This document shows, one piece after another, positions 1 through 64,000 of a DNA stretch of 64,000 bases. The position numbers and the translations under genes are program-made. This DNA is from an uncultured Anaerolineales bacterium (GTDB lineage Bacteria; Chloroflexota; Anaerolineae; Anaerolineales; UBA6663), in contig CALFZO010000139.1 in assembly GCA_937952305.1 (NCBI GenBank), positions 36,355 to 100,354 on the forward strand. Direction: 5' to 3'. Under the pieces are notes generated by a model. It was not told the origin of the DNA. It saw only the letters and a program-made list of their open reading frames with translations, and searched no databases. Numbering within the stretch: the stretch's first letter is position 1; each line of letters begins with the position of its first letter.

Positions 1-1
1 C

Positions 2-70
2 CGGCCGGCCGACCTGGCCGCCCACGTCCACGCGCACATGTACGTGCCGACCTACCCGGAATACAAGTAA
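2..70 (+). CDS. 3' end of an unidentified gene (partial, enters window)
   Basis: An open frame ending ...HMYVPTYPEYK with TAA at 68-70, followed directly by a hairpin and T-tract. There is no recognisable domain in the 22 visible codons. Confidence 0.3.
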   Translation, partial: RPADLAAHVHAHMYVPTYPEYK

Positions 71-102
71 CGGCTCCCGGCGTGACGCCGGACCACACGC
101 AA

Positions 103-137
103 GGGCTGGACCCGTCCGGGTTCAGCCCTTTGTTTTT
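103..137 (+). terminator. Rho-independent terminator
   Basis: GGGCTGGACCC-GTCC-GGGTTCAGCCC stem (one G-U pair) followed by TTTGTTTTT, 33 nt after the TAA at 68-70. Confidence 0.7.
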
Positions 138-153
138 CCGCGGCTCTCCGCCC

Positions 154-183
154 TTGATATATCAGAACAGATGTGCTTATATT
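154..183 (+). promoter_or_regulatory. Sigma-70-like promoter candidate for the AraC-family gene
   Basis: TTGATA (154-159), a 17-nt spacer, then TTATAT (177-182), in a locally AT-rich stretch about 35 nt upstream of ATG 219. Confidence 0.4.
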
Positions 184-218
184 TCCGATACACGCGCTGA
201 TTGGGAAAAGGCCGCCCG

Positions 219-920
219 ATGAGTTTCCTGGTAGAACAACGCCCGTCTGATTCGCCCTTTGTGGAAACGGTGATGCACGGCTGGACGGTGGGCACCGGCA
301 CCACCACCCGGCCGGCCGAGACGCACTGGCATCTGGTGTTTGCCCGCCACGCCGGCGGCGTCTCGCCGATGATGGTCGGACCGCTGACCACGGCCGGCCG
401 CGTGGCATTTCAGCCCGGCGTCGAAATCCTGTGGATCAAGTTCAAGCTGGGCGCATTCATGCCAGACCTCCCGGCCAGGGACTTCCTGAACAGCGAGGCC
501 AGCCTGCCTGGTGCGGCGGATCGGCGTTTCTGGTTAAAGGGTTCGGCCTGGCAATATCCCGACTTTGAAAACGTGGAGACATTCATCGGCCGGCTCGCGC
601 GCGCCGATGTGCTCGTGCATGACCCGGCCGTTGCCGCCGCGCTGCAGGAGCAGACGCCCACCGTCGCCGGCCGCACGCTCCGCCATCGGTTCCTGCGCGC
701 CACCGGTCAGAGCCAGGGCCACATTCGGCAGTGGCAGCGCGCCCAGCGGGCCGAGGCGCTGCTGCGGCAGGGCGTCACCATCCTGGACACCGTCCAGGCG
801 GCCGGCTACTCTGATCAGGCGCACCTGACCCGCTCGCTGAAACAGTTCATCGGCCAGACGCCCGCGCAGATCCGGCGCCAAGCGGCCGCCGGTGACGCGG
901 ATCAGTGCGAGCGCGCCTGA
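219..920 (+). CDS. AraC-family transcriptional regulator
   Basis: C-terminal AraC-type HTH (LDTVQAAGYSDQAHLTRSLKQFIGQTPAQIRR). I chose ATG 219 over the TTG at 201 used by the ORF track. Confidence 0.7.
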   Translation: MSFLVEQRPSDSPFVETVMHGWTVGTGTTTRPAETHWHLVFARHAGGVSPMMVGPLTTAGRVAFQPGVEILWIKFKLGAFMPDLPARDFLNSEASLPGAADRRFWLKGSAWQYPDFENVETFIGRLARADVLVHDPAVAAALQEQTPTVAGRTLRHRFLRATGQSQGHIRQWQRAQRAEALLRQGVTILDTVQAAGYSDQAHLTRSLKQFIGQTPAQIRRQAAAGDADQCERA

Positions 921-1031
921 CCCCCCAACCCATTCCGTTTGCCGTTTTGTTCAAGACACCGGCCCGCGGGCCGCGGTATCCTGCCCAGCAGAGCAAGACA
1001 AGTTTGCCCTCACAAGCAAGGAGAAACCGCG

Positions 1032-1532
1032 ATGAGCCCCGAGCCCGAAATCCGTGATCTGGTCTTCACGCGCGTCTTTGACGCGCCGGTGGAGCGGGTC
1101 TGGAAAGCCTGGACGGACGCCGAGGACGTGAAATACTGGTGGGGTCCGGACCGCTTTACCGCGCCCCTGGCCCGCCTGGAGGTGCGCCCCGGCGGCACCT
1201 CCCTGGTCTGCATGCGCGCGCCGGCCGAATTCGGCGGCCAGGATATGTACAGCACCTGGCACTATCGTGACGTCGTGCCGCTGCAGCGGCTTGTGTACCT
1301 CCACAACCTGGCTGACGCTGACGGCCGCACGCTGGACCCGGTTACACTGGGCCTGCCCCCGGATTTCCCCCAAGACGTCCGCAACACCATCACCTTCAAG
1401 GCGCTCAGCCCGACCCGGACCGAACTCACCGTCACCGAGCATGATTGGCCGGTGGGCCAGATGCGGGAGATGTCGCGGCTGGGCATGGAGCAGTGCCTGG
1501 ACAAGATGGCCCGGCTCTTCGCCGAGGCCTGA
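1032..1532 (+). CDS. SRPBCC / Aha1-domain protein
   Basis: RVFDAPVERVWKAWTDAEDVKYWWGP is typical of Aha1/SRPBCC proteins. An AAGGAG RBS lies about 8 nt upstream of ATG 1032. The ORF-track start at 939 is an upstream extension. Confidence 0.65.
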   Translation: MSPEPEIRDLVFTRVFDAPVERVWKAWTDAEDVKYWWGPDRFTAPLARLEVRPGGTSLVCMRAPAEFGGQDMYSTWHYRDVVPLQRLVYLHNLADADGRTLDPVTLGLPPDFPQDVRNTITFKALSPTRTELTVTEHDWPVGQMREMSRLGMEQCLDKMARLFAEA

Positions 1533-1543
1533 CGCCGCAAAAC

Positions 1544-1579
1544 AAACGCCAGGCCAGACGCTGGTCTGGCCCGGCGTTT
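1544..1579. terminator. Bidirectional hairpin between convergent genes
   Basis: AAACGCCAGGCCAGAC-GC-T-GGTCTGGCCCGGCGTTT is a near-perfect inverted repeat flanked by A-run and T-run, lying between the stop at 1532 (+) and the stop at 1621 (-). Confidence 0.6.
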
Positions 1580-1620
1580 CCTTCGGTCACAGGTTGAGGC
1601 CGGGCCGGCGGCGGTGCGGG

Positions 1621-2649
1621 TCAGCGCGTCAGGTGAACCGGCTGCCCGGCGCGCGCCGACTGGTAGATCGCCTCGACCAACTGCAGACTGCGCTTCCCCT
1701 CGCGGCCGTCGAGGAGAGGCTGGCGGCGCTCACGGAGGGCGGCGACGAAGTCCTGTAATTGAGCTGTGTGCCCGGCCGTCGAGATATCCATGGGGCGAGC
1801 GGCGCCGCTGCTGATGGCGGCCTCCTCCGAACCGGCCTCGCGCGGCTCCTGCAGGTGCCACTCCAGCCGGCCGAGCCCCTTGTGATAGACGGCGCTGCCA
1901 TTCGTGCCGAAGAACTCCAGACGCTCCGGGTAGCCGGGATAGGCGGCGGTCGTCGCCTGGACCAGGCCGAGCTTGCCGTCCGGGTAGGTCAGCAGCGCCT
2001 GAACGGCGTCCTCCACCTCGATCGCGTGCGCGAGGGTCCGGGCCTGGGCGGTCACGGCGGCGGGCAGACCAGCCAGCCAGACCAGCAGATCCAGGGCATG
2101 GATGGCCTGGTTGATGAGCACCCCGCCCCCCGACTGCGCCGGGGAGGTGCGCCACGCCCGGCTGGCGTAATAGGCGTCATCGCGGTGCCACAGCGTGCTG
2201 GCGCTCACCCAGACCAGCCGGCCCAGCCGCCCCGAGTCGATCAGCGCCTTCAGCTTGAGGGTCAGCGGCTCGAAGCGGCTTTGGAAAACGACCCCCAGCG
2301 TGATGCCCGCCTGCTCGCAGGCCGTGAGCATGGCCTCACACTCGGCGACCGTGGTCGCCATGGGCTTCTCGCACCAGACATGCTTGCCGGCCGCGGCCGC
2401 CGCCTGCGTGAGCGGCGCGTGCAGATCGTGCGCGGTGCAGATGGTCACCGCGTCCACATCGGCGCGAGCCAGCACCTCGCGATAGTCGGCGTGCCAGGCG
2501 CCCCCGTACTGGGCTGTAAAAGCCTGGCCGCGCGCCGGGTCGCGCGTGGCCGCGGCGACCAGTTCACAGCCTGGCGTGGCCCGGATGGCGGCGGCATGGA
2601 CGGGCGCGATGTTGCCGACCCCAAGAATGGCGAAGCGAATAGTCTGCAT
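1621..2649 (-). CDS. Gfo/Idh/MocA-family NAD(P)-dependent oxidoreductase
   Basis: N-terminal Rossmann segment IRFAILGVGNIAPVHAAA and the family EKP motif (WCEKPMA). It is the last gene of the long minus-strand run. Confidence 0.75.
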   Translation of the reverse strand: MQTIRFAILGVGNIAPVHAAAIRATPGCELVAAATRDPARGQAFTAQYGGAWHADYREVLARADVDAVTICTAHDLHAPLTQAAAAAGKHVWCEKPMATTVAECEAMLTACEQAGITLGVVFQSRFEPLTLKLKALIDSGRLGRLVWVSASTLWHRDDAYYASRAWRTSPAQSGGGVLINQAIHALDLLVWLAGLPAAVTAQARTLAHAIEVEDAVQALLTYPDGKLGLVQATTAAYPGYPERLEFFGTNGSAVYHKGLGRLEWHLQEPREAGSEEAAISSGAARPMDISTAGHTAQLQDFVAALRERRQPLLDGREGKRSLQLVEAIYQSARAGQPVHLTR

Positions 2650-2679
2650 GGTCCGACGCGGCTAACCTAGAGCGGCCGT

Positions 2680-3774
2680 TCAGGCGCCAAAGCGGCGATA
2701 CCGCTCGACGACAGCGGCCATGGCGAACAGATTGTCGTCCGGCGTGCCGTGGTCCATGTTGATGCAGCAGATGCCGGCGAGTTGCAGAGGGCCGGCCGCC
2801 TGCAGCAGGCGTTCGGTGTCGGCGGCAATCTCGGCCGGCGTGCACTGTAACATCCGGACCGGGCTCAAGCGCAGATTCAAGAACGCGTCCGGCAGCAACT
2901 CGCGGCAGCGGGCCACGTCCGACCCCCAGCCGACGTCGTAAAAGCTGGCCGGCAGCTGCGCGTACTCAGCCGCGATGCGATGCAGGTTGTCGCCGCAGTG
3001 GTGGATCCCGAACGGGGTCAAGCGCTGGGCGAGGACTTGCTCGACCGGGAACTGCAGCGCGCGGTAACTGCGCGGTGAGATCATCTGCACCGAACAGTTG
3101 GCGTGCAGGAACGGCGTTGGCGTCAGCCGGGCCGCCATGCGGTTGACCGAGATCGAATAGCTGCCGGTGCGGGAGTGGAGGTAGCTGGCCACATCGCCGA
3201 TCAGCTCGGCGATGAGTTCGAGCAGCCGCCGGACCCGGCCGGGCGCCTGGTAGAAATCGGCGAACATGTCCTGACCGTAAAGGTGGTAGGCCGCGTTCAG
3301 CAGACCGTCGGTGTTCAGGTCGCCAACCAGGTAACCGTGCTCGGCCTCGAGCGCGTCCATCTGGCGGATGAGCTCGCGCATGGGCCAGCGCGCCCGGAAG
3401 TCTGGTTTCTCCAGGGCCTCGATTTCGGCCGGCGAAAGCTGGACGGGCTCGGGCTGCGGCGCCGCGTCCGCCTCAAAGCGGATGCGCGCGCCGAGGAGGG
3501 CCGGGATGACGAAGCCGCCGGCGACGTGCAGGGAGCCGATGACCGGCCGCGGCTGCGGGGCGGCCTCGCCCAGACCCAACTGCCCGTAGCGCTCGTGCAG
3601 GACGCGCCGCATCGTCACGTCATTGGCGATGCGGGCGGCCGGATCCAGGTAAAAGCCCTCGCCAAAGTCGAGGCCGGCGGCGTGATGCCACCAGTTCGGG
3701 TTGAAGACCAGCTCCAGCGGCAGGAACTGGTCCGGTGTGAGCGCTGTCACAGGCGCCGCCAGCGGCGCGCTCAC
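2680..3774 (-). CDS. URO-D/MtaA-superfamily protein, paralog 1 (putative corrinoid-dependent methyltransferase)
   Basis: About 360 aa, the length of a URO-D-like TIM barrel. H-H-C-G sits at 2992-3003 and further Cys residues follow (GICCINMDHG). The start overlaps the gnd stop (ATGA). Confidence 0.5.
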   Translation of the reverse strand: MSAPLAAPVTALTPDQFLPLELVFNPNWWHHAAGLDFGEGFYLDPAARIANDVTMRRVLHERYGQLGLGEAAPQPRPVIGSLHVAGGFVIPALLGARIRFEADAAPQPEPVQLSPAEIEALEKPDFRARWPMRELIRQMDALEAEHGYLVGDLNTDGLLNAAYHLYGQDMFADFYQAPGRVRRLLELIAELIGDVASYLHSRTGSYSISVNRMAARLTPTPFLHANCSVQMISPRSYRALQFPVEQVLAQRLTPFGIHHCGDNLHRIAAEYAQLPASFYDVGWGSDVARCRELLPDAFLNLRLSPVRMLQCTPAEIAADTERLLQAAGPLQLAGICCINMDHGTPDDNLFAMAAVVERYRRFGA

Positions 3775-5717
3775 GCGCTGTAACTGGAGGCGGTCACCGA
3801 ACCGCCGAGGCCGGTCCAGTTCGTGTGGAAGAACTGGCCGCGCGGCTGGTCGACGCGCTCATACGTATGCGCGCCGAAGTAGTCGCGCTGGGCCTGGATC
3901 AGGCTGGCCGGCAGCCAGCCCGCGCGATACCCATCGAAGAAAGTCAGGGCGCTGGCCATCGCCGGCACGGGCACCCCGTTCTCCACGGCCCGCGCCACCA
4001 CGCGCCGCCAGGCCGGCTGAACGGCCTGGATCTCGTGGCGGAAATACGGCGCCAGCAACAGATTGCTCAGATGCGGGTCGGCCGCGTAGGCCTCCTTGAT
4101 CTTGCCCAAAAAGGCCGAGCGGATGATGCAGCCGCCGCGCCACATCAGGGCGATGCCGCCATAGTTCAGATTCCAGCCGTGCTCACGCGCCACGGCGCGC
4201 ATGAGCATGAAGCCCTGCGCGTAAGAGATGATCTTGGCCGCGTACAGCGCGTCGCGGATCGCCGGGAGCCAGGCCGCGCGGTCTGTGGCGACGGAGACGG
4301 CCGGCCCGGACAGGATCTTTTCGGCCGCGACGCGTTCGTCTTTAAGCGCCGAGAGCGAGCGCGCCAGCACCGCCTCGCTGATCAAGGTCAATGGCATGCC
4401 GGCTTCCAGCGCCGCCATCACCGTCCAGCGGCCGGTGCCCTTCTGCCCAGCCACGTCCAGGATCTTGCCCACCAGCGGCTGGCCATCCGCATCCTGGACC
4501 GCCAGGATCTGGCCCGTGATCTCGATCAGATACGAGTTGAGCGGGCCGCGATCCCACTCCGCGAAGACCGGCGCGGCCTCCGCGTCCGTCAGCCCCACCA
4601 GCGTCCGCAGAAGCTGATAGGCCTCGGCGATGAGCTGCATGTCGCCGTACTCGATGCCGTTGTGCACCATCTTAACAAAGTGCCCGGCGCCGTTTTCGCC
4701 CACCCACTCACAGCAGGGCGTGCCATCCTCGACCTTGGCGGCGATGGCTTGGAAGATGTCCTTGACGTGCGGCCAGGCCGCCGGTGAGCCGCCCGGCATG
4801 ATGGACGGCCCGTGGCGGGCGCCCTCCTCGCCGCCGGAAACGCCGGTGCCGACATAGAGCAGCCCTTTGGACTCCAGATAGGCAGCGCGGCGGAGGCTGT
4901 CCTCGTAATTCGAGTTGCCGCCGTCGATGACGATATCGCCCGGCTCCAGGAGCGGCAGCAGCAGCTCGATGAAGTCGTCCACGGGCGGGCCGGCTTTGAC
5001 CATGAGCATCACGCGCCGCGGCCGCTTGAGCAAGCCCACCAACTCCTCCAGCGAGTGCGCGCCCACCACCGCCGTGCCCCGGGCGGGCCCCTGGAGGAAC
5101 TCGTCCACCTTGGCCACGGAGCGGTTGAACACGGCGATTTTGAAGCCGTGATCGTTCATGTTGAGGACCAGGTTCTGGCCCATCACGGCCAGGCCGATCA
5201 GCCCGAGGTCACACTGTGTCATGGGAGATTCTTTCTGCTCGATGAGGGTTCCAAGAATACGCTCAACCAACTGCTCCGGCGGCGCAGCGATGTCCAGCGT
5301 GAGGGCGTCGGCGGGTGCCTCCAGCGTCGCGAACTGGCTGGTCAGCATCTCAGGCTTCATGTAATGGCCCTGGCGAGACTGCAGGCGCCCCAGGATCAGG
5401 TCATAGCTGCCGCGCAGGTGGACAAAGTTTACCTCCGAACTGACACGCAACCGTTCCCGATATTGGTGCTTGAGGGCCGAGCAGGCCAGCACCGCCGAGC
5501 GGCCGGCCGCGCTCTCGCGGCGCAACAGGTCCGCCAGGGTGCTGAGCCAGCCGGCGCGATCCTCGTCTGTGAGCGGGACGCCGCGCCCCATTTTGGCTTT
5601 GTTTTCAGGCGGGTGAAAGTCGTCGCCGTCGTAGAACGGCCAGCCCAGCCGTTCGGCCAGCCTGCGGCCGATGGTGGTCTTGCCGCAGCCGGACACGCCC
5701 ATGACGATCACGATCAC
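3771..5717 (-). CDS. gnd: Gluconokinase fused in frame to 6-phosphogluconate dehydrogenase (decarboxylating)
   Basis: Residues 1-165 resemble GntK (VMGVSGCGKTTIG...FYDGDDFHPPENKAKMGRGVPLTDEDRAGWL). Residues 166-648 resemble Gnd (LGLIGLAVMGQNLVLNMNDHGF...). There is no stop codon between the two parts. An internal ATG lies at 5222. Confidence 0.85.
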   Translation of the reverse strand: MIVIVMGVSGCGKTTIGRRLAERLGWPFYDGDDFHPPENKAKMGRGVPLTDEDRAGWLSTLADLLRRESAAGRSAVLACSALKHQYRERLRVSSEVNFVHLRGSYDLILGRLQSRQGHYMKPEMLTSQFATLEAPADALTLDIAAPPEQLVERILGTLIEQKESPMTQCDLGLIGLAVMGQNLVLNMNDHGFKIAVFNRSVAKVDEFLQGPARGTAVVGAHSLEELVGLLKRPRRVMLMVKAGPPVDDFIELLLPLLEPGDIVIDGGNSNYEDSLRRAAYLESKGLLYVGTGVSGGEEGARHGPSIMPGGSPAAWPHVKDIFQAIAAKVEDGTPCCEWVGENGAGHFVKMVHNGIEYGDMQLIAEAYQLLRTLVGLTDAEAAPVFAEWDRGPLNSYLIEITGQILAVQDADGQPLVGKILDVAGQKGTGRWTVMAALEAGMPLTLISEAVLARSLSALKDERVAAEKILSGPAVSVATDRAAWLPAIRDALYAAKIISYAQGFMLMRAVAREHGWNLNYGGIALMWRGGCIIRSAFLGKIKEAYAADPHLSNLLLAPYFRHEIQAVQPAWRRVVARAVENGVPVPAMASALTFFDGYRAGWLPASLIQAQRDYFGAHTYERVDQPRGQFFHTNWTGLGGSVTASSYSA

Positions 5718-6991
5718 GACCGGCCGCCTTCCGGCGCTCCCGGGACCAGCGGCGTTCGCAGCCGGTAGAGGAACTCGCCCGCGCGCGGCACCACCAGGGT
5801 CTCCGGATCGGCCTCGGCCAGCCAGCGCGCCGGATCGAGGGCGGCTGGGTCGCGATAGCCGAGGTTCACGGCGCGACAGACCGCCTCCGGGATGCCGGTG
5901 GCGAGCGTCACCTGGATCCGCGGCGTCTCGATCCCGCTCGCGGCGTCATACGCGCCAATGCCCCGCAAGTGGGTGGAATGCGCCAGCACGCCCCAGGGGA
6001 TGTGCTTGAAGCGGTCCCATTGGTGGACAAAGTAATCCCGGACATGATAGCCCACCTGGCGGATCAGTGCGCCGTGGGTGACGCTGATCTCGCGGACATG
6101 CGGCGCATAGATGATCACCTCCCCGCCGTCGGCCACCACCGGCTCCAGCTTATACATCCCCTTCGCGCCCACCCAGATCTCGTCGTACATTTCCGGCAAG
6201 ACCGAGAGGACGCGCCGGTAGGGGCGCTCGACGTAGCGCACATGCAGCTCGGCGGAGAGGTCCGCCGCGGCGCGCCAGGCCGTCTCGGGCGCCCCGAAAA
6301 ACAGCCCCGCCACGCCGTCGCTGTGCGCGTCACCGGAGACGATGACACTGCACAGGGCCCGGCGTGTGCGCGGGATCATGGCCGCCGCCCGGTCGATCAC
6401 GCGGCGCACCGGCGTCTCCGCCAGGCCGATGAGGGCGTAGGACGTGATCAGGGCGCCCAGCCAGTGGGTGAAGTCGATGATGTCGGCGCCGGCGATGCCG
6501 GGGAAGAAGTATTTGTTGCCGCCGCTGAAGCCGACGACCTCATGCGGAAAGACCGGGCCGCAGACGAGCAGTTGATCGTAGTCCAGGATGCGGCGGTTGA
6601 GGCGCACCGGCACATCCTGGCGCAGCCGTCCCTGGCTGATCTCGGCGATCTCGGCGGCCGGGATCACGCCCAGGCTGAGCAAGGCCTGCGGATCATTCCA
6701 GGCATGGTTGAACAGGCCGATGTCCGGATACTGGGCGGCCTTCGTCTCGGCCGTCAGCCCCACCAGCCGCAGCAGGGCCGCCTCGCTCAGCGGCGGGTGC
6801 GTGCCCAGGGCGACGATGAAATCCAGCTGCCGCACCCGCGGCTGGAGGTGCCGGACCAGCAGGCGAAAGAACAGCGGCAACGGCATCGTCCGCGTGTGGT
6901 CGGGGATGATCACCAGCACGCGGCCGCCGTCGGGCCGCATCTCGTCCACGCCGCCGGCGATGATCGCCTCAATCTGAGCGTCAGTCAACAT
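5714..6991 (-). CDS. LarA-like nickel-pincer (NPN) dependent 2-hydroxyacid racemase/epimerase
   Basis: DUF2088/LarA-like N-terminus (RVLVIIPDHTRTMPLP) and an H-x9-K-x15-H signature (PHEVVGFSGGNKYFFPGIAGADIIDFTH, 6464-6544). I chose the start at MLTDAQ (6991). The ORF-track start at 7309 would overlap the upstream SDR gene. Confidence 0.65.
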   Translation of the reverse strand: MLTDAQIEAIIAGGVDEMRPDGGRVLVIIPDHTRTMPLPLFFRLLVRHLQPRVRQLDFIVALGTHPPLSEAALLRLVGLTAETKAAQYPDIGLFNHAWNDPQALLSLGVIPAAEIAEISQGRLRQDVPVRLNRRILDYDQLLVCGPVFPHEVVGFSGGNKYFFPGIAGADIIDFTHWLGALITSYALIGLAETPVRRVIDRAAAMIPRTRRALCSVIVSGDAHSDGVAGLFFGAPETAWRAAADLSAELHVRYVERPYRRVLSVLPEMYDEIWVGAKGMYKLEPVVADGGEVIIYAPHVREISVTHGALIRQVGYHVRDYFVHQWDRFKHIPWGVLAHSTHLRGIGAYDAASGIETPRIQVTLATGIPEAVCRAVNLGYRDPAALDPARWLAEADPETLVVPRAGEFLYRLRTPLVPGAPEGGRS

Positions 6992-7020
6992 GGGTCCAGT
7001 CCATTTCCTGGGCGGCAGGG

Positions 7021-7854
7021 CTACACCCCGCTGAAGGCCGCGAAGCCGCCGTCGACGGGCACGACGACGCCGGTGACAAAGGCCGACGCCGGTGAGAGCA
7101 GCCAGAGCACGGCTCCCAATAAGTCCTCGGGCTGACCGAAGCGGCCCAGCGGCGTATGGGTCAGGATCACTTCGCCGCGCGGCGTCAGAGCACCGGTGTC
7201 TTTGTCCGTGAGCAGGAAGCGGTTCTGCTCGGTCAGGAAAAAGCCTGGCGCGATGGCGTTGACGCGGATGCGCGGCGAGTACTCCTGGGCCATGTGCACG
7301 GCCAGCCACTGGGTGAAATTGCTCACCCCGGCCTTGGCCGCGGAGTAGGCCGGGATGCGCGTCAGCGGGCGGAAGGCGTTCATGGACGAGATGTTCAGGA
7401 TGACCCCCTCGCCCTGCTGGGCCAGGCGCCGCCCCACGATCTGGCTGGGCAGGATCGTGCCCAGCAAGTTTAGCTCAAACACAAACCGCAGCGCCTCAGC
7501 CGGCAAATCGAAGAACTTCCGGTCCGGTCCGGTGGTGGCGCCAGGCTGGTTGCCGCCGGCGGCGTTGATCAGGGCGTCGATGCGCCCGAACTCCTGCTCA
7601 ACCGCGGCGACAGCGGTTTCCAGGACGGCGGCCTGCAAGACGTCGCCATAGACCACAATGGCGCGGCCCCGGCTGGGCGGGAAGCGATGGATCTGGCGTT
7701 CGGCCAGGGCCTGGTCCCGGTCTAGAATGGCGACGTTGGCCCCGCAGCCTACCAGGGCACAGGCGATCTCGCCGCCCAAAACGCCGGCCCCGCCCGTGAC
7801 GAGGACCGTGCGGCCGGTGAAGTCGTACATTTGGGTGAGGTCTTGTAAGTTCAT
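7021..7854 (-). CDS. uxuB: SDR-family D-mannonate oxidoreductase / fructuronate reductase-like
   Basis: VLVTGGAGVLGGEIACALVGCGANVAILDR matches the TGGxGxLG pattern I associate with SDR-type UxuB. The gene sits between uxaE and the LarA-like gene. Confidence 0.55.
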   Translation of the reverse strand: MNLQDLTQMYDFTGRTVLVTGGAGVLGGEIACALVGCGANVAILDRDQALAERQIHRFPPSRGRAIVVYGDVLQAAVLETAVAAVEQEFGRIDALINAAGGNQPGATTGPDRKFFDLPAEALRFVFELNLLGTILPSQIVGRRLAQQGEGVILNISSMNAFRPLTRIPAYSAAKAGVSNFTQWLAVHMAQEYSPRIRVNAIAPGFFLTEQNRFLLTDKDTGALTPRGEVILTHTPLGRFGQPEDLLGAVLWLLSPASAFVTGVVVPVDGGFAAFSGV

Positions 7855-7904
7855 ACTCGCAGAGAAGTCACTCCCGGTTAGGACAGCGCCGACCCAGGCA
7901 GGGA

Positions 7905-9398
7905 TTATACCGACGCGGCGAAAGGCTGCAGGTGGCGGATAAAGTGCCGTTCCAGGGCGGCATAGTGCTCGGTCTCGTGCGCGCGCAACGCGGCCAGAAT
8001 CTCCGGGCCGAACTGCGCCAGGGCGGAGCCGAAGGTGACATGCAGGACCTCGCGCGCATCGAATTGGTCGAGCAGCGAAGGCAGCTCGGAGTCTGGCCGG
8101 GCCGCGATGGCGGGCACGCGGCTTAACTCAGCCGAGACGTGATAACTGGCGCGGTCCTGCGGGTAGCGCTCAATGGCCAGGACCGCGATGGCGCGGAACA
8201 GGGCCGGCTGGACGCGCGCCAGGGTTCGCAAGGCCTCCAGATAACTCGTGCCGGCGGTCTTGAGATGCACCCGGCCCCGCGCGGCGGCCATGATCAGCGG
8301 GTAGACGCTGAACTTATCTGAACCCGAGTGCAGGCTGAGCTTGTAAGGCCCCAGCGCGCGCGCCACCGCCGCATGCCCGGCCAGGTCGGCCGCCAGCGCC
8401 TTCAGATCCCCCAGATAGTCCACGCCCTTTTCAAAGCGCCCCACGTAACGCGGGGCCAGGCTGACCCAGCGCACCCCCAGCCGCTTCAGTTCGCTGGCGA
8501 TCAGAACATGCTCCCCATGCGTGGTCGGGGTCTCGGTCTCGTCCACCGAGACTTCCAGCTCAAAGGGCACGCCCTGGGCAGCCACATGGCGATACAAGCG
8601 GGCCACATGCGCGATGGCGTTCCCATACTTGGCCGCCGCCCGCCAGACCGCCTCGACCTCCAGCGTCAGGCGGCGATCCTCGAGCTCGAAGGTCTGGCCG
8701 GCGTAGCGCCGCTGCCAGGCCTCCGGCGAACTCTCCAGGGCCGCCCAGTCCAGCGCCTGCACCTTGGCCCGCACCGTCTCCGGGGCGGCGGAATCCGCGG
8801 CGGAATCGACGTGGGCGCCGGGATCGATGGTGTAGAACGTGAAACCGGCGGCCGCGCAGGCTTCCACATCGGCGGGCGTTTTGAGGTGGTCGGCATCGGC
8901 GCCCAGCGGACCGCGCCAGCCGCTCTCCAAAGCGCCGAAAGTCGCGTCGCGCATCACGTCCTGCGGCGTGCGGCGCGTGCGCGTCATCTCGCGAATAGAC
9001 TGCTGCGCGAAGATGGGGGCGACGGGCCGGGCGCCCGGCGTGGCGGCGACGCTGCGGAAGGCGCGGACGTGTCCGGGCGTCGCCAGGCCGAGCCGGTCCC
9101 CGCATCCGGCCGAGGTCGCCAGGCCCAGCGGCGCCGGGCGCAGGTGAGGCAGCGCCGCGGACAGCGCACGCGCGTTGGCGTCGGTGAGCGGGCAGCGCAC
9201 GAGAGTCAGCTCTGCGCCAAAGTCTGCCCCCTCGCCCGCAAACGCCATTAATCGGGCCTGGCCCGCGGGCGCCAGGACGAGCAGCTGCTTGTCCGACCCC
9301 GCGCGCGTCAGGGCGAAGGCGACGCCGTCGGCCTCGGCCAGCGAGTCGACGTAGAGCGTTTCACCAAAAGCTTCGTGCAGCCGGGCGGTCAGGTCCAT
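7905..9398 (-). CDS. uxaE: Tagaturonate/fructuronate epimerase-like protein
   Basis: About 497 aa. The segments GCGDRLGLATPGHVRAF, PIFAQQSIREMTRTRRTPQDV and GADADHLK resemble the UxaE family. It lies directly downstream of uxaC. I chose the start at MDLTARL (9398). Confidence 0.55.
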   Translation of the reverse strand: MDLTARLHEAFGETLYVDSLAEADGVAFALTRAGSDKQLLVLAPAGQARLMAFAGEGADFGAELTLVRCPLTDANARALSAALPHLRPAPLGLATSAGCGDRLGLATPGHVRAFRSVAATPGARPVAPIFAQQSIREMTRTRRTPQDVMRDATFGALESGWRGPLGADADHLKTPADVEACAAAGFTFYTIDPGAHVDSAADSAAPETVRAKVQALDWAALESSPEAWQRRYAGQTFELEDRRLTLEVEAVWRAAAKYGNAIAHVARLYRHVAAQGVPFELEVSVDETETPTTHGEHVLIASELKRLGVRWVSLAPRYVGRFEKGVDYLGDLKALAADLAGHAAVARALGPYKLSLHSGSDKFSVYPLIMAAARGRVHLKTAGTSYLEALRTLARVQPALFRAIAVLAIERYPQDRASYHVSAELSRVPAIAARPDSELPSLLDQFDAREVLHVTFGSALAQFGPEILAALRAHETEHYAALERHFIRHLQPFAASV

Positions 9399-9429
9399 GA
9401 ACTCCACTCCGGGGCGCGTCCGCCCAGAC

Positions 9430-10833
9430 TTACAGATGATAGGCCTGCTTGGCCAGGCCGTAGGCCAGGGCCTGCGCCATCTGGTGCGCGGCCTCCAGGT
9501 CCACGATATGCCGGGCCACCAACCCGGCCAGCCAGTTCGCGCTGGCCCGCCGCCACAGGTCGTGCCGGACCGGGATCGAGCAGAAGGCGCGGGTGTCGTC
9601 CACAAAGCCGGTGGTGTTGTAGAGGCCGGCCGTCTCCATCACCTGATCGAAGAAGCGCGCCATGCCATTGAGGCTGTCGAAGAACCACCACGGCGGCCCC
9701 AAACGCACGGCCGGATAATGGCCGGCCAACGGCGCCAACTCCCGGCTGTAGGTGGTCTCGTCCAGCGTGAACAGGAGCAGGCGGAAGCGTGGGTCGTTGC
9801 CAAAGCCATCCAGCAGCGGCCGCAGCGCGCGCGTGTACTCGGTGGCCACCGGAATGTCCGCGCCCTTGTCGGCGCCGAAGTCGCGCGCCAGCGGCGGGTT
9901 GTGGTCGCGGAAAGCGCCGGGGTGCAGCTGCATCACCAGCCCGTCTTCGACGCTCATCCGCGCCATCTCGAACAACATGTGGGCCGTGAAGCGCGGCGCG
10001 TCACCGGGTTCCGGGCGGCCCTGCAGCGCACGCTGGAAGATGGCCTCGGCCTCGGGTTCGGACAGGGGCCGGACCTCGGCGGTCAGCGCGGCGTGGTCCG
10101 TGGCGGTCGCGCCCAGGCGCTTGAAGTGCGCGCGGCGCTCCTCCAGAGCGGTTAAGTAGAGGCGGTAGCTGGTAATCGCGCGGCCGCTGATGGCGCTGAG
10201 CGCGTCCAGGTTGACGCGCCAGTCGGGACGGTCCAAGTTGACGACGCCATCCGGCCGGAAGGTGGGCCGGACCTGGCCTCTCCAGCCGGAGGCCCGGATC
10301 GCCTGATGCTCCGTCAGCGGGTCGCTGGCGGCATCTGTGGTGCACAGCACTTCCAGGTTGAAGCGCTCGAAGAGGGCGCGCGGACGGAACTCCGGCCCGG
10401 CCAGCTTGGCGGCGATCTGATCGTAGACGCGCTGGGCGGACGCGGCTGTCAGCGGCTCGCTCACGTCGAAGAGCTGTTCGAATTCGGCCGTCAGCCACAG
10501 GCCCGAGGGCGTGCCCTGGAAGAGGTGGAAATGCTCGGCGAAGGTCTGCCAGATGCGGCGGTGGTCGGTCTCGACGGGAGCGCCGTCGCGGCGCGCGATC
10601 CCGAGGCGCTCCAAGGCGACGCCCTGCGAATACAGCATCCGGAAGAGGTAGTGATCCGGGAGGATGAGCAGGTCCACCGGCGTCCCGAACGAGTAATCCG
10701 GGTCGGCGAACAGCTTGGGGTCGACGTGGCCGTGCGGCGAGACCAGGGGCAGGTGCGCGATGGGCGCATACAGTTCGGCCGCCAGCGCGCGCACGCCCGG
10801 CTCGGGGTTGAAGAAGCGGTGGGGGTGAAGCAT
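9430..10833 (-). CDS. uxaC: Glucuronate (uronate) isomerase
   Basis: The N-terminus MLHPHRFFNPEPGVRALAAELYAPIAHLPLVSPHGHVDPKLF is typical of UxaC, and the length is about 467 aa. Confidence 0.85.
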   Translation of the reverse strand: MLHPHRFFNPEPGVRALAAELYAPIAHLPLVSPHGHVDPKLFADPDYSFGTPVDLLILPDHYLFRMLYSQGVALERLGIARRDGAPVETDHRRIWQTFAEHFHLFQGTPSGLWLTAEFEQLFDVSEPLTAASAQRVYDQIAAKLAGPEFRPRALFERFNLEVLCTTDAASDPLTEHQAIRASGWRGQVRPTFRPDGVVNLDRPDWRVNLDALSAISGRAITSYRLYLTALEERRAHFKRLGATATDHAALTAEVRPLSEPEAEAIFQRALQGRPEPGDAPRFTAHMLFEMARMSVEDGLVMQLHPGAFRDHNPPLARDFGADKGADIPVATEYTRALRPLLDGFGNDPRFRLLLFTLDETTYSRELAPLAGHYPAVRLGPPWWFFDSLNGMARFFDQVMETAGLYNTTGFVDDTRAFCSIPVRHDLWRRASANWLAGLVARHIVDLEAAHQMAQALAYGLAKQAYHL

Positions 10834-10853
10834 CGGGTGTTCCTTGGGCCAGG

Positions 10854-12038
10854 TCAATGAGCGGCGCCGCCCTCGCGCAGCGCCTCCCACATGGCCAGGA
10901 CGTTCTCAGGCGGGACGTCGGCCTGAATGTTGTGGATGGTGTTGAAGACGTAACCGCCGCCCGGGGCCAGCGCCTCTATGTTGCGCTTCACGTTGTCGCG
11001 CACGTCCTGAGGCGTGCCAAATGGCAGCACGCTCTGAGTCTCCACGCCGCCGCCCCAAAAAGCCAGGTCCCGCCCGAAGTCGCGCTTGAGGGCGGCCGGC
11101 TCCATGCCGGTGGCCGTGATATGGATCGGGTTGAGCACCTCCACGTCGATCTCGATCAGGTCCGGCAGGATCGGGCGGATGTTGCCGTCCGAGTGGAAGA
11201 AACGCTTGGCGTTGGGGGCGAGCTGCTTGAGCCGCGCGAAGAGCGCGGCCAGGCGCGGCTTGAAGAGCTTGCGGAACATGCGCGGCGAGACGAGCTGGGA
11301 GGTCTGCGTGCCGTAATCGTCGGCCTCGGAGATCACGTCCACCACATCGGCCAGCTGCGGCAGCGCCATCTCCCAGAAGGCGAGCTTCAGCTCCAGCATC
11401 TTGTCCAGGAAGGCGCAGGCCAGGCGCTCGTCCGCGGCCAGGTCCATCAGCAGGGCCTGCATGCCGCGCACGCGCTGCGACATCTCAAAGATGCCGGCCA
11501 GCACGCCCTTGACCATCACGGCCCGGCCCTGGGCCCGGTAGGCCAGCGCCAACTCCCGCAGCCCCGCGATGCGCCGCGGGTCGCCCGTCCACGGCCAGGG
11601 ATGCGCGGCCACGGCCTCGGGCGTGAGCGGATCCGCGGCCAGCGGCGACTTCACTACCGAATAGTACAGCACGTCCTTGGGGCGGCGGTGGGTGATGCCC
11701 CACTCGTCGTGGTACTCCCAGGCCTCGCCCTGGTCCACGTCCACGATGTTCCAGTTGTGGCTGTTGAGCGGGAACAACCCGCGCACGTCCACGCCCAGGC
11801 GCTCGATCAGGTCGTCGTCCGGCAGGGCCAGCTGCTGGATCGTGTCGCACAGCGTGGGCGTAACCGGCGGCAGGCCCAGGGCGGCGCGCAGGTTTTGGTA
11901 GGCCACGACGTGAATGCCCGTGACCTGCGTGCTGCCCAGGTCGAACGGCACACGGTCTGGCTCACGGTGGTTCAGCGCGGCCAGCAAGCGTTCGCGCGAG
12001 CCGGTCGCGGACAGCGGGGACAGCGCTGGCAGGGTCAT
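10854..12038 (-). CDS. URO-D/MtaA-superfamily protein, paralog 2
   Basis: RERLLAALNHREPDRVPFDLGST is a typical URO-D-family N-terminus. H-S-D-G (FFHSDGN) occupies the position where other paralogs have H-x-C-G. The start overlaps the nagB stop (ATGA). Confidence 0.6.
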   Translation of the reverse strand: MTLPALSPLSATGSRERLLAALNHREPDRVPFDLGSTQVTGIHVVAYQNLRAALGLPPVTPTLCDTIQQLALPDDDLIERLGVDVRGLFPLNSHNWNIVDVDQGEAWEYHDEWGITHRRPKDVLYYSVVKSPLAADPLTPEAVAAHPWPWTGDPRRIAGLRELALAYRAQGRAVMVKGVLAGIFEMSQRVRGMQALLMDLAADERLACAFLDKMLELKLAFWEMALPQLADVVDVISEADDYGTQTSQLVSPRMFRKLFKPRLAALFARLKQLAPNAKRFFHSDGNIRPILPDLIEIDVEVLNPIHITATGMEPAALKRDFGRDLAFWGGGVETQSVLPFGTPQDVRDNVKRNIEALAPGGGYVFNTIHNIQADVPPENVLAMWEALREGGAAH

Positions 12039-12820
12039 GGCAGCCTCGCGGCGGAGTCCTGATCCAGGAAGAGGCGGGCGTGCGGGCAGCGCCGCAGGAT
12101 CGAGGCCGGGCAGGCCTCGCTGACTGGGCCGCGCAGGGCGCGCTCCACGGCTTCGGCTTTGCGCGCCTCCGGCACAATGGCGAGCACGCGCCGGGCGGAG
12201 AGCAGGGCCGGGATGGTGAGCGTGATGGCGTGCGTGGGCACCTCGTCGAGAGCGGCAAAATGGCCCTCACCCACCTGCTGCCGGCGCGAGGCCTCCGCCA
12301 GTTTGATCACCTTCACCCAGACCGGATCGGCGAAGTCGGCGTAGGGCGGATCGTTGAAGGCCAGATGCCCGTTCTCGCCGATGCCGAGCGCGCACAGGTC
12401 GATGGGCTGAGCGCGCAGGGCGGCCTCATACGTGGCGCACAGGTTGGCGGCCTGGTCGGCCTGCCCCCCAACCGCGAAGAAGCGGCGCGGCTTGACGGCG
12501 TCCAGCAGATGCCGGCGCAGAAACGCCGGGAAACTAGCCGGATGACCCTCCGGCAGCCCCAGATACTCGTCCATGTGGAAGACATTGACGGCGGACCAAT
12601 CCACCCGCGAGTCTTCGCGGAGCGCGTGCAGGAACGTCAACTGCGAATTGCCGGTGGCCAGAATGACGTTGGCGACGCCGCGCTCAGAGATGGCGGCCTG
12701 GAGGACGTCCACCGCCTCATCGGCGGCCGCCCGGCCGAGGGCCTGGTTGGTCGGGTAGACGCGGACGAGCAAGTCATCACAGTGGGAGGCAGAGAGGAAG
12801 TTCGGCATCGGACCTTTCAT
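12035..12820 (-). CDS. nagB: Glucosamine-6-phosphate deaminase
   Basis: ILATGNSQLTFLHAL and FHMDEYLGLPEGHPASF motifs. The start overlaps the SGNH gene stop (ATGA). Confidence 0.85.
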   Translation of the reverse strand: MKGPMPNFLSASHCDDLLVRVYPTNQALGRAAADEAVDVLQAAISERGVANVILATGNSQLTFLHALREDSRVDWSAVNVFHMDEYLGLPEGHPASFPAFLRRHLLDAVKPRRFFAVGGQADQAANLCATYEAALRAQPIDLCALGIGENGHLAFNDPPYADFADPVWVKVIKLAEASRRQQVGEGHFAALDEVPTHAITLTIPALLSARRVLAIVPEARKAEAVERALRGPVSEACPASILRRCPHARLFLDQDSAARLP

Positions 12821-13443
12821 CAGGTGGGCGAGCCCAGCAGCGGGTACAGGCCGCCGGCCAGGAAGGCGGCCTGCTGCGCGCGGGCCGCCTCGGTGAAGTG
12901 GACGTGATCGCTATAGGCCGCGCGGCCCAGGGTGAGCGTGAACGTGAACAGATCCAGGGTGACGACGCCGCAGGCCCGCATGACCTCATCCGCGGCGCGG
13001 TTGTACGCCTCGACATCGGCCGCGAAGCGCCGAAACCCCAGACCGGGCCGGTTGTGCAGCTCATCCACGACCGGGGTGGTTCGGACCCACCCGACGCGGC
13101 CGGCCAGCCCGCGCGCGAGGGCCAGGATCTCAGCCAGATTGGCGCGGTACTCGTCCAGAGGCACCTGCAGCTCGCCCGTCTCGGATGAGCGCCGGAGATC
13201 ATGCAGGCCGCAGTTCACCAGCAAGAGGTCAAATTGGCCGGCCGGCGGCAGCGAGGCCAGGTACGCGCGCACCCGGCGCGAGTCGCCGCCGTTGGCGTCG
13301 CTGTCCTCGTCCAATTCGCCGTTCGGCCCGGTCTTGCGCGAATACTGCGCGGTCCCGGCCAGCCGGGCTTCCAGGTGCGGGCCGTAATGGATCGAGATGC
13401 TGTCCCCCACGACGTGCAGGCGGGACAGGCTCTCAGCCGGCAT
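12820..13443 (-). CDS. SGNH/GDSL-family hydrolase (putative sugar esterase)
   Basis: Block I is HVVGDSISIHYG, and a later block GLHD... follows. I preferred the start at 13443 (GGGGAG RBS 7 nt upstream) over 13494. Confidence 0.65.
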   Translation of the reverse strand: MPAESLSRLHVVGDSISIHYGPHLEARLAGTAQYSRKTGPNGELDEDSDANGGDSRRVRAYLASLPPAGQFDLLLVNCGLHDLRRSSETGELQVPLDEYRANLAEILALARGLAGRVGWVRTTPVVDELHNRPGLGFRRFAADVEAYNRAADEVMRACGVVTLDLFTFTLTLGRAAYSDHVHFTEAARAQQAAFLAGGLYPLLGSPT

Positions 13444-14614
13444 CGACCCACTCCCCGCCGATGAGCGTGCGCCAGACACTGAGATCGTCGTCAAAGATCG
13501 CGATGTCGGCGTCTTGGCCGGGCGCCAGGCTGCCTTTGCGGTCCGTGACGCCGAGAATGCGGGCGGGCGTCTGGGTGATCATCTGAACGGCCTCCGCGAG
13601 CGGGATACCGGCGCGGCCCGTCAGGATCGGGAGCATGCCGCCCAGGAGCGTGGTGCTGCCGGCGAAGGCCGACCGGTCAAACAGCATGCCGACGCCCTCG
13701 CAGACTTCGTATTCCATATCACCCATGCGGAAGCGCGCGCCCTCCGGCAGGCCGGCGCCGCTGGTAGCGTCGGAAACGGCGCAGAGGCGCTCCGGGCCTA
13801 GGCACTTGTAGGCCAACTGCATCAGGGTGGCGGGCAGGTGTCGGTCGTCGGCGATGATCTCACCGGTCAACCCCTCGAAGGTGAGCGCTGCCTCCAGCAG
13901 GCCTGGCTTCCGCCACGGGCCTTCGCGCACCGTCATCGACATGGCGCTCCACAAATGCGTGACGTGCCGCAGGCCGAGCGCCATCCCGTCGCGGATGTGC
14001 GTATCCTGCGCGGCGCTGTGGCCGGCCGCCGGGATAATCCCAGCCTCGGCCAACGCCCGCACCAACGCCAGCCCGCCCGGCAGCTCCGGGGCGATCGTCA
14101 TGACGCGCAGCACATCCCGGTACTGGAGCAGGGCCGCGGGCGAACCATCGACAGCCAGGCGCAGGTGGCGCGGGTCGAGCGCCCCTTTCTGGGCCGGGTT
14201 GATATAGGGGCTCTCGAGGTACAGCCCCAGCACCTGCGCGCCCGGGCGCGGGGTCGCCATCCACGCGCGGCCGAAGGCCAGGCACTCCAGCAGGTCCGGC
14301 AAGCCGGCCGGCGCCAGCGTAGCCAGCAAGCTGGTGACGCCGTGGCGGGCGTTCGCCTGGCAGATCACGCCAAACGCCTCGGGCGTCGGTTCGTTGAACG
14401 TGTGGCCCAGCGCCCCGTGCGTGTGCAGGTCGATCAGGCCCGGCGTGATCAGGCGGCCGGCGACGTCGACGCGCGCCATGTCCCGGCCGAGCGCGGCGTC
14501 CTCGGCCAGCGCCGCGATGCGCCCGTCCTGGATCAGGATCGCCAGGCCGGCCCGCAGGCCGGCGGGCGTCACGGCGCGCCCATTCACCAGGGCGAACGGG
14601 GCGCCGGGGATCAT
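13433..14614 (-). CDS. nagA: N-acetylglucosamine-6-phosphate deacetylase
   Basis: Amidohydrolase metal motif GLIDLHTHGALGHTF, NagA-like length (393 aa), and a position next to nagB. Confidence 0.8.
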   Translation of the reverse strand: MIPGAPFALVNGRAVTPAGLRAGLAILIQDGRIAALAEDAALGRDMARVDVAGRLITPGLIDLHTHGALGHTFNEPTPEAFGVICQANARHGVTSLLATLAPAGLPDLLECLAFGRAWMATPRPGAQVLGLYLESPYINPAQKGALDPRHLRLAVDGSPAALLQYRDVLRVMTIAPELPGGLALVRALAEAGIIPAAGHSAAQDTHIRDGMALGLRHVTHLWSAMSMTVREGPWRKPGLLEAALTFEGLTGEIIADDRHLPATLMQLAYKCLGPERLCAVSDATSGAGLPEGARFRMGDMEYEVCEGVGMLFDRSAFAGSTTLLGGMLPILTGRAGIPLAEAVQMITQTPARILGVTDRKGSLAPGQDADIAIFDDDLSVWRTLIGGEWVDAG

Positions 14615-15252
14615 GCTGCCGCGACCAGGGACTTGGCCAGGGTCACGGCGCGGCTGGCATCCGGGGCGTAACCATCCGCCCCGATTTTTTGGGCGAACAC
14701 CTCAGTGACCGGCGCGCCGCCGACGATCACGCGCACCTGGTCCCGCAGGCCGGCCGCGGTCAGAGCGTCGAGCGTGGCTTTCATATTGGGCATGGTCGTC
14801 GTCAGGAGCGCCGAGAGCGCCACGATCTGCGGCTGGTGCGCGCGGACCGCGTCGACGAACTTCTGGGGCGGCACGTCCACGCCCAGGTCCACGATGTCAA
14901 ACGCGGCGCCCTCCAACATCATGCCCACCAGGTTCTTGCCGATGTCGTGCAGGTCGCCCTTCACCGTGCCCAGCACGATCTTGCCGGAGGATTTGATATC
15001 CGCCTGAACCAGGTGCGGCCTGAGCAGTTCCAGACCGGCCTGCATGGCGCGCGCGGCGATGAGCATTTCGGGCACGAAATAATCGCCCTGCTCGAACAAT
15101 CGGCCGACTTCGGCCATCGCCGCGATCATGCCGTCGGTCAGGATGTGGGCCGGCCCCTGGCCGGCCTGCAGCGCCGCGGCGACGGCCGTGGTCGTCGCCT
15201 CGCCCTCGCCATTGAGGACGCCCTCGTAAACAGCCCGGATATACTCGTTCAT
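14611..15252 (-). CDS. Cobalamin-binding corrinoid protein (MtaC/MtvC-like)
   Basis: N-terminal helical cap followed by a B12-binding Rossmann domain with D-x-H-x-x-G (GDLHDIGKNLV, 14938-14955), S-x-L (ALSALLTTT) and GG (VIVGGAPV). An AAGGAG RBS precedes ATG 15252. Confidence 0.85.
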   Translation of the reverse strand: MNEYIRAVYEGVLNGEGEATTTAVAAALQAGQGPAHILTDGMIAAMAEVGRLFEQGDYFVPEMLIAARAMQAGLELLRPHLVQADIKSSGKIVLGTVKGDLHDIGKNLVGMMLEGAAFDIVDLGVDVPPQKFVDAVRAHQPQIVALSALLTTTMPNMKATLDALTAAGLRDQVRVIVGGAPVTEVFAQKIGADGYAPDASRAVTLAKSLVAAA

Positions 15253-15277
15253 AGCGGTCTTCCTCTTCTCCTTCGTT

Positions 15278-16408
15278 TCAACCGCAGAGCGCGTGCAGGT
15301 CGGCATAGAGCCGCCGCTGTGCGTCTGGATCAGGTTCATACGTGACGACGATCAGCTTCAGGTTGGGCGCCCACAACCGTCGGGCCAGCGCCAGGACCTC
15401 GTCCGGCTCGGCCACCAGCCGGGCCTGGACGATAACGCCTGTGCCCGCGAACGCGTCCCGGAAGGCCTCCGGCCGGTTGGGCCGGGGATCGGTGCGCGGG
15501 CTGAAGGCCGCGTCCACCATGACCAGGCCCGGGATCTTACGCAGCGTCGGCAGCCAGCGGGCGTAGTCACCGCAGGAATGGATCGCGGCGCCCCCAAAGG
15601 CCTGGCCGAGGCGGGCGATGTCGGCGTTGCAGAATTCCTCGAACAGCCGGGGCGAGATCATGACCAGGTTGTCGGTGCTCAAGCCAAGGCCGGTCCCGGT
15701 GCGGGCGCTGGCGAAGCCATGGCCCGGCCGGGCCAGCCGCGCGCCGATCAAGTCGCTCTGCTGGCGCGTGAAGCGGATGAGTTCGTCCGTGACGGCCGCC
15801 AGAATTTCGCGCGCGCGCTGCGGCTGGTCGATCAGGCCCAGGAAGAAGGCGCTGGTGTCGATCAGCTCAGTGGCGACGTTGAGCGGCGCCTGAAGATCAC
15901 ACCACGACAGCGGCAGCCGGCCCTGGGTTGAGACCAGGAAATACTCGATGGTAGCCAGGGTCTCGCGCAGGATCGCGGCTTCGGAAACCGGGCGCGCGAC
16001 CAAGGGGGGCGTCTCGGCCAGCGAGGCATAGAGCGGGCGCACCACCGGCGCCTGGCCCTCCGGCCATTCGTACTGCGCGCCAAACGCCGAAGCCGTCGTC
16101 CCAATGCCGTACCAGGGTTCCAGATACATCGGCGCGTCGGTGGCGTAATCGAGCGACCGGGTCAGCGCGCCAAGCTGGAGGTGCAGCGACCGGGTTCGGT
16201 CCCGGCAGGCATCCCGGAAGACCTCGCCGGCGCGGACCCGCTGCCAGACGGCCAGCCCGGCCGGCCGGCTGAGGAAATCCGCATAGCGCTGATCGGCCGC
16301 GGCCGCGTGGGCCTCAAAGCGCTCGAAGTCGAAGGCCACCGGCGCGCACGGAGTGACCGGCAGCGCCTGGGCGTCCGGCAGGTTGAAGTCGAAGCTGGAA
16401 GTAGTCAT
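15278..16408 (-). CDS. URO-D/MtaA-superfamily protein, paralog 3 (putative substrate:corrinoid methyltransferase)
   Basis: About 376 aa with H-S-C-G at 15569-15580 (AAIHSCGDY). It lies immediately upstream of the corrinoid protein. The start overlaps the stop of paralog 4 (ATGA at 16406-16410). Confidence 0.5.
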   Translation of the reverse strand: MTTSSFDFNLPDAQALPVTPCAPVAFDFERFEAHAAAADQRYADFLSRPAGLAVWQRVRAGEVFRDACRDRTRSLHLQLGALTRSLDYATDAPMYLEPWYGIGTTASAFGAQYEWPEGQAPVVRPLYASLAETPPLVARPVSEAAILRETLATIEYFLVSTQGRLPLSWCDLQAPLNVATELIDTSAFFLGLIDQPQRAREILAAVTDELIRFTRQQSDLIGARLARPGHGFASARTGTGLGLSTDNLVMISPRLFEEFCNADIARLGQAFGGAAIHSCGDYARWLPTLRKIPGLVMVDAAFSPRTDPRPNRPEAFRDAFAGTGVIVQARLVAEPDEVLALARRLWAPNLKLIVVTYEPDPDAQRRLYADLHALCG

Positions 16409-17577
16409 CAGTTGAGGCGCCCGTACTCGCGGGCCGCGTCCCGGAAGTGGACCAGATTCGCCCACGGCGTCAGGGGCGAAGTCATGCAGCTCGAGGCGAA
16501 GATGAAGTGACGGCGATCCCCCATCGAGGCGAACAACTCCCGCGTGTAGGCGTGGATCTGCGCCTCGGCGTCGGCCTCCAGTTCCAGGTGGGCCGTGTCC
16601 ATGCCGCCATTCACCGTGAAGGCGGCATAGGCGCTGGCCGCCCGCGCGCCCCCTAAAGCCACATCGCCGAGCGGCGGCGGCGTGATCCCTTCCAGGCAGT
16701 CCACGCGCGAGGCGCCGACCTGCTTGAGCAGGGCCTTGTTGCGCCCGCAGGCGTGCACCACCAGGAGCTTGCCGTGGCCGTGGACGATCTCGGCCGCGCG
16801 GCTGAAGAACTCCTGGCAGTAGTCGCGATAGAAGTAGGGCGGGTAAAAGCCGGAGTCTAGGTTGTCGTGCGAGATGAAGATCTCGGCCCCCGGGTGGGCG
16901 GCGACCTTCTCCAGAAAGGCGAGGGCTTTCTCCGTATGGATCTGGGCCAGGGCTTTCATCTCAGCCGGGTGATCCACCATGAAGAGCGTGGCATTTTGCT
17001 GTCCGGCCAGCCAATGCAGGGTTTTGAGCGGCGACTGGGAGATGTTGAGCATGACCAGGCCGTCGTCGCCCACGGCCCCGGCCCACCGGTCGAACAGGGC
17101 CGCGTCGAACTCATACTCGCGCGCCTCCAGCAGGGAACGGACCGCCGGGTACTCGGACCAGTCTTTCCACCAGTGCTCGCTCTCGAAGTCCGCGCCGGTC
17201 TCGGGTGAGAGCGTCCAGCGCTGGGTGAGCCGGCCGTGGGGCGTGGCCACCGTCTGGCGGCGTTGGCTGGTGTGCGGCGGGTAGATATTGAAGGCCGTCA
17301 CGCGCGATTCGGCCAGGTCACTCTCCCCGCTGAACTCGCTGGTGTACGTCCCGGGCGGGTAGACCTCGCGCAGCGCCCATTGGGTGTCCCAGCGGGCCAG
17401 GATATCGGCGCCGAGGCGGCGCAGCACGTCCAGCGGGTGGCGGGCGTCGCGGACCTCGGCCGGCAGCGTGCCGCGGTACTTGTGGTAGTAGAACCACAAG
17501 TAGATGTTGGGCGCGAACGGGACCAGGTCAGCTGGCCGGCCGTGGAAAGCGGCCAGGAGGCGATCACGCGGGGTCAT
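16408..17577 (-). CDS. URO-D/MtaA-superfamily protein, paralog 4
   Basis: N-terminus [28 protein letters not shown] at 16744-16755, and a later Cys (FASSCMTSP). The start overlaps the ABC ATPase stop. Confidence 0.55.
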
Positions 17578-18587
17578 TGGACCACCCCCGGGAGCTGCAA
17601 TTCGTCCGCCCGATGGCAGCTCACGAAGCGGCCGGGCGCGACCTCGCGGTTCACCGGCGCCTCGGTGCGGCAGACCTCGGCCGCGAACGGGCAGCGCGGG
17701 TGGAAATAGCAGCCGGACGGCGGATTGGCCGGGCTGGGCACGTCGCCCTTCAGCTCCACATCCCCGGAGCGCACGGCGGGGTCCGGCACGGGCACGGCCG
17801 CCAGCAGCGCCGCGGTATAAGGGTGACGCGGGGCCTGGAACAGCGCCTGGGTCTCGCCCAGCTCCACGAGCTGGCCGACGTACATCACCGCCACCCGGTC
17901 ACAGATATGCTTGACCACGCCCAGGTTGTGGGCGACAAACAGGTAGGTCAGGCTCAGGCGCTTCTGCAGTTCCAGCAGGAGATTAAGAATCTGGGCCTGG
18001 ACGGAGACATCCAGAGCAGAGACCGGCTCATCGGCCACCACGAGCCGCGGGTTGAGCGCCAGCGCGCGGGCGATGCCGATGCGCTGGCGTTGGCCGCCGC
18101 TGAAGGCGTGCGGGAAGCGCTGCATATACTCAGGCCGCAGGCCGACCAAGCGCAGCAGTTCGGCCACCTGGTCGGTCCGCGCCTGCCGGTCCCGCAGCCC
18201 GTTGACCAGCAGCGGCTCGCCGACGATATCGAACAACGTCATGCGCGGGTTCAGCGAACCGTAAGGATCCTGGAAGATCATCTGCATCTGCGGGCGCAGC
18301 GGGCGGAGTTCGGCGCGGCTGAGGCGGGCCAGGTCCACGGTGCGGCCTTCCTTCGTGTGGAAGTTCAGCTCACCGCTCGTGGGCGTATAGGCGCGCAGGA
18401 TGCAGCGGGAGACCGTGGTCTTGCCGCAGCCGCTCTCGCCCACCAGGCCCAGTGTTTCGCCGGCCGCGATTGTGAAACTGACATCGTCCACGGCGCGGAC
18501 GTTCCCGGCCACGCGCTGCAAAAGGCCGCGCCGGATGGGGAAGTATTTGCGCAGGTGCTTGACTTCGAGCAAGACGGGCGCGCTCAC
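17574..18587 (-). CDS. Opp/Dpp-type ABC transporter ATP-binding protein (OppF/DppF-like)
   Basis: Walker [10 protein letters not shown], signature FSGGQRQR, Walker B VVADEP, and a Cys-rich oligopeptide-ABC C-terminal domain. The GTG start overlaps the upstream stop. Confidence 0.85.
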
Positions 18588-19624
18588 GCTTTGGCCTCCG
18601 CGGTTTGATACAGAAAGCAGCTCACCGACTGGTCTGGCCCGACCGCCTGGAGTTCGGGCGTGGCGGCGTCACACCGGCCGGGCATGCTTTGCGGGCAGCG
18701 CGGGTGGAACGGGCAGCCGCGCGGCCGGTTAAAGGGGTGCGGGATGGAGCCGCTGATCGTGGGCAAGGGCTCGCGCGGCGTCGACTGGACGGTCGGGATC
18801 GAGCGCAGCAAAGCCTGGGTGTACGGGTGCTTGGGCGCATGGAAGATCGCGTTCACCGGCCCCTGCTCCATCACCAGACCGAGGTACATCACCAGCACGT
18901 CGTGGGCCACCTGCGCGATCACGCCCAGATCGTGGGTGATGAAGATGATGGCGGCGTCGCGTTCCTGCTGGAGCTGCCGCAGGAGGCGCAGCACCTGGGC
19001 CTGCGTGGTGACGTCCACGGCCGTGGTGGGCTCATCGGCGATGAGGAGGCGCGGGTTGCAAGACAGCGCCATCGCGATGATCGCGCGTTGGCGCAGACCG
19101 CCGCTCAGCTGCCAGGAGTACGCGTCCAGGCGCTGCTCGGGCATGGGCATCCCGACGCTCTTGAAAAGCTCGACGGCCAGCCGGCGGCCCTCCCGGGGGC
19201 TCACCGCCTGGTGCAGCCGGATGGCCTCGACGATCTGGTCCCCGATGGTGTGCACGGGGCTGAAGGCCGCCATCGGCTCCTGGGGGATGAGGGCCATCTC
19301 GGCGCCGCGCAGGCCGCGCATGACGCTCCCGTTGGGGTCCAGCCGCGTCACGTCCACCACCTCTTCTTGCGTCGAACCCGGCCCGCCCTGCGGCTTGCGC
19401 CGCCACAGGATTTCCCCGGCCACGATGCGGCCCGGCGCCTCGATCAGCCTGAGCACGGCCTTCATCGCCACGCTTTTGCCGCAGCCGCTCTCGCCGACGA
19501 TGCCGAAGACCTTGCCGGGATAAACGTCGAAACTGACCCCCTCGACGGCGCGCACCACGCCCTCGTCCAAGGCGAACTGGACCTTAAGATTGCGGACCGA
19601 AAGGAGCGGCGCGGGCGCATTCAT
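18584..19624 (-). CDS. Opp/Dpp-type ABC transporter ATP-binding protein (OppD/DppD-like)
   Basis: Walker [10 protein letters not shown], signature LSGGLRQR, Walker B LIADEP, and a C-terminal four-Cys segment. Confidence 0.85.
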
Positions 19625-19634
19625 AGGGCAGGCC

Positions 19635-20780
19635 TTAATGAGTGTAGGGGTCGGCCGCGTCGCGCAGGCCGTCGCCGACCAGGTTGAACGCGAGCACGGC
19701 GACGATGACGACGAGGCCCGGAACGAGCAGCCACGGCGCCAGGGCCACGGTCTGGATGTTCTGGGCCTCCTGGAGCAGCACGCCCCAGCTGATGGCCGGC
19801 GGCCGCAGCCCCAGCCCGAGGAAGCTCAGCGAGGTCTCATTGATGATCATGACCGGAATCGCCAGCGTGCTGGTGGCGATGATATGGCTCATGAAGGTCG
19901 GGACCATGTGCCGGGTGATGATGCGCATCCGGCTGCAGCCGGCCAGCTCGGCGGCCAGGACGAAGTCCTCTTCGCGGAGCGCCAGGAAGCGCCCGCGCAC
20001 CTCGCGCGCCAGGGTGGTCCAGCCGAGCAGCGACAGGATGAGCGTGATGGCAAAGAAGACCTGTTCCGGGCGCCAGTCCTGGGGCAAGGCGGCCGTCAGC
20101 GCCAGCCAGATCGGGATCGTGGGCAGCGATTGCAGCAGCTCGACCAGCCGCTGGATGATCAGGTCCGGCAGGCCGCCGAAGTAGCCGGAGATGCCGCCCA
20201 GGATCACGCCCAGCACGATGCTGAACGCCACCGCGATCATGCCGATCGTCATGGACGTGCGCGTGCCGAACATCAGCCGCGACCATTGGTCGCGCCCGAG
20301 CCGGTCTGTGCCCAGCAGGTACAGCCGGTCTTTGGCGTCGCCGCTGGCCGGGCCGAGCAGATGCCGGTCGGTCTCGATCAGGCCCAGCAGTTTGTAAGGC
20401 TCGCCCTGGACGAAGACGCCGACCGGGATCCGGCGGGTCTCGTCCACCTGCCACTCCATGCGCAGCGTGATCGCATTGCGCTTACCCGCGACCGCCGGCG
20501 CCCACAACCCCAGCTGGCCCGCATTGAACAGGTGGAGCGGTTGCGCCGGGATAAAAGCCTGCTTGGCGTCAGTGGCTTCGGGGTCCTGGGTCGCGAAGAA
20601 ATCCGGCACCAGCACGACGAGGTAAAAGCCGATCAGGAGCAGGGTGCAGAACAGGGCCAGGCGGTGCTTGCGGAAACGCCACCAGACCAGCGTCCAGTTG
20701 GAGGCGACCGAGACGCGCTCCTCGGCGGCGGTGGCGGCCAATTCGGCCTCGGGCGGCGCAGCGGCGGTCGGGCTGCTCAT
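19635..20780 (-). CDS. Opp/Dpp-type ABC transporter permease (OppC/DppC-like)
   Basis: Polytopic membrane protein. The C-terminus ...VAVLAFNLVGDGLRDAADPYTH is typical of DppC/OppC. I chose the start at MSSPTAA (20780), which overlaps the upstream stop (ATGA). The ORF-track start at 21299 is an extension. Confidence 0.8.
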   Translation of the reverse strand: MSSPTAAAPPEAELAATAAEERVSVASNWTLVWWRFRKHRLALFCTLLLIGFYLVVLVPDFFATQDPEATDAKQAFIPAQPLHLFNAGQLGLWAPAVAGKRNAITLRMEWQVDETRRIPVGVFVQGEPYKLLGLIETDRHLLGPASGDAKDRLYLLGTDRLGRDQWSRLMFGTRTSMTIGMIAVAFSIVLGVILGGISGYFGGLPDLIIQRLVELLQSLPTIPIWLALTAALPQDWRPEQVFFAITLILSLLGWTTLAREVRGRFLALREEDFVLAAELAGCSRMRIITRHMVPTFMSHIIATSTLAIPVMIINETSLSFLGLGLRPPAISWGVLLQEAQNIQTVALAPWLLVPGLVVIVAVLAFNLVGDGLRDAADPYTH

Positions 20781-21772
20781 GCCTTGGCTCCCTCCATGCG
20801 GATGCGCGGGTCCAGCAGGGCGAGCAGAATGTCCGAGATCAGCGTACCGACGATGGTCAGGAAGCAGTAAATGAAGAGGATGCTGCCGGCCAGGTACATG
20901 TCCTGGCTGGTGAGCGCCCGCAGGAGCAGAGGCCCGATATTGGGCAGGTTCATGACCGTCGCCACGATCAGGCTGCCGGAGAAGAGCTGCGGCAAATACC
21001 AGCCGATGGTGCTGACGAGCGGGTTGAGGGCCAGGCGGACCGGGTACTTGAGCACCAGGCGCCATTCCGAGAGGCCCTTGGCGCGGGCGGTGACCACGTA
21101 GGGCTTCGTCATCTCGTCCAGCAGGTTGGCGCGCATGACCCGGGTCAGCCGGGCGGTGCCGGCCACGCCCAGGATGATCATGGGCAGCCAGATGTGTTTC
21201 AGGAGATCGACAAAGCGCGCCCAGCCCCACGGCGCATCGATGAACTCCGGCGAGAACAGGCCGGTGACGCTCAGGCCCAGGGCGCTGTAGGCGACCCACA
21301 TCAAGATCAAGGCCAGCATGAAATTGGGCGTCGCCACGCCGATGTAGTTCAGGACCGTAAAGATGTAATCCACACCCGAATGCGGATGGGTGGCCGAGAA
21401 GATCCCGGCCGGGATGGCCACGGCCCAGGTGAAGACGAACGAGAATAAGGCCAGGAGCACGGTGAGCACCAGGCGCTCGCCGATCAGCTCTATGTTGGGC
21501 CGCTGGTATTCCAGCGAGAGGCCCAGATTGCCCTGAAGGATGTGCTCCATCCAGCGCAGGTACTGAATATGGACGGGTTCGTCCAGGCCGAACTGCTGCC
21601 GCAGCGCCACCACCTGGGCCTCATCCACGGATGAGCCCGACGAGGCCAGCGTGGCCAGATAGCTGTCCAGGAAGTCACCCGGCGGCGCCTGGATCAGGAT
21701 AAACACGACCACCGAGAACACGAACAGCAGCACCGGCAGCAAGAGCAGGCGTTGAACGATGAAGCGCAGCAC
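20777..21772 (-). CDS. Opp/Dpp-type ABC transporter permease (OppB/DppB-like)
   Basis: LRFIVQRLLLLPVLLFVFSVVVF is a typical DppB N-terminus. I preferred the GTG at 21772 (GAGGAG RBS 8 nt upstream) over the GTG at 21781, which lies inside the RBS. Confidence 0.8.
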   Translation of the reverse strand: MLRFIVQRLLLLPVLLFVFSVVVFILIQAPPGDFLDSYLATLASSGSSVDEAQVVALRQQFGLDEPVHIQYLRWMEHILQGNLGLSLEYQRPNIELIGERLVLTVLLALFSFVFTWAVAIPAGIFSATHPHSGVDYIFTVLNYIGVATPNFMLALILMWVAYSALGLSVTGLFSPEFIDAPWGWARFVDLLKHIWLPMIILGVAGTARLTRVMRANLLDEMTKPYVVTARAKGLSEWRLVLKYPVRLALNPLVSTIGWYLPQLFSGSLIVATVMNLPNIGPLLLRALTSQDMYLAGSILFIYCFLTIVGTLISDILLALLDPRIRMEGAKA

Positions 21773-21794
21773 GCGGCACACTCCTCGAGGCCGG

Positions 21795-21826
21795 GGAGGC
21801 CCCCGCCGGCAGGCGCGGGGGCCTCC
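21795..21826 (-). other. Intercistronic GC-rich stem-loop after the binding-protein gene
   Basis: GGAGGCCCCCGC-N8-GCGGGGGCCTCC is a perfect 12-bp inverted repeat, lying between the SBP stop (21843) and the permease start. Confidence 0.6.
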
Positions 21827-21842
21827 GCTCAGGCGCTAACGG

Positions 21843-23861
21843 TTACGGCTGCTCGAAGAACCACTGCTCCGGCCGGGCGTTGCCGGGCGTGCGCAGCGGC
21901 CAGTCGTTGCCAAGTTGCGTGGGGATGTTGTGGAGGCTGTTGTTGACCACCACCACGCCCTGCACCATCGGGGACAGGCCCAGGATGCTGACCTCATAGA
22001 CCTGGTCCACCCAGTGGGTGTAGAGCTCTTTGGCCAGTTCCACCTGCTCGTCCGGGCTGGCGGACTTGGCTGAGTCGATGATGTCGACGATCTTCTGCAG
22101 CTCGGCGGTGGGCGCCATGCCTTCCTTGCCGCCGGAGTTGTACCAGGTCCGGGTCAGCGGGGCCAAAGCCAGGCCGGGGCTGACGCGCGGGTCATACTTG
22201 GGCGCGCCCGTGAACGGGAAGCCGCCCGTGTCCTGGTTCCAGATCTCGGTCTGGATGTCATTGCTCTCGCGCATCTGGAAGTGCAGCGCGCGCTCGCGGA
22301 CCTGGACGATGGTCTTGATGCCGACCGCTTCCCAGTTCTGGGCGACCAGCTGGGCCACATCCGGCCACGGGCCGAAGGCCGGCACCACCGAGATTTCGAT
22401 CGTCACGGCCTTGTCGGTGCCGGGATACAGGCGGTAGCCCTCCGCGTCCTTCGCGGTCAACCCGATGCCGTCCAGCAGAGCGTTGGCCTTATCCGGATCG
22501 TACTCGGTGTACTTGTGGGCCACGTCGTCGCCGGGGTAGTACGGGTGCCAGGGCGCGGCCACGGACTGGCGCGGTTCGCCCAAGCCCAGGAAAGCCGCCT
22601 CCTGGATTTCACTGCGATTGGTGGCGTAGGACAGCGCGATGCGGAAATCGCGCGTGCGCATCAGGTTGCCCAGGTCCTCGTCCTTGACGTAGGTCTGGTT
22701 GAACATGACCACCGCATCGGCGCCGCCAAAGCCCGGCCAGGTGATGATGTGGTACTTGCCCTGCTGCTCGCTTTCCTTGAGCACCGGGTAGTTCATCAGG
22801 TTCATGTGGCGGTCTTGCATGTCCAGCTCGCCCGCGATGCCGGCCAGGTTGAGGGCCTGGGCATCGGCGAAGAACGTGAAGCGGAGCTCGTCGATGTAGG
22901 GCAGCTGGTTGCCGGCCGTGTCCACGGCGATGAAGTACGGGTTGCGCTTGAGCGTGAAGATCTGGTCGCTGATGCGGGTCTCAGACACCCAGGCCGCCAT
23001 GGTCGGCCGGTCCGGGTTCTCAAATGGGGCGTTCTTGCTGGCGAACAGCTCGACCCAGGTCTTGAACTGCGCCTCGGCCACGAGCTTGTCGAGATCGGCC
23101 TGGGGCGTGAAATTGGGGTGGAACTGGGCGAGGTAGTGGCCGGGCAGGAACGGCGCGAAGGTGCGGTCGCCGCCGTCCTTGTTGGCCAGCTCGTACAGGA
23201 ACAAGCTGTTCGGCTCGTTGTAGGTGAAGCGGACGGTGTACGCGTCCACCTTCTCAACCTTGGCCACCGACCCGTCGGCGTTCTTCATCCACTTGGGCAG
23301 CGCCGGGGTGATGTCCGCGTTGAGCAGGACGTTGTCGTACCACCACAGGATGTCATCGGCCGTGAACGGCGCGCCGTCGGACCACTTGGCGCCTTCGCGC
23401 AGCAGGATGGTCCAGACTTTGTAGTCAGCCGAGCTTTCCCAGCCCAGAGCGATCTTGGGCTCGACGGTGCTGCCGTCCGGCGAGAAGCGGACCAGCGCGT
23501 CGTACATCACCCGGACGTAGTTGTTGTAGTCCGAAGGGCCGGTGAAGCCGCGGCGCCAGACGCCGCCGTATTGGCCGACCTCTTCGAACGGCTCGATGAC
23601 GAGGGGCTCGACGGGCAGGCGCTCCGCGACCGGAGGCAGCGTGCCGGCCGCGACCAACTCGGCCAGCATGGGGGCTTCGCTGTAGGCGGGGGCGGCGACC
23701 TCAGTGTCGGCCGGGGCGGCGGTGGGCTGAGGCGCCTGGGTGTCCGCCGGAGCCGCGGTCGGCTGGGGGGCCTGCGTGGCGGCCGGCTGGGCCGTCGGGG
23801 TGGCGCAGGCGCTTACGATCAGAGCGAGGACTGTCAGGACATAGAGCAGCTGGCGTTTCAT
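21843..23861 (-). CDS. ABC transporter substrate-binding lipoprotein, family 5 (Opp/Dpp type)
   Basis: Lipoprotein signal MKRQLLYVLTVLALIVSAC, a Pro/Ala/Thr/Gln linker, then a family-5 SBP-like body of about 670 aa. GAGGAG RBS precedes the start. The ORF-track start at 23978 is an extension. Confidence 0.8.
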   Translation of the reverse strand: MKRQLLYVLTVLALIVSACATPTAQPAATQAPQPTAAPADTQAPQPTAAPADTEVAAPAYSEAPMLAELVAAGTLPPVAERLPVEPLVIEPFEEVGQYGGVWRRGFTGPSDYNNYVRVMYDALVRFSPDGSTVEPKIALGWESSADYKVWTILLREGAKWSDGAPFTADDILWWYDNVLLNADITPALPKWMKNADGSVAKVEKVDAYTVRFTYNEPNSLFLYELANKDGGDRTFAPFLPGHYLAQFHPNFTPQADLDKLVAEAQFKTWVELFASKNAPFENPDRPTMAAWVSETRISDQIFTLKRNPYFIAVDTAGNQLPYIDELRFTFFADAQALNLAGIAGELDMQDRHMNLMNYPVLKESEQQGKYHIITWPGFGGADAVVMFNQTYVKDEDLGNLMRTRDFRIALSYATNRSEIQEAAFLGLGEPRQSVAAPWHPYYPGDDVAHKYTEYDPDKANALLDGIGLTAKDAEGYRLYPGTDKAVTIEISVVPAFGPWPDVAQLVAQNWEAVGIKTIVQVRERALHFQMRESNDIQTEIWNQDTGGFPFTGAPKYDPRVSPGLALAPLTRTWYNSGGKEGMAPTAELQKIVDIIDSAKSASPDEQVELAKELYTHWVDQVYEVSILGLSPMVQGVVVVNNSLHNIPTQLGNDWPLRTPGNARPEQWFFEQP
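23706..23777 (-). repeat. Two tandem 36-nt units encoding the TQAPQPTAAPAD linker repeat
   Basis: The direct repeat is visible in both DNA and protein (TQAPQPTAAPAD twice), just after the lipobox Cys of the SBP. Confidence 0.7.
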
Positions 23862-23944
23862 GGGTTCTCCTCGAATTACTGCTCGGTTGAGTGGGGCCGA
23901 CAGGCGCAGTAGAACTGGACGCGATGGGCGCCTCCTTGTCGCAT

Positions 23945-24382
23945 TTAAGCCGGCGGTTGGACTTGATCGAAATCCCAATCGTTCTGGACGCAGACGGCCC
24001 GGACGTGCTCAGCCCAGGTCGGCTCGAGAGCCGGCCGCCCGCCGACGAAGCAGTCCACGCACAGGTAGCGCAGGGTCGCCTCGCCCTGGGCTTGGATGCG
24101 ATGCCAGACGCCGGGCGGGACCCGGACCAGATCACCCGCCTGGACCGGCAGAGGCTGGACCGGTTCGGCGATCTCCAGCACGCCGCGGCCCTCCAGGATG
24201 TAGAAGACCTGTTCCGTGTCCGGGTGCTGGTGGCGGGGCGGCGCCTCGCCCGGGGCCAGCACCACAAAGAAAGCCTCCGCCGTGGCGGCCTCGGCCCGGT
24301 CCAGGATCAGGTCGTTGACGTGGGTTGGAAAGCGATAACGGCGGGCCGCCGCCCCGGGGAAGACGTAGCGGGTCTCAGGCAT
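23945..24382 (-). CDS. Cupin-domain protein
   Basis: 145 aa with the cupin metal motif PPRHQHPDTEQVFYILEGRG ... VPPGVWHRI. Confidence 0.7.
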   Translation of the reverse strand: MPETRYVFPGAAARRYRFPTHVNDLILDRAEAATAEAFFVVLAPGEAPPRHQHPDTEQVFYILEGRGVLEIAEPVQPLPVQAGDLVRVPPGVWHRIQAQGEATLRYLCVDCFVGGRPALEPTWAEHVRAVCVQNDWDFDQVQPPA

Positions 24383-25403
24383 GGCGGGCTTCCTGCGCGA
24401 CGCGGACGAGGGCGTCCAGGGAGGCCGCTGGCGTGTCCGGGCTGACGCCGCCGCCGGCCGAGAGGACCAGCCGCCGGTCGTCGGTCTTCTGGCGGCATTC
24501 CCGCGCCCAGGCTTCCACTTGCGCCGGCTGGCCGCGCGCCATCACATCCAGCGGCGGCACATTCCCCATGAGGGTCTTGGTCGGCATCTGAGCCGCCACT
24601 GTGGCGATGTCCTGGGTGTGGCTGAAGTTGAAGACCTCGAAGGGGAGCGTGCTGAACGGCGTCACCAGGTGCGGGCAGGGCGTGTCGTTGTGGTAGACGC
24701 GGATCAGGCCCTCAAAAGCCTCGAACAGGCGCGTGAAGTGCGACCGGGCCTGGGTCTCAAACATCTTGGGCGAGATCAGGCCGGCCAGGTCGTCCAGCAC
24801 CAGGATCCCCTGCGGCTCACGCAGCGTCTCCAACTGGGCGCGCAGCCAGTGGATGCAGAGCGTGGTCAGGTTCGTCAGCAGGCGCTCCATCTCAGCTGGG
24901 TGCGTCTTGAGCGCCATCATCAAGTCCGTGATGCCCAGCAGCCAGCCGGCCACGGCCAGCGGCCCGCGCGCTGCCACCATGTGGACGCTCACGCCTTCGG
25001 CGGCCAGCCGCGCGACGGCATCCGAGTAGCGGCTGAGGACGAGCGGCATCAGGCCGTGCTCACGCGGGTCCGGCACCGGCAGTTCCAGCAGCGCGCCCAG
25101 ACCGCCGGGCACCGGCTCAAGGGAGGGCGGCTGTTTGGGATGCCAGAGCACGCGGGCCCCATAAGCCGACGGCTCGGCGGCCATGCCGTATTCCACCCAG
25201 AAACCCGGGATCCAGGCCACGTCCGGAAAGCGGCTCAGCAGGCCGAGGTTGATCCGCAGCCATTCGTCATTCCGCGCGAAGTAATCGACTGTGTTCAGGC
25301 CGGCGTAGCCGGGCAGCCAGGGGCTGTCCACGATCAGGGCCACTGGCGGCTGGGGGAGGGCCTCCCCGCGCGCCGCACAGACGAAGCGTTGCCAGGGGGT
25401 CAT
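24375..25403 (-). CDS. URO-D/MtaA-superfamily protein, paralog 5
   Basis: About 342 aa with URO-D-like barrel length and N-terminus (MTPWQRFVCAARGEALPQPPVAL). It has YHND at the H-x-C position. The start overlaps the LacI stop (ATGA). Confidence 0.5.
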   Translation of the reverse strand: MTPWQRFVCAARGEALPQPPVALIVDSPWLPGYAGLNTVDYFARNDEWLRINLGLLSRFPDVAWIPGFWVEYGMAAEPSAYGARVLWHPKQPPSLEPVPGGLGALLELPVPDPREHGLMPLVLSRYSDAVARLAAEGVSVHMVAARGPLAVAGWLLGITDLMMALKTHPAEMERLLTNLTTLCIHWLRAQLETLREPQGILVLDDLAGLISPKMFETQARSHFTRLFEAFEGLIRVYHNDTPCPHLVTPFSTLPFEVFNFSHTQDIATVAAQMPTKTLMGNVPPLDVMARGQPAQVEAWARECRQKTDDRRLVLSAGGGVSPDTPAASLDALVRVAQEARHA

Positions 25404-26443
25404 CCCGAATGTCCGCTGGGGGCCGGGCCGGTGGAGGCGCGGACGATGAGCGCGCTTTCCACCAGCGTGTAGCTCTCGTCCGGCGGCGCATCATCCTGCA
25501 GCATGCGCCGGAGCGTCTTCATCGCCAGGCGTCCGAGATGGTATTTGGGCTGGGAGATCGTGGTGAGCGGCGGATTGGCATGCGCGGCCATCGGAATATC
25601 ATCCGTGCCGATGACGGAGAGGTCCTCCGGAACGCGCACACCCTGGACGCGCGCCGCTTGCAGCGCGCCCAGGGCCATCAGATCGTTGTAGGCGATGACG
25701 GCGGTGGGGCGCTGCGAGACGGGCAGAGCCAGCAGCGCGCTCATCGCCTGAAAACCGCCGTCGACGCTGGGGAAGCCGCCGGGACAGAATTCCGCGGGCA
25801 GCGTCAGGCCCGCGTCCTTCAGCGCTGCCTCGATGCCGAGGCGCCGGGCCTGGGAAGTCTCCGACGAACCGGGACCGGGCAGATAGGCGATGCGGGTGTG
25901 GTGCAGGTCCAGCAGATGGCAGGTGGTCCGGTACGTGGCGGCCTGAAAGTCAACCCCGACGCAAGCCACGTTGGACAGCCGCACGGAGCGGTTGATCATC
26001 ACCATCGGCGCCCGCAGGTAGCGGCGGATCCCGGCCAGGTCTTTGGTCGCCAGGATGCGCGAGCCGAGCACGATGACGCCCAGGACCTGCTGGCTGGCCA
26101 GCCGGCGCAGGAAGCGTTCCTCCCGCTGGGGGTTTTCCATGGTGTCCAGCAGGATCGGCATGAACTCGTCAATACCGATCTCATCCTGCACGCCGCGCAC
26201 AACTTCGGCGAAATATGGGTTGAGTATGTCCGGAATGAGCAGCGCGATCAGGCCCTGCCGCGCGGCTGAGGGGGCGCGCGGCGTCAGGGTGTAGCCAAGC
26301 TCGGCGACAGACGCCAGCACGCGAACGCGCACCTCCTCGCTGACCGGGGTCGTGCTGTTTAGGACCCGGGAGACCGTGGACGCTGAGACACCGGCCCGAC
26401 GGGCCACATCCCCGATCTTTGGACGGATTGTCTTTGTGCTCAT
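25400..26443 (-). CDS. LacI-family transcriptional regulator
   Basis: N-terminal HTH IGDVARRAGVSASTVSRVLN plus a periplasmic-binding-protein-like sugar domain. It is the first cistron of the minus-strand run. Confidence 0.9.
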   Translation of the reverse strand: MSTKTIRPKIGDVARRAGVSASTVSRVLNSTTPVSEEVRVRVLASVAELGYTLTPRAPSAARQGLIALLIPDILNPYFAEVVRGVQDEIGIDEFMPILLDTMENPQREERFLRRLASQQVLGVIVLGSRILATKDLAGIRRYLRAPMVMINRSVRLSNVACVGVDFQAATYRTTCHLLDLHHTRIAYLPGPGSSETSQARRLGIEAALKDAGLTLPAEFCPGGFPSVDGGFQAMSALLALPVSQRPTAVIAYNDLMALGALQAARVQGVRVPEDLSVIGTDDIPMAAHANPPLTTISQPKYHLGRLAMKTLRRMLQDDAPPDESYTLVESALIVRASTGPAPSGHSG

Positions 26444-26556
26444 CTCAGGCCGATCCTGACGGACAGAATATACGTAGACGGCTGAAAGAGACTGGCTTCT
26501 GTTGAAAAACCTGGCTTTGTTTCAGGAGTATTTCATGATCAAGGAGCCGGCAACAA

Positions 26557-26570
26557 GTGACGTTTGTCAC
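26557..26570. promoter_or_regulatory. Inverted repeat GTGAC-N4-GTCAC in the divergent control region (weak operator candidate)
   Basis: Seen directly in the 180-bp AT-richer spacer between the LacI gene and the methyltransferase gene. It does not fit the classical CG-centred LacI operator well. Confidence 0.2.
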
Positions 26571-26623
26571 AATAGGATGGCCGCGGGCGCTCTCTACACT
26601 AATGCAACCCCAAGGAGATCTCG

Positions 26624-27493
26624 ATGGCCACAAACCTGACCACCCGCCTGACATTCAAGGGTCACACGGTCGAAATTAGCCGAGATCGGCCCGTCATTAT
26701 GATTGGGGAGCGCATCAACCCGACCGGACGCAAAGAGATGCTGCTGGCGTTGGAGGCTGGGGATTTTGAGGCCGTCCGCCGTGACGCTCTGGCCCAGGTG
26801 GAGGCGGGCGCGGCCGTCCTCGACGTGAACGCGGGCGTGCCGGGCGCCGACGAGCCGGCGCTCCTGGCACGCGTCCTGGAAACGACCATGGCCGCCGTGT
26901 CGGCGCCGCTGGCGATTGACACGGCCAACCCGGAGGCGTTAGAGGCCGCGCTTCGGCTTTATCCCGGCAAGGCGCTGGTGAATTCGGTCAACGGCGAGGC
27001 GCGCGCGCTCGAGACCGTGTTGCCCCTGGTAAAGGCGCATGGCGCGGCCGTCATCGGTCTCTGCATCGACGACGACGGGATTCCGCCGACGCCGGAGGCG
27101 CGCGTGAAGGTGGCCGAGAAGATCCTGAACCGGGCCGGCCAGCTCGGCCTGGCGGCGGAAGACGTTGTGATCGATCCCTTGGCGATGGCCCTCGCCGCGG
27201 ACAGCCGCGCGGCCAGGGTGACACTGCAGACGATTGAGCTGGTGGTGCGCGAGTTCGGCGTGAACGTGACGCTGGGAGCCAGCAACGTTTCCCACGGCCT
27301 GCCGGACCGCAAATACATCAACGCCGCCTTCATGGCGTTGGCCCTGCAGGCCGGTGTGACCTGCCCGATCACGAACCCGCTGATCCAGGAAGTGAGCGCC
27401 GCCGTGCTGGCCACCGATCTTTGCCTGGGCCGCGATCCGGACAGTCGCCGCTGGATCAAGGCTTATCGGCGGCGACAACCGAAGAAGGTCTGA
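26624..27493 (+). CDS. Methyltetrahydrofolate:corrinoid methyltransferase-like (pterin-binding domain, MeTr/MtvA type)
   Basis: Motifs of a DHPS-like pterin-binding barrel: IMIGERINPTGRK, LDVNAG, IDTANPEALEAAL, LVNSVNGE, SNVSHGLP. AAGGAGA RBS lies 5 nt upstream. Confidence 0.8.
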   Translation: MATNLTTRLTFKGHTVEISRDRPVIMIGERINPTGRKEMLLALEAGDFEAVRRDALAQVEAGAAVLDVNAGVPGADEPALLARVLETTMAAVSAPLAIDTANPEALEAALRLYPGKALVNSVNGEARALETVLPLVKAHGAAVIGLCIDDDGIPPTPEARVKVAEKILNRAGQLGLAAEDVVIDPLAMALAADSRAARVTLQTIELVVREFGVNVTLGASNVSHGLPDRKYINAAFMALALQAGVTCPITNPLIQEVSAAVLATDLCLGRDPDSRRWIKAYRRRQPKKV

Positions 27494-27602
27494 AGCGAAC
27501 GCGCGGCGGCCGCAGCCACCCGCGGCCAGCCGTTAGCGGAATTGCGTTGCGCCCCCGGCGGCCGCGCCTCCGCTGCGCCCGACGCGCTGTCCCGCCAAAC
27601 AA

Positions 27603-27636
27603 CCCGCCTCCGGTGTCGGGCTGCACCGGAGGCGGG
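27603..27636. terminator. Hairpin terminator between convergent genes (glmS side has the U-rich tail)
   Basis: CCCGCCTCCGGTG-N8-CACCGGAGGCGGG is a perfect 13-bp stem. On the minus strand it is followed by TTGTTTGG. Confidence 0.65.
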
Positions 27637-27665
27637 CACTCTAGCGATTAGTCAAACACCGGCGC

Positions 27666-29501
<1,836 letters not shown>

Positions 29502-29609
29502 GGCAGTGTCTCCTAGTGAGTGGAGCGATTACTTTGGATTGGCAGGTCGCAGGTGAAGACAACGCCCGCCGCCTGGGCCGGCCGCTGTCTTCCAATCTGA
29601 AACCTGGGC

Positions 29610-29875
29610 GCCACCGCCCGCCCTTTATCCCGCCGTCGCCGACGGGCTTATGGGGCAGACTTGTTGGGACGAGGACGTCCGTTGGGGGAAAAGATAGGGG
29701 TCGTGGCTGGACCCCGGCGGCTTCCGCTGAACCCTCGCTTTTCGGCCGAAGCGCTGCACGCTCCGCCTTAACCCTGCCCTGCGGCAGGAACCGCCACCTC
29801 GTTATCCCAGCGATGAGCAACGCTCACCGGCAGCCTGCGGATGCCACCGACGCGCCAAAAGAGCGCGTCGGCGCT
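29610..29875 (-). ncRNA. glmS: glmS ribozyme-like leader
   Basis: The minus-strand RNA upstream of glmS reads A-GCGCC (29875...), then the hairpin GACGCGC-UCUUUUG-GCGCGUC, then ...GAUAACGAGGUGGCGGUU..., then ...GCGGAAGCCGCCGGGG followed by the hairpin GGGGUC-CAGCCAC-GACCCC. These elements occur in the same order as the conserved glmS ribozyme core as I recall it (AGCGCC / GACGAGGUGGAGGUU / CGGCGGAUGCCUCCCGG). The 3' boundary is uncertain. Confidence 0.6.
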
Positions 29876-29961
29876 GGGACCATGCGCTCATCTTCCCCGT
29901 GCGTGATTTACCCGATAGTCACCTCCGCTGTGCCTGACCAAAACGGCCGGCTCTTGGCTTA

Positions 29962-29991
29962 CTTATACCGCATCCAGGGCGGCGCGTGCAA
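29962..29991 (-). promoter_or_regulatory. Sigma-70-like promoter candidate for the glmS leader
   Basis: The minus strand reads TTGCAC (29991-29986), an 18-nt spacer, then TATAAG (29967-29962), about 85 nt upstream of the ribozyme-like core. Confidence 0.4.
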
Positions 29992-30005
29992 TTGGGAAAC
30001 CTGAC

Positions 30006-31265
30006 CTACCCGGGCGCGGCCCGGCCAGAGGCCGCCTGCCCGGCCGAGGCTGGGCCGCCCGTGACGCGCAGCGCCGTCGCCCAGGCCGCCAGCGCCGCCA
30101 GCGCCGCCGCCGCCAGCCAGACCGCCACCTGGCGCGGGTCGGCGGCCGGCCGGTCCAGCAGCAGGCTGTTGGACCAGACTCCGAGCGACGCGACCAGCGT
30201 GAAAAACGCCAGGTCCAGCGCATACACGCGGCCGAGCACATGGTTGGGCACTTTCAACTGCAGGAGCACATCGCTGTACGTCCAGTTGATCGAGCCGCCC
30301 ATGCCGCGCAGCACCCAGCCGGCCAGCGCCACCGGCAGCGACGGCGCCAGCCCCACCAGCAGCCAGCCGGAGGCCGACAGGGCATAGCCGCCCGCGATCC
30401 AGCGCTGCAGGCTGCGCGCGCTGCCGTCGTGCAGACGGTCGCCCAGGAGCGGGCCGAGCACGGTGCCCACCCCCATGAAGGCCAGCATCAGGCCGAGCGC
30501 CGCGCCGCCGTCCGCGTCCAGCGGGAAGACGCGCCGCGCATAGACGGCGGCCAGCACGTCTACGCTGCCGAGCTGCCCCAGCCCTTTCACCAGCGCGGTC
30601 ACGCCGATGTGAACGTGCGTGCGGACGTAGCGCCAGCCGGCCAGCAGGTCGGTCCAGCCGCCGGCGTGCGTGTGCAGCGTGGGCCGCGGCGGGGCCGCGA
30701 GGCGGCTGATCAGGACAGCCGAGATCACGAAGCTCAACGCGTCGATCACCAGGGCGGCCGGCGCGCCGAGCAGCGCCGCCACCAGGCCGCCCACGGCTGC
30801 GCCGAGGGACAGCATCGCGGACCAGGTGACGCTGGACAGGACGTTGGCGGTGAGCAGATCGTCGGCGGGCACGACGCTGGGCACCAGCGCGGCGCGGGCC
30901 GGCTCGAAAAAGGCCGAGACCATGAACTGCGCGGCGGTGAGCGCGTAGAGCAGCCAGGCCCGGTCGGGGCCATCCACCAAAAGGAAGCCAAGGACGATGA
31001 CGGCGCGCAGCAGGTCGGCGGTCACCAGGATCGTGCGCCGGCTGAAGCGGTCCGCGGCCAGCCCGGCCAGCGGGCCGACCAGGAACGGCGGCAGCGAGCG
31101 GGCCAGGAACAGGCCGCCGACGGCCAGGCTGGAGTCGGTGTAGCGGTTGACCAGCATCACCGTGGCGATGGCGCTGAACCAATCCCCCAGCAGGCTGACG
31201 AGCTGAGCCAGCCACAGCAGCCGGAATTGAGGCTGGCGGCGCAGCAGGGCGAGGTAGGCGTTCAT
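30006..31265 (-). CDS. MFS transporter
   Basis: About 12 predicted TM segments. The N-terminus MNAYLALLRRQPQFRLLWLAQLVSLLGDWF is typical of an MFS subfamily (EntS/DUF894-like). Confidence 0.75.
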   Translation of the reverse strand: MNAYLALLRRQPQFRLLWLAQLVSLLGDWFSAIATVMLVNRYTDSSLAVGGLFLARSLPPFLVGPLAGLAADRFSRRTILVTADLLRAVIVLGFLLVDGPDRAWLLYALTAAQFMVSAFFEPARAALVPSVVPADDLLTANVLSSVTWSAMLSLGAAVGGLVAALLGAPAALVIDALSFVISAVLISRLAAPPRPTLHTHAGGWTDLLAGWRYVRTHVHIGVTALVKGLGQLGSVDVLAAVYARRVFPLDADGGAALGLMLAFMGVGTVLGPLLGDRLHDGSARSLQRWIAGGYALSASGWLLVGLAPSLPVALAGWVLRGMGGSINWTYSDVLLQLKVPNHVLGRVYALDLAFFTLVASLGVWSNSLLLDRPAADPRQVAVWLAAAALAALAAWATALRVTGGPASAGQAASGRAAPG

Positions 31266-31281
31266 CGCGGCGCGGCGGCCG

Positions 31282-32727
31282 TCACAGATACTTCTCCACC
31301 GACCAGCCGCCGGCCTTCATCGGCTGCGGGGCGGCCTCCGGCCGGGCCGGGTCGAAAGCCAGGACGTTCCGACCGGTGAAGGCGTCCAGCACGTCGCCCA
31401 ACGCATCGGCCAGGAAGACCGGCTTGCCCAGCGCCTGCGCGATCGCCAGCGGCGGCACGTCGTCCAGGCTGATCCCGTCCGGGTGGTCGAACATCACGCG
31501 CGGCAGCACCACAAACTCGCCCAGGTCGCGGCCCTGCAGCTGCGCGAGCACGTCCTGGCCCATGAGCAGCCCAGCGACCGTGATGGTGTGGCCCAACCGC
31601 TCGTTGAGGATCGGGCTGACCTGGAGGCGCGTCCCGGCCAGAGCGTCGAACTCCCGGGCGGCTTTCTCCAGCGTCGGCGCGAAGAGGGTGGCGGTGGCGA
31701 GGGTGGCGGTGCGAAGCTGGAGATGGGGGACTGGAGACTGTCCTCTTAGTCTCCCATCTCTAATTTCTCTCTTGGAACGCCGCCACTCGTCCAGAAAGTC
31801 CCGCACCAGGCCGAGGCCGTTCTCCTGCAACGCCAGGCCGTCGTAATACTTCCTGGCCGGGAGGCGCGTCCCAGTCTGCAGGAACCATTCGTCGGTGGGA
31901 TAGACGAAGCCCACGCCCAGCCGCTGGCGATACTCGGCCTGCCAGCCGCGCACGGCCTGCAGCACGGCGCGGGCCTCCTCCACGGTGTGCGGCCGGCGCC
32001 CGTACTTGTGGTGTTTGGTCAGGCCCACCGGCACCACGCTCACCGAGGCCACGGCCGGGTACAGCGCGGCCAGGTCGCGCACCGACTTCTCCAGGTAGGG
32101 GCCGTCGTTCAGGCCGGGCGTGACCACGAGCTGGGTGTGGACCTCGATCCCGCGCTCCGCCAGCCAGCGCAACTGCTCCAGGACGTCAGGCGCGTTTTTG
32201 TTCGCCAGGCAGGCGCGGCGGTTCTCCAGGTCGGTGGAGTGGACCGAGACGTAGAGCGGCGAGAGGCGCTGCGCGTCGATGCGGCGCCAATCCCGCTCGC
32301 TCAAGTTGGTGAGGGTGACGAAGTGCCCGTACAGGAACGAGTAACGGTAGTCGTCGTCCTTGATGTAGAGCGTGCGGCGCATGCGCGGCGCGGTCTGCAG
32401 GACGAAGCAGAACGGGCACAGGTTGTTACAGCGGCGGATGTCGATATCAAAGGTGGGGTGGACGAACTCCAGGCCGAGCGGCTGGCCAGCAGAACGCCAG
32501 CCGCGCGCGACTGACCGGCCGCCGTCACGCTGGTACTCGATCTCGACCTCGTCCTCGGCCGCGTAGAACTGCACGTCGATGACATCCTCGACCGGCTGGC
32601 CGTTGACGGCCAGGACTTCGTCGCCGGGGCGCAAGCCCAGCGCGGCGGCCAGCGACTCCGCGGCCACGGCCTGGATCAGGCCGGCGTAGGTTTTAGGCTC
32701 AGTCTCGTGAAAAGTCAGGTCGGCCAC
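31282..32727 (-). CDS. DUF512 protein with N-terminal PDZ domain and radical-SAM-type Cx3Cx2C
   Basis: PDZ-like segment LGLRPGDEVLAVNGQPV, then CNNLCPFCF (C-x3-C-x2-C) followed by YIKDDDYRYSFLYGHFVTLTNL, as in DUF512 family proteins. Confidence 0.7.
   Translation of the reverse strand: MADLTFHETEPKTYAGLIQAVAAESLAAALGLRPGDEVLAVNGQPVEDVIDVQFYAAEDEVEIEYQRDGGRSVARGWRSAGQPLGLEFVHPTFDIDIRRCNNLCPFCFVLQTAPRMRRTLYIKDDDYRYSFLYGHFVTLTNLSERDWRRIDAQRLSPLYVSVHSTDLENRRACLANKNAPDVLEQLRWLAERGIEVHTQLVVTPGLNDGPYLEKSVRDLAALYPAVASVSVVPVGLTKHHKYGRRPHTVEEARAVLQAVRGWQAEYRQRLGVGFVYPTDEWFLQTGTRLPARKYYDGLALQENGLGLVRDFLDEWRRSKREIRDGRLRGQSPVPHLQLRTATLATATLFAPTLEKAAREFDALAGTRLQVSPILNERLGHTITVAGLLMGQDVLAQLQGRDLGEFVVLPRVMFDHPDGISLDDVPPLAIAQALGKPVFLADALGDVLDAFTGRNVLAFDPARPEAAPQPMKAGGWSVEKYL
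31721..31759. repeat. 39-nt imperfect palindrome in a local low-GC patch inside the DUF512 gene
   Basis: AGATGGGGGACT-N15-AGTCTCCCATCT (11 of 12 complementary). An alternative inner pairing GGAGACT/AGTCTCC is possible. Confidence 0.5.
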
Positions 32728-33407
32728 GCCTCATGCTCCAGCAACGCCTGGTCCAGGTAACCCTGACGCCGGGCCCGCGCCAGGAAAGCCCGGAAGTCCG
32801 GCCGTTCCAACCGGCGCCGGAACTCGACCGCGTCCAGGTGATAGATCTCGGACTCAATCCGGCCCACCTCCGGATAGTGCTCGGCAATCCAGCCGACGGC
32901 CGTGAAGCCGGCCACTTCCAGGAACGGCAGCGCCGCCCGATTATAGACGGGGACGCGCAGGATCGTCGTGATCAGGCTCGGATAGACGGCCAGCGCCCGG
33001 TGGACGCTGGCGAAGGCCAGGTATTTGGCGAAGACACGGCTGGCGTCATCCGGCAGGCAGCCCAGCTGCTCGTAGAAGGCGAAGGGCCGGCCCGCGATAT
33101 CGCCGCCCAGCGTCCCGAGAAAAGTCGCGTCCCAGCGGGCCCGCTGGGCGCGCTGCCACAGGTCACTGCTCAGGACCGAGGCGTGTCCGAGCACGATCGA
33201 GAAGCCCGCCACCCGGCCGGCGGCGTCGTCGGCGGCCACCAGCACGTCGTCGTGTTCGATGAAGTAGGCGTACTGGGCCAGGGTCGTCCCGAGCAGGAAG
33301 CCGCCGCGCGGGGCCTGGCCGGGGTCGGCCGGCAGGCGCAGGTGGCGCTTCACGTCCAAGAGCGCCGGCGCATCGGCGGGCCGCGCCGGGCGGATGAGCA
33401 CGGGCAT
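32715..33407 (-). CDS. GNAT-family N-acetyltransferase (putative)
   Basis: IRPARPADAPALLDV start and NRAALPFLEVAGFTAVG, resembling GNAT motif A/B regions. Confidence 0.5.
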   Translation of the reverse strand: MPVLIRPARPADAPALLDVKRHLRLPADPGQAPRGGFLLGTTLAQYAYFIEHDDVLVAADDAAGRVAGFSIVLGHASVLSSDLWQRAQRARWDATFLGTLGGDIAGRPFAFYEQLGCLPDDASRVFAKYLAFASVHRALAVYPSLITTILRVPVYNRAALPFLEVAGFTAVGWIAEHYPEVGRIESEIYHLDAVEFRRRLERPDFRAFLARARRQGYLDQALLEHEAWPT

Positions 33408-33432
33408 GGGGTCTCGGGCCGCGCCGCCGGGC

Positions 33433-34455
33433 TCAGTCTTCCCAGTGCACGAACAGGTGCGGTGTCGGGTCGGCGTCCCGGACGTACACCACGGTTGGGC
33501 CGTGGAGCTGGTTCAGCACCGCCCGCCACAGGGACCCGGCGGTCTGGTTCTTCTCGGCGAACGGCCCCGGCAGTTCGGCGTGCCGTTCCGGCAGCTCGTA
33601 CCACGGGAGATTGGGGTACATGTGGTGCGTGGCGTGCTCGTTGAAATTGAGCAGCAGCCAGCGGAAGAAGCCGGCGCTGCGGATGGCGCGCACGTTGAAG
33701 CGCACCTGCGCGCCGAGCGTGGTGTGATAGTGGAAGACGTAGACCAGCAGCGACCAGATCCAGGCGAAAGCCAGCAGCGGCAAGCCGAGGGTGAACAGCC
33801 AGACGCGCCCGCCCCCCAGCGCGGCCACGGCCAGGTGGAAGGCCACGCCGGCCAGGAACTGCGCCCACGCGATCAGGCGGTCCCGCCCGTTCCAGTTTCT
33901 GAAAGCCGGCGATATCCGCTGGGCTTGGGGTGTCGGCATACCCAGAAAGAGCACGATCGAGACCAGCGAGTGCAGGAACCAGCCGCCGGCGAAGATGCCC
34001 AGGTACCACAACGTGTAGCCGACAGCGCGCACCAGCGGCGTCACCGGCCAGGGCGAGACGAAGACATCCAGGGCCGAGGTGTTGTGGTCGCGCCGGTTGA
34101 AGCCGTGGTGGAAGACGTGGATCTTGCGATAGATCTGCAGCGGCACCAGGATGGTCAACAGCAGCGCCTGGCCGAGCCCGTCGTTAAGCAGCGGGCGGCG
34201 CGGCGCGATCTTCTTGTGCGCGGCCTCGTGCGCGACGATGTAGATGCGCTGGAGCAGCAGGCCCTGGGCCAGCAGCACGCCGGCATACGCGAGCGAGACC
34301 AGCCCGCCCGCGCCGAACTGCGGCCCGAGCCAGTTGGCCAGCGCGGCCAGCCCCCCAAAGCCGGCCACCGTCTCGCCGATGACGCGCGCGGTGAGCCAGG
34401 CGTGGCGGGCCGCCGACTTGGCCGCCGCCGGGGCCGCGGTCTCAACGGGGTTCAT
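33433..34455 (-). CDS. Membrane fatty-acid desaturase family protein
   Basis: Three His boxes (HEAAHKK, HVFHHGFNRRDHN, HATHHMY) and several TM segments. Confidence 0.8.
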   Translation of the reverse strand: MNPVETAAPAAAKSAARHAWLTARVIGETVAGFGGLAALANWLGPQFGAGGLVSLAYAGVLLAQGLLLQRIYIVAHEAAHKKIAPRRPLLNDGLGQALLLTILVPLQIYRKIHVFHHGFNRRDHNTSALDVFVSPWPVTPLVRAVGYTLWYLGIFAGGWFLHSLVSIVLFLGMPTPQAQRISPAFRNWNGRDRLIAWAQFLAGVAFHLAVAALGGGRVWLFTLGLPLLAFAWIWSLLVYVFHYHTTLGAQVRFNVRAIRSAGFFRWLLLNFNEHATHHMYPNLPWYELPERHAELPGPFAEKNQTAGSLWRAVLNQLHGPTVVYVRDADPTPHLFVHWED

Positions 34456-34470
34456 GCCAGCCCTCCTGGT

Positions 34471-35016
34471 TCAGGGGTGCGCGTCCATGTACGCCTGGCG
34501 CTGGGCTTCCAGCTTCTCCCAGATCGCCGCCGGCACCAGCGCGCGGATGGCGGCGTAGACAGCCTGGACGGCCTCCTGGTCGGCGGCGGAGACGTGGGCC
34601 GGGAGCGCGTACACGCGGCCGTCTACCGTGATCTCGGCCCACTCCACTTCACCGCCCACGGGCGGGTCGTCCACGTCGGCCCAGCGCTCGCGCAGCACGC
34701 CGCGCGCCACGGCCAGGGCATACAGCGCGTCCAGGTCGGCCGCGCTCAGAGCCAGGGGCTCGGTCCACACCGGCGGATTGCTGAAGGCGTAGTCAGGCTG
34801 ATAAGCGATGCTCCCGCTCTCGCCGGGACCAATGCGGAGGGTGTACGCGTAGTGGTAGGGCGGCGGGAGGCTGCCCTCCTGCCACTCGTAGACCACGGCG
34901 AAATCGGCGGGGCGTGAGGCGGGCATGGCGGGTTGACACGCAGACAGCAGGAGCAGGCCGAGGCTGAGCCCGAGCGCCGGGAGGGCGGCCGCAGGACGAC
35001 GCCGGTGGGCGGTCAC
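34471..35016 (-). CDS. Lipoprotein of unknown function
   Basis: Signal peptide with lipobox LLLLSAC. No recognised domain. The start overlaps the plsC-like stop by 4 nt. Confidence 0.6.
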   Translation of the reverse strand: MTAHRRRPAAALPALGLSLGLLLLSACQPAMPASRPADFAVVYEWQEGSLPPPYHYAYTLRIGPGESGSIAYQPDYAFSNPPVWTEPLALSAADLDALYALAVARGVLRERWADVDDPPVGGEVEWAEITVDGRVYALPAHVSAADQEAVQAVYAAIRALVPAAIWEKLEAQRQAYMDAHP

Positions 35017-35762
35017 ACGAACTCGAGCGTCTCGGTGGTCGCTTGGGCCAGGTTGGCGTAATAGCCGCGCCGATGCGCGGGCAGTTGCGCGGCCAGCACG
35101 TACATGGCCTCGTCCGTCATCTGGCGCAGGCGTTCACGCGGCAAGCGGCCGGACACGGGCTTAAAACGGAACGGCCGCCCCATCTCGAAGTACGCGCCCG
35201 GCCAGCCGGAATTCCACGGACCGACGAGCGTGGGATAACCGGGCGTGTGATAGACGGCGGTGGGCACGATCGGCGCGCCGCTCTTGTGGGCGATGTAGGC
35301 CACGCCCTCCTTGGCCTGCTCCAGGGCGGCGTGCCGGGTGGCCTCCGGCGCAATCAGCAGGACCTCGCCGGCCGCCAGCACCGCCAGCGCCCGCTCCAGC
35401 GCGCGGCGGTCCAGCTCATGCCGATGCACCGGGATGACGTCCCACAAGCGCGTGAAGAAGCCCCACACCGGCAGGGCGTGGACTTCGGCCTTGGCCAGCG
35501 GCACGATGTTGCGCGGCAGATTGCCGAGCACCACCACCGGGTCCAGGAAGGCGATGTGGTTGATCATGATGATCGCCGGCCCGTTGCGCGGCAGGTGCTC
35601 GAGGCCGGCGATGCGGTCGTAATCGATGCGCGCCAGGAAGCGCCAGCCGATGTTGCGGATCAGCCAGCGCAGGACGCGCCGCCGGGGCTCCAGGCGGGCA
35701 TGGTCGTAGGCGGGTCGGGCGGCGGCGGCGGTTGTGGGCAGGGTTTGGGCGTCGCGGGTCAC
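35013..35762 (-). CDS. plsC: 1-acyl-sn-glycerol-3-phosphate acyltransferase-like (LPLAT family)
   Basis: H-x4-D motif (MINHIAFLDPVV) and a later APEATR block. Confidence 0.7.
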   Translation of the reverse strand: MTRDAQTLPTTAAAARPAYDHARLEPRRRVLRWLIRNIGWRFLARIDYDRIAGLEHLPRNGPAIIMINHIAFLDPVVVLGNLPRNIVPLAKAEVHALPVWGFFTRLWDVIPVHRHELDRRALERALAVLAAGEVLLIAPEATRHAALEQAKEGVAYIAHKSGAPIVPTAVYHTPGYPTLVGPWNSGWPGAYFEMGRPFRFKPVSGRLPRERLRQMTDEAMYVLAAQLPAHRRGYYANLAQATTETLEFV

Positions 35763-35767
35763 GGGGG

Positions 35768-36142
35768 CTATTGTACAACGGCCGCCGGCCGTTCCACGAG
35801 CAAAGCGGTCTGGCTGCCGGACTGATGGAAGGCCCGGATCAGGCGCGCCTCAGCCGGCGTGCAAGCCACCAGCAGCTTGAGCTCGGCGTCGCCCTTGAGC
35901 GCGTCCACGCAGCCGACGACGGCCGTGACGGTGCGGGCGGCCAGGCTCCCCACCCACACGTCGATACCGGCGCCGTCGCCGGCCGTGGTGCCGGCCAGGT
36001 AGCCATAGTCCAGGGGATAGCGTGTGTCCGGGAAACGGGGATGGGCCGAACCGCGCGGCCGGTCGATGACCAGGGAGCGTTCGGCCACCAGGCGATCCAG
36101 GCTGAACCAGAAGTCCGCGTCGGGCGCGGCGGTCTGTCCCAT
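35768..36142 (-). CDS. Small inorganic-pyrophosphatase-like protein
   Basis: YPLDYGYLAGT resembles the PPase YPxNYGFIPxT motif, but the protein is only 124 aa, so the function is uncertain. Confidence 0.35.
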   Translation of the reverse strand: MGQTAAPDADFWFSLDRLVAERSLVIDRPRGSAHPRFPDTRYPLDYGYLAGTTAGDGAGIDVWVGSLAARTVTAVVGCVDALKGDAELKLLVACTPAEARLIRAFHQSGSQTALLVERPAAVVQ

Positions 36143-36156
36143 CGCGGCCGAAGGGC

Positions 36157-36879
36157 TTACGCGCCCGCGCCGGCCAGGTCGGTCAGCACGGCTTCGATGG
36201 CGGTGAGCACGCCCGGCATGTCGAGGTCGGTCGTGTCGAGGACGAAGGCGTCGTCGGCCGGGCGCAGCGGGGCCATCGCCCGCGACGTGTCGATGCGGTC
36301 CCGCTCGCGCAGGTTGGCCAGGATGTCCGCGTAGGTGCGCGTGTCGTTGACGGCGCCGGCGCTGCGGCGCGCGGCGGCCTCGGCATAGCGCCGCCGGGCG
36401 CGCGTCTCCACCGACGCGGTCAGGAAGATCTTGCAGTCGGATTCGGGCAGGATGACGGTGCCGACGTCGCGGCCCACCATCACCACCCGTCCGCGCAGGC
36501 CGATGCGGCGCATCTGGCCGGTGAGCACGCGGCGCACGCCCTGCACGGCCGCCACCAGCGAGACGTTGTCTTCGACCTCTTTCTTGCGCAGCTCCCAGGT
36601 GATGTCCTCGTCCCCTTCGGTCAGCACCGTGCAGTCGCGGCCGTCGCGCTGATCATCGGCTGGCGGCTGCACGTCGACGTGGGCGCGCACCACGTACAGC
36701 GCCAGCGCCTCGGGGTCGTCCAGCGCCACCCGGTCCCGCAGGGCCAGGTACGTCATCGCCCGGTAAAGGACGCCGGTGTCGAAAAACAGGTAGCCGAGTT
36801 TCTCGGCCAGCTGCTTGCCGACCGAGGTCTTGCCCGAGGCAACCGGGCCGTCAATCGCGATAATGGAAGGCAACGTCAT
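36157..36879 (-). CDS. cmk: Cytidylate kinase
   Basis: IIAIDGPVASGKTSVGKQLAEKLGYLFFDTGVLYRA. Confidence 0.9.
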   Translation of the reverse strand: MTLPSIIAIDGPVASGKTSVGKQLAEKLGYLFFDTGVLYRAMTYLALRDRVALDDPEALALYVVRAHVDVQPPADDQRDGRDCTVLTEGDEDITWELRKKEVEDNVSLVAAVQGVRRVLTGQMRRIGLRGRVVMVGRDVGTVILPESDCKIFLTASVETRARRRYAEAAARRSAGAVNDTRTYADILANLRERDRIDTSRAMAPLRPADDAFVLDTTDLDMPGVLTAIEAVLTDLAGAGA

Positions 36880-36894
36880 CTCACTCGCCGCGGC

Positions 36895-38703
36895 TTACGG
36901 CTGGGCGGAGCGGAGCTGCTGGACGTCCTGGCGCACCCACAAGATCAGGCGCTCAGACTCGCTCGGAGCGCGGCGGAAGACCAGCCAGTCGATCTGCTCG
37001 TGCCAGAACAGGTTCTCAGGATACCAGAAGCGGGCTACCGTGAAAGGCTGGCCCACATAGGCCGAGCCGAGCGCCGGGTTCTGGGCGGCCTCGGGCGTGA
37101 TGACGACCGGGCTTTCGATGAAGGCGCCCAGCTCGTCCACAAACGTGGTCTTGGTGAAGTCCCGCAAGGCCCAGGCCAGCGCGCCGTTTGGGTCGGCCTG
37201 GAGGGTGGCCTCGATCTCATACGGCTCGCCGACGGAGAAATTGGAGAGGTCGGCCAAGGTGCTCGTCAGGCGCCAAACGTCGTCGGCGGTCGGCCGCGCC
37301 CACCACACCTCCCCCGGCTCGGTCGGCCGCGTCTGGGCCAGGCCCCAGCCGGCGGCCAGGGTGAAAGACAACAGGGCGCCGACGCCGGTCAGCAGGCTCC
37401 CCCCCAGGGCGGCGCGCATGGACCAGCCGACCCCGAACAGGTAGGTCACCAGGCCGGCCACGGCCACGGCCAGGACGGCCAACAGCAGGCTGGGCGAAGT
37501 CCGCACCCAGGCTACCAGATCCAGCTGTTGCAGCGCCGGCGTGTAGCGCGCCTGGTCCACGTAGCGCACGACGTTGAGGGCCGCAAAGACCACCAGCGCC
37601 GTTAAGACGCCGGTCAGGGCCGCCGCCAGCGGCCACTCCGCCGGCGCAAACAACTCATCCGCCAGGGCCGCCAGGGTGCGGGCCGCCAGCAGCGCCAGCG
37701 GCGTGACCACCCAGACGCTGTCGAACAGGGTCCGGCCGCTGTAGAAAAGCGCGAACAGCAGCGCGATCAGCGTCAGACCGCCCAGGATCTGGCCGACCAG
37801 GTCGCCCTTGAAGAAGGCGCGCCCCAGGCCGAGCAGGCCGAAGACCAGGATGAGCGGCTCATAGGTCAGCAGGAAGACGGGGATGGCAAAGGCCGAGCGC
37901 CCGGCCGCCGTGACCGCGAAGCCCGTCAGCCAGTTGAGCCAGCTGCCGGCCAGCGCCCCCAGCCCGGCGCGGTACGTCAGCCCGACCGTGGCGACCAGCA
38001 CGCCGCTGAGCGCGCCGGCTAACAGCAGCGCCGTCCGCTCCTGGCGCAATCGGTCGGCCAGGCTGGACCAATCCCAGCCCTCGGCCGCCTGGGTGCGCGC
38101 CACCACGAGCGTCATCAGGCCGATCACGAGCAGGCCGGTGAGGAACGAACCGCCGCCAGCCAGACCCACGCCCAGCGCCACCGCCGCGCCGATCCCCCAG
38201 TTGGCCGAACCACCCGCGGCGAAACGCCGCAGCAGCGCCAGGGCCAGGCCCCAGGCCAGCAACGCCAGCAGCGTTCCGTCGGCCCCGCGCGAGGCCGCGA
38301 TCAGGCTGCTGGACACCGCCAGCAATCCGCTCGCCACCAGCGCCCCCCAGCGTCCCAGCCAATCCCGGAAGAACCAGGGCAGCAGCACCAGCAGCGACCC
38401 GGCCAGGGCCGGGGCCAGCCGCGCCGCCCACTCGCCCGGCGGAAAGATCAGGAAATGGATGGCCGTAAAAAAGAAGTAGGCCGGGCTGGCCGGCTGGGCA
38501 GCCTCCGGCAGGCCGCGCACAAAGCGCCAGACGCTCAGAGCTTCGCGCGCCTCAGCCTCGTTCAGCGGATGCGCGCCCAGCCCGCCGAAGCGCAGGGCCA
38601 CGGCCAGCAGGAAGACCGCGGCATAGAGCGCGTTCTCCACGGTCAGGGCGGCCGCCCACTGCGGCAGGCGGCGGGCGGCGGGTTGCGAATGTGTGAGGGC
38701 CAC
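36895..38703 (-). CDS. Polytopic GT-C-like membrane protein (TIGR03663 / PMT_2-like)
   Basis: At least 12 TM segments. The N-terminal loop FGGLGAHPLNEAEAREAL occupies the position of the PMT/TIGR03663 DE loop, but with N-E instead of D-E. It has a soluble C-terminal tail and lies adjacent to a YYY-family gene. Confidence 0.45.
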   Translation of the reverse strand: MALTHSQPAARRLPQWAAALTVENALYAAVFLLAVALRFGGLGAHPLNEAEAREALSVWRFVRGLPEAAQPASPAYFFFTAIHFLIFPPGEWAARLAPALAGSLLVLLPWFFRDWLGRWGALVASGLLAVSSSLIAASRGADGTLLALLAWGLALALLRRFAAGGSANWGIGAAVALGVGLAGGGSFLTGLLVIGLMTLVVARTQAAEGWDWSSLADRLRQERTALLLAGALSGVLVATVGLTYRAGLGALAGSWLNWLTGFAVTAAGRSAFAIPVFLLTYEPLILVFGLLGLGRAFFKGDLVGQILGGLTLIALLFALFYSGRTLFDSVWVVTPLALLAARTLAALADELFAPAEWPLAAALTGVLTALVVFAALNVVRYVDQARYTPALQQLDLVAWVRTSPSLLLAVLAVAVAGLVTYLFGVGWSMRAALGGSLLTGVGALLSFTLAAGWGLAQTRPTEPGEVWWARPTADDVWRLTSTLADLSNFSVGEPYEIEATLQADPNGALAWALRDFTKTTFVDELGAFIESPVVITPEAAQNPALGSAYVGQPFTVARFWYPENLFWHEQIDWLVFRRAPSESERLILWVRQDVQQLRSAQP

Positions 38704-38717
38704 GGATCACCCTTTTC

Positions 38718-41372
38718 TCAGGAACCGTCGTCGAGGCGTTGATAAATCTTCACATCGCCGGCCTCAAAGACCAGACGCATGAATTGTTCGAACTTGGGCT
38801 GGTAGACGCCGCGGTATTTCTGGCGCTCCAGGTCGCTGACCAGGACATACTCGATGCCGTAACGGGACAGCAGTTCCTGGGCGGCCGCCCAATCGCGGGC
38901 CTGGTAGAGCTGCTGGATGGCGCCTTCGCGTTCGGCGACACGCTCGAAGTAGCGCCCGCGCCATTGACCCTCGTGGCCGGGCCAGCCCATCACGGTCGGC
39001 AGGCCGGTGGCCATCGAGATGCGTGAAAAGCGGCCCTCAATCCAGTACTGGCCGCCGATGCCCTCGGCCAGCACCGGGGCGCCGGCCACGTTGGCCTGCA
39101 GCCACTGGATGGCGGCCCAGTCATTGGGATACTGCTGCGCGAAGTAGGCCAGGCCGTCCAGCGTGGCCGGGCCGGCGAAACGGTTGGTCTTGCTGAGCAG
39201 CGCCGGGTAGGTGTAGAGCAGCCCGGCCGCGATCGCCAGCGCCAGGCCGGCCCAGACCGCGCCGCGCACGACCGGCCGCGCCAGGTCCCAGATCAGGCGC
39301 AGCCCGAAGGCGGCGGCCAGTCCCCACAGCACCCAGGTCTGGAAATAGAACTTGAAGATGGTGTTCATGCGCGTGCCGAAATTGTCGCGCAGATACACGA
39401 ACTCCGGGCCGACCAGCAGCAGCGCACCCGTGGTCAGAAGCACCAGCATGAACAGGACCGCCGGCGACTGCACCAACTCGGCCGCCTGAACACGCGCCGG
39501 GTCCACCGGCCCGTCCGCGCCGCCGCGCTGGCGCAAGGCGCCCACCGCCAGGCCCGCGCACAGGCCCACCATCGCGGCCGGCAGGAGCGTGGTGAACGAG
39601 TCTACCAGCCGGCGTTGGAGCGTCAGACTCAGGGCTGCATTGCGCGAGAGCGGCGCGATGAACGAGTCCACAACACCGGCCAGGGCCGGGCTGAACCAGG
39701 CGGCCACCGCCAGCGTCATGGCCACCAGGATCAGGGCCGCCAGCAGGCCGCCGCCGGCCCAGGCCGCCGCCCGGCGGTCCAGCGCCGCCCGCCCGCGGAT
39801 GGCCAGCCAGCCCAGGCAGACCACGGCCCCGATCAGCACGTGCGCGAACATCACGGCCGTCTGCTGGAAGCGCGTGGGGTAGACCAGGTTCGGGAGCAGC
39901 CCGCCGGCCTGCGAGGTGAAGGACAGGTAGAACGGGAGATAGAGCGCCACGCCCGCGCCGGCCAGGATGAGTGCGAAGGCGGCCACGCCCGTCCAGCGCT
40001 GCAGCAGGCCAGACCACCCCCAGGCCGAGCCCAGGCCGAGCGCCAAGGCCAGCCCGACCACGAACAGATAGATCGGGAAATCCCAGGTGTTGAGGAAACC
40101 CAGGCCGCCGAGCAGCAGGGCGGAAACCAACAGATCTGGCAGGAGCGGGCGGAGATTAAACCCCAAATCCCTAACCCCCAGTTTCCAAGAGTGCGACGCA
40201 GGCGCTGATTCGAGACCAGAGACTGGAGAGGGAAGGCCCCGCGCCCAGAGCAGCCAGTTGAGGCCCAGCGCCAAAGACAGGAACACGAAGGGCAGCGCCA
40301 GCACGTGCGGGTGCATGTCGCCCAACACGAACGAGAAGGCCGGCATCTCGGTGATGGCTTCGGTCTCCTGGCCGAGCAGGTTCTTGTCGTGCGTGACCCG
40401 CGCCGCGAAGAACCAGTTGCCCAGCGCCCAGTCGAACTCGGCGCGCGCGGCCGGCGGCGGCGGCTGCAGGAACTTCAGGTCCAGCCAGCGCCACAGGTTG
40501 ACCAGGCCGGCGCGCACGCCCGGCGCCTGCCCGGTGGCGGTGTCGCCGAAGTCGTACCAGACGGCCGGGATCTGCGTGTCGGCCAGCTGGCCGTTGGCGT
40601 GCAGCAGGCCGAGCACGCCGTAGTAGTTGCCGGCCGCCACGATCATGAGCGGGGCCAGCAGGGCCGGCCAGAAAGAGCGGCGCAGGGCCAAGGGCGAAGG
40701 ACCCCGGCGGGCGTCCGGCGTCCGGCCGCCGGCCTGCGCCGGAACCAGCGCCATCAGGTTGGCGGCCACGCCCAGCGCGCCGGTGGCCGCCAGCGCGAAG
40801 AGCAGCGCCAGGCCCAGGTTGAAGCCCACCGCCGCGGCCACGCCGGTGACGCGGATCAGCGCCGCCATCAGCACGTAGCCGAAGTAGTAGTAGCTGATGG
40901 CGTGGCCAGACAGCCAGGCGTCGTTGGGCGGGAAGGCCGGGCTGCGCAGGATGGCGTTGATGAACATGAACTCCATGGGCTTCTCGGTGCCCAGGATTTC
41001 AGGATTGTGGGCGCGCACCCAGGCCCAGAGCGCGAAGGCCGCCAGGAAGACGACCTCGACGCCCACGACATAGCCCCACTGCGCGCGCAGCCACGCCCAC
41101 AGATCGGCCAGGCCGGCGCGCCCGAGCCAGGCCGCCCCGGCCGCCAGCACCAGGCCGGCCGCGATCACCACGCCGGCCGCGTCGTTGCGCAGGAAGCCGA
41201 GCGTGCACAGCAGCCAGAAGACGTAGCCGGCCGTCAACAGGCCGAGCGGCCGCGCCAGCGCAAAGCCGCGGTCCGGCAGCCAGCGGAACAGCCGGAAGCC
41301 GAGCGGCAGGGCCAGCAGGCCGGCCGCGCTGACGGCCACATACCAGGCGAAGAAAGCCAGCGGATCGGACAT
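38718..41372 (-). CDS. Chlor_Arch_YYY / DUF2298 family integral membrane protein
   Basis: 884 aa and highly hydrophobic. The Y-Y-Y-F-G motif lies at 40878-40892 within GTEKPMEFMFINAILRSPAFPPNDAWLSGHAISYYYFGY. Confidence 0.7.
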   Translation of the reverse strand: MSDPLAFFAWYVAVSAAGLLALPLGFRLFRWLPDRGFALARPLGLLTAGYVFWLLCTLGFLRNDAAGVVIAAGLVLAAGAAWLGRAGLADLWAWLRAQWGYVVGVEVVFLAAFALWAWVRAHNPEILGTEKPMEFMFINAILRSPAFPPNDAWLSGHAISYYYFGYVLMAALIRVTGVAAAVGFNLGLALLFALAATGALGVAANLMALVPAQAGGRTPDARRGPSPLALRRSFWPALLAPLMIVAAGNYYGVLGLLHANGQLADTQIPAVWYDFGDTATGQAPGVRAGLVNLWRWLDLKFLQPPPPAARAEFDWALGNWFFAARVTHDKNLLGQETEAITEMPAFSFVLGDMHPHVLALPFVFLSLALGLNWLLWARGLPSPVSGLESAPASHSWKLGVRDLGFNLRPLLPDLLVSALLLGGLGFLNTWDFPIYLFVVGLALALGLGSAWGWSGLLQRWTGVAAFALILAGAGVALYLPFYLSFTSQAGGLLPNLVYPTRFQQTAVMFAHVLIGAVVCLGWLAIRGRAALDRRAAAWAGGGLLAALILVAMTLAVAAWFSPALAGVVDSFIAPLSRNAALSLTLQRRLVDSFTTLLPAAMVGLCAGLAVGALRQRGGADGPVDPARVQAAELVQSPAVLFMLVLLTTGALLLVGPEFVYLRDNFGTRMNTIFKFYFQTWVLWGLAAAFGLRLIWDLARPVVRGAVWAGLALAIAAGLLYTYPALLSKTNRFAGPATLDGLAYFAQQYPNDWAAIQWLQANVAGAPVLAEGIGGQYWIEGRFSRISMATGLPTVMGWPGHEGQWRGRYFERVAEREGAIQQLYQARDWAAAQELLSRYGIEYVLVSDLERQKYRGVYQPKFEQFMRLVFEAGDVKIYQRLDDGS

Positions 41373-41382
41373 GCGCTCCCGT

Positions 41383-43092
41383 TCAGGCCAGCGTCACCGT
41401 GCGCGTCAGCGTGCCCGCGCGCGGATGCTTGGCCGTGATAGTGACGGCGCTCCCGGCCGGAGCCCGCACCACCCACTCCACTTTGGCGCGGTCGGTGGTC
41501 GGGTCAGGCGCCCAGAAATCGGCGTACAGCTTGAGGGCGCGGCCGGTGAGCTGGCCGGCCTCCACGCGCCGCTCACCGCTGACCAGGGTCACGCCGGCCG
41601 GCAGAGACAGCGTCACCTCCAGCGGCCGCACCAGCTTCTTCTCGGCGGCGCGGGTCGTGACCGCCGTCGGCAGCCAGCCGGTGTTCTGGACGATGGCGCG
41701 CAGGTGGTAGGCGCCCTCGCCCAGCGGCGTCACCGTCACATCCCGGAACTCCAACAGCGGCGAGATCAGGGCATGCCAGATGATGAAGTCGGCGTGCCGC
41801 GCGATCTCCTTCTCCAGAAGCTGCGGCGGCGGGTTGCGCCACATCAGGTCCATGTCCCAGCCGCCCAACTCCACCGGCCCCAGCTGCGGGTGCTGGAAGG
41901 CGTACCAGTTCACGAAGCCGCGCCCGCCCAGGACCTCGTCGCTCCACTTGAGCAGCTGCCGGTCCTCTTCCACCGGGTGCTGGCGTGTCCACTCGATGTA
42001 GCGCGAGCCGCCCTTGCCGTTCGGGCCTTTGGTCAGGTCGATGCCGGCCTCTTTCTCCGGGCTCCACAGCTCGCACGTCCAGGCGTACACGCCCAGATGG
42101 TCATACAGCCAGCCGTCGAAGTCACCCTTCATGGTTTCTTTGGGGTGGTACTTGAACTCGTGGAAGACCGAGACGGCCGGGTAGCCGGTGAGCCGGGTGG
42201 CCTGCTTGCCGATCTCCTGATACGTCCACAGGTCGTCGGTCGGGAAGTGCTCGTCCGAATGGGCGCTGTAAGGCGGCAGATAGACGGCGCTCCAGGTGTG
42301 GAACGTGATCGCGCCCGTGATGTTAGGGTGATCGACGATGAACTGGACGACGGCGCGCACCTCCGGCTCACTGGCGGGATACGGGCCGGCGCCCTTCTGC
42401 TCGCTCTCGAACGCCCACTCCACCGGGAAGTTGCGGTTGAGGTCCAGGCCCTCCGGCTTGGGCGCCACCTTGATGTGGACGCCGTCGTAGTTGCGCACGG
42501 TGCCTTCCGGCAGGAAGCGGTAGTACGGGCCGCTGTCGGAGCCGTCGGCGGCGCGCGGCACGAGCAGGCGCGGCTCGTCCGGGTGGGCCTTCCACGGGCC
42601 GTTGGGGTCCGGCACGCGCATCATCAGGATGCGGCCGTCGCCGTCCGCGTCGCCCTCGTGCAGGCCGTCCTGCGGCTCGGCCAGCGGATACAGGCGCGTG
42701 CTGGAGCGGACGCGGCGGTGGCGCTCGTCCAGGTAGAGCTCGGCGCCGTCCGGGTTGAAGCGCGGCACCACGTACAGGACGCGCGTGTCCAGCAGGCGCG
42801 TGATCGGCGCGTCGGTGCCGTAGCCGGTGAGCACCTTGTTGAGCGCGTACAGCGCGCACGTGGACGGCGAGACCTCCGTCGCGTGGATGTTGGCGTCCAC
42901 CCAGAAGGCGGGCTTATCGGTGTCCGGGCCGGTGGCCGTGTTGGTCACCGTCACCAGCCAGAGGTCGCGGCCCTCGTGGCTGCGGCCGATCGAGGTCACC
43001 CGGCACAGGGCCGGGTAGCGAGCGGCGAAGTCCTGCAGCAGCGCGGTCAGGTCGGCGTACTTGTAGTAGGTGTCAAAGCGGAGTTCAGGCAT
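41383..43092 (-). CDS. M14-family zinc carboxypeptidase-like protein, no signal peptide
   Basis: H-x-x-E zinc motif (NIHATE), FNPDGAE, and a later His (ITFHTW). I preferred the start at 43092 (AGGAA 8 nt upstream). ATG 43134 would overlap the upstream gene by 13 nt. Confidence 0.65.
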   Translation of the reverse strand: MPELRFDTYYKYADLTALLQDFAARYPALCRVTSIGRSHEGRDLWLVTVTNTATGPDTDKPAFWVDANIHATEVSPSTCALYALNKVLTGYGTDAPITRLLDTRVLYVVPRFNPDGAELYLDERHRRVRSSTRLYPLAEPQDGLHEGDADGDGRILMMRVPDPNGPWKAHPDEPRLLVPRAADGSDSGPYYRFLPEGTVRNYDGVHIKVAPKPEGLDLNRNFPVEWAFESEQKGAGPYPASEPEVRAVVQFIVDHPNITGAITFHTWSAVYLPPYSAHSDEHFPTDDLWTYQEIGKQATRLTGYPAVSVFHEFKYHPKETMKGDFDGWLYDHLGVYAWTCELWSPEKEAGIDLTKGPNGKGGSRYIEWTRQHPVEEDRQLLKWSDEVLGGRGFVNWYAFQHPQLGPVELGGWDMDLMWRNPPPQLLEKEIARHADFIIWHALISPLLEFRDVTVTPLGEGAYHLRAIVQNTGWLPTAVTTRAAEKKLVRPLEVTLSLPAGVTLVSGERRVEAGQLTGRALKLYADFWAPDPTTDRAKVEWVVRAPAGSAVTITAKHPRAGTLTRTVTLA

Positions 43093-43121
43093 AGGCGTTC
43101 CTGGTGCCAAAGGCAGCGGCT

Positions 43122-46100
43122 CTATTTCACCCAACTCGTCTCAGCCGCGTCGAAAGGGACCCGCTCGCCCTGGTCAGCCGGGGGCGCGGGCACCGCATAC
43201 ACGGTGACTCCGGGATTGGTGTACACGCGCTCCAGGCGGCCGGCGGCGGCCAGGGTCTCGAATTTCGCCAGGCCGGTGTCCGGATAGTACGCCCGCTCCA
43301 TCGGACCGACGATGATGTAGCGCACGTCGTACTCGCGCAGGAATTCCTCGGCCGCCGCCTCGTCCACGGTCAGATAGAACTCGGTCACTTGCACGCCGCG
43401 CTCGGTGATAAACCCGGTGGGGCCGGCGCCGCGCTGCTGGCGCTGATGCCAGTCCCAGCCGACCACGTTGGGCAGGCCGGTGTTCCAGGCATAGCGGCTG
43501 GACAGGCGGTAGAGATCAAAGGTCTGGGCCTCGACGATCACGGGCGAGCCCTGGACGTTGGCCTGCAGCCAGCGGATGGCGTCGTAATCGTACGCCAGCG
43601 GCAGGAAGAACCCCTTGTCGCAATAGGCGCTGACGGTCATGTAAGCCAGGCCATTCAGGCCGCGCGGCTGCTCGTCCGCCGGCGCGCCCTGGGTGTAGGG
43701 CAGCGCCATCCCCGGGATCGGCTGACAGCCGGCGCCCTCCGGCGACGCCGCGTAGGCGATGAAGCGGTCGCGCATCTTGGCCCCGGCCGCCGTGACCGTG
43801 TACAACGCCGCCGCCGCCACCAGCACCACCAGCACCGCCGACCAGCCGCTGCGCCAGGCCACGGGCCAGCGCGGCTGCGCGGCCCAAGCCCAGGCCAGGG
43901 CCGCCGCCGCGGCGATACTGAACAGCATCCAGACCTGCATATACAGCTTGAAGATCGTGTTCATGCGGTCGCCGCCCAGCACGACCACGTCCACGAACAG
44001 CGTCACCGCCAGGCCTGTCCCCAGCATGAACACCACCGCCCGCTTCTCAGGCGCCAGCGCCGCGCGCCCGCGCAGGAGCACCAGCCCGGCCCACACCAGC
44101 AGCGGCAGCGCGATCACCACTACGGTCACGCCCAGGTACAGGAAGATGGCCACGCAGACCAGCAGGGCCGCCAACGCCACGCCCAGCGGCGCCAGCCAGT
44201 CGCCCAGATGGTTGAGCACGGTGGCCGGCGTCTCGGCCAGCCAGCGCCCAGTCTCCACCACCAGGAACGTCACCAGGCAGAACAGGAACAGGCCGTGGAC
44301 GTACAGGTACGCCTCGATCGGCGTCTTCTCGCCCTCCCACTGCTTGAGCTCGGTCAGCGGCACCGCCACCCACTGGTCAAACGGCCGATAGAGCAGCAGC
44401 GTCAGCGCCACCAGCAGCACCACGCGCGCGCCCACCGCCAGCGCCAACGCCTGCCAGCTCTCGCCCGGCTTGCGGCCCAGCAGATGCGCGCCCAGCACCG
44501 CCGCCGCGCCCAGCGCCATGTACATCGGGTAGTCCCAGGTATTGGACGGGCGCGTCACGCCGATGACCAGGCCGCCGATAGCCCAGACCGCCGCGGACTC
44601 CCACCAGCGCCGCGCCTGCCCAAACCCCTGCAGGTAGGCGATGGCCCAGGCGATGGCCATGACCGTGAAGGGCATGACGATCATGTGCGCGTGCAGGTCC
44701 GCGTACAAGAAGGTGAAGAACGGGAACTCAGTGATCTCTGAGCCGCTACCGTTGACGTTGGGCACGATGCGCGTGGCGTCCCAATACCAGGAGCCCAGGG
44801 CGATGCCGAGTTCGGCCTTGCCGCTCAGCACGCGCCACACGCCGTCGATCGTCGCCGTCACGCCGTTGTCGCCGAAGACCGAGTCCGCCAGCGCCGCCCG
44901 GTCGGCCGCGCGCTGAAAGCCGGTCAGGTAGGTGCGCACCTGGCCCAGGTTGCCCAGGACCACGATCAGCAGCGCGGCCGCGACCCCGGCCAGGTACGGG
45001 TTCGGCGTGGCGCTGGCCGGCCGGATGGTGGGCGTGACGGCGACCGGCGCAACGGCCGGCGCGGGCGCTTCGGCCAACGCCACTGTCTCGGCGGCTGGGC
45101 CGGCTTGCGCCAGGGCCAGGCTTTCGCCGTCTGTGAGCGCCACCGCTTCGCTCGACGGACCGTCAGGCGCCGGAGCCAGGACCTCGGGGGCGATGGCCGG
45201 CGGCGCGGCCTCGGGCCCGCGCGGTGCGGGCGGCTCCCGGCGGCGCGCGCCTTCCACCAAGTTGTACGCAGCACAGAACGCGTTCACGCCCACGAGCGAG
45301 AACAGCATCGGCAGGATCAGGTTGTAAGCCAGCGCCGGCATCACGCCGAGCAGCTTGGTGAGCAGGCCGGCGACGACGAAACCGTAGTAGTAGTAGTTCA
45401 GGTAACCGCCGGCCAGCCACGGGTCGTACGGCGGGAAATACGTGCTCTTCAAGACGGCGTTGAAATACGAGAAGTCCATGGGCTTCTCGCCGCCGTAGTA
45501 CGGGTGCCACAGGTCGGGGTTGGCCCAGCGGATGAACAACATCAGCGCGAACAGCGCCAGCGCCACGGCCTCGGTGATGAGCATGTGGCGCCAGTGGGCG
45601 CGCAGGTAGGCCAGCAGGGCCGCGCGCTGGAGCCACGCCAGGCCGGCCGAGATCAGGGCCAGAACCAGGAAGCCCAGCGCGATGGTGGTGCGCGTAAAGG
45701 GCAGCAGCCGCAGGCTCCCGGCCATCCACACCAACCAGGCCACCACCAGCAGCGCCACCGTCTTGGCCAGCGGGTAGCCCCGGTCCGGCAAGCCGCCAAA
45801 AGCCGTGAACGCCAACGGGAAGGCCAGCGCCCCCAGCACCAACAGGGCCAGATACCAGGCCGCCACGGCCACCGGCTCGCTGGTGTTGATCAGGCTGGTC
45901 GCGTCAAACATCGCGCTCCAGGTGCCCCCGGCGCGCTGGATCGCCGCCAGGTCCGGCGGGAGCAGCATCAGCGTGGGCGCCAGCGTCCCGTCGCGCGGGC
46001 TCTGGTCGATGACCTGGGTCAGGTCCACGCCAAACAGAAGCGTGGCCGCCTGCTCGATGTCGAAGTCGGCGCGCTTCTTGAAGATCCAGACCGGGGCGTG

Positions 46101-48470
46101 ATCGTAGACGCTGAAAGCCTCTTCGGCCGCCCACAGGCTGTAGTTGAAGGGATAGTCCGGCCCGAGCGCGGGCACGTCCGGCGCCCGGCCCCAGGCGGCC
46201 GTGCCGGTCAAGTCCGAGACCTGCAGGGGGCCGACGGTGATGGGCGTGTGGAACTGCGCCACCAGGTCATAGCCCAATTGCCCGTCGAACAGCGCGCGGT
46301 AGTACGCCATCGTCATCGGGTAGCGGGCCGGCAGGCGCGTCGAGGCCCAGATCCGGCGCTGGCTCTGCACAAAGATGTAATCGGCCTGCTCCAGATTGGC
46401 CAGGTACATCTGGCGCTTGTTCTCGTCGTCCAGCCAGTGGACTTCCATGGTCAGGCCGCGGTACAGGCCGCCGTACGGGTCGCGCCCGAACATGCGCACG
46501 GGGACGGACTCATCCCAGTTCTCGTTGGTCACCGTCGAGCCGGTCACCTGGATCGGGCCGCCCTCCGGCGCGCTGATCAGCAGGAAATAGGCTGTGTCCT
46601 GCTCCACCGGCACCGGCTGGGAGAGCACGGCCGAGGCCGGCCCGCCGCGGGCGTCGCGCAGGTCCGGCGTCACTGCCAGCCGCGCCTCGGCCAGCACCTG
46701 CTGCCCATCCGGGTCGGCGGCCACCACCACCCGCAGGACGCCGGCCTGGTTCGGGTCAAAGGTGTTGCGCGCGCGCGCCACGCTGATCTCGGTCAGCTGG
46801 CCGCTGAAACGCGGCCGGTATTCCAGCTGATAGCTCGCGTCCGCCATCAACGGCACGCCTTCGGGAAACGCCAGCGGCTCGTTCAGCCCGCTGCCATCCG
46901 GCAGAGTCAGGCGGGCGTTGAAGGGGCCGGGGATGTTCTCGTAGATCCAGCGCGAGGCCTGCAAGCGGGTGTTGTCGGCGCGGTAGATGCCGGTGTACCC
47001 GTAGGCCCAGGCCAGCGTGCCGCCCAAGACAAGGAGCGGCAGGCCGAAGGCCAGAAGCCGCAGGCCGAGGGCCGGCCAGGCACCGACGGGCGGGTTGCGC
47101 CGCCCGGCCTCCGCCGCCAGCCGCCAGACCTCCGCCAGCGCCCAGGCGGCCAACAGCGCCAGGAAGGGATAGATCGGCAGGAAGTAGCGCACGGACATCA
47201 CCGCGCGCGTGCCCATGAACAAGAAGAAGCCGCCGACCCAGATCGCGGGCAGCAGCAGCGGGGCGACATCGCGCAGGAAATGCCGCCCCCAGTCCGCGCG
47301 CAGACAGCGCCAGGCGGCCCAGGCCAGGGCGCCCCAGGCCGCCAACCCGAACGGCAGGCCCATCCCCCACAGCACCATGTTGACCAGCGGGAAGAGGAGG
47401 CGCGGCCGCGCCGTCCACTGCTCGGCCGGCGGGCCGCCGGCCTCCAGGTTGGACTCCGCCTGCGAGACCGCCAGGCTGTCCAGCCAATCCTGGTTGGGCG
47501 TCACGGTGAAGATCGTCGTGTCCCCGGTCTTGGCCCGGAACGACATCGGCTGCGTCACCCGGAAGGTGGCCACGCCGACCAGGCCGGCCAGCGCGCACAA
47601 CAGCACCACGCGCTGCAGCGCCGCCCAGGCCGTGGCCTCCGTCCGCAGTTCGCGCTGGTGAGCAATGAGGGCGGCCACCAGGATCATGCCGCCCAGCGGC
47701 GCCAGGTTGATGCGCGCCGCCACCGCCATGCCGAAGAAGACGCCGAAGACGAGATACCACGGCCAGGCGCGCCAGCCGGACGACCGGGGCGCGGCGGCCT
47801 CGTCCGCGTACGCGCGCGCCGGCCCGGCCGGGAACGCCACGCGCACGGCCGCATACATGGCCAGCGTGGTGAACAACACCGCGAAGGTGTCGGACGTCAT
47901 GAAGTGCGACTGCTGGATCTGCATCACGGCCAGCGCGCTGAGCGCCGCCGCCATCAGACCGACACGATAGTGAAACAGGCGCGCCCCGATCAGCAGGATC
48001 ACCAGCAGCGCCAGGCTGTCCACCAGCGCCGAGAACTGCCGCCCAAACAGCCGCTGTTCGCGGTAGCCGGTGTTGTCGGTGAGCTCGGCCCCCCACTTCA
48101 ACAGGATGATCGGCCACTGGCCCCAGCGCATGCGGTTGTCCGGCCCAGACTCGGTCGGGTTGCCGAACTCGTCGTACTTCTGATAAGGGCTGATGGGCGA
48201 GAGGCGGGTGTTGAAGTACTCGGCCAACGACTGCGGCAGCGCCAGCCGCGTCAGCGTGGACGTCAGGCCGTACTCGTCCGGGTGCAGGTCCGCGTCCTGG
48301 CTCCAGTTGGTCCAACTGAAGCGGAAGAAGAGGCCGACGCCGATCAGCGCGATCAACAGCGCGTCGAAGAGCAGGCCGGCCCAGAAGGCCGCCGGCCGGG
48401 GCGTGGCCGCCGGCCGCGGAGGTTCTGGGGCAGTCGGCGTGATGTCCGGAGGAAGGCTGGGGTCAGACAT
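43122..48470 (-). CDS. 1782-aa fusion of an N-terminal GT-C/PMT_2-like module, a central soluble domain and a C-terminal Chlor_Arch_YYY/DUF2298 module
   Basis: N-terminal loop DLHPDEYG (DE dipeptide). Residues from about 865 to the end are paralogous to the whole 884-aa protein (GGEKPMDFSYFNAVLKSTYFPPYDPWLAGGYLNYYYYGF, with YYYYG at 45381-45395). An Ala/Pro-rich insert lies at 44997-45254. Confidence 0.7.
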   Translation of the reverse strand: MSDPSLPPDITPTAPEPPRPAATPRPAAFWAGLLFDALLIALIGVGLFFRFSWTNWSQDADLHPDEYGLTSTLTRLALPQSLAEYFNTRLSPISPYQKYDEFGNPTESGPDNRMRWGQWPIILLKWGAELTDNTGYREQRLFGRQFSALVDSLALLVILLIGARLFHYRVGLMAAALSALAVMQIQQSHFMTSDTFAVLFTTLAMYAAVRVAFPAGPARAYADEAAAPRSSGWRAWPWYLVFGVFFGMAVAARINLAPLGGMILVAALIAHQRELRTEATAWAALQRVVLLCALAGLVGVATFRVTQPMSFRAKTGDTTIFTVTPNQDWLDSLAVSQAESNLEAGGPPAEQWTARPRLLFPLVNMVLWGMGLPFGLAAWGALAWAAWRCLRADWGRHFLRDVAPLLLPAIWVGGFFLFMGTRAVMSVRYFLPIYPFLALLAAWALAEVWRLAAEAGRRNPPVGAWPALGLRLLAFGLPLLVLGGTLAWAYGYTGIYRADNTRLQASRWIYENIPGPFNARLTLPDGSGLNEPLAFPEGVPLMADASYQLEYRPRFSGQLTEISVARARNTFDPNQAGVLRVVVAADPDGQQVLAEARLAVTPDLRDARGGPASAVLSQPVPVEQDTAYFLLISAPEGGPIQVTGSTVTNENWDESVPVRMFGRDPYGGLYRGLTMEVHWLDDENKRQMYLANLEQADYIFVQSQRRIWASTRLPARYPMTMAYYRALFDGQLGYDLVAQFHTPITVGPLQVSDLTGTAAWGRAPDVPALGPDYPFNYSLWAAEEAFSVYDHAPVWIFKKRADFDIEQAATLLFGVDLTQVIDQSPRDGTLAPTLMLLPPDLAAIQRAGGTWSAMFDATSLINTSEPVAVAAWYLALLVLGALAFPLAFTAFGGLPDRGYPLAKTVALLVVAWLVWMAGSLRLLPFTRTTIALGFLVLALISAGLAWLQRAALLAYLRAHWRHMLITEAVALALFALMLFIRWANPDLWHPYYGGEKPMDFSYFNAVLKSTYFPPYDPWLAGGYLNYYYYGFVVAGLLTKLLGVMPALAYNLILPMLFSLVGVNAFCAAYNLVEGARRREPPAPRGPEAAPPAIAPEVLAPAPDGPSSEAVALTDGESLALAQAGPAAETVALAEAPAPAVAPVAVTPTIRPASATPNPYLAGVAAALLIVVLGNLGQVRTYLTGFQRAADRAALADSVFGDNGVTATIDGVWRVLSGKAELGIALGSWYWDATRIVPNVNGSGSEITEFPFFTFLYADLHAHMIVMPFTVMAIAWAIAYLQGFGQARRWWESAAVWAIGGLVIGVTRPSNTWDYPMYMALGAAAVLGAHLLGRKPGESWQALALAVGARVVLLVALTLLLYRPFDQWVAVPLTELKQWEGEKTPIEAYLYVHGLFLFCLVTFLVVETGRWLAETPATVLNHLGDWLAPLGVALAALLVCVAIFLYLGVTVVVIALPLLVWAGLVLLRGRAALAPEKRAVVFMLGTGLAVTLFVDVVVLGGDRMNTIFKLYMQVWMLFSIAAAAALAWAWAAQPRWPVAWRSGWSAVLVVLVAAAALYTVTAAGAKMRDRFIAYAASPEGAGCQPIPGMALPYTQGAPADEQPRGLNGLAYMTVSAYCDKGFFLPLAYDYDAIRWLQANVQGSPVIVEAQTFDLYRLSSRYAWNTGLPNVVGWDWHQRQQRGAGPTGFITERGVQVTEFYLTVDEAAAEEFLREYDVRYIIVGPMERAYYPDTGLAKFETLAAAGRLERVYTNPGVTVYAVPAPPADQGERVPFDAAETSWVK

Positions 48471-48511
48471 ACCGATGGTTTGACAGGCTGCGTCCAGGCG
48501 GCGGCGGGCCG

Positions 48512-50845
48512 TCAGGGCGTCTGGGCCGGGTTGATCTCACCCTGCGACTGGGCCGGCACAAAGAACACCACAAAGTCCCGGTACGGCCGGGGCGAGTAAT
48601 AGACGGAGGCCGTGCCATCGGGATACAGGCGGCGCAGTTCCGGCAGCGTCGGGGGCTCGCCATCCGGGCGCGGGTTCTGGGTGTCCTCGACATTGAGGAT
48701 GAACAGCTTGGCGCGCGGGTCGGCCGTGGTGGCCGCCAGGTCATTCAACTGGATGGCGTAATCCTTGTAGATCTGGCCGGCGTACATGCCGGCGGCGCGC
48801 GTATCCACCCAGAACGGGTACGGCCGCACCCAGGCCGTGTCGAACGAGCCGACGGTGGTGGCGAAACTGCGGATGACGGCGCCGATCTCAGACGCGTTCT
48901 GGGCGTTGCCCACGTACTGGGCCGGATACTCTTCGAAGTACATCTGCCGGTTGAGGCCGAAAGCGCCGCCCAGCACCACCAGCAGTGTGAGGGCGGCGGC
49001 GCCCGCGCCGGCGGCGCCCAGCCGGTTCCAATTCACACGCCGGACCAGCAGCCAGAGCGGGTAAGCCGCCAGCATGAAGATGAGCGGGATCGCGCCGCCA
49101 GTCCGCACCACGGACGGGTTCTCGACCGGATAAGCCAGCGACAACGTCGACGGCAGCATCAGGATCGGCACCAGCCACAGCAGCGCTCCGGCCCGCCACT
49201 CCCGGCGCAGGATCAGGCGCGCCAGCGTGTAGCCGGCGCCCAGCACCAGCAAAGCCCCGGAAAACGCGTCCAGCACTGGCCGGCCGGGGAGCGTGTTTAC
49301 CCAGACCTGGTCACCCTGCCAGTTGAACATGCGCAGGGCGTTCCAGTTGTTCTCCAGGAAGATCAGCAGCGGCGAACCGACCACCGCGTTGTCGGCGTCG
49401 CCCAGCCGCGAGGCGGTCCGGTACCAGAACAGGTCCGGTTGATCCACCGAGAACCGCAGCAGCGGCAGGAACACGACCAGGGCCGTGAGCGCCAGCAGCA
49501 GCAGGTTGGCCAGCGTCGCCAGACGCCGGCCGCGCGCGGCCGGCCAGAGCAGCGCCCAGCCCACCAGCGCCACCACGGCCACCGGCAGGATACGGATCGG
49601 GCTGTACCCGTACAGGCCGGCGCCCAGGAACAGCCCGGCCAACAGGAAGTCGTTGCGGGTGCCGCGCTGCAGGGCCCGGAAGACGTGATACAGCACCGGC
49701 GCCACAAAGACCGGGTAGAGCGGGAAGCGCAGCCCGACGCGGCTGATGGCCGTCGCCCAGAAGCTCACGGCCACCAGAAGCGTGGCCAGCAGCGCGAAGG
49801 TGCTGTCTTCCAGCTCGCGCGCCAGCAGGAACACGTAGGGCAGCGTCAGCAGGCCGATCAGCGCGGTGCCGATTTTGAGCGAGAGGTAGCTCACACCCGT
49901 GCCCAGCAGGCCGCCGATCCAGGCCGTCCAATAGAATTGCAGCGGCTCGCGGCCGGTATTGCGTTCGAAGAAGAGCTTGGTCTGGTGGCCCAGCACCAGG
50001 TCGGCCACATCCAGCAGTTTCTCGGCGTGGTCAGACGTCATCTCCGGCGGGATGACGTCGATCTGGGCCAGCCGGAAATACGCGCCCACCGTCAGGATGC
50101 CCAGCAGCGCCAGCATCGTCCACGTGACCCGCACCCAGGCCGCGCCCGAGCGCAGCCCAGCACCCGCCTGCCCCAGCCTGGCCCGGATCCCGTCGAAGGA
50201 ATAGGTAGCCCCCAACCAGGCGACCACCGCGGCCAGCCAGGCGGCCACGTTCAGAGTCGTGAAGCGGTTCTCGGTGGCCGTGAAGAAGGCCAGCCCGCCG
50301 AAGAGCCCGGCGGCCGCCAGCCAGGGCAGCCGGAACGTCAGCGGCCGGGCCTCCGCCACGGCGAAGTCGGCCGGGGGCGGCCACAGCTTCTCGCGCCAGA
50401 CCACCAAGCCGAAGGCGGCCAGGCCGAGCGCGTAGAAGACCAGGCTCCAGGTGAGGTTCTCCGGCTGGTTCGAGAGGCCGATCTGGCCCAGGATCGGCAA
50501 GATGAGGGCGGCCGGCAGGCGCAAAGGCGCCAGCCAGGCGAGCGGATTCGCCGCGGCCGGGCTGGCCGGCGGGGCTTCCAGGCTGGGCCGCGCCGGGCGT
50601 TCCACCGGGGCGATCGGCACTGGCGTCCACGTGTTGGGGCCGCGCACGGCCAACCCCCACACCGCCAGCCCAATCGCCAGCGCCACCAGGAAGAAGCCGG
50701 CGCCGCTGCCGGCGACAAGCCACAGATAGAGGCCCCAGACTGCGGCCAGGCCGGCCAGCCCGAAGCGAAAGAGGCGCTGCAGCGGCGGCTGCACCCAGTG
50801 CGCTTTCAGCCAGTCCAACAGTGACGGCGGCGGGGCGTCGTTCAT
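48512..50845 (-). CDS. Glycosyltransferase family 39 (ArnT/PMT_2)-like membrane protein
   Basis: At least 14 TM segments. The first periplasmic loop PPEMTSDHAEKLLDVADLVLG...ERNTGREPLQFYW is similar to the GT39 DEx loop plus an EPL block. Confidence 0.55.
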   Translation of the reverse strand: MNDAPPPSLLDWLKAHWVQPPLQRLFRFGLAGLAAVWGLYLWLVAGSGAGFFLVALAIGLAVWGLAVRGPNTWTPVPIAPVERPARPSLEAPPASPAAANPLAWLAPLRLPAALILPILGQIGLSNQPENLTWSLVFYALGLAAFGLVVWREKLWPPPADFAVAEARPLTFRLPWLAAAGLFGGLAFFTATENRFTTLNVAAWLAAVVAWLGATYSFDGIRARLGQAGAGLRSGAAWVRVTWTMLALLGILTVGAYFRLAQIDVIPPEMTSDHAEKLLDVADLVLGHQTKLFFERNTGREPLQFYWTAWIGGLLGTGVSYLSLKIGTALIGLLTLPYVFLLARELEDSTFALLATLLVAVSFWATAISRVGLRFPLYPVFVAPVLYHVFRALQRGTRNDFLLAGLFLGAGLYGYSPIRILPVAVVALVGWALLWPAARGRRLATLANLLLLALTALVVFLPLLRFSVDQPDLFWYRTASRLGDADNAVVGSPLLIFLENNWNALRMFNWQGDQVWVNTLPGRPVLDAFSGALLVLGAGYTLARLILRREWRAGALLWLVPILMLPSTLSLAYPVENPSVVRTGGAIPLIFMLAAYPLWLLVRRVNWNRLGAAGAGAAALTLLVVLGGAFGLNRQMYFEEYPAQYVGNAQNASEIGAVIRSFATTVGSFDTAWVRPYPFWVDTRAAGMYAGQIYKDYAIQLNDLAATTADPRAKLFILNVEDTQNPRPDGEPPTLPELRRLYPDGTASVYYSPRPYRDFVVFFVPAQSQGEINPAQTP

Positions 50846-50860
50846 CGTGTGCGGCGGCGC

Positions 50861-51685
50861 TCAGGCCGCCTCTCCGCGGCGGTGGGTGATGAAGAACAGG
50901 TAAGCGCCCTGCTCCGGCAGAGGCTCCTCATAGAAGGGCCGCAGCAGGCGTTCGGTCAGCACCAGGTTGGCGCGGGTCGGCGCCAGGAGCCAGCGCCCGG
51001 TGAGCGCATGGGCCACGGCCGCTGGCAGGCCGAAGTAGTGGCCCCACTCCAGCGCGCGCAGCGCGCCGGCTGAGAAGTAATACCAGTAACGGTCGATGGC
51101 GAAGCCGGCGCGCGCCAGCCGCGCCTCCCAGACCGCCGGGCTGTCGCAATGGTGGTGGCGCGAGATGCGGTTGAAGAAGTTTTCATAGGCGGCGGCCAGC
51201 GGCCGCAGGCCCACCTGCCGCAGCGCGCCCGACACTGACAGGAATTCCAGGAAGTGGTCGCTCGGTGTGCAGAAGATGAAGGGCGCGCCCGGACGGAGCA
51301 CGCGGGCCAGGTCCTTCAGCACCGTGTCCAGGTCCGGGATGTGCTCGAGCACGGAGTTGCTGACGGCGCTGGCGAAGTGCCCGCTCGGAAACGGCAGGTC
51401 CGCGCCGCTGGCCTGGACCAGGCCGCCGTAAGCGGTCGGCCGCAGGCGGCGCGCCTCGCGCAGCGGCGGCGTCCAGGGGTCCACGCCCACATCCAGCGGG
51501 CGGCGGAAGGCTACCGACGCGAAGTGCGCGTCGCCGCAGCCCAGATCCAGGACCGGCTCCGGCAGCGTGATCGTTTCATAGAAGCGCGCCTCCACCGCCC
51601 GCAGCAGGCCCCGGAAGGCCGGCAGGTCTTTGAGGTTGCGCCAGAGCAGGTCGTCACGAGTCGCCTCGTCGATGGCGGAAGTCAT
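50861..51685 (-). CDS. Class I SAM-dependent methyltransferase
   Basis: Motif I VLDLGCGDAHF, and a post-I acidic residue. Confidence 0.75.
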   Translation of the reverse strand: MTSAIDEATRDDLLWRNLKDLPAFRGLLRAVEARFYETITLPEPVLDLGCGDAHFASVAFRRPLDVGVDPWTPPLREARRLRPTAYGGLVQASGADLPFPSGHFASAVSNSVLEHIPDLDTVLKDLARVLRPGAPFIFCTPSDHFLEFLSVSGALRQVGLRPLAAAYENFFNRISRHHHCDSPAVWEARLARAGFAIDRYWYYFSAGALRALEWGHYFGLPAAVAHALTGRWLLAPTRANLVLTERLLRPFYEEPLPEQGAYLFFITHRRGEAA

Positions 51686-51897
51686 GTTTGTTCAGCAGAT
51701 TTGTAGCAAGCCGGAGATGGAAAACCGGACTCGGGTCTCACGCACCAGCACGGCCGGCAGGGCTCGCTCTACCCAGAGCGCCCGCAACGCCACGACTTGG
51801 AGGCCCAGGCGTGGTCAACCCTCGGCAGCCCATCCCAAGTTATACACGGATGCGCGCCAATTTTCTCACGCCCCAGGGTTGACAGAAAGGCCGGTCC

Positions 51898-53058
51898 TCA
51901 CGGCGCGGTTTTGGATTTGAGCAGCGCCGCGAAGAGCGCCTCGTAGCGCGCGGCCGTGGTCGCCGGGCTGAACTGCTCCGCGATCGGGCCGCGCGGGCGC
52001 ACGAAACGCGCCCGGTCCGCCAGGATGGTCAGCAGCGCCTCGGCCAATTCGCCGGACGCCTTGGGCGGCACGGTCAAGCCCATACCCGTCATTTTGCTGG
52101 GCATGCGCACGCCCGGCAGCGCGCTGGCCACGGTCGGCGTGCCGCACAGCGCCGCCTCGATCTGCACCAGCCCGAAGGTCTCGGTGCTGTTGATGCTGGG
52201 CAGCACGTGCACGTCGCAACTGGCGAAGAAGACGGCCATCTGCTCGGGCGTCAGCGTGCCCACATGCGTGTAGTGCTGACGATAGCGCTCCACCAGCGGC
52301 TCGATCTTGCGCCGGTACTCGCTCTCGCCGATGGCTTCGCGCGGGCCGGCGTGCAGGACCAGGGCCTGCGGATAGCGCTCCAGGACGGCCGGCAAGGCCT
52401 CAAACAGATACTCCACGCCCTTTTCGGCCGCCAGGCGCACCGCCAGGCCGATGACCGGGCCGCGGCCGGCCAGGCCGTGCTGCGCGCGGAAGGCGGCCAG
52501 CGCGTCCGGGTCCGGCGCCGGCATCTCCACCGGCGGCGGGATGACCTCGAGCTTGTCCAGGTAGCGCGGCAGGAAGCGCGAGTGGCGGGCGAAGTCCTCG
52601 GTGTAGGCCACCACCCGGTGAGACAGCCCGGCGACGATGTGGTTGCTGGTGTCGGACAGGAGGTTGACGAAGCGGTTCAGCGGCGTGGGCGGCAGGATCA
52701 GGTCGGAGTGGTAGGTGGTCACCACCGGCCGCTGGGAGAGGCGGCCGCGCAGCGCGATGCCGGCGGCGTCCTCCTGCGGCAGGTGCAGGCTGAGCACGTC
52801 GTGCTGCGGCACCAGCTGCGTGGCCAGCCAGCCGATCTTGGGCATGATCACGCCCTTGCTGATGCGCGCAACCACGGGCACCCGGACGATGTGGACGCCG
52901 TGGCTGGTCTCGCGCTCCGGCAGGGTGCGGTCATACTGCGCGGTCAGGACGGTGACCGAGTGGCCGCGCGTCACCAGGGCACGCGCCAGCCGCTCCACAT
53001 AGATGGTCAGCCCGGAGACGTGCGGGCGGTAGTAGGTGAGGGCGATGAGGATTTTCAT
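51898..53058 (-). CDS. Glycosyltransferase family 4 (GT-B, group 1)
   Basis: MKILIALTYYRPHVSGLTIYVERLARAL start and the E-x7-E block ETFGLVQIEAALCGTP. Confidence 0.8.
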   Translation of the reverse strand: MKILIALTYYRPHVSGLTIYVERLARALVTRGHSVTVLTAQYDRTLPERETSHGVHIVRVPVVARISKGVIMPKIGWLATQLVPQHDVLSLHLPQEDAAGIALRGRLSQRPVVTTYHSDLILPPTPLNRFVNLLSDTSNHIVAGLSHRVVAYTEDFARHSRFLPRYLDKLEVIPPPVEMPAPDPDALAAFRAQHGLAGRGPVIGLAVRLAAEKGVEYLFEALPAVLERYPQALVLHAGPREAIGESEYRRKIEPLVERYRQHYTHVGTLTPEQMAVFFASCDVHVLPSINSTETFGLVQIEAALCGTPTVASALPGVRMPSKMTGMGLTVPPKASGELAEALLTILADRARFVRPRGPIAEQFSPATTAARYEALFAALLKSKTAP

Positions 53059-53091
53059 GGCAGACCAAAGCCAGGGACGACCGATGGAGCG

Positions 53092-54114
53092 CTAACCGGA
53101 AGCCCCCGTCATCCGTCGGTCGTCATTCGTCAACACCCCCCGCGCCGAGGCGGCCAGGTGGCCGAGGGACTCGCCTTCCTGCGCCAGCGCCCAGGCGCCG
53201 AGCAGGCTGCTGAGGCCATAGTTGGCGACGTGATGGGCGGCGGCGATGCTGAACGCCAGCCCGCCGGTCACCCCGAAGACGCCGAGAGCGGCCACGCCGG
53301 CCGCCTGCCAGACGCCGATGTTGCCGGGCGCGGACGGCACGGCGATGCTCAATCCGGTGACGACCAGCAGGAAGAAACCCATCGTGGGGCTGGCCGCCGG
53401 CAGAAAGACCAGCAGCAGCAGCCAGGCGCTGAAGCCCGCGCACACCCAGGCCGCGGCCGAATACGTAGCCGCCGTCAACAGGCGGCGCCGGTCGTGCAGC
53501 GCGTCCAGGCCGTCCACAAAGGAATGAAACAGGTCTTCCAGGCGCTGGGCCTGGCCCCACAGGCGCGCCAGCAGGCCCACCCCCCAGCGCACCAGACGCA
53601 GCAGCCAGGCCGGCTTGCGCGCGACGACAAACAGCGCGGCCAGCGCCAGCACCGGCACCAGGAACACGAGCGCCAGGGCCAGCCGGCCGCCCAGCAGGCC
53701 GGTCACCAGCGGCAGGAAGGCGGTGAGCATGCCCGCGATCATGCACAGATCGATGACGCGCTCCACCAGCACAGACGAGAGCGCCTGGGCCGTCGTCAAC
53801 TGGCGGGTGCGGCTAATCAGGTAGGCGCGGCCGACCTCGCCCAGCCGGAACGGCAGGACGTTGTTCAACAGGTAGCCGGCATTCAAAGCGCGGAAGACCC
53901 GGCCAAACGGCAGCGCCCGGCCCAGGATCGTGCGCCAGCTCAGCGCCCGCGCCGCCTGGCCGAGCAGGATCAGGCCCAGGGCCGGCAGGGCGTACATGTA
54001 GTTGGCGCCGCGCAGCGCCGCGCTGACCTCGGCCAGATGCACATCGCGCAGCGCCCAAACCAGGGCCACGAGGCTGATCAGCAAGCCGACGAGCCACTGC
54101 AGATTACGGCGCAT
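53092..54114 (-). CDS. Flippase-like / lysylphosphatidylglycerol-synthase-TM-domain (UPF0104) membrane protein
   Basis: About 8 TM segments. The N-terminus MRRNLQWLVGLLISLVALVWALRDV... is typical of the UPF0104 family. Confidence 0.6.
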   Translation of the reverse strand: MRRNLQWLVGLLISLVALVWALRDVHLAEVSAALRGANYMYALPALGLILLGQAARALSWRTILGRALPFGRVFRALNAGYLLNNVLPFRLGEVGRAYLISRTRQLTTAQALSSVLVERVIDLCMIAGMLTAFLPLVTGLLGGRLALALVFLVPVLALAALFVVARKPAWLLRLVRWGVGLLARLWGQAQRLEDLFHSFVDGLDALHDRRRLLTAATYSAAAWVCAGFSAWLLLLVFLPAASPTMGFFLLVVTGLSIAVPSAPGNIGVWQAAGVAALGVFGVTGGLAFSIAAAHHVANYGLSSLLGAWALAQEGESLGHLAASARGVLTNDDRRMTGASG

Positions 54115-54167
54115 AGCGGACGAAAGACTGCGGACGAAGGACGACCTCTCTCGTCATCCGCCGCTCG

Positions 54168-55970
54168 TCAATCCTCCCCCAGCTTCAGGACGGCCATGAA
54201 GGCCTCCTGCGGGATCTCCACCTGGCCGACCATCTTCATGCGCCGCTTGCCCTTCTTTTGCTTCTCCAGCAGTTTCTTCTTGCGCGTGATGTCGCCGCCG
54301 TAGCACTTGGCCAGCACGTCTTTCTTCATGCCGCGCACGTTGGCGCGCGAGATGATCCGGCCGCCGGCCGAGGCCTGCACCGGCACCTGGAACTGCTGGC
54401 GCGGGATCAGATCTTTGAGCTTGGTCACCAGCGCCTGGCCGGTGGCGTAGGCCTTCTCCTTGTGGACGATCATGGCCAGCGCGTCCACGGGCTCCTCGTT
54501 CACCAGCACGTCCAGCTTCACCAGGTCCTGCACGCGGTAGCCGGCCACGTGGTAATCCAGCGAGGCGTAACCGCGCGTGCGGCTCTTGAGGTGGTCGTAG
54601 AAATCCACGATCAGCTCGGCCAGCGGGATATCAAACTTGAGCAGCACGCGGCCGGGCGCCGGGTACTCCTGCTCCGCGAACTCGCCGCGCCGCTTGGTCA
54701 CCAGGTCCATGATGGTGCCGTAGTAGGTCTCGGGCGTGAAGATCTCGATGCGCATCCACGGCTCGCCGATGGTCTCGATGCGCGCGGGGTCCGGCAGATC
54801 GGCCGGCGAGTCGATCAGCACGATTTCGCCGTTGGTGAGCTTGACCTCGTACTCCACCGACGGCGCGGTGGCGATGATGTCCAGGTCGTACTCGCGCTCC
54901 AGGCGCTCCTGGATGATGTCCATATGGAACAGGCCCAGGAAACCGCAGCGGAACCCGAAATTGAGGGCCTGGGACGTCTCCGGCTCCCAGACCAGCGAGG
55001 CGTCGTTGAGCTGGAGCTTCTCCAGCGCCTCTTTCAGATCCTGGTAATCCTCGCCGTCCACGGGATAAAGGCCGGCGAAGACCATGGGCTTGATCTTCTG
55101 GTAGCCGGGCAGAGGCGCCGCGGCTGGCCGGCCGGCCAGCGTGAGCGTGTCGCCGACGCGGCATTCCTGCACGGTCTTCAGGCCGGTGGCCACGTAGCCC
55201 ACCTCGCCGGCCTCCAGCTCGCCGGTGATGACCATCTGCGGCGAGAACGTGCCGATCTCCACCGGATCGCCTTCGCTGCCGGTGGCGAACATGTGGAAGC
55301 GGTCGCCCTTGCGGATGCGGCCGTCCACCACGCGCACGTAGGCCACCACGCCCTTGTAGGAGTCGTAGTGCGAGTCGAAGATCAGGGCGCGCAGCGGCGC
55401 CTCCGGATCGCCTTTGGGCTTGGGCACGTGCCGGACCACGGCTTCCAGCACGGCCTGGATGTTGGTGCCGTCCTTGGCCGAGATCGGGAGGATGTCGTCC
55501 GACGAGCCGCCCAGCAGGTCCACGATCTCCTGGCGCACCTCTTCGACGCGCGCCGACGGCAGATCGATCTTGTTGATGACGGGGATGATCTCCAGGCCGG
55601 CATTCAGGGCCAGGTACAGGTTGGCCAAGGTCTGGGCCTCGATGCCCTGGGTGGCGTCCACCACCAGCACGGCGCCCTCGCAGGCGGCCAGCGCCCGCGA
55701 GACCTCGTACTGGAAGTCCACGTGGCCGGGGGTGTCGATCAGGTTGAGTTCGTACTCGCCGCCGGCCTGGGCCGTGTAGCGCATGCGCACGGCCGAGGCT
55801 TTGATGGTGACGCCTTTCTCGCGCTCCAGGTCCATCGAATCCAGGATCTGCTCGGTGGTGTCCCGGTCCGGCACGGTGCCGGTCAGGTGCAGCAAGCGGT
55901 CGGCCAGGGTCGATTTGCCGTGGTCGATATGGGCGATGATGCAGAAATTGCGGATTTGAGCTTCTTCCAT
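54168..55970 (-). CDS. lepA: Elongation factor 4
   Basis: [22 protein letters not shown] and [11 protein letters not shown], with the LepA-specific C-terminus. I chose the start at MEEAQIRNF (55970). Confidence 0.95.
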
Positions 55971-56021
55971 AGCCTGACACAGTAAGCGGGAGAGTTGGCT
56001 CTCCCGCCCCACCCAATTTTA

Positions 56022-56057
56022 GCTGAAAAGAACCGAAACGGGGCGGCCGGCCGTTTC
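56022..56057 (-). terminator. Candidate terminator overlapping the cyclase stop codon
   Basis: The minus strand reads TGAAACGG-N9-CCGTTTC followed by GGTTCTTTTC. The stem is 7 bp. Confidence 0.4.
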
Positions 56058-59000
56058 AGGCCTGCACGACGACACGGTTGCGGCCGGAGGCCTTGGCCAG
56101 GTAGAGGGCCCGGTCGGCCGCCGCCATCACGGCCTCGCTCGCCCGGCCGTGCTCGGGGAAGGCCGCCAGGCCGGCCGAGAAGGTGGCCGCCAGCCGGCGC
56201 CCGCCGCTCTCAAAGCTCAGGCCGGCGAAGCGCTCGCGCCACTCCTCGGCCCGGCGCTGGGCCCCGTCCGCGGTCAGGCCGGGCAGCACCACCAGGATCT
56301 CCTCGCCGCCATAGCGGCAGACGATGTCCGAGCGCCGGGTGTGGGTCTCCAGCAGCCGGGCCAGCGCCTGCAGCACGCCATCGCCGGCGGCGTGGCCGTG
56401 CTCGTCGTTGAGGCGCTTGAAGCGGTCGATGTCGATCATCACCAGGCAGACGGGGTGGTTCTCACGCGCCGCCCGCGCCAGTTCCTGCTCCAACGCTTCC
56501 TGCAGGTAACGCCGGTTGAACAGCCCGGTCAGCGGATCGCGGATGGCCTGCTCGCGCAGGCTGGCCTGCAGGGCCTCGATGGTGGCCAGCTGCACCTGCA
56601 GGCGCTCGTTGGCCTGGCGCAAGGAGGCCTCCGCCTGGCGGCGCTCGGTCAGTTCCTTGCGGGCCGCCTCGTACAGGCGCGCGTTCTCCAGGGCCAGGGC
56701 CGCCTGGGGCGCGATGGTCTCCAGCAGCCGGATCTGGTCCGGCGTGTAGGCGTCCGGCTGGTAGCTCTGGACCGAGATCACGCCGACCACCTGGTCGCCC
56801 ACCAGCAGCGGCGCCCCTACGTAGGAGCGGGTGAGCTCGCCGCGCGAACGCACGCTCGGATGGGCACGGGCGTTCTCCGGCGCGAGCGTGTCCGGGATGT
56901 AGAGCGTGGTCCGGCTGAGGATGACCTCGCCGCTCAGGCCCGGGCGCTCCCGAATGTCGCGCGGATGGCTGGGCAGAAACTCGCCCCGGTCGAAAAACAG
57001 CAGGTGCTCCACCAAGCCGCTGTCGGCGTCGTAGACGCCGATATAGAAGGCGTCCAGCGGCAGGAGCTGGCGGCATTCCTCGTACAGCGCGCGCAGGACG
57101 TGCTGCAGTTCCAGGCCGGAAGTGACCGCCAGACTGATGCGGTTGAGGACGGCCAACTGGTCGGCGCGCCGGTGGACCTCATCGTACAGGCGCGCGTTCT
57201 CGATGGCCGTGGCCGCCTGGTCGGCGAAGGCGCGCAGCGCATCCACATGGGCGGGCGCGAAGAAGCCCGGCGTCGCGCTGTCCAGGTTCAGAAAGCCCAC
57301 CACCCGCCCCTTCGACCGGATCGGCATCCCGACGTAAGAGCGCACCCAACGCGTGCCGGGATAGTCGATCCAGCCTGGCTCGGTCCAGGTGTCCGGCACG
57401 GTCATGGGCTGCCCGCTCTCGACCATGCGCCGCAGGAACGGCGCTTCGGCCAGGGGCATGCGCAGCCCCAGAATGGCGGCGGTCACCTCGGGCGCATAGC
57501 CGCGGGCGCGCACCACCTGCGCCACGCCGTGCTCGTCGACCAGGGCCACGTTGACGGCCTCATGCGGCACCACCCGGCCGACGTTGGCGAGCAGATGTTC
57601 GAGCACTTCTTCAAAGTTGCGCGTGGCGGCCAGGGCGGCGGCCGTGTCACGCAGGGCTTCGGCCAGCTGGCGCTGGTCGCGCTCGGCCTGCTCGATGCGG
57701 CGGCGCTCGGTGATGTCGTTCAGACCGGTCAGCATGACCAGCTCGCCCTGATAGGTCGTCAGCGTCGCCGAGAGCAGCACCCAGAACCGGGAGCCGTCTT
57801 CGCGCTGCATCTCGGTCTCCCAATCGCGCCGCCCGCCGTCACGCTGGACGAGGGCCACAAAGGCCGCCCGCTCCTCCGGGCGCACATACAGCGACGGGGC
57901 CGCGCGGCCGACGGCGTCGGCGGGCGCCACGCCGAACAGCTCGCCGGCCGGCGGGTTGAGATACAGCAGAGTGTTGTCGGACAGGCGCGTCAGCACCAGC
58001 GGCAGCGGCAGGGCGTCCACCATCAGGCGGAAGCGCGCCTCGTTTTCGCGCAGCTGGGCCTCCATGCGCGCGCGCTCGGTCACGTCGCGCAGCCGGAGCA
58101 GGCGCCCAGCTTGCGCGCCGTCGGCGTGCCGGACGGGGGTGGCGGCCACGGCGTAGACGCGCCGCTGGCCGGCCACGTCCACGGGCAGCTCGGCTTCGAC
58201 CTCGGCGGAGGCCGGGTCCGGCGCCAGCCCCCAGGGATAACCCGGCAGGGCCTCGGCGGCCGGCCGGCCGATGACGGCCTCGGCCTTCAGACCCAGGATC
58301 GCGGCGGCCGCGGGGTTGTAATCCACCAGGCGCTCGCGCGGGTCCAGGACGAGCACGGGGTCAGCCAGGCTCGCCAGCACGGCGTCCCGGGCCAGCGGCC
58401 GGACCTCCAGGACGCCGTAGCGGAACAGCGCCAGCCACAACAACAGCCCGGTCAATGAGAAGCTGGCCGGCGCCAGGTTGTAGCCGGGCAGCGGCGTGAT
58501 CCCGGCCAGGAACAGGCTGTCCGCCAGGACGGGCACCGCCACACTCGCGACGATCAACGCCACCTGCCGGCGATAGAGCGGCCGCGCCGCACCATACGCG
58601 CGGGTCATCACCACCAGCCCCACCAACGCCAGCGCGTAGCCGTACAGCGCGCTGACCCAGAACCACAGCCCGAAGTCCGACCGCAGGACCAGGAGCGACC
58701 CGGCCTCTTCCAGGCGGAAGTTGTAACGGAAGAGATTATGCGCGTCGGTGGTCCAGGCCAGGCCAGCCGTAAGGATGGGCACTAGGCTGAAGGGCACCAT
58801 CAAGCGCCAGGTCAGGGGCTGGGCCGGCTGGGCGAACCGGACCGCCAGCGCCAGCCCGGCCACGGGCAGCGCCGCGATGGGCAGATAGCGGACTTTGAGC
58901 CACAGCAGCTTGTCGGCCAGAGTCGGACTGTTGGTGTCCAGGGCGTAGGCGAGCGCCCACAGCGCGGCCAGGAACACCAGCGCGCGGAAAGCCGGAGCCG

Positions 59001-59094
59001 CCGGCGCGTCCCGGAAACGCAGAGAGGCCGCTCCCAGACCGATCAGGACGACGGCCGCGAGCAAAGGCGGAACACTGTAGGCGGAAAGCTGCAT
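56056..59094 (-). CDS. Membrane-bound sensor diguanylate cyclase (7TM - PAS x2 - GAF x2 - GGDEF)
   Basis: HisKA_7TM-like N-terminus with about 7 TM segments, PAS-like and GAF-like repeats, and a C-terminal GGDEF domain with RYGGEEI. An R-x-x-D I-site (RRSD) lies 5 residues upstream of it. Confidence 0.8.
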   Translation of the reverse strand: MQLSAYSVPPLLAAVVLIGLGAASLRFRDAPAAPAFRALVFLAALWALAYALDTNSPTLADKLLWLKVRYLPIAALPVAGLALAVRFAQPAQPLTWRLMVPFSLVPILTAGLAWTTDAHNLFRYNFRLEEAGSLLVLRSDFGLWFWVSALYGYALALVGLVVMTRAYGAARPLYRRQVALIVASVAVPVLADSLFLAGITPLPGYNLAPASFSLTGLLLWLALFRYGVLEVRPLARDAVLASLADPVLVLDPRERLVDYNPAAAAILGLKAEAVIGRPAAEALPGYPWGLAPDPASAEVEAELPVDVAGQRRVYAVAATPVRHADGAQAGRLLRLRDVTERARMEAQLRENEARFRLMVDALPLPLVLTRLSDNTLLYLNPPAGELFGVAPADAVGRAAPSLYVRPEERAAFVALVQRDGGRRDWETEMQREDGSRFWVLLSATLTTYQGELVMLTGLNDITERRRIEQAERDQRQLAEALRDTAAALAATRNFEEVLEHLLANVGRVVPHEAVNVALVDEHGVAQVVRARGYAPEVTAAILGLRMPLAEAPFLRRMVESGQPMTVPDTWTEPGWIDYPGTRWVRSYVGMPIRSKGRVVGFLNLDSATPGFFAPAHVDALRAFADQAATAIENARLYDEVHRRADQLAVLNRISLAVTSGLELQHVLRALYEECRQLLPLDAFYIGVYDADSGLVEHLLFFDRGEFLPSHPRDIRERPGLSGEVILSRTTLYIPDTLAPENARAHPSVRSRGELTRSYVGAPLLVGDQVVGVISVQSYQPDAYTPDQIRLLETIAPQAALALENARLYEAARKELTERRQAEASLRQANERLQVQLATIEALQASLREQAIRDPLTGLFNRRYLQEALEQELARAARENHPVCLVMIDIDRFKRLNDEHGHAAGDGVLQALARLLETHTRRSDIVCRYGGEEILVVLPGLTADGAQRRAEEWRERFAGLSFESGGRRLAATFSAGLAAFPEHGRASEAVMAAADRALYLAKASGRNRVVVQA

Positions 59095-59107
59095 CTTGCC
59101 GTAAAGG

Positions 59108-59665
59108 TTAGCGCCGCAGCAGGCGAAAGTACAGGCCCAATTGGAGCGCGCCGAAAGCTGTGGCGGCCACGGCCGCGCCCCACCCTGGGACGCCGGCCAG
59201 ATAGGCGGCGGCGCCCACGGCCAGGCTGTCGATCAGGGCCACCAGGACGGTGAGGTCAAACGTGATGGTGCCGAGCTTGCCCGGCGGCGGCAGCGTCTCG
59301 GTGCGCCAGCGGAAGGCCGGCGCCATCTCGGGGTAGTGGACCAGGTAGAAGTCTTTGATGCGGTTCATGGCCAAGACGCTGTCGTGCCAGGCTTGGCGCA
59401 GCCGGATCAGCTTGAGCACGTTGAAGACGCCGAGCACGCCGACGACGCCCAACAGGGCGGCCAGCCAGCGGATGTCCAGGGCCAGGCTGGGCAGGCCGAG
59501 CGCCAGCGAGCCCAACCCGCCGACCAGGATCACGTACAGGTTGACGACCTGCGTGCGGTCGTTGTTGGCCTGCAGGGCGGTCTCGCGCGCATACTCGAAC
59601 TCCTGCTGCAGGATCTCGTCCGGATCCAGTAGTTCCTTGACGGCCGAAGACGGGGTCAGCGACAT
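59108..59665 (-). CDS. Four-TM membrane protein of unknown function
   Basis: 185 aa. It has an N-terminal amphipathic helix, two TM pairs separated by a basic helix (RLRQAWHDSVLAMNRIKDFY), and no family that I recognise. Confidence 0.5.
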   Translation of the reverse strand: MSLTPSSAVKELLDPDEILQQEFEYARETALQANNDRTQVVNLYVILVGGLGSLALGLPSLALDIRWLAALLGVVGVLGVFNVLKLIRLRQAWHDSVLAMNRIKDFYLVHYPEMAPAFRWRTETLPPPGKLGTITFDLTVLVALIDSLAVGAAAYLAGVPGWGAAVAATAFGALQLGLYFRLLRR

Positions 59666-59769
59666 CGATTCTCTCCAGCATCGGCGCCGGCCCGGCGGCG
59701 GACGCCGAGGTTAGCAATGAAAAACGCCGGAGCGGCAGTGCGCTCCGGCGTGGGCTCTCACTCGGCCGG

Positions 59770-60717
59770 TCAGGCCTCGGCTAAGATCTGCGTCAGGGCC
59801 GCGTTCAGGCTGTTCTTCTCCTGATCGCTCAAGTTGGGCAGGCCGGCCAGGGCGGGACCGGCATAGCGATCCACCGGCCGGGCCGTCAGGCTGGCCATCA
59901 GGCCCGCGCGCTGCAACAGCACACCGCCCTGGTTGCCGAAGGCGCGCACGAAAGCGTTGAGCACCTGGATGTTCGTGGCGCGGGCCACATCCGCGGGCGG
60001 CAGGCTGGGCGTGCGGCCGTTGGTGCTGGGCGACGTCGAAGCCGGCGCCCCGGCCCAGGTGGTCAGGGTGTCCTCCGGGGCCTGGAAGACGTTCAGGTCG
60101 GTGTTGGCGGGCCGGCCGTTGGTGACCACGCCGTCCACGCGCCCGCGCTCGCTGTACTGCCAGAAGGTCCAGCTCGTCCAGCTCTTGGGCATGGCCGGCT
60201 TGAACTTGGCCTGCTCGATATCGGCCACCGACGGGAAGCCATCGCGGACCGGGTAGGCCGCCACCCACAGCGGATACTCCGGCGCCCAGTCTGGATACTT
60301 GCCGCCCACGATCATGCCCGAATTCCAGAACCAGGCGGCGGTGTAAATGATCGGCCGGCGGCCGAGGGCCGGCTCCACCTGATCCAGCCAGATTTTGGCG
60401 TACTTGGCGTAGGTGACGGGGCTGGCGTTCTTGGCCTCGATATCCAGCACCGGCGGCAGTTCGCCGGGGTCCTCGCTCAGCACTTTCAAGTAGGCGTTCG
60501 CCTGCTTCTGGCCGTCCATGTCCGGGACCAGGAAATGGTAGGCGCCGCGCAGCAGGCCGGCGCTGCGCGCCCCGGCCCAGTGTTTGCTGAAGAGCGGATC
60601 GCCGAAGTTGGACTGCGTGGCCTTGATAAACACGAAGGACACGCCGGCCGCCCGCACGCGCCCCCAATCCACGTTGGGCTGCCAGCGGGAAACGTCTATG
60701 CCTTGTGCAAGCGCCAT
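59770..60717 (-). CDS. GH25-family muramidase (lysozyme) with C-terminal extension
   Basis: GIDVSRWQPNVDWGRVRAAGVSFVFIKATQ...LLRGAYHF is a classical GH25 N-terminal block. There is no signal peptide. Confidence 0.8.
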   Translation of the reverse strand: MALAQGIDVSRWQPNVDWGRVRAAGVSFVFIKATQSNFGDPLFSKHWAGARSAGLLRGAYHFLVPDMDGQKQANAYLKVLSEDPGELPPVLDIEAKNASPVTYAKYAKIWLDQVEPALGRRPIIYTAAWFWNSGMIVGGKYPDWAPEYPLWVAAYPVRDGFPSVADIEQAKFKPAMPKSWTSWTFWQYSERGRVDGVVTNGRPANTDLNVFQAPEDTLTTWAGAPASTSPSTNGRTPSLPPADVARATNIQVLNAFVRAFGNQGGVLLQRAGLMASLTARPVDRYAGPALAGLPNLSDQEKNSLNAALTQILAEA

Positions 60718-60762
60718 CGTCAGCCTCCAGGGAATAAGTCCAAAAAGGGTACACCAATCCGC

Positions 60763-61587
60763 TCAGGGCGCAACCGGCCCGGCCCCGAGCGCGGCCTCCA
60801 GCAGCGGCTGCCGGTCGGCGGGGCCGGCGGCGCCGGGCGTCCAGGCCAGCCAGGCCAAGAATTCGGCGTTGCCCTTCGGGCCGAGCAGCGGCGAGCGGCG
60901 CAGGCCGCGCACGGTCAGGCCGTGCGCCACGGCGAAGGCCAGCACGTCTTCGAGCACGCGCCGGTGCACGGCCGGGTCGCGCACCACGCCGCCGCCGCGG
61001 CTGACGATCTGGCGCCCGGCCTCGAACTGCGGCTTGATCAGGGCCACCACGTTGGGCGGCGCGGGCGCGGCGCGCTGGGTGTCGCCAGACAGCCAGCCGG
61101 TCACCACCGGCAGCAGCAGCTTGAGCGAAATAAACGAGGCGTCGATGGACACAAACGACACCGCCTCCGGCAGCTGCTCCAGATACCGGGCGTTGGTGTC
61201 CTCGCGGACCACCACGCGCGGATCGGTCCGCAGGCGTTGGTCCAGCAGGCCGTGGCCCACGTCGATGGCATACACGCGCGCCGCGCCGTGCTGCACCAGG
61301 CAATCCGTGAAGCCGCCGGTGGAGGCGCCCACATCCGCGCACACCTGGCCGGCCACGTCGATCTGGAAGCCGGCCAGGGCCGCCTCCAGCTTCTCACCGC
61401 CGCGGCTGACGAAGCGCGGCCGGGTCTTGAGCGTCAACACGGCCCCGTCGGTCACCAGCCGGGCGGGCCGGTCCACCATCTGCCCGTCCACCAGCACCTC
61501 GCCGGCCATGATCAGGCGCTGGGCCTGTTCGCGGCTGGGCGTCAGGCCGTGGGCCACCACGGCCAGGTCGAGGCGGGTTTTGGGCAC
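60763..61587 (-). CDS. tlyA: TlyA-family rRNA 2'-O-methyltransferase
   Basis: S4 domain (RLDLAVVAHGLTPSREQAQRLIMAGEVLVDG) plus an FtsJ-like domain with DVGASTGGFTDCL. Confidence 0.85.
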   Translation of the reverse strand: MPKTRLDLAVVAHGLTPSREQAQRLIMAGEVLVDGQMVDRPARLVTDGAVLTLKTRPRFVSRGGEKLEAALAGFQIDVAGQVCADVGASTGGFTDCLVQHGAARVYAIDVGHGLLDQRLRTDPRVVVREDTNARYLEQLPEAVSFVSIDASFISLKLLLPVVTGWLSGDTQRAAPAPPNVVALIKPQFEAGRQIVSRGGGVVRDPAVHRRVLEDVLAFAVAHGLTVRGLRRSPLLGPKGNAEFLAWLAWTPGAAGPADRQPLLEAALGAGPVAP

Positions 61588-61605
61588 AGGCGGCGTCCGG
61601 CGCGC

Positions 61606-62439
61606 TCAGGCTTTTTCTTCTTTGGCCTTCTGCGCGATCAGGCGCACGGCCTCCACCACGCCCAGCGCCGGGTTGGTGAGCGTGGCCACCGTCACCTTGG
61701 CGATGTCCTCGGACATGCCGGCGATGAACTTGAGCCAGCGCTCGACCTTGTCCGGCTTGGCCTGGTCACCCTTCTTGACCTCGGCCTCGATCTTCTGGAC
61801 GGTATCCTTCAGCTCTTTCTTCTCGTCGTCATCCTTGCCCGGCAGCGCGTCCACCTGCTGCTGGACCTTGCCCATCTCGCGGCTGAAGGCTTCGGCGTTG
61901 AACGTCACCGACGTCGTGGTCGTCGTGGTGACGGTAGAGGTGTTCGTGATCGTGGTCTTGTCGCCGGCCACCTGGTCGCCGCCGGCGCTCACCGAAACCG
62001 GCCCCTGGGCGTTGTTGGCATTGACCGTGAAGCTGCTGCTGCGCGGCTGGGCTTTCTCGTCCGACATTTCCTGCTCCTTGCGTGAAAGGGTGTCCTGGAT
62101 GCGCTGCTGGACCAGACGGTCGAGGCGCTGGCCGACGTCGGCCGAGGCGGCCGTGAGCGACTGGCCCCCGGCCAGGTCGCCGGCCACGACCTCATCCGCG
62201 GCGGAGGCGTCCGGCGTCTCCAGGCCCTTGGCTTTGAGTTTGGCGCGCACTTTGGCCTGGATGGCGGCCTTGAGGTCGGCCTCCGCAGGGTTCGCGGCCT
62301 CGCCGCCGCTGACTATCTTGTCGCCGCCGACCATGTCCCCGCCGGCGCTGACGGTTCCACTCTGGATGGTGACGCCGCTCGAACTGGGTGTTGGCGGCGG
62401 CGCGGACGGCTCCTCTTGGGGCTTCTTGTCTTCAGCCAT
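61606..62439 (-). CDS. Repeat-containing hypothetical protein (GGDxVxGDK motifs, poly-Thr tract, Lys/Glu-rich C-terminal helices)
   Basis: The start at 62439 has an AGGAGG RBS. SAGGDMVGGDKIV and SAGGDQVAGDKTT are two copies of one motif. A TVTTTTTTS tract is present. The ORF-track start at 62664 would run through the divergent UbiA gene. Confidence 0.55.
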   Translation of the reverse strand: MAEDKKPQEEPSAPPPTPSSSGVTIQSGTVSAGGDMVGGDKIVSGGEAANPAEADLKAAIQAKVRAKLKAKGLETPDASAADEVVAGDLAGGQSLTAASADVGQRLDRLVQQRIQDTLSRKEQEMSDEKAQPRSSSFTVNANNAQGPVSVSAGGDQVAGDKTTITNTSTVTTTTTTSVTFNAEAFSREMGKVQQQVDALPGKDDDEKKELKDTVQKIEAEVKKGDQAKPDKVERWLKFIAGMSEDIAKVTVATLTNPALGVVEAVRLIAQKAKEEKA

Positions 62440-62479
62440 ACTGGGCCTCCTGAGATTGGGCCGGCGCCCGGCTCGATTT

Positions 62480-62507
62480 ATTCTAACATCGCCACTCCGG
62501 ATTCCAA
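62480..62507 (-). promoter_or_regulatory. Sigma-70-like promoter candidate for the repeat-protein gene
   Basis: The minus strand reads TTGGAA (62507-62502), a 16-nt spacer, then TAGAAT (62485-62480), about 40 nt upstream of ATG 62439. Confidence 0.45.
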
Positions 62508-62535
62508 ACCGGCGCCGGTCGGAAGGCGGTTGTTC

Positions 62536-62541
62536 TATAAT
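62536..62541 (+). promoter_or_regulatory. Perfect TATAAT box 7 nt upstream of the UbiA start codon (leaderless-mRNA candidate)
   Basis: TATAAT lies at 62536-62541 and the ATG at 62549. There is no Shine-Dalgarno sequence between them. Confidence 0.4.
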
Positions 62542-62548
62542 TCCGGCC

Positions 62549-63424
62549 ATGCTCATGGCCCTGCTCAAAACCATGCGGCCGCGCCAGTGGACGAAGAACA
62601 TCTTCGTTTTCGCGGCCCTGATCTTCGACCACAAGCTCCTATCCGGCGACCTGCTGCTGCGCACCCTGGCCGGGTTCGGGCTGCTCTGCCTGCTCTCCAG
62701 CCTGGTCTATCTGGTGAATGACCTGGCCGATATCGAGAAGGACCGCCTGCACCCCAAGAAGCGCCACCGCCCGCTGGCGTCCGGCCGGCTCTCGCCGCGT
62801 GTCGCCGTGGCGGCCGCCCTGGTCCTGCTGGCCGGCGCGGCCCCGCTGGCCTTCGCGCTGAATCCCGGCTTCGGCATCATCGCCCTGGTCTACCTGGCCG
62901 CCAACCTGCTGTACTCGTTCTGGCTCAAGCACGTGGTGCTCATCGACGTGATGGTGGTAGCGCTCGGCTACGTGCTGCGCGTGGTGGCCGGCGCGCTGCT
63001 GGTGGCCTCGGCCATCTCGCCTTGGCTGTACATCTGCATGACGCTGCTGGCGCTCTTCATCGGCTTCGGCAAGCGGCGCGGCGAGCTGCTGCTGATGCAA
63101 GCCGAGAACGGCAGCTCGCGCAAGGTCCTGGAAGACTACAGCCTGCCGTTCCTGGACGAGCTGATCAACCTGGTGGCCACGGCCACGATCGTGGCCTACT
63201 CACTGTACACGTTCTCGGCCGAGAACCTGCCGCAGAACCATTCCATGATGCTGACCATCCCGTTCGTGCTGTACGGGGTCTTCCGCTACCTGTACCTGAT
63301 CCACATCCGCGGCGAGGGCGGCGCGCCGGATGAACTGGTGCTGGTGGACCGGCCCTTGCAGGTGACGTTCGCGCTGTGGGGGCTGGCGGCCGTGCTGATC
63401 CTGTACCTCAACCCGCCGGCATGA
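62549..63424 (+). CDS. UbiA-family prenyltransferase, decaprenyl-phosphate phosphoribosyltransferase (DPPR synthase)-like
   Basis: LLKTMRPRQWTKNIFVFAALIF and NDLADIEKDRLHPKKRHRPLASG closely resemble the DPPR-synthase subfamily. It is the last 291 codons of a spurious 946-codon ORF. Confidence 0.65.
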   Translation: MLMALLKTMRPRQWTKNIFVFAALIFDHKLLSGDLLLRTLAGFGLLCLLSSLVYLVNDLADIEKDRLHPKKRHRPLASGRLSPRVAVAAALVLLAGAAPLAFALNPGFGIIALVYLAANLLYSFWLKHVVLIDVMVVALGYVLRVVAGALLVASAISPWLYICMTLLALFIGFGKRRGELLLMQAENGSSRKVLEDYSLPFLDELINLVATATIVAYSLYTFSAENLPQNHSMMLTIPFVLYGVFRYLYLIHIRGEGGAPDELVLVDRPLQVTFALWGLAAVLILYLNPPA

Positions 63425-64000
63425 CGCCCGCCCGCGCCTCCGCCCCCGGCAAGGTCATCCTGTTCGGCGAGCACGCCGTCGTCTACGGCCAGCCCGCCCT
63501 GGCCGTGCCGGTGGCGCGCGTCCAGGCGACGGCCACGGTGACGCCGCAGACGGACGGCGCGGCCGAGATCTGGATCGACGCCCAGGACCTTGGCCGGCGC
63601 TACCGGCTGGCGGAGGCCGCCGCCCAGGACCCGCTGGCCGTGGCCGTGCGCCTGGGGCTGGAGCGCTTCGGCGCCGCGCCGGCGGGCTTCACGCTGACAC
63701 TCCAATCCACCATCCCGATCGCGTCCGGCCTGGGCTCCGGCGCCGCCGTGAGCACGGCCATCGTCCGCGCGCTGGCGGCCGCCCTGGGGCAGACGCCAGA
63801 CGCCGCCGCCGTGTCCGGCCTGGTGTATGAGACCGAGAAGCTCCTGCACGGCACGCCGTCCGGGGTCGACAACACCGTCATCGCCTACGGCCAGCCCGTG
63901 TTCTTCGTGCGCGGCCAGCCGCCGGAGCCGTTCCGCGTGGCCGCGCCGTTCCAGCTCCTGATCGCGGATACCGGCCTGGCCAGCCCAACCAAGATCACGG
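63421..64000 (+). CDS. mvk: Mevalonate kinase (5' part, runs off the window)
   Basis: SAPGKVILFGEHAVVYGQPALAVPV and the GHMP motif IPIASGLGSGAAVS. The ATG overlaps the UbiA stop (ATGA). Confidence 0.8.
   Translation, partial: MTPARASAPGKVILFGEHAVVYGQPALAVPVARVQATATVTPQTDGAAEIWIDAQDLGRRYRLAEAAAQDPLAVAVRLGLERFGAAPAGFTLTLQSTIPIASGLGSGAAVSTAIVRALAAALGQTPDAAAVSGLVYETEKLLHGTPSGVDNTVIAYGQPVFFVRGQPPEPFRVAAPFQLLIADTGLASPTKIT

Follow-up and report, generated by a model that had tools for sequence, protein, structure and literature searches.

Operon organisation and gene content

The 64 kb of DNA analysed here (the window), from an uncultured member of the Chloroflexi in sludge, raises the question of why the parts of a corrinoid methyl-transfer system should lie amongst genes for sugar breakdown, and whether, as the original prediction held, they demethylate sugars. 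All of the features named in that prediction were located through Pfam, NCBIfam and the positions of the open reading frames (Table 1). The operon spans 1621–26443 on the minus strand and comprises 22 genes over ~24.8 kb, with that of the LacI-family regulator first and that of a GFO/IDH/MocA oxidoreductase last. The proposal that the corrinoid module is operonic with, and coupled to, the sugar genes is right, since all 22 genes are co-oriented with spacings of −11 to +83 bp and overlap at 12 junctions, one of them the 4 bp between the LacI gene and U5. The same locus has been assembled independently from several sludge metagenomes and so is not an assembly artefact; the methyl-transfer parts are genuinely embedded within sugar catabolism.

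Table 1. Positions of the operon genes and neighbouring features within the window.
Feature	Position	Strand	Basis or remark
GFO/IDH/MocA sugar oxidoreductase	1621–2649	-	Pfam
U1	2680–3774	-	Pfam URO-D, 35 bits
Gluconokinase + 6-phosphogluconate dehydrogenase fusion	3771–5717	-	single 648-aa ORF
LarA-like nickel-pincer enzyme, putative hexonate epimerase	5714–6991	-	Pfam Lar_N
SDR, D-mannonate oxidoreductase type (UxuB-like)	7021–7830	-	PRK08277, 351 bits (cut-off 281)
UxaE-family tagaturonate/fructuronate epimerase	7905–9398	-	Pfam UxaE, 450 bits
UxaC glucuronate isomerase	9430–10833	-	PRK02925, 505 bits (cut-off 387)
U2, H-S-D variant	10854–12038	-	Pfam URO-D, 82 bits
NagB-like deaminase/isomerase, divergent	12035–12820	-	Pfam Glucosamine_iso, 102 bits
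SGNH/GDSL esterase	12820–13443	-	Pfam Lipase_GDSL_2
NagA-type amidohydrolase	13433–14614	-	TIGR00221 nagA, 226.8 bits (cut-off 225.65)
Corrinoid protein (CP), base-off/His-on type, 213 aa	14611–15252	-	Pfam B12-binding, 99 bits; B12-binding_2 cap, 68.5 bits
U3, core paralog	15278–16408	-	Pfam URO-D, 41 bits
U4	16408–17577	-	Pfam URO-D, 61 bits
Opp/Dpp-type ABC importer, all parts	17574–23861	-	Pfam
Importer, two ATPases	17574–19624	-	Pfam
Importer, two permeases	19635–21772	-	Pfam
Importer, SBP_bac_5 binding protein	21843–23861	-	Pfam
Small cupin protein	23945–24382	-	Pfam Cupin_2, 70 bits
U5, H-N-D variant at metal-site position	24375–25403	-	Pfam URO-D, 110 bits
LacI-family regulator	25400–26443	-	Pfam LacI, Peripla_BP_1/3
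Palindrome GTGACGTTTGTCAC, possible operator	26557–26570	.	LacI/MeTr divergent intergenic region
Pterin-binding methyl-H4folate:corrinoid methyltransferase (MeTr)	26624–27493	+	Pfam Pterin_bind, 83 bits

Matches to Pfam and NCBIfam bear out the earlier assignments of UxaC, UxaE, a UxuB-type SDR, NagA, a NagB-like protein, an SGNH esterase, an Opp-type importer and LacI, with the NagB-like protein missing every NCBIfam nagB cut-off. The top NCBIfam match of the LarA-like enzyme is the model for a "nickel-dependent putative hexonate epimerase", at 176 bits and below the 500-bit cut-off. In the fused reading frame a GntK-type model scores 179 bits where 114 are required, and gnd 745 bits where 427 are. 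The cupin gene is kept adjoining U5 and UxaE in relatives. The palindrome GTGACGTTTGTCAC occurs as a single perfect copy in the window and is a possible operator, on weak evidence since at least two one-mismatch matches arose by chance in 11 of 100 shuffles.

The methyl-transfer proteins

CP has the full base-off/His-on cobalamin signature that had been ascribed to it, with both Pfam domains and the motifs DLHDIG (residues 100–105), SAL (at 147) and GG (at 178). Its top NCBIfam match, under the cut-offs, is to MtgC-type or methyltransferase-cognate corrinoid proteins. The gene starts 25 bp after U3 and overlaps that of NagA by 4 bp. The protein is 67–72% identical equally to copies beside homocysteine methyltransferase (HcyMT) and RACo or beside MtaB, and in sequence terms is a generic Anaerolineae corrinoid protein with no dedicated context-specific clade. 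The pterin-binding methyltransferase divergent from LacI is likewise as described, scoring 281 bits with NCBIfam PRK07535 (methyltetrahydrofolate:corrinoid/iron-sulfur protein methyltransferase; cut-off 259) in addition to the Pterin_bind match. Its homologs are found in CP-DUF1638-MTHFR-MeTr-RACo or MeTr-CP-MttB modules, which are catabolic methyl-to-folate units. Searches of the 64 kb with Pfam and tblastn found no RACo/RamA-type activase, as had been noted, nor a homocysteine-binding domain, MtaB or DUF1638.

The five paralogs U1–U5 had been claimed as mutually divergent members of the URO-D/MtaA superfamily; all five exceed the Pfam URO-D cut-off (PF01208, 23.9 bits), with pairwise identities of 18–28%, and none comes near the curated NCBIfam cut-off for any methyltransferase family that has been characterised. 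Residues H258-x-C260...C337 are conserved in the U1 family (29 members) and H275-x-C277...C364 in the U4 family, so that U1 and U4 retain the H-x-C...C motif, which we take to be the arrangement that forms the zinc site in MtaA and MetE. The conserved residues in the U3 family are H277-S-C279 and D299. The AF2 model of U3 (pLDDT 95) gives as its top PDB fold match MtaA (4ay7; E 1.3e-10, TM 0.63/0.69), with URO-D ranking behind, and the U3 profile matched no solved structure when compared with PDB sequences.

The Pfam family name might suggest uroporphyrinogen decarboxylase (HemE), or another enzyme of tetrapyrrole metabolism, as the identity of U1–U5; there is a weak fold likeness to URO-D structures, and U5 has a weak sequence match to the B. 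subtilis URO-D in the PDB (E 0.0036). Against this, four of the five give no match to the hemE equivalog model and U5 reaches just 40 of the 303 bits required, lower than the 75 bits of U5 with the methylcobalamin:CoM methyltransferase model, both scores being far under the cut-offs. The MRQAGR-type signature, the N-terminal mark of HemE, is absent from all five, Pfam found no other tetrapyrrole genes in the window, and haem synthesis gives no reason for five copies inside a sugar operon. None of the five is HemE, a role in tetrapyrrole synthesis being almost inconceivable, and the evidence supports a corrinoid methyl-transfer kit rather than haem biosynthesis.

Conservation in other genomes

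Within each paralog family the orthologs are 60–79% identical across taxa, and those of U4 59–72% across Chloroflexota and Acidobacteriota. The paralogs co-occur as a fixed set in ~20 Chloroflexota species, with U5 orthologs heading the cluster in ~20 Chloroflexota loci; U2 travels with NagA and NagB, and U1 and U3 are paired in six phyla and fused in one protein (P0363). The suggestion that the five provide five substrate specificities does not fit well with this. Since they form separate conserved ortholog families retained as a set, with U1 and U3 fused, they look like distinct components or steps and not simply alternative specificities.

U3 was surveyed at 63 loci in species-representative genomes, the relatives carrying it all being uncultured MAGs. 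At eight of the loci a CP gene is found no more than 10 kb from U3, leaving 55 without, and this is so at 3 of the 33 that have 5 kb or more on either side. MeTr is beside U genes in this window only and near U3 at none of the 63 loci, so that CP, MeTr and URO-D proteins are not conserved together elsewhere. CP is directly 3′ of U3 in six related species (L009, L011–L014 and L020), and in L013 the operon is compact, reading OppDF-U3-CP-U1-UxaC-SDR-LarA-Gnd. A protein seen on two contigs (P0488) joins a URO-D domain whose closest paralog is U3 to a corrinoid domain 50% identical to CP. In a different phylum, a Verrucomicrobial locus (L049) has HcyMT-DUF1638-RACo, CP and U1-like-U3 as direct neighbours, together with genes for a sugar ABC transporter and GH31; as HcyMT, RACo and CP are present there and a pterin-binding donor domain is absent, U1/U3 would be the obvious methyl source. 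The comparison of the six species, L049 and the P0488 fusion thus supports a link between the U1/U3 families and corrinoid proteins.

In each phylum examined U3 adjoins sugar or acid transporters and glycosidases, with a TRAP transporter at 10 of 12 loci in Clostridia and RhaT/RhaM, MFS, GH31/GH2/GH95 and UxaE-like genes in Verrucomicrobiota. U4 orthologs elsewhere lie beside MFS and GH28 or amid housekeeping genes, with no corrinoid gene. A four-paralog set is kept with NagA/NagB/UxaC in clusters that have no recognisable glycosidase. Sister clusters hold sulfatase, KduI and GlcNAc-2-epimerase-family genes, which point to acidic amino-sugar glycans more broadly; 4-O-methyl-glucuronate and the other substrates proposed remain a guess.

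A candidate demethylation route and its alternatives

The corrinoid kit in a sugar operon, the conserved motifs, the MtaA-like U3 model, the U1/U3–CP links, the MeTr relatives in catabolic modules and the sugar genes around U3 speak for the predicted sugar demethylase. Against it count the lack of a conserved CP, MeTr and URO-D combination, the want of an activase in the window, U4 orthologs with no corrinoid gene nearby, the low scores of all five paralogs on methyltransferase models, the failure of the U3 profile to match a solved structure and the generic nature of CP; the reading of five specificities needs revising. Overall we lean, if only slightly, towards a sugar acid or oligosaccharide that is taken up in methylated form and demethylated by a corrinoid-dependent system. 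In the route that we infer, from methyl transfer and its direction to the substrate and the order of the pathway, the operon would be under LacI control, serve the catabolism of acidic and amino sugars brought in from outside and house a corrinoid-dependent methyl-transfer system. A decorated sugar acid or oligosaccharide would enter through the Opp-type ABC transporter and be bound by the URO-D/MtaA-superfamily enzymes. Of these, U3 and U1 would be the core pair; U2 is linked with NagA/NagB, whilst UxaE and the cupin are the partners of U4 and U5. The conserved His-x-Cys/Asp position would provide the metal site with which the enzymes transfer the O-methyl group to Co(I) of CP, and MeTr would pass it on from methyl-Co(III), with tetrahydrofolate as acceptor; HcyMT would use it in relatives to make methionine instead. 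One corrinoid protein shared by methionine synthesis and catabolic demethylation has a precedent (PMC12478193). The demethylated uronate would be converted to fructuronate by UxaC, to D-mannonate by the SDR and to D-gluconate by the LarA-like epimerase, and then through 6-phosphogluconate to ribulose-5-P by the fused GntK-Gnd, with amino-sugar parts processed by NagA and the NagB-like enzyme. The cobalt-reducing activase would have to be encoded elsewhere in the genome.

The paralogs could instead perform a corrinoid-independent core step in sugar-acid or amino-sugar catabolism, as a new TIM-barrel glycosidase, an isomerase/epimerase, a decarboxylase or a MetE-like two-barrel thiol alkyltransferase. 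On that view CP and MeTr would have come from a generic one-carbon or split-methionine-synthase module lodged in the operon in one lineage. The many U3 loci with no CP nearby and the want of a context-specific CP clade agree with this, as do the CP orthologs of 67–69% identity adjoining homocysteine methyltransferase and RACo in L072 and L073 and a MeTr homolog (L077) within a complete HcyMT-MeTr-CP-RACo operon. Since the four-paralog clusters have no recognisable glycosidase, the paralogs could supply the core sugar step themselves, and U1 with U3, whether as a pair or fused in P0363, is reminiscent of the double-barrel fold of MetE (cf. PMC539065). The close packing of CP between U3 and NagA in a LacI-controlled catabolic operon would, however, be unexpected for a housekeeping methionine synthase subunit. 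No homocysteine-binding domain was found in the window, and the conserved U3–CP adjacency, the corrinoid fusion and the donor-less L049 locus also argue against it. We know of no glycosidase or isomerase in the URO-D superfamily. Neither activity is given for it in the superfamily list of PMC10418091. On this evidence a corrinoid-independent step seems unlikely, if worth serious consideration.

A role as classical corrinoid O-demethylases, acting on methoxylated aromatic acids of the plant wall or their glycosides or esters imported alongside uronates, is improbable. To our knowledge the characterised URO-D-type MT1 O-demethylases all act on aromatic methyl ethers, and rumen and gut Clostridia have the U3 and U1-like pair with TRAP carboxylate transporters and BD-FAE-type (feruloyl/acetyl esterase) alpha/beta-hydrolases, but these Clostridial proteins are just 40–44% identical to U3. 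Aromatic-ring catabolic genes are absent from the operon and from the 63 loci, the neighbours being sugar transporters, glycosidases, UxaC/UxaE, NagA/NagB, sulfatase and KduI, and in L013 U3-CP-U1 leads directly into the glucuronate route. The methyl flow might also be reversed, with MeTr loading CP from methyl-H4folate and MtaA-like U enzymes methylating a thiol or sugar in biosynthesis or detoxification. In MtaA and MetE, the H-x-C...C motif seen in U1 and U4 is used to move methyl groups onto thiolates. MeTr-type enzymes are moreover reversible, a bidirectional one having been described (PMC12478193). Yet the operon is wholly catabolic (importer, isomerases, kinase, dehydrogenase), acceptor-making genes are absent and the MeTr clade is tied to MTHFR and MttB demethylation modules, which makes reversed flow very improbable.

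For the corrinoid-dependent demethylation of sugars, the reading we favour, the operon would be the best current genomic lead to an O2-free route. The published literature searched held no corrinoid-dependent sugar demethylase, in keeping with the original prediction, which knew of none. The sole carbohydrate demethylase found there is a P450 (PMC6292453), which is O2-dependent.

The operon and its five URO-D paralogs

The 22 minus-strand genes extending from the LacI regulator to a GFO/IDH/MocA oxidoreductase form one long operon, with intergenic gaps of -11 to +83 bp and 12 overlapping junctions. The first third comprises LacI, U5, a cupin, an SBP_bac_5 binding protein, two permeases and two ATPases; U4, U3, the corrinoid protein (CP), NagA, an SGNH esterase, a NagB-like protein and U2 make up the middle, and UxaC, UxaE, an SDR, a LarA-like protein, a fused GntK-Gnd, U1 and the oxidoreductase the end, where U1 to U5 denote the five paralogs of the URO-D/MtaA superfamily. 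The pterin-binding methyltransferase (MeTr) is divergent from LacI and convergent with glmS. The family assignments of the original prediction all held, with scores above the Pfam gathering thresholds, and curated cut-offs were passed by UxaC, the D-mannonate-oxidoreductase-type SDR, GntK and Gnd; NagA just passed its cut-off and the NagB-like protein was below it. As had been stated, there is no reductive activase of the RACo or RamA type in the 64 kb, judged by Pfam and by tblastn with a RACo query. Nor does the 64-kb window contain a homocysteine-binding S-methyl_trans domain, MtaB or DUF1638, and an Rfam scan of it revealed no cobalamin riboswitch or other RNA family. The window has a G+C content of ~69%, the identical locus was recovered in several bioreactor-sludge metagenome assemblies and its nearest relatives are in Thermoflexales/Anaerolineae MAGs.

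Features of the window and of the comparison loci (L and P numbers, other genomes or metagenomes), with conserved residues of the paralogs from family alignments
Feature	Location	Strand	Conserved residues or motifs
Operon	1621-26443	-	
U1	2680-3774	-	H258-x-C260 ... C337
GntK-Gnd fusion, 648 aa	3771-5717	-	
LarA-like protein	5714-6991	-	
SDR	7021-7830	-	
U2	10854-12038	-	H282 ... H369
CP, 213 aa	14611-15252	-	DLHDIG 100-105, SAL 147, GG 178
U3	15278-16408	-	H277-x-C279, D299
U4	16408-17577	-	H275-x-C277 ... C364
U5	24375-25403	-	H238-x-D240, C243, H262
Palindrome	26557-26570		
MeTr	26624-27493	+	
Cell-envelope cluster	36895-53058	-	
Signalling protein, 1012 aa	56056-59094	-	
U4 ortholog, Bryobacteraceae MAG	L005:10001-13753		
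Sister-cluster genes, Chloroflexota	L020:2612-4057, L026:11116-12537, L020:11190-12374, L039:2590-3423		
Verrucomicrobiia locus	L049:4778-16769		
CP with homocysteine methyltransferase and RACo	L072:10001-13382, L073:10001-14155		
CP with MtaB-like protein	L074:10001-12062		
MeTr-type modules, examples	L105:6625-10876, L107:6822-10879, L075:539-5129		
P0488, URO-D-corrinoid fusion	L155:2181-4088, L156:2179-4086		
P0363, U1-U3 fusion	L157:109-2283		

The UxaC, UxaE and SDR proteins pass their models, as would be expected for hexuronate catabolism of the Thermotoga type (UxaC/UxaE/UxuB), but the Ashwell set is incomplete. UxaC and the UxuB-type SDR are present, whereas the UxuA/UxaA dehydratase, KdgK and KdgA were not found in the operon with Pfam, and the LarA-like protein and GntK-Gnd take the place of the remainder. 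This combination of genes present and missing suggests a non-canonical uronate route, which would lead from mannonate through gluconate and 6-phosphogluconate to ribulose-5-P. The gluconokinase and 6-phosphogluconate dehydrogenase are fused in a single ORF, which accompanies the SDR and the LarA-like protein, a nickel-pincer 'putative hexonate epimerase'. In the divergent region between LacI and MeTr, ~50 bp upstream of the MeTr start, is the perfect palindrome GTGACGTTTGTCAC. It could be a shared operator co-regulating MeTr and the sugar operon, though as a single site it is not significant by itself.

Pairwise identity among U1-U5 is 18-28%. Each of the five scores above the Pfam URO-D gathering threshold, and none reaches a curated NCBIfam methyltransferase cut-off, the best scores on the mtaA_cmuA, MtaA and MtbA models being 27-75 bits against cut-offs of 235-600. 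U2-U4 match methyltransferase models only and U1 matches none. Relatives in Chloroflexota, Acidobacteriota and other phyla, annotated only as hypothetical or 'URO-D family', are 59-72% identical for U4 and 60-79% for U3, and each paralog is a tightly conserved ortholog family of its own. The U3 family is small, with 58 representatives at E<=1e-30 among 1.84 billion cluster representatives.

MtaA is both the top NCBIfam family for U2-U5 and the top solved fold match of the U3 AlphaFold model (pLDDT 95; 4ay7, TM 0.63/0.69), followed by URO-D structures. In contrast to true members of the MtaA/MtbA families, however, the paralogs score 5-10 times under the cut-offs, and the identity of U3 to its fold match is 12-13%. 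The model of U1, built from the paralog alignment, is moderate (pLDDT 70) and does not discriminate between URO-D and MetE folds, both of which it matched. Searching PDB chains by sequence gave no match for the U3 family profile or for U4, and two weak matches for U5.

One aligned histidine position is kept in all five paralogs. U1 and U4 carry an H-x-C ... C motif that, judged by its spacing, may be equivalent to the zinc site of MtaA and MetE. Unlike MtaA, U2 and U5 have H-x-D at this position and U3 does not have the third Cys; zinc ligand sets vary among the substrate-side methyltransferases (MT1) of O-demethylases. Many Trp, Tyr, Asp, Glu, Asn and Gln residues are conserved in the U3 family, and these may resemble those of sugar-binding sites.

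Paralog loci in other genomes

Scanning the U3 alignment against one genome per species (GTDB) gave 63 loci, all in MAGs of uncultured relatives, onto which all window proteins were mapped within flanks of 10 kb or less. Chloroflexota account for 33 and the rest are from Verrucomicrobiota, Acidobacteriota, Spirochaetota, Planctomycetota, Bacteroidota and rumen/gut Clostridia. A block of the form LacI-U5-UxaE-cupin-(U4)-U3-NagA-NagB-(GFO)-U2-U1-(UxaC-SDR-LarA), together with an Opp-type transporter, is common to ~20 Chloroflexota species. It follows that the paralogs are retained together, rather than being swapped as the alternative specificities that had been proposed for them. No glycoside hydrolase is found in these Chloroflexota operons. 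A sulfatase with an N-sulfoglucosamine-sulfohydrolase C-domain, a GlcNAc-2-epimerase-family protein and KduI are encoded in sister clusters of Chloroflexota, which suggests that the cluster family acts on glycosaminoglycan- or EPS-like glycans bearing sulfate or other decorations, with decorated acidic amino-sugar glycans as the theme.

Beyond Chloroflexota the core consists of U3 and a second URO-D protein (U1-like, or U2-like in Opitutaceae), adjoining uptake genes. In the Clostridia these are the TRAP genes DctPQM (10 of 12 loci), with BD-FAE-type esterases in some, while RhaT and RhaM, MFS and CUT1/CUT2 ABC binding proteins, GH31/GH2/GH95 enzymes and a UxaE-like gene are near the core in Verrucomicrobiota and others. 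A more distant U3 relative adjoins a CE4 deacetylase, an aminotransferase and a GFO oxidoreductase. U1 and U3 are also found fused in the 724-aa protein P0363 (identity 38% and 42%), which argues that the two act jointly. U4 orthologs in Acidobacteriota are beside MFS and GH28 genes or among housekeeping genes, with no CP. In a Bryobacteraceae MAG the U4 ortholog is divergent from MFS and GH28 and convergent with a B12-dependent diol dehydratase (large, medium and small subunits); the presence of another B12 enzyme beside a URO-D paralog may be coincidental and connected with the use of deoxy-sugars.

The corrinoid protein and MeTr

The CP matches PF02310 with 99 bits and its cap domain PF02607 with 68.5 bits. 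The original prediction had put forward co-occurrence of CP, MeTr and URO-D with uxaC/nagAB as a check, and the U3 loci give a mixed picture: a CP is within 10 kb of U3 in 8 of the 63 loci (3 of the 33 with 5 kb or more to either side; 7 of the 44 with 2 kb or more), and MeTr is near U genes only in the window. Seven of the eight CPs, from two phyla, directly adjoin U3 or U1, and in six species the CP comes immediately after U3. The full operon of L013 is OppDF-U3-CP-U1-UxaC-SDR-LarA-Gnd, so that U3, CP and U1 stand directly ahead of the glucuronate route. In L049, from a Verrucomicrobiia MAG (DATKNW010000069.1), an S-methyl_trans homocysteine methyltransferase, DUF1638, RACo and a CP on the opposite strand are followed by U1-like and U3 genes and then by a CUT2 sugar ABC transporter and GH31. 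From its gene content this would be a complete set of donor enzyme, carrier, acceptor enzyme and activase, and it appears to be a demethylation unit that would yield methionine and draw on a methyl donor derived from sugar. Since no pterin-binding domain is found in the L049 neighbourhood, U1/U3 would be the natural methyl source there.

A direct fusion of the two components is seen in P0488 (635 aa, on two contigs), where a URO-D domain, for which U3 is the nearest window relative (30% identity, E 3e-25), is joined to a corrinoid domain 50% identical to the window CP. The gene adjoins an SDR and a metallo-beta-lactamase-fold protein. By a rough estimate, fewer than 0.1 adjacent cases would be expected in ~40 independent loci given the few CP genes per genome, and the placement of CP next to U3/U1 in two phyla, in different arrangements, would thus be well beyond chance.

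A dedicated clade of U-linked CPs was not supported. Similarity of the window CP to CPs of other U clusters is no higher than to those beside homocysteine methyltransferase and RACo or beside MtaB (67-72% in each case), and it is a generic corrinoid protein. The Anaerolineae CPs of the latter two kinds are 67-69% identical to it. Two of them lie in the order CP - homocysteine methyltransferase - (228-aa ORF) - RACo, with no pterin-binding gene, and the third adjoins an MtaB-like methanol methyltransferase under a LacI regulator with an SBP_bac_5 protein. The window also illustrates that such a system may have its components dispersed, no activase being encoded within its 64 kb. In Ruegeria one CP serves both methionine synthesis and catabolic demethylation (PMC12478193).

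MeTr matches PF00809 with 83 bits and passes the NCBIfam model PRK07535 for methyl-H4folate:corrinoid methyltransferases (281 bits; cut-off 259). Almost all of 80 metagenomic loci with MeTr homologs (48-67% identity) have the arrangement CP - DUF1638 - (MTHFR C-terminal domain) - MTHFR - MeTr - RACo; the closest relative lies in MeTr-CP-MttB-CP-DUF1638 and one other locus is a full HcyMT-MeTr-CP-RACo operon, where HcyMT is homocysteine methyltransferase. DUF1638 seems regularly to accompany corrinoid methyltransferase systems. These neighbourhoods, in which MeTr homologs are paired with stand-alone CPs mostly in demethylation modules, argue that MeTr belongs to a clade moving methyl groups between cobalt and folate, the role first predicted for it. 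The MeTr-LacI-U5 adjacency recurs in none of the 80 loci of the metagenome scan and, as far as seen, its position beside this operon is unique to this lineage.

Relation to known systems and a candidate demethylation route

The Odm systems of Acetobacterium dehalogenans and Desulfitobacterium hafniense, Mtv of Moorella thermoacetica and Mto of Methermicoccus are anaerobic three- or four-component O-demethylases, made up of MT1, a corrinoid protein, an H4folate-side methyltransferase (MT2) and an activase. Like these, the window has a stand-alone capped CP, an adjoining URO-D-superfamily MT1 candidate and a pterin-binding MT2, to which L049 adds the RACo activase. Unlike them, it is set in carbohydrate uptake and catabolism rather than aromatic or C1 metabolism, and it has five MT1 candidates, in ortholog families of their own far under the curated methyltransferase cut-offs. 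Further differences are that U1 and U3 would act as a pair or fusion, that no activase is present and that the CP is usually not beside the MT1 candidates. With regard to MtaA, coenzyme M synthesis is not known from bacteria of these phyla. The system would work like the MT1/CP/MT2 O-demethylases and MtaABC-type systems, yet it is not classed as a member of either because the paralogs fall short of every curated methyltransferase model, an activase in cis is lacking and the MT1-CP linkage is inconsistent.

The CP and pterin-binding protein are separate, as in the split MetH/MtgBCD of Ruegeria (PMC12478193) and core methionine synthases (PMC7857596), and CP orthologs in relatives adjoin homocysteine methyltransferase and RACo as in split MetH. 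In contrast to split MetH/MtgBCD, the window has neither a homocysteine-binding domain nor RACo and its module is inside a sugar operon, and the methyl-donor enzyme would be of the URO-D rather than the MttB type of Ruegeria MtgBCD. The UroD superfamily includes O-, S- and halogen-demethylases, MetE and epoxide:CoM transferase (PMC10418091).

Of the possible mechanisms we lean, if only slightly, towards corrinoid-dependent demethylation, the chemistry of which is inferred. A decorated sugar acid or oligosaccharide would be imported and bound by U1 and U3, with U2, U4 and U5 acting on related substrates or positions, and its O-methyl group moved to Co(I)-CP. MeTr would restore Co(I) with formation of methyl-H4folate; in relatives methionine would be formed instead. 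The freed uronate would be taken by UxaC to fructuronate and on to mannonate, from which the LarA-like epimerase would produce gluconate for conversion to 6-phosphogluconate and ribulose-5-P, and amino-sugar moieties would be processed by NagA and the NagB-like enzyme. If one substrate had to be named for U1/U3, it would be a methylated hexuronate such as 4-O-methyl-glucuronate, a doubtful choice that draws on the L013 operon, on the TRAP (carboxylate) transporters of Clostridia and on the UxaE-like genes nearby in Verrucomicrobiota. In Opitutaceae, methylated deoxy-hexoses are suggested as the substrates by the RhaT/RhaM contexts.

The paralogs could also be viewed more widely, and here we are more tentative, stopping short of an even chance: U1 and U3, with U2, U4 and U5, would represent an unrecognised class of oxygen-independent, two-barrel carbohydrate O-demethylases, acting on methyl ethers of sugar acids and deoxy-sugars, passing the methyl group through a shared CP to tetrahydrofolate or methionine and occurring in six or more phyla (Chloroflexota, Verrucomicrobiota, Acidobacteriota, Spirochaetota, Planctomycetota and Bacillota). 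A bolder variant is that where no CP adjoins, U1 and U3 transfer the methyl group without cobalamin, like MetE.

The many loci with no CP and the missing glycosidase would fit a core sugar function independent of corrinoid, in which the CP and MeTr are a lodger one-carbon module, but the tight placement of the CP, the L049 locus and the URO-D-CP fusion all speak against this and make it rather unlikely. Classical aromatic O-demethylation draws all its support from the TRAP and feruloyl-esterase-type context in Clostridia, and we consider it improbable. A reversed flow of methyl groups would be a very improbable explanation. That the paralogs are HemE can be practically discounted: TIGR01464 gives 40 bits against 303 in U5 and no match for U1-U4, U5 scores higher on methylcobalamin:CoM methyltransferase models than on the hemE model (all far below cut-offs) and the MRQAGR-type motif, which we take to be the N-terminal signature of HemE, is missing from the paralogs.

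Polysaccharides of plants, algae and microbes contain O-methylated sugars, such as 4-O-methyl-glucuronate in xylans and gums, 2-O-methyl-fucose and 2-O-methyl-xylose in pectin and 6-O-methyl-galactose in porphyran, and the O-methyl group blocks ordinary sugar enzymes. A targeted full-text literature search found no described cobalamin-dependent sugar demethylase, in agreement with the original prediction, and no mention of uronate operons that contain URO-D genes; the only carbohydrate demethylase in the literature searched was the O2-dependent P450 acting on 6-O-methyl-D-galactose (PMC6292453). The role proposed here is similar, namely removal of an O-methyl group to enable sugar catabolism, although the protein family and chemistry are unrelated. 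Whereas the P450 uses O2-dependent hydroxylation and releases formaldehyde (PMC6292453), the window route would be oxygen-independent, with the methyl group passing to cobalt and then to folate. Resistance of methylated sugars to gut degradation and their accumulation in seawater have been reported (PMC6292453). If corrinoid-dependent demethylation is correct, an oxygen-independent B12-dependent route would fill the demethylase gap and explain consumption in anoxic habitats of methylated sugars now regarded as resistant. It would also tie polysaccharide breakdown to one-carbon/methionine metabolism and to the community B12 supply in digesters, rumen, sediments and soils, give a function to several conserved, unnamed protein families and provide enzymes for selective carbohydrate demethylation. 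Even if it fails, four to five conserved URO-D-fold enzymes central to a uronate/amino-sugar pathway would be new enzymology.

Elsewhere in the window, a large cell-envelope cluster includes two DUF2298 membrane proteins (884 and 1782 aa), two PMT_2 glycosyltransferase-like proteins (602 and 777 aa), an M14 carboxypeptidase, a class-I SAM methyltransferase and a GT4 glycosyltransferase. The signalling protein of the window combines an N-terminal 7TM histidine-kinase-type domain with PAS, GAF and GGDEF diguanylate cyclase domains.

What the first reader, a model, noticed from the sequence alone, without database searches (positions are those of the whole stretch)
3771..10833. Predicted non-canonical uronate route: fructuronate to mannonate, C2-epimerisation to gluconate, then 6-phosphogluconate and ribulose-5-P
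Seen in the sequence: the genes uxaC, uxaE, SDR-type uxuB, LarA-like and gntK::gnd are consecutive and tightly packed or overlapping. Mannonate/altronate dehydratase, KDG kinase and KDPG aldolase, the canonical continuation, are absent from this window. Established knowledge: UxaC isomerises glucuronate/galacturonate to fructuronate/tagaturonate, UxaE interconverts those two, and UxuB reduces fructuronate to D-mannonate. D-mannonate and D-gluconate differ only at C2. LarA homologues are nickel-pincer 2-hydroxyacid racemases/epimerases, and I recall that a D-gluconate 2-epimerase activity has been reported within the family. Inference: the LarA-like enzyme converts mannonate to gluconate. The fused kinase/dehydrogenase then channels gluconate into the oxidative pentose-phosphate step, bypassing the Entner-Doudoroff-like branch.
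Basis: partly seen in the sequence, partly recalled or inferred. Interest (0 to 1): 0.75.

Follow-up and report, generated by a model that had tools for sequence, protein, structure and literature searches.

The report
Known uronate-to-pentose-phosphate route, Chloroflexota copy
Five tightly packed genes in a sludge Chloroflexota bacterium encode a way of burning sugar acids from plant and microbial polymers through gluconate into the pentose-phosphate pathway; the route is real here, but it was proposed in 2012 for Thermotoga and its key nickel enzyme was shown to work in 2020, so this is a new example and not a new pathway.

Summary
On the minus strand, 3771-10833 carries uxaC, uxaE, an SDR-type fructuronate reductase, a LarA homologue and a continuous gntK::gnd fusion. 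Each passes curated family cut-offs or has strong matches. Gaps are 11-50 bp or 4-bp overlaps. No uxuA/uxaA, kdgK, kdgA or larBCE lies in the 64 kb.

It is the Thermotoga maritima gnd-uxaRED-gntEK route (Rodionova 2012), and GntE activity was shown in vitro (Desguin 2020). The LarA homologue belongs to published LarAH group 19. It is 44% identical to assayed Corynebacterium GntE1 and 34% to T. maritima GntE2/PDB 4NAR, and it keeps all catalytic and cofactor-binding residues.

In 80 other genomes its relatives sit after the same SDR (26/59) and before Gnd or a hexonate kinase (28/59). The fusion also occurs elsewhere as a stand-alone gene.

Three points stay open:
- whether the epimerase acts on mannonate or 6-phosphomannonate;
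- whether the dehydratase branch is absent genome-wide;
- whether the nickel cofactor is made.

The five genes are the tail of a ~25-kb locus with six UroD-superfamily proteins, a corrinoid protein, NagA, and a NagB-like protein lacking NagB's phosphate ligands. That part is unexplained and is the more interesting lead.

The parts
9430..10833 (-). uxaC, glucuronate/galacturonate isomerase (467 aa)
   Evidence: NF002794 scores 505.7 bits (cut-off 387) and PF02614 scores 239.7 bits. The ATG at 10833 lies 20 bp after the stop of the upstream UroD-like gene.
7905..9398 (-). uxaE, tagaturonate/fructuronate epimerase (497 aa)
   Evidence: PF16257 scores 450.5 bits over model positions 1-473 of 475. 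The ATG at 9398 matches the public gene call of 497 aa.
7021..7854 (-). SDR-type fructuronate reductase / D-mannonate oxidoreductase (277 aa; the UxuB/UxaD role)
   Evidence: NF006132 scores 351.3 bits (cut-off 281), and the protein has adh_short domains. The same SDR cluster lies within 3.5 kb upstream of the LarA homologue in 26 of 59 informative genome loci.
5714..6991 (-). gntE-like LarA homologue, LarAH group 19, predicted NPN(nickel)-dependent D-mannonate/D-gluconate 2-epimerase (425 aa)
   Evidence: PF09861 scores 76.7 bits. The best PDB hit is 4NAR (T. maritima GntE2), E 2e-69 over the full length, at 34% identity. It is 54% identical to Truepera Trad_0660 and 44% to C. glutamicum LarAH19/GntE1. 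Residues D31, R34, H65, H150-E151-V152, K160, H176, W273 and K277 are kept. NF052594 (group 18) scores only 176 bits against a cut-off of 500.
3771..5717 (-). gntK::gnd fusion (648 aa): a GntK/IdnK-type gluconokinase (residues ~1-160), a short linker, then decarboxylating NADP-dependent 6-phosphogluconate dehydrogenase (residues ~167-648)
   Evidence: TIGR01313 scores 179.4 bits (cut-off 113.75) on residues 4-154. TIGR00873 scores 744.8 bits (cut-off 426.7) on residues 170-635. The P-loop GVSGCGKTT starts at residue 7, and the linker reads EQKESPMTQCDLGLIG. Eight of the best 120 database hits have the same three-domain architecture, including the window's own protein; the other seven are 58-67% identical. 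The start overlaps the gntE stop (GTGA).
2680..3774 (-). UroD-superfamily protein 'UROD_z' (364 aa), translationally coupled to gnd; function unknown
   Evidence: PF01208 scores 35.3 bits. There is a 4-bp GTGA overlap with the gnd stop. Homologues at 65-75% identity sit next to uxaC in 20 of 33 long metagenome loci. Conserved motifs FGIHHCGD and ICCINMDH.
1621..2649 (-). Gfo/Idh/MocA oxidoreductase, last gene of the operon; a terminator-like hairpin follows at 1545-1562
   Evidence: PF01408, PF02894 and PF22725.
10854..12038 (-). UroD-superfamily protein 'UROD_a' (394 aa), MtaA/CmuA-like, immediately upstream of uxaC
   Evidence: PF01208 scores 82.1 bits, with weak MtaA/CmuA hits. It is conserved next to uxaC in relatives.
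12035..12820 (-). NagB-like protein (261 aa) of a subfamily that lacks NagB's phosphate-binding residues
   Evidence: PF01182 scores 102 bits. Nearest structures are GlcN6P deaminases 2RI0, 2BKV and 1CD5. Alignment A1 shows the MDEY and GHxAFNxP catalytic motifs kept, while R172 becomes G, K208 becomes T and GGT/GST becomes GNS. These changes are invariant in 7 subfamily members.
12820..14614 (-). SGNH hydrolase (12820-13443) and NagA-type deacetylase (13433-14614)
   Evidence: PF13472 scores 38 bits. TIGR00221 scores 226.8 bits against a cut-off of 225.65.
14611..17577 (-). corrinoid (B12-binding) protein (14611-15252) and two more UroD-like proteins (15278-16408, 16408-17577)
   Evidence: PF02310 and PF02607, plus a 228-bit match to MtgC/MtaC-type corrinoid proteins.
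17574..26443 (-). Opp-type ABC transporter (two ATPases, two permeases, a family-5 binding protein), a cupin (23945-24382), a sixth UroD-like protein (24375-25403) and a LacI regulator (25400-26443)
26624..27493 (+). divergently transcribed methyltetrahydrofolate:corrinoid methyltransferase (pterin-binding)
   Evidence: NF005719 scores 281.3 bits (cut-off 259), and PF00809 also matches.

Best explanation
Window 3771-10833 encodes a Thermotoga-type hexuronate-to-pentose-phosphate route in a Chloroflexota (Thermoflexales/Anaerolineae-like) bacterium from bioreactor sludge.

Proposed steps:
1. UxaC isomerises glucuronate to fructuronate and galacturonate to tagaturonate.
2. UxaE epimerises tagaturonate to fructuronate.
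3. The SDR reduces fructuronate to D-mannonate.
4. The LarA homologue (LarAH group 19, GntE type) inverts C2 of D-mannonate by transient hydride transfer to a nickel-pincer nucleotide cofactor, giving D-gluconate.
5. The GntK domain of the fusion phosphorylates gluconate to 6-phosphogluconate.
6. The fused Gnd domain decarboxylates 6-phosphogluconate to ribulose-5-phosphate, regenerating the reducing equivalent spent by the SDR.

Shown here: the gene identities, their packing, conservation of the catalytic and cofactor-binding residues, and conserved synteny across phyla. Shown by others: UxaE activity, and GntE activity of group 19 and group 20 enzymes in vitro. Inferred: the substrate of this particular enzyme, the order epimerase-then-kinase, cofactor supply, and flux in vivo.
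For: Curated family cut-offs are passed by uxaC, the SDR, the GntK domain and the Gnd domain, and uxaE matches its Pfam model strongly.

The LarA homologue:
- It hits GntE2/4NAR at E 2e-69 over its full length, but lactate racemase only at 1e-6.
- It is 44% identical to assayed GntE1 and 54% to other group-19 members.
- Its signature D-R-H-H-E-V-K-H-V-W-V-A-K matches the group-19 logo at all but one position (with sequences from PMC7583248 Dataset S2).

The gene set (gnd, uxaE, SDR, gntE, gntK) is the same as in the T. maritima aldH-pelB-gnd-uxaRED-gntEK operon, which is induced on pectin (PMC3750489).

Synteny in 80 species-level genomes from at least 8 phyla:
- the SDR lies upstream in 26 of 59 informative loci;
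- Gnd, GntK or a PfkB kinase lies downstream in 28 of 59;
- Gnd lies within 10 kb in 31 of 80, against roughly 0.5% expected for a single-copy gene;
- three unrelated kinase families (GntK/IdnK, PfkB, FGGY) take the slot after gntE.

GTGA overlaps couple gntE to gntK::gnd, and gntK::gnd to the next gene.

The fusion joins the kinase to the enzyme that uses 6-phosphogluconate. The same fusion exists in housekeeping contexts. Both points argue that the kinase product is 6-phosphogluconate, and so that epimerisation comes first.
Against: - The nearest assayed enzyme, GntE1, has a Km of 120 mM for mannonate (GntE2 17 mM, LarAH15 9.4 mM). Its authors doubted that mannonate is the native substrate.
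- L. suebicus extracts epimerise only the 6-phosphates.
- No larB, larC or larE lies in the window or among the frequent neighbours.
- 44% identity does not fix substrate specificity.
- The Gnd domain belongs to the common Anaerolineae lineage (74-86% identical to stand-alone Gnds). The Gnd next to gntE in the closest relatives is only 54% identical, so this could be the cell's general Gnd.
Confidence: 0.58

Rival explanations
1. Same genes and same end product, but in the Lactobacillus suebicus order. The kinase phosphorylates D-mannonate first. The LarA homologue is then a 6-phosphomannonate 2-epimerase that makes 6-phosphogluconate for Gnd.
For: - L. suebicus extracts did not convert mannonate to gluconate without ATP. 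They did interconvert 6-phosphomannonate and 6-phosphogluconate, and a gntE homologue was abundant in galacturonate-grown cells (PMC6978723).
- All assayed GntEs have millimolar to 0.1 M Km values for free mannonate.
- Close relatives carry a PfkB kinase instead of GntK after gntE.
Against: - The kinase domain passes the GntK/IdnK gluconokinase model.
- It is fused to Gnd, which suits consecutive steps.
- The same fusion occurs where no epimerase is nearby.
- The PfkB kinase of relatives looks like a KDG kinase, and in L032 it sits beside GH88.
- GntE1, GntE2 and LarAH15 do turn over free mannonate.
Confidence: 0.24
2. The LarA homologue epimerises a different sugar acid (another hexonate, a uronate or an aldarate, as Desguin et al. 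suggested for group 19). The neighbouring gntK::gnd is simply the cell's general gluconate/pentose-phosphate enzyme.
For: - GntE1's Km of 120 mM, and the authors' suggestion of glucarate/mannarate or an isomer of mannonate.
- The fusion is found in housekeeping contexts, and the Gnd domain belongs to the common lineage.
- About half of the related loci lack the SDR or Gnd nearby.
Against: - The SDR that makes mannonate is directly upstream, and the gluconate-consuming fusion is translationally coupled downstream.
- Kinase plus Gnd recur after gntE across phyla, with three kinase families.
- No aldarate dehydratase or uronate dehydrogenase lies in the window.
Confidence: 0.1
3. The LarA homologue is inactive or moonlighting because the organism cannot make the nickel-pincer cofactor. 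Mannonate is instead handled by a dehydratase branch encoded elsewhere.
For: - No larBCE lies in 64 kb or among the frequent neighbours.
- Enolase-superfamily proteins (possible ManD-type dehydratases) were seen in 2 related loci.
- T. maritima keeps both branches.
Against: - All cofactor-binding and catalytic residues are intact and conserved in thousands of homologues.
- The gene is tightly coupled within the operon.
- larBCE are often unlinked from larA homologues: they are adjacent in only 19-33% of group-19 members.
Confidence: 0.05

Closest known systems
Thermotoga maritima galacturonate route, operon aldH-pelB-gnd-uxaRED-gntEK (Rodionova et al. 2012; Rodionov et al. 2013, PMC3750489)
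   Same: The same five functions sit in one operon: UxaE, an SDR fructuronate reductase, GntE (a LarA homologue), a gluconate kinase and Gnd. The same logic applies: mannonate to gluconate to 6-phosphogluconate to ribulose-5-P.
   Different: - GntE is group 20 there and group 19 here (34% identity).
- The kinase is FGGY-type and separate there, but GntK/IdnK-type and fused to Gnd here.
- uxaC is inside the cluster here.
- The regulator is GntR-type UxaR there and LacI-type here.
- T. maritima also has kdgAK-uxuBA. Whether this organism does is unknown.
Corynebacterium glutamicum LarAH19/GntE1 and LarAH group 19 (Desguin et al. 2020, PMC7583248)
   Same: It is the closest assayed enzyme: 44% identity, with the same signature residues (E-V loop, helix-11 Trp, Ala before the catalytic Lys). 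It shows NPN-dependent D-gluconate 2-epimerase activity in vitro.
   Different: - GntE1 had a Km of 120 mM, so its native substrate was questioned.
- Published group-19 neighbourhoods (mostly Actinobacteria) showed LarB/E/C, UxaC, LacI and beta-glucuronidase, but not Gnd or GntK.
- Here, and in 80 further genomes, the group-19-type gene is flanked by the mannonate-forming SDR and by Gnd plus a kinase.
Lactobacillus suebicus hybrid isomerase-phosphoketolase pathway (Valk et al. 2020, PMC6978723)
   Same: UxaC, UxaE and UxuB produce mannonate, which reaches 6-phosphogluconate and Gnd without UxuA, KdgK or KdgA. The conversion is redox-neutral.
   Different: The order is reversed there: a mannonate kinase acts first, then a 6-phosphomannonate 2-epimerase. 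The genes for those two steps are not identified, and the pathway continues through phosphoketolase.
Canonical Ashwell isomerase pathway (UxaC, UxuB/UxaB, UxuA/UxaA, KdgK, KdgA)
   Same: The upper part: uronate isomerase and fructuronate reductase.
   Different: The lower part (dehydratase, KDG kinase, KDPG aldolase) is not in this window. A C2 epimerase plus gluconokinase and 6PGDH stand in its place.
Lactate racemase LarA (Lactiplantibacillus plantarum, PDB 5HUQ)
   Same: Same fold family. [quoted passage not shown]
   Different: Identity is only 25%. The substrate loop is F-F in LarA and E-V here. Y294 becomes W, and small residues make room for a six-carbon polyol acid.

Membership tests
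LarA superfamily (NPN-dependent 2-hydroxyacid racemases/epimerases) | Lar_N domain and overall homology to solved LarA-family structures | tested here: met
   PF09861 scores 76.7 bits. 4NAR hits at E 2e-69 over the full length. 2YJG, 5HUQ and 6D6Z hit at E 7e-9 to 1e-4.
LarA superfamily (NPN-dependent 2-hydroxyacid racemases/epimerases) | Catalytic and cofactor residues equivalent to LarA D72, R75, H108, H174, K184 (NPN tether), H200 (Ni ligand) and K298 | tested here: met
   D31, R34, H65, H150, K160, H176 and K277 are all present.
LarA superfamily (NPN-dependent 2-hydroxyacid racemases/epimerases) | Cofactor supply: larB, larC and larE in the same genome; bound Ni/NPN | not testable with these tools
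   None lies in the 64-kb window or among the frequent neighbours in related loci. The rest of the genome is not available.
D-gluconate 2-epimerase GntE, LarAH groups 19/20 (Desguin 2020) | Signature: E-V/S loop after the catalytic His, Trp in helix 11, small residue before the catalytic Lys | tested here: met
   H150-E151-V152, W273 and A276-K277. This is identical to the group-19 logo except V for T at the LarA-Q295 position.
D-gluconate 2-epimerase GntE, LarAH groups 19/20 (Desguin 2020) | Sequence closer to assayed GntEs than to other LarAH groups | tested here: met
   Identities: 54% Trad_0660 and 53% MODMU_3050 (group 19, not assayed), 44% GntE1 (group 19, assayed), 34% GntE2 (group 20, assayed), 27-30% group 18, 25% LarA.
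D-gluconate 2-epimerase GntE, LarAH groups 19/20 (Desguin 2020) | Interconversion of D-mannonate and D-gluconate by the purified, NPN-loaded enzyme | not testable with these tools
   This needs an enzyme assay. It has been shown only for GntE1, GntE2, LarAH15 and LarAH10.
LarAH group 18 'putative hexonate epimerase' (NCBIfam NF052594) | Score at or above the curated equivalog cut-off | tested here: not met
   176 bits against a cut-off of 500, covering model positions 5-328 of 411. Identity to group-18 sequences is 27-30%.
Thermotoga-type hexuronate-to-pentose-phosphate module | Co-located uxaE, SDR reductase, gntE, gluconate kinase and gnd | tested here: met
   All five functions lie consecutively in 3771-9398, with uxaC adjacent. 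For the T. maritima operon composition see PMC3750489.
GntK/IdnK gluconokinase | Model cut-off and P-loop | tested here: met
   TIGR01313 scores 179.4 bits against a cut-off of 113.75. GVSGCGKTT starts at residue 7. Substrate preference (gluconate or mannonate) was not tested.
Decarboxylating 6-phosphogluconate dehydrogenase (Gnd) | Equivalog model cut-off | tested here: met
   TIGR00873 scores 744.8 bits against a cut-off of 426.7, covering model positions 1-466 of 467.
Canonical Ashwell lower branch | uxuA/uxaA, kdgK and kdgA present | tested here: not met
   Absent from all GC3-supported ORFs of the window. Genome-wide absence is not testable.
Glucosamine-6-phosphate deaminase NagB (for the neighbouring gene 12035-12820) | Catalytic Asp/His motifs plus the phosphate ligands (T41-T44 loop, R172, K208 in E. 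coli numbering, recalled from memory) | tested here: inconclusive
   The catalytic MDEY and GHLAFNDP motifs are kept. R172 becomes G, K208 becomes T and the loop reads GNS, all invariant in the subfamily. NCBIfam NagB models score 123-143 bits against cut-offs of 237-528.

The most novel reading that the evidence does not exclude
The uronate-to-gluconate module may be the common outlet of a conserved Chloroflexota locus that strips decorations from modified acidic sugars by undescribed enzymology.

The conserved order is: ABC transporter, NagA, NagB-like, two or three UroD-superfamily proteins, UxaC, UxaE, SDR, GntE, then kinase/Gnd.

- The UroD-like zinc-type alkyl transferases would remove methyl groups from methylated uronates, either 4-O-methyl-glucuronate ethers or methyl-esterified galacturonate. 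In this lineage they would pass the methyl group through a corrinoid protein to tetrahydrofolate.
- NagA, plus a NagB-like deaminase that has lost its phosphate ligands, would turn N-acetyl-hexosaminuronates directly into fructuronate or tagaturonate.

The evidence does not exclude this, and no paper describing it was found.
Probability: 0.18. Interest if true: 0.72.

Novelty: new member of a known kind. Interest (0 to 1): 0.3.

Why it matters
The route itself is known, so the value lies in refinement.

1. Group-19 LarA homologues were assayed only once, with a Km so high that their native substrate was doubted. Here, and in 80 further genomes from many phyla, they sit between the mannonate-forming reductase and a hexonate kinase plus Gnd. 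This argues that mannonate/gluconate, or their 6-phosphates, are the real substrates.

2. Public records call these proteins 'lactate racemase' or 'DUF2088', so thousands of annotations could be corrected.

3. The route converts uronates to ribulose-5-P without net redox cost. That suits fermentative Anaerolineae in digesters and is of interest for engineering pectin and xylan utilisation.

4. The surrounding locus is a concrete, testable lead to unknown sugar-acid chemistry. It carries six UroD-like proteins, corrinoid methyl-transfer parts, and a NagB-like protein without phosphate ligands.

Tried and rejected
- **Lactate or malate racemase.** Rejected: 25% identity to LarA, an E-V loop instead of F-F, and NCBIfam LarA and malate-racemase models at 61-80 bits against cut-offs of 460-500.

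- **Group 18 or group 20 membership.** Rejected in favour of group 19 after comparison with the published sequences. My earlier working assumption, that the 4NAR hit meant group 20, was wrong.

- **Fusion as an assembly or frameshift artefact.** Rejected. The frame is continuous. The public contig L001 carries the same locus, and its gene call gives a 643-aa three-domain product. Seven other database proteins at 58-67% identity share the architecture.

- **Fusion as a hallmark of the uronate route.** Rejected. Three other fusions sit in unrelated or KDPG-aldolase contexts, and none of 80 gntE loci has it.

- **Corrinoid-dependent demethylation as the general role of the UroD-like genes.** Weakened. 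Only 1 of 33 long loci anchored on UROD_z carries a corrinoid protein.

- **Family-5 binding protein as a nickel importer for the cofactor.** The NikA model scores only 90 bits against a cut-off of 393, so this was not pursued.

- **Searches that found nothing:**
  - riboswitches (cobalamin, NiCo) and tRNAs;
  - promoter and terminator scans, which were no better than shuffles except for a hairpin after the last gene;
  - PDB searches for two UroD-like proteins;
  - six literature searches for sugar or uronate demethylation by corrinoid or UroD enzymes.

- **Paper not held.** Rodionova 2012 itself was not available. Its content is cited through three papers that describe it.

- **Neighbour scan for larBCE.** This covered only 106 of 291 unlabelled neighbour ORFs and reports only families with several members, so rare larBCE neighbours could have been missed.


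Full report
**What is in the sequence**

The window is 66-72% G+C. In the left 27 kb nearly all real genes lie on the minus strand. This was judged by third-position G+C and by family matches. The finding's coordinates are exact: 3771 is the end of the stop codon of the last gene, and 10833 is the ATG of the first.

In transcription order the genes are:
- **uxaC, 9430-10833.** NF002794 scores 505.7 bits against a cut-off of 387.
- **uxaE, 7905-9398.** PF16257 scores 450.5 bits.
- **An SDR, 7021-7854.** NF006132 'D-mannonate oxidoreductase' scores 351 bits against a cut-off of 281.
- **A LarA homologue, 5714-6991.** PF09861 scores 76.7 bits.
- **One 648-residue gntK::gnd ORF, 3771-5717.** A GntK/IdnK gluconokinase (TIGR01313, 179 bits, cut-off 114, residues 4-154) is joined by a short linker to a full decarboxylating 6-phosphogluconate dehydrogenase (TIGR00873, 745 bits, cut-off 427, residues 170-635).

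Intergenic gaps are 31, 50 and 29 bp. The LarA homologue's stop overlaps a GTG start of the fusion (GTGA). That start keeps the beta-strand before the P-loop, whereas the public gene call uses an ATG 15 bp downstream.

Scans of all supported ORFs in the 64 kb found no mannonate or altronate dehydratase, KDG kinase or KDPG aldolase. They also found no LarB, LarC or LarE.

**Where the window comes from**

A public bioreactor-sludge metagenome contig carries the same locus; its LarA-homologue gene translates to the identical protein and the neighbouring gene calls match the window's. The nearest relatives of its proteins are Thermoflexales and Anaerolineae genome bins, at 73-86% identity for the LarA homologue.

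**What the LarA homologue is**

Its best solved relative is PDB 4NAR (E 2e-69, full length, 34% identity). Desguin et al. identify 4NAR as T. maritima GntE2, an NPN-dependent D-gluconate 2-epimerase (PMC7583248).

Using the sequences in that paper's Dataset S2, I placed the window protein among the published groups.

| Reference | Group | Identity |
|---|---|---|
| Truepera Trad_0660 | 19 | 54% |
| Modestobacter MODMU_3050 | 19 | 53% |
| C. glutamicum LarAH19/GntE1 (assayed) | 19 | 44% |
| T. maritima GntE2 (assayed) | 20 | 34% |
| Group-18 members | 18 | 27-30% |
| Lactate racemase LarA | 1 | 25% |

It therefore belongs to group 19. All 83 family members collected from other genomes also hit group 19 best.

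The residues equivalent to LarA D72, R75, H108, H174, K184, H200 and K298 are D31, R34, H65, H150, K160, H176 and K277. The substrate loop is E151-V152, helix 11 carries W273, and Ala precedes the catalytic Lys. This is the group-19 logo apart from one T-to-V change.

The only NCBIfam model near this branch is for group 18, and it is not met (176 bits against 500). Public records name these proteins 'lactate racemase' or 'DUF2088'.

**Is the proposed route new?**

No. Three papers report that Rodionova et al. (2012) proposed it: mannonate is epimerised to gluconate by GntE, then phosphorylated by GntK and decarboxylated by Gnd. The proposal came from the T. maritima operon aldH-pelB-gnd-uxaRED-gntEK, which is induced on pectin (PMC3750489).

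Desguin et al. then showed the epimerase activity in vitro:

| Enzyme | Km for D-mannonate | kcat |
|---|---|---|
| GntE2 | 17 mM | 197 s-1 |
| GntE1 | 120 mM | 59 s-1 |

A later study added a eukaryotic GntE with a Km of 9.4 mM. The 2012 paper itself was not held.

**Evidence from other genomes**

I scanned one genome per species and obtained 80 loci with relatives of the LarA homologue at 50-76% identity. They come from Chloroflexota, Hydrogenedentota, Planctomycetota, Verrucomicrobiota, Acidobacteriota, KSB1, Myxococcota, Spirochaetales and others. I called and clustered their ORFs and counted neighbours.
- The same SDR cluster lies within 3.5 kb upstream on the same strand in 26 of 59 informative loci.
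- Gnd, a GntK domain or a PfkB kinase lies within 4.5 kb downstream in 28 of 59.
- Gnd lies within 10 kb in 31 of 80. A single-copy gene would do so about 0.5% of the time by chance.
- UxaC and UxaE each occur in 11 of 44 loci with enough upstream sequence.

Three unrelated kinase families occupy the slot after the epimerase: GntK/IdnK, PfkB and FGGY, the last being the T. maritima type.

One locus continues with GH88 and GH28 genes, which ties the module to pectin-type substrates. This neighbourhood resembles what Desguin's Table S1 lists for group 18. It adds Gnd and kinases to what was known for group 19.

**The fusion**

Eight of the best 120 database hits to the fusion share the kinase-Gnd architecture, counting the window's own protein; the other seven are 58-67% identical. 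It is therefore real, but uncommon.

Three of these were inspected. Two stand alone among housekeeping genes, and one sits beside a KDPG aldolase and a PfkB kinase. None of the 80 gntE loci has a fusion.

In the closest relatives, where other genes are 70-78% identical, gntE is followed by a separate Gnd only 54% identical to the window's, plus a KDG-kinase-like PfkB protein. The window's Gnd domain instead resembles the common stand-alone Anaerolineae Gnd, at 74-86% identity.

So the kinase-plus-Gnd slot was refilled in this lineage with a pre-existing general-purpose fusion. That supports the functional need for those two activities after the epimerase. It also shows that the fusion is not a signature of the route.

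**What remains uncertain**

First, the order of the steps. L. suebicus extracts did not epimerise free mannonate but did interconvert the 6-phosphates, and a gntE homologue was abundant in those cells (PMC6978723). The high Km values of all assayed GntEs for free mannonate fit that picture.

Against it, the kinase here passes the gluconokinase model and is fused to the enzyme that consumes 6-phosphogluconate. I give the free-acid order 0.58 and the phosphate order 0.24.

Second, whether the dehydratase branch is truly bypassed cannot be told from one window. T. maritima keeps both branches.

Third, cofactor biosynthesis genes are not in view. In published group-19 genomes they are adjacent in only 19-33% of cases, so their absence here is weak evidence.

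**Beyond the finding's borders**

The five genes are the tail of a locus spanning about 1621-27493. A terminator-like hairpin follows the last gene. In transcription order it contains:
- a LacI regulator;
- a UroD-like gene;
- a cupin;
- a family-5 binding protein with two permeases and two ATPases;
- two UroD-like genes;
- a corrinoid protein;
- NagA;
- an SGNH hydrolase;
- a NagB-like gene;
- a UroD-like gene;
- the five genes of the finding;
- a UroD-like gene translationally coupled to gnd;
- a Gfo/Idh/MocA oxidoreductase.

A methyl-tetrahydrofolate:corrinoid methyltransferase is transcribed divergently.

I anchored a metagenome scan on the UroD-like gene next to gnd and obtained 80 loci. 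In the 33 longest, the neighbours were:

| Neighbour | Loci (of 33) |
|---|---|
| UxaC | 20 |
| NagA | 19 |
| NagB-like | 19 |
| Second UroD-like | 18 |
| UxaE | 17 |
| Third UroD-like | 13 |
| SDR | 9 |
| GntE | 7 |
| Corrinoid protein | 1 |

So the UroD-like proteins are fixed partners of the uronate isomerase and of NagA and the NagB-like protein. The corrinoid parts are an addition in the window's own lineage.

The NagB-like subfamily keeps NagB's catalytic motifs. It has replaced the residues I recall as NagB's phosphate ligands: R172 becomes Gly, K208 becomes Thr, and the loop reads GNS. These changes are invariant in seven members.

I found no paper on any of this. Possible readings are removal of methyl groups from methylated uronates, and direct conversion of N-acetyl-hexosaminuronates to keto-uronates. 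Both are speculation.

**Verdict**

The finding is a new member of a known kind.

Its modest added value is threefold:
- context evidence for the native role of group-19 LarA homologues;
- an annotation correction for a very large protein family;
- an in-operon kinase-Gnd fusion.

The unexplained upstream part of the locus is the better lead.

Noticed in passing
window 2680-3774, 10854-12038, 15278-17577, 24375-25403 (also L091-L166): Six UroD-superfamily (MtaA/CmuA-like) paralogues lie in one sugar-acid locus. Two or three of them are conserved right next to uxaC/uxaE and NagA/NagB-like in dozens of Chloroflexota contigs, almost always without a corrinoid protein nearby. One of them keeps a His-x-Cys ... 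Cys-Cys pattern like the MtaA zinc site. Their function is unknown and no literature was found.
   Followed up: partly
window 12035-12820 (alignment A1; P0241-P0360): This NagB-like subfamily is abundant in Anaerolineae. It keeps the deaminase catalytic motifs but has invariant replacements of NagB's phosphate-binding Arg and Lys and of the GGT loop. This suggests a non-phosphorylated substrate, perhaps a carboxylated one. One relative (P0267) is fused to a cupin domain.
   Followed up: partly
window 14611-15252 and 26624-27493: A corrinoid protein and a divergently transcribed methyl-THF:corrinoid methyltransferase are present. Together with a UroD-like methyltransferase I these would form a complete O-demethylase-type system inside a LacI-regulated carbohydrate locus. 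No activating enzyme (RamA type) was seen.
   Followed up: partly
L003, L005, L007, L008 versus window 3771-5717: The closest relatives have a separate Gnd (54% identical) plus a KDG-kinase-like PfkB gene where the window has the gntK::gnd fusion. The slot was refilled with a gene of a different lineage.
   Followed up: yes
L047-L054, L063, L067 (Hydrogenedentota): The group-19-type LarA homologue sits in a different conserved set: SDR, HAD phosphatase, PdxB-like 2-hydroxyacid dehydrogenase, glyoxalase-fold protein, PPi-dependent phosphofructokinase, Gnd and a xylose-isomerase-like TIM barrel. This may be a phosphorylated-substrate variant of the pathway.
   Followed up: no
L016, L034, L036 and others: FGGY kinases follow the epimerase in some loci, as in T. 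maritima. Enolase-superfamily proteins (possible ManD-type mannonate dehydratases) occur in two loci.
   Followed up: no
L087 and L088 (GCA_041300525.1 / GCA_041300535.1): In other Anaerolineae the NagA/NagB-like/UroD/UroD/UxaC/UxaE block is preceded by a GH3 glycosidase or an N-acylglucosamine 2-epimerase-family gene. Their UxaE homologues are short (314-346 aa, against 497 aa here).
   Followed up: no
window 38718-41372 and 43122-48470: Two very large membrane proteins carry DUF2298 (884 and 1782 aa). They lie among PMT_2-type glycosyltransferases, a GT4 and a lysyl-PG-synthase-like gene, which looks like a cell-envelope glycosylation cluster unrelated to the finding.
   Followed up: no
window 21843-23978: The family-5 solute-binding protein's best NCBIfam match is the nickel-binding NikA model, but far below cut-off (90 bits against 393). 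It is probably an oligosaccharide binder, though it is noted because the epimerase needs nickel.
   Followed up: no
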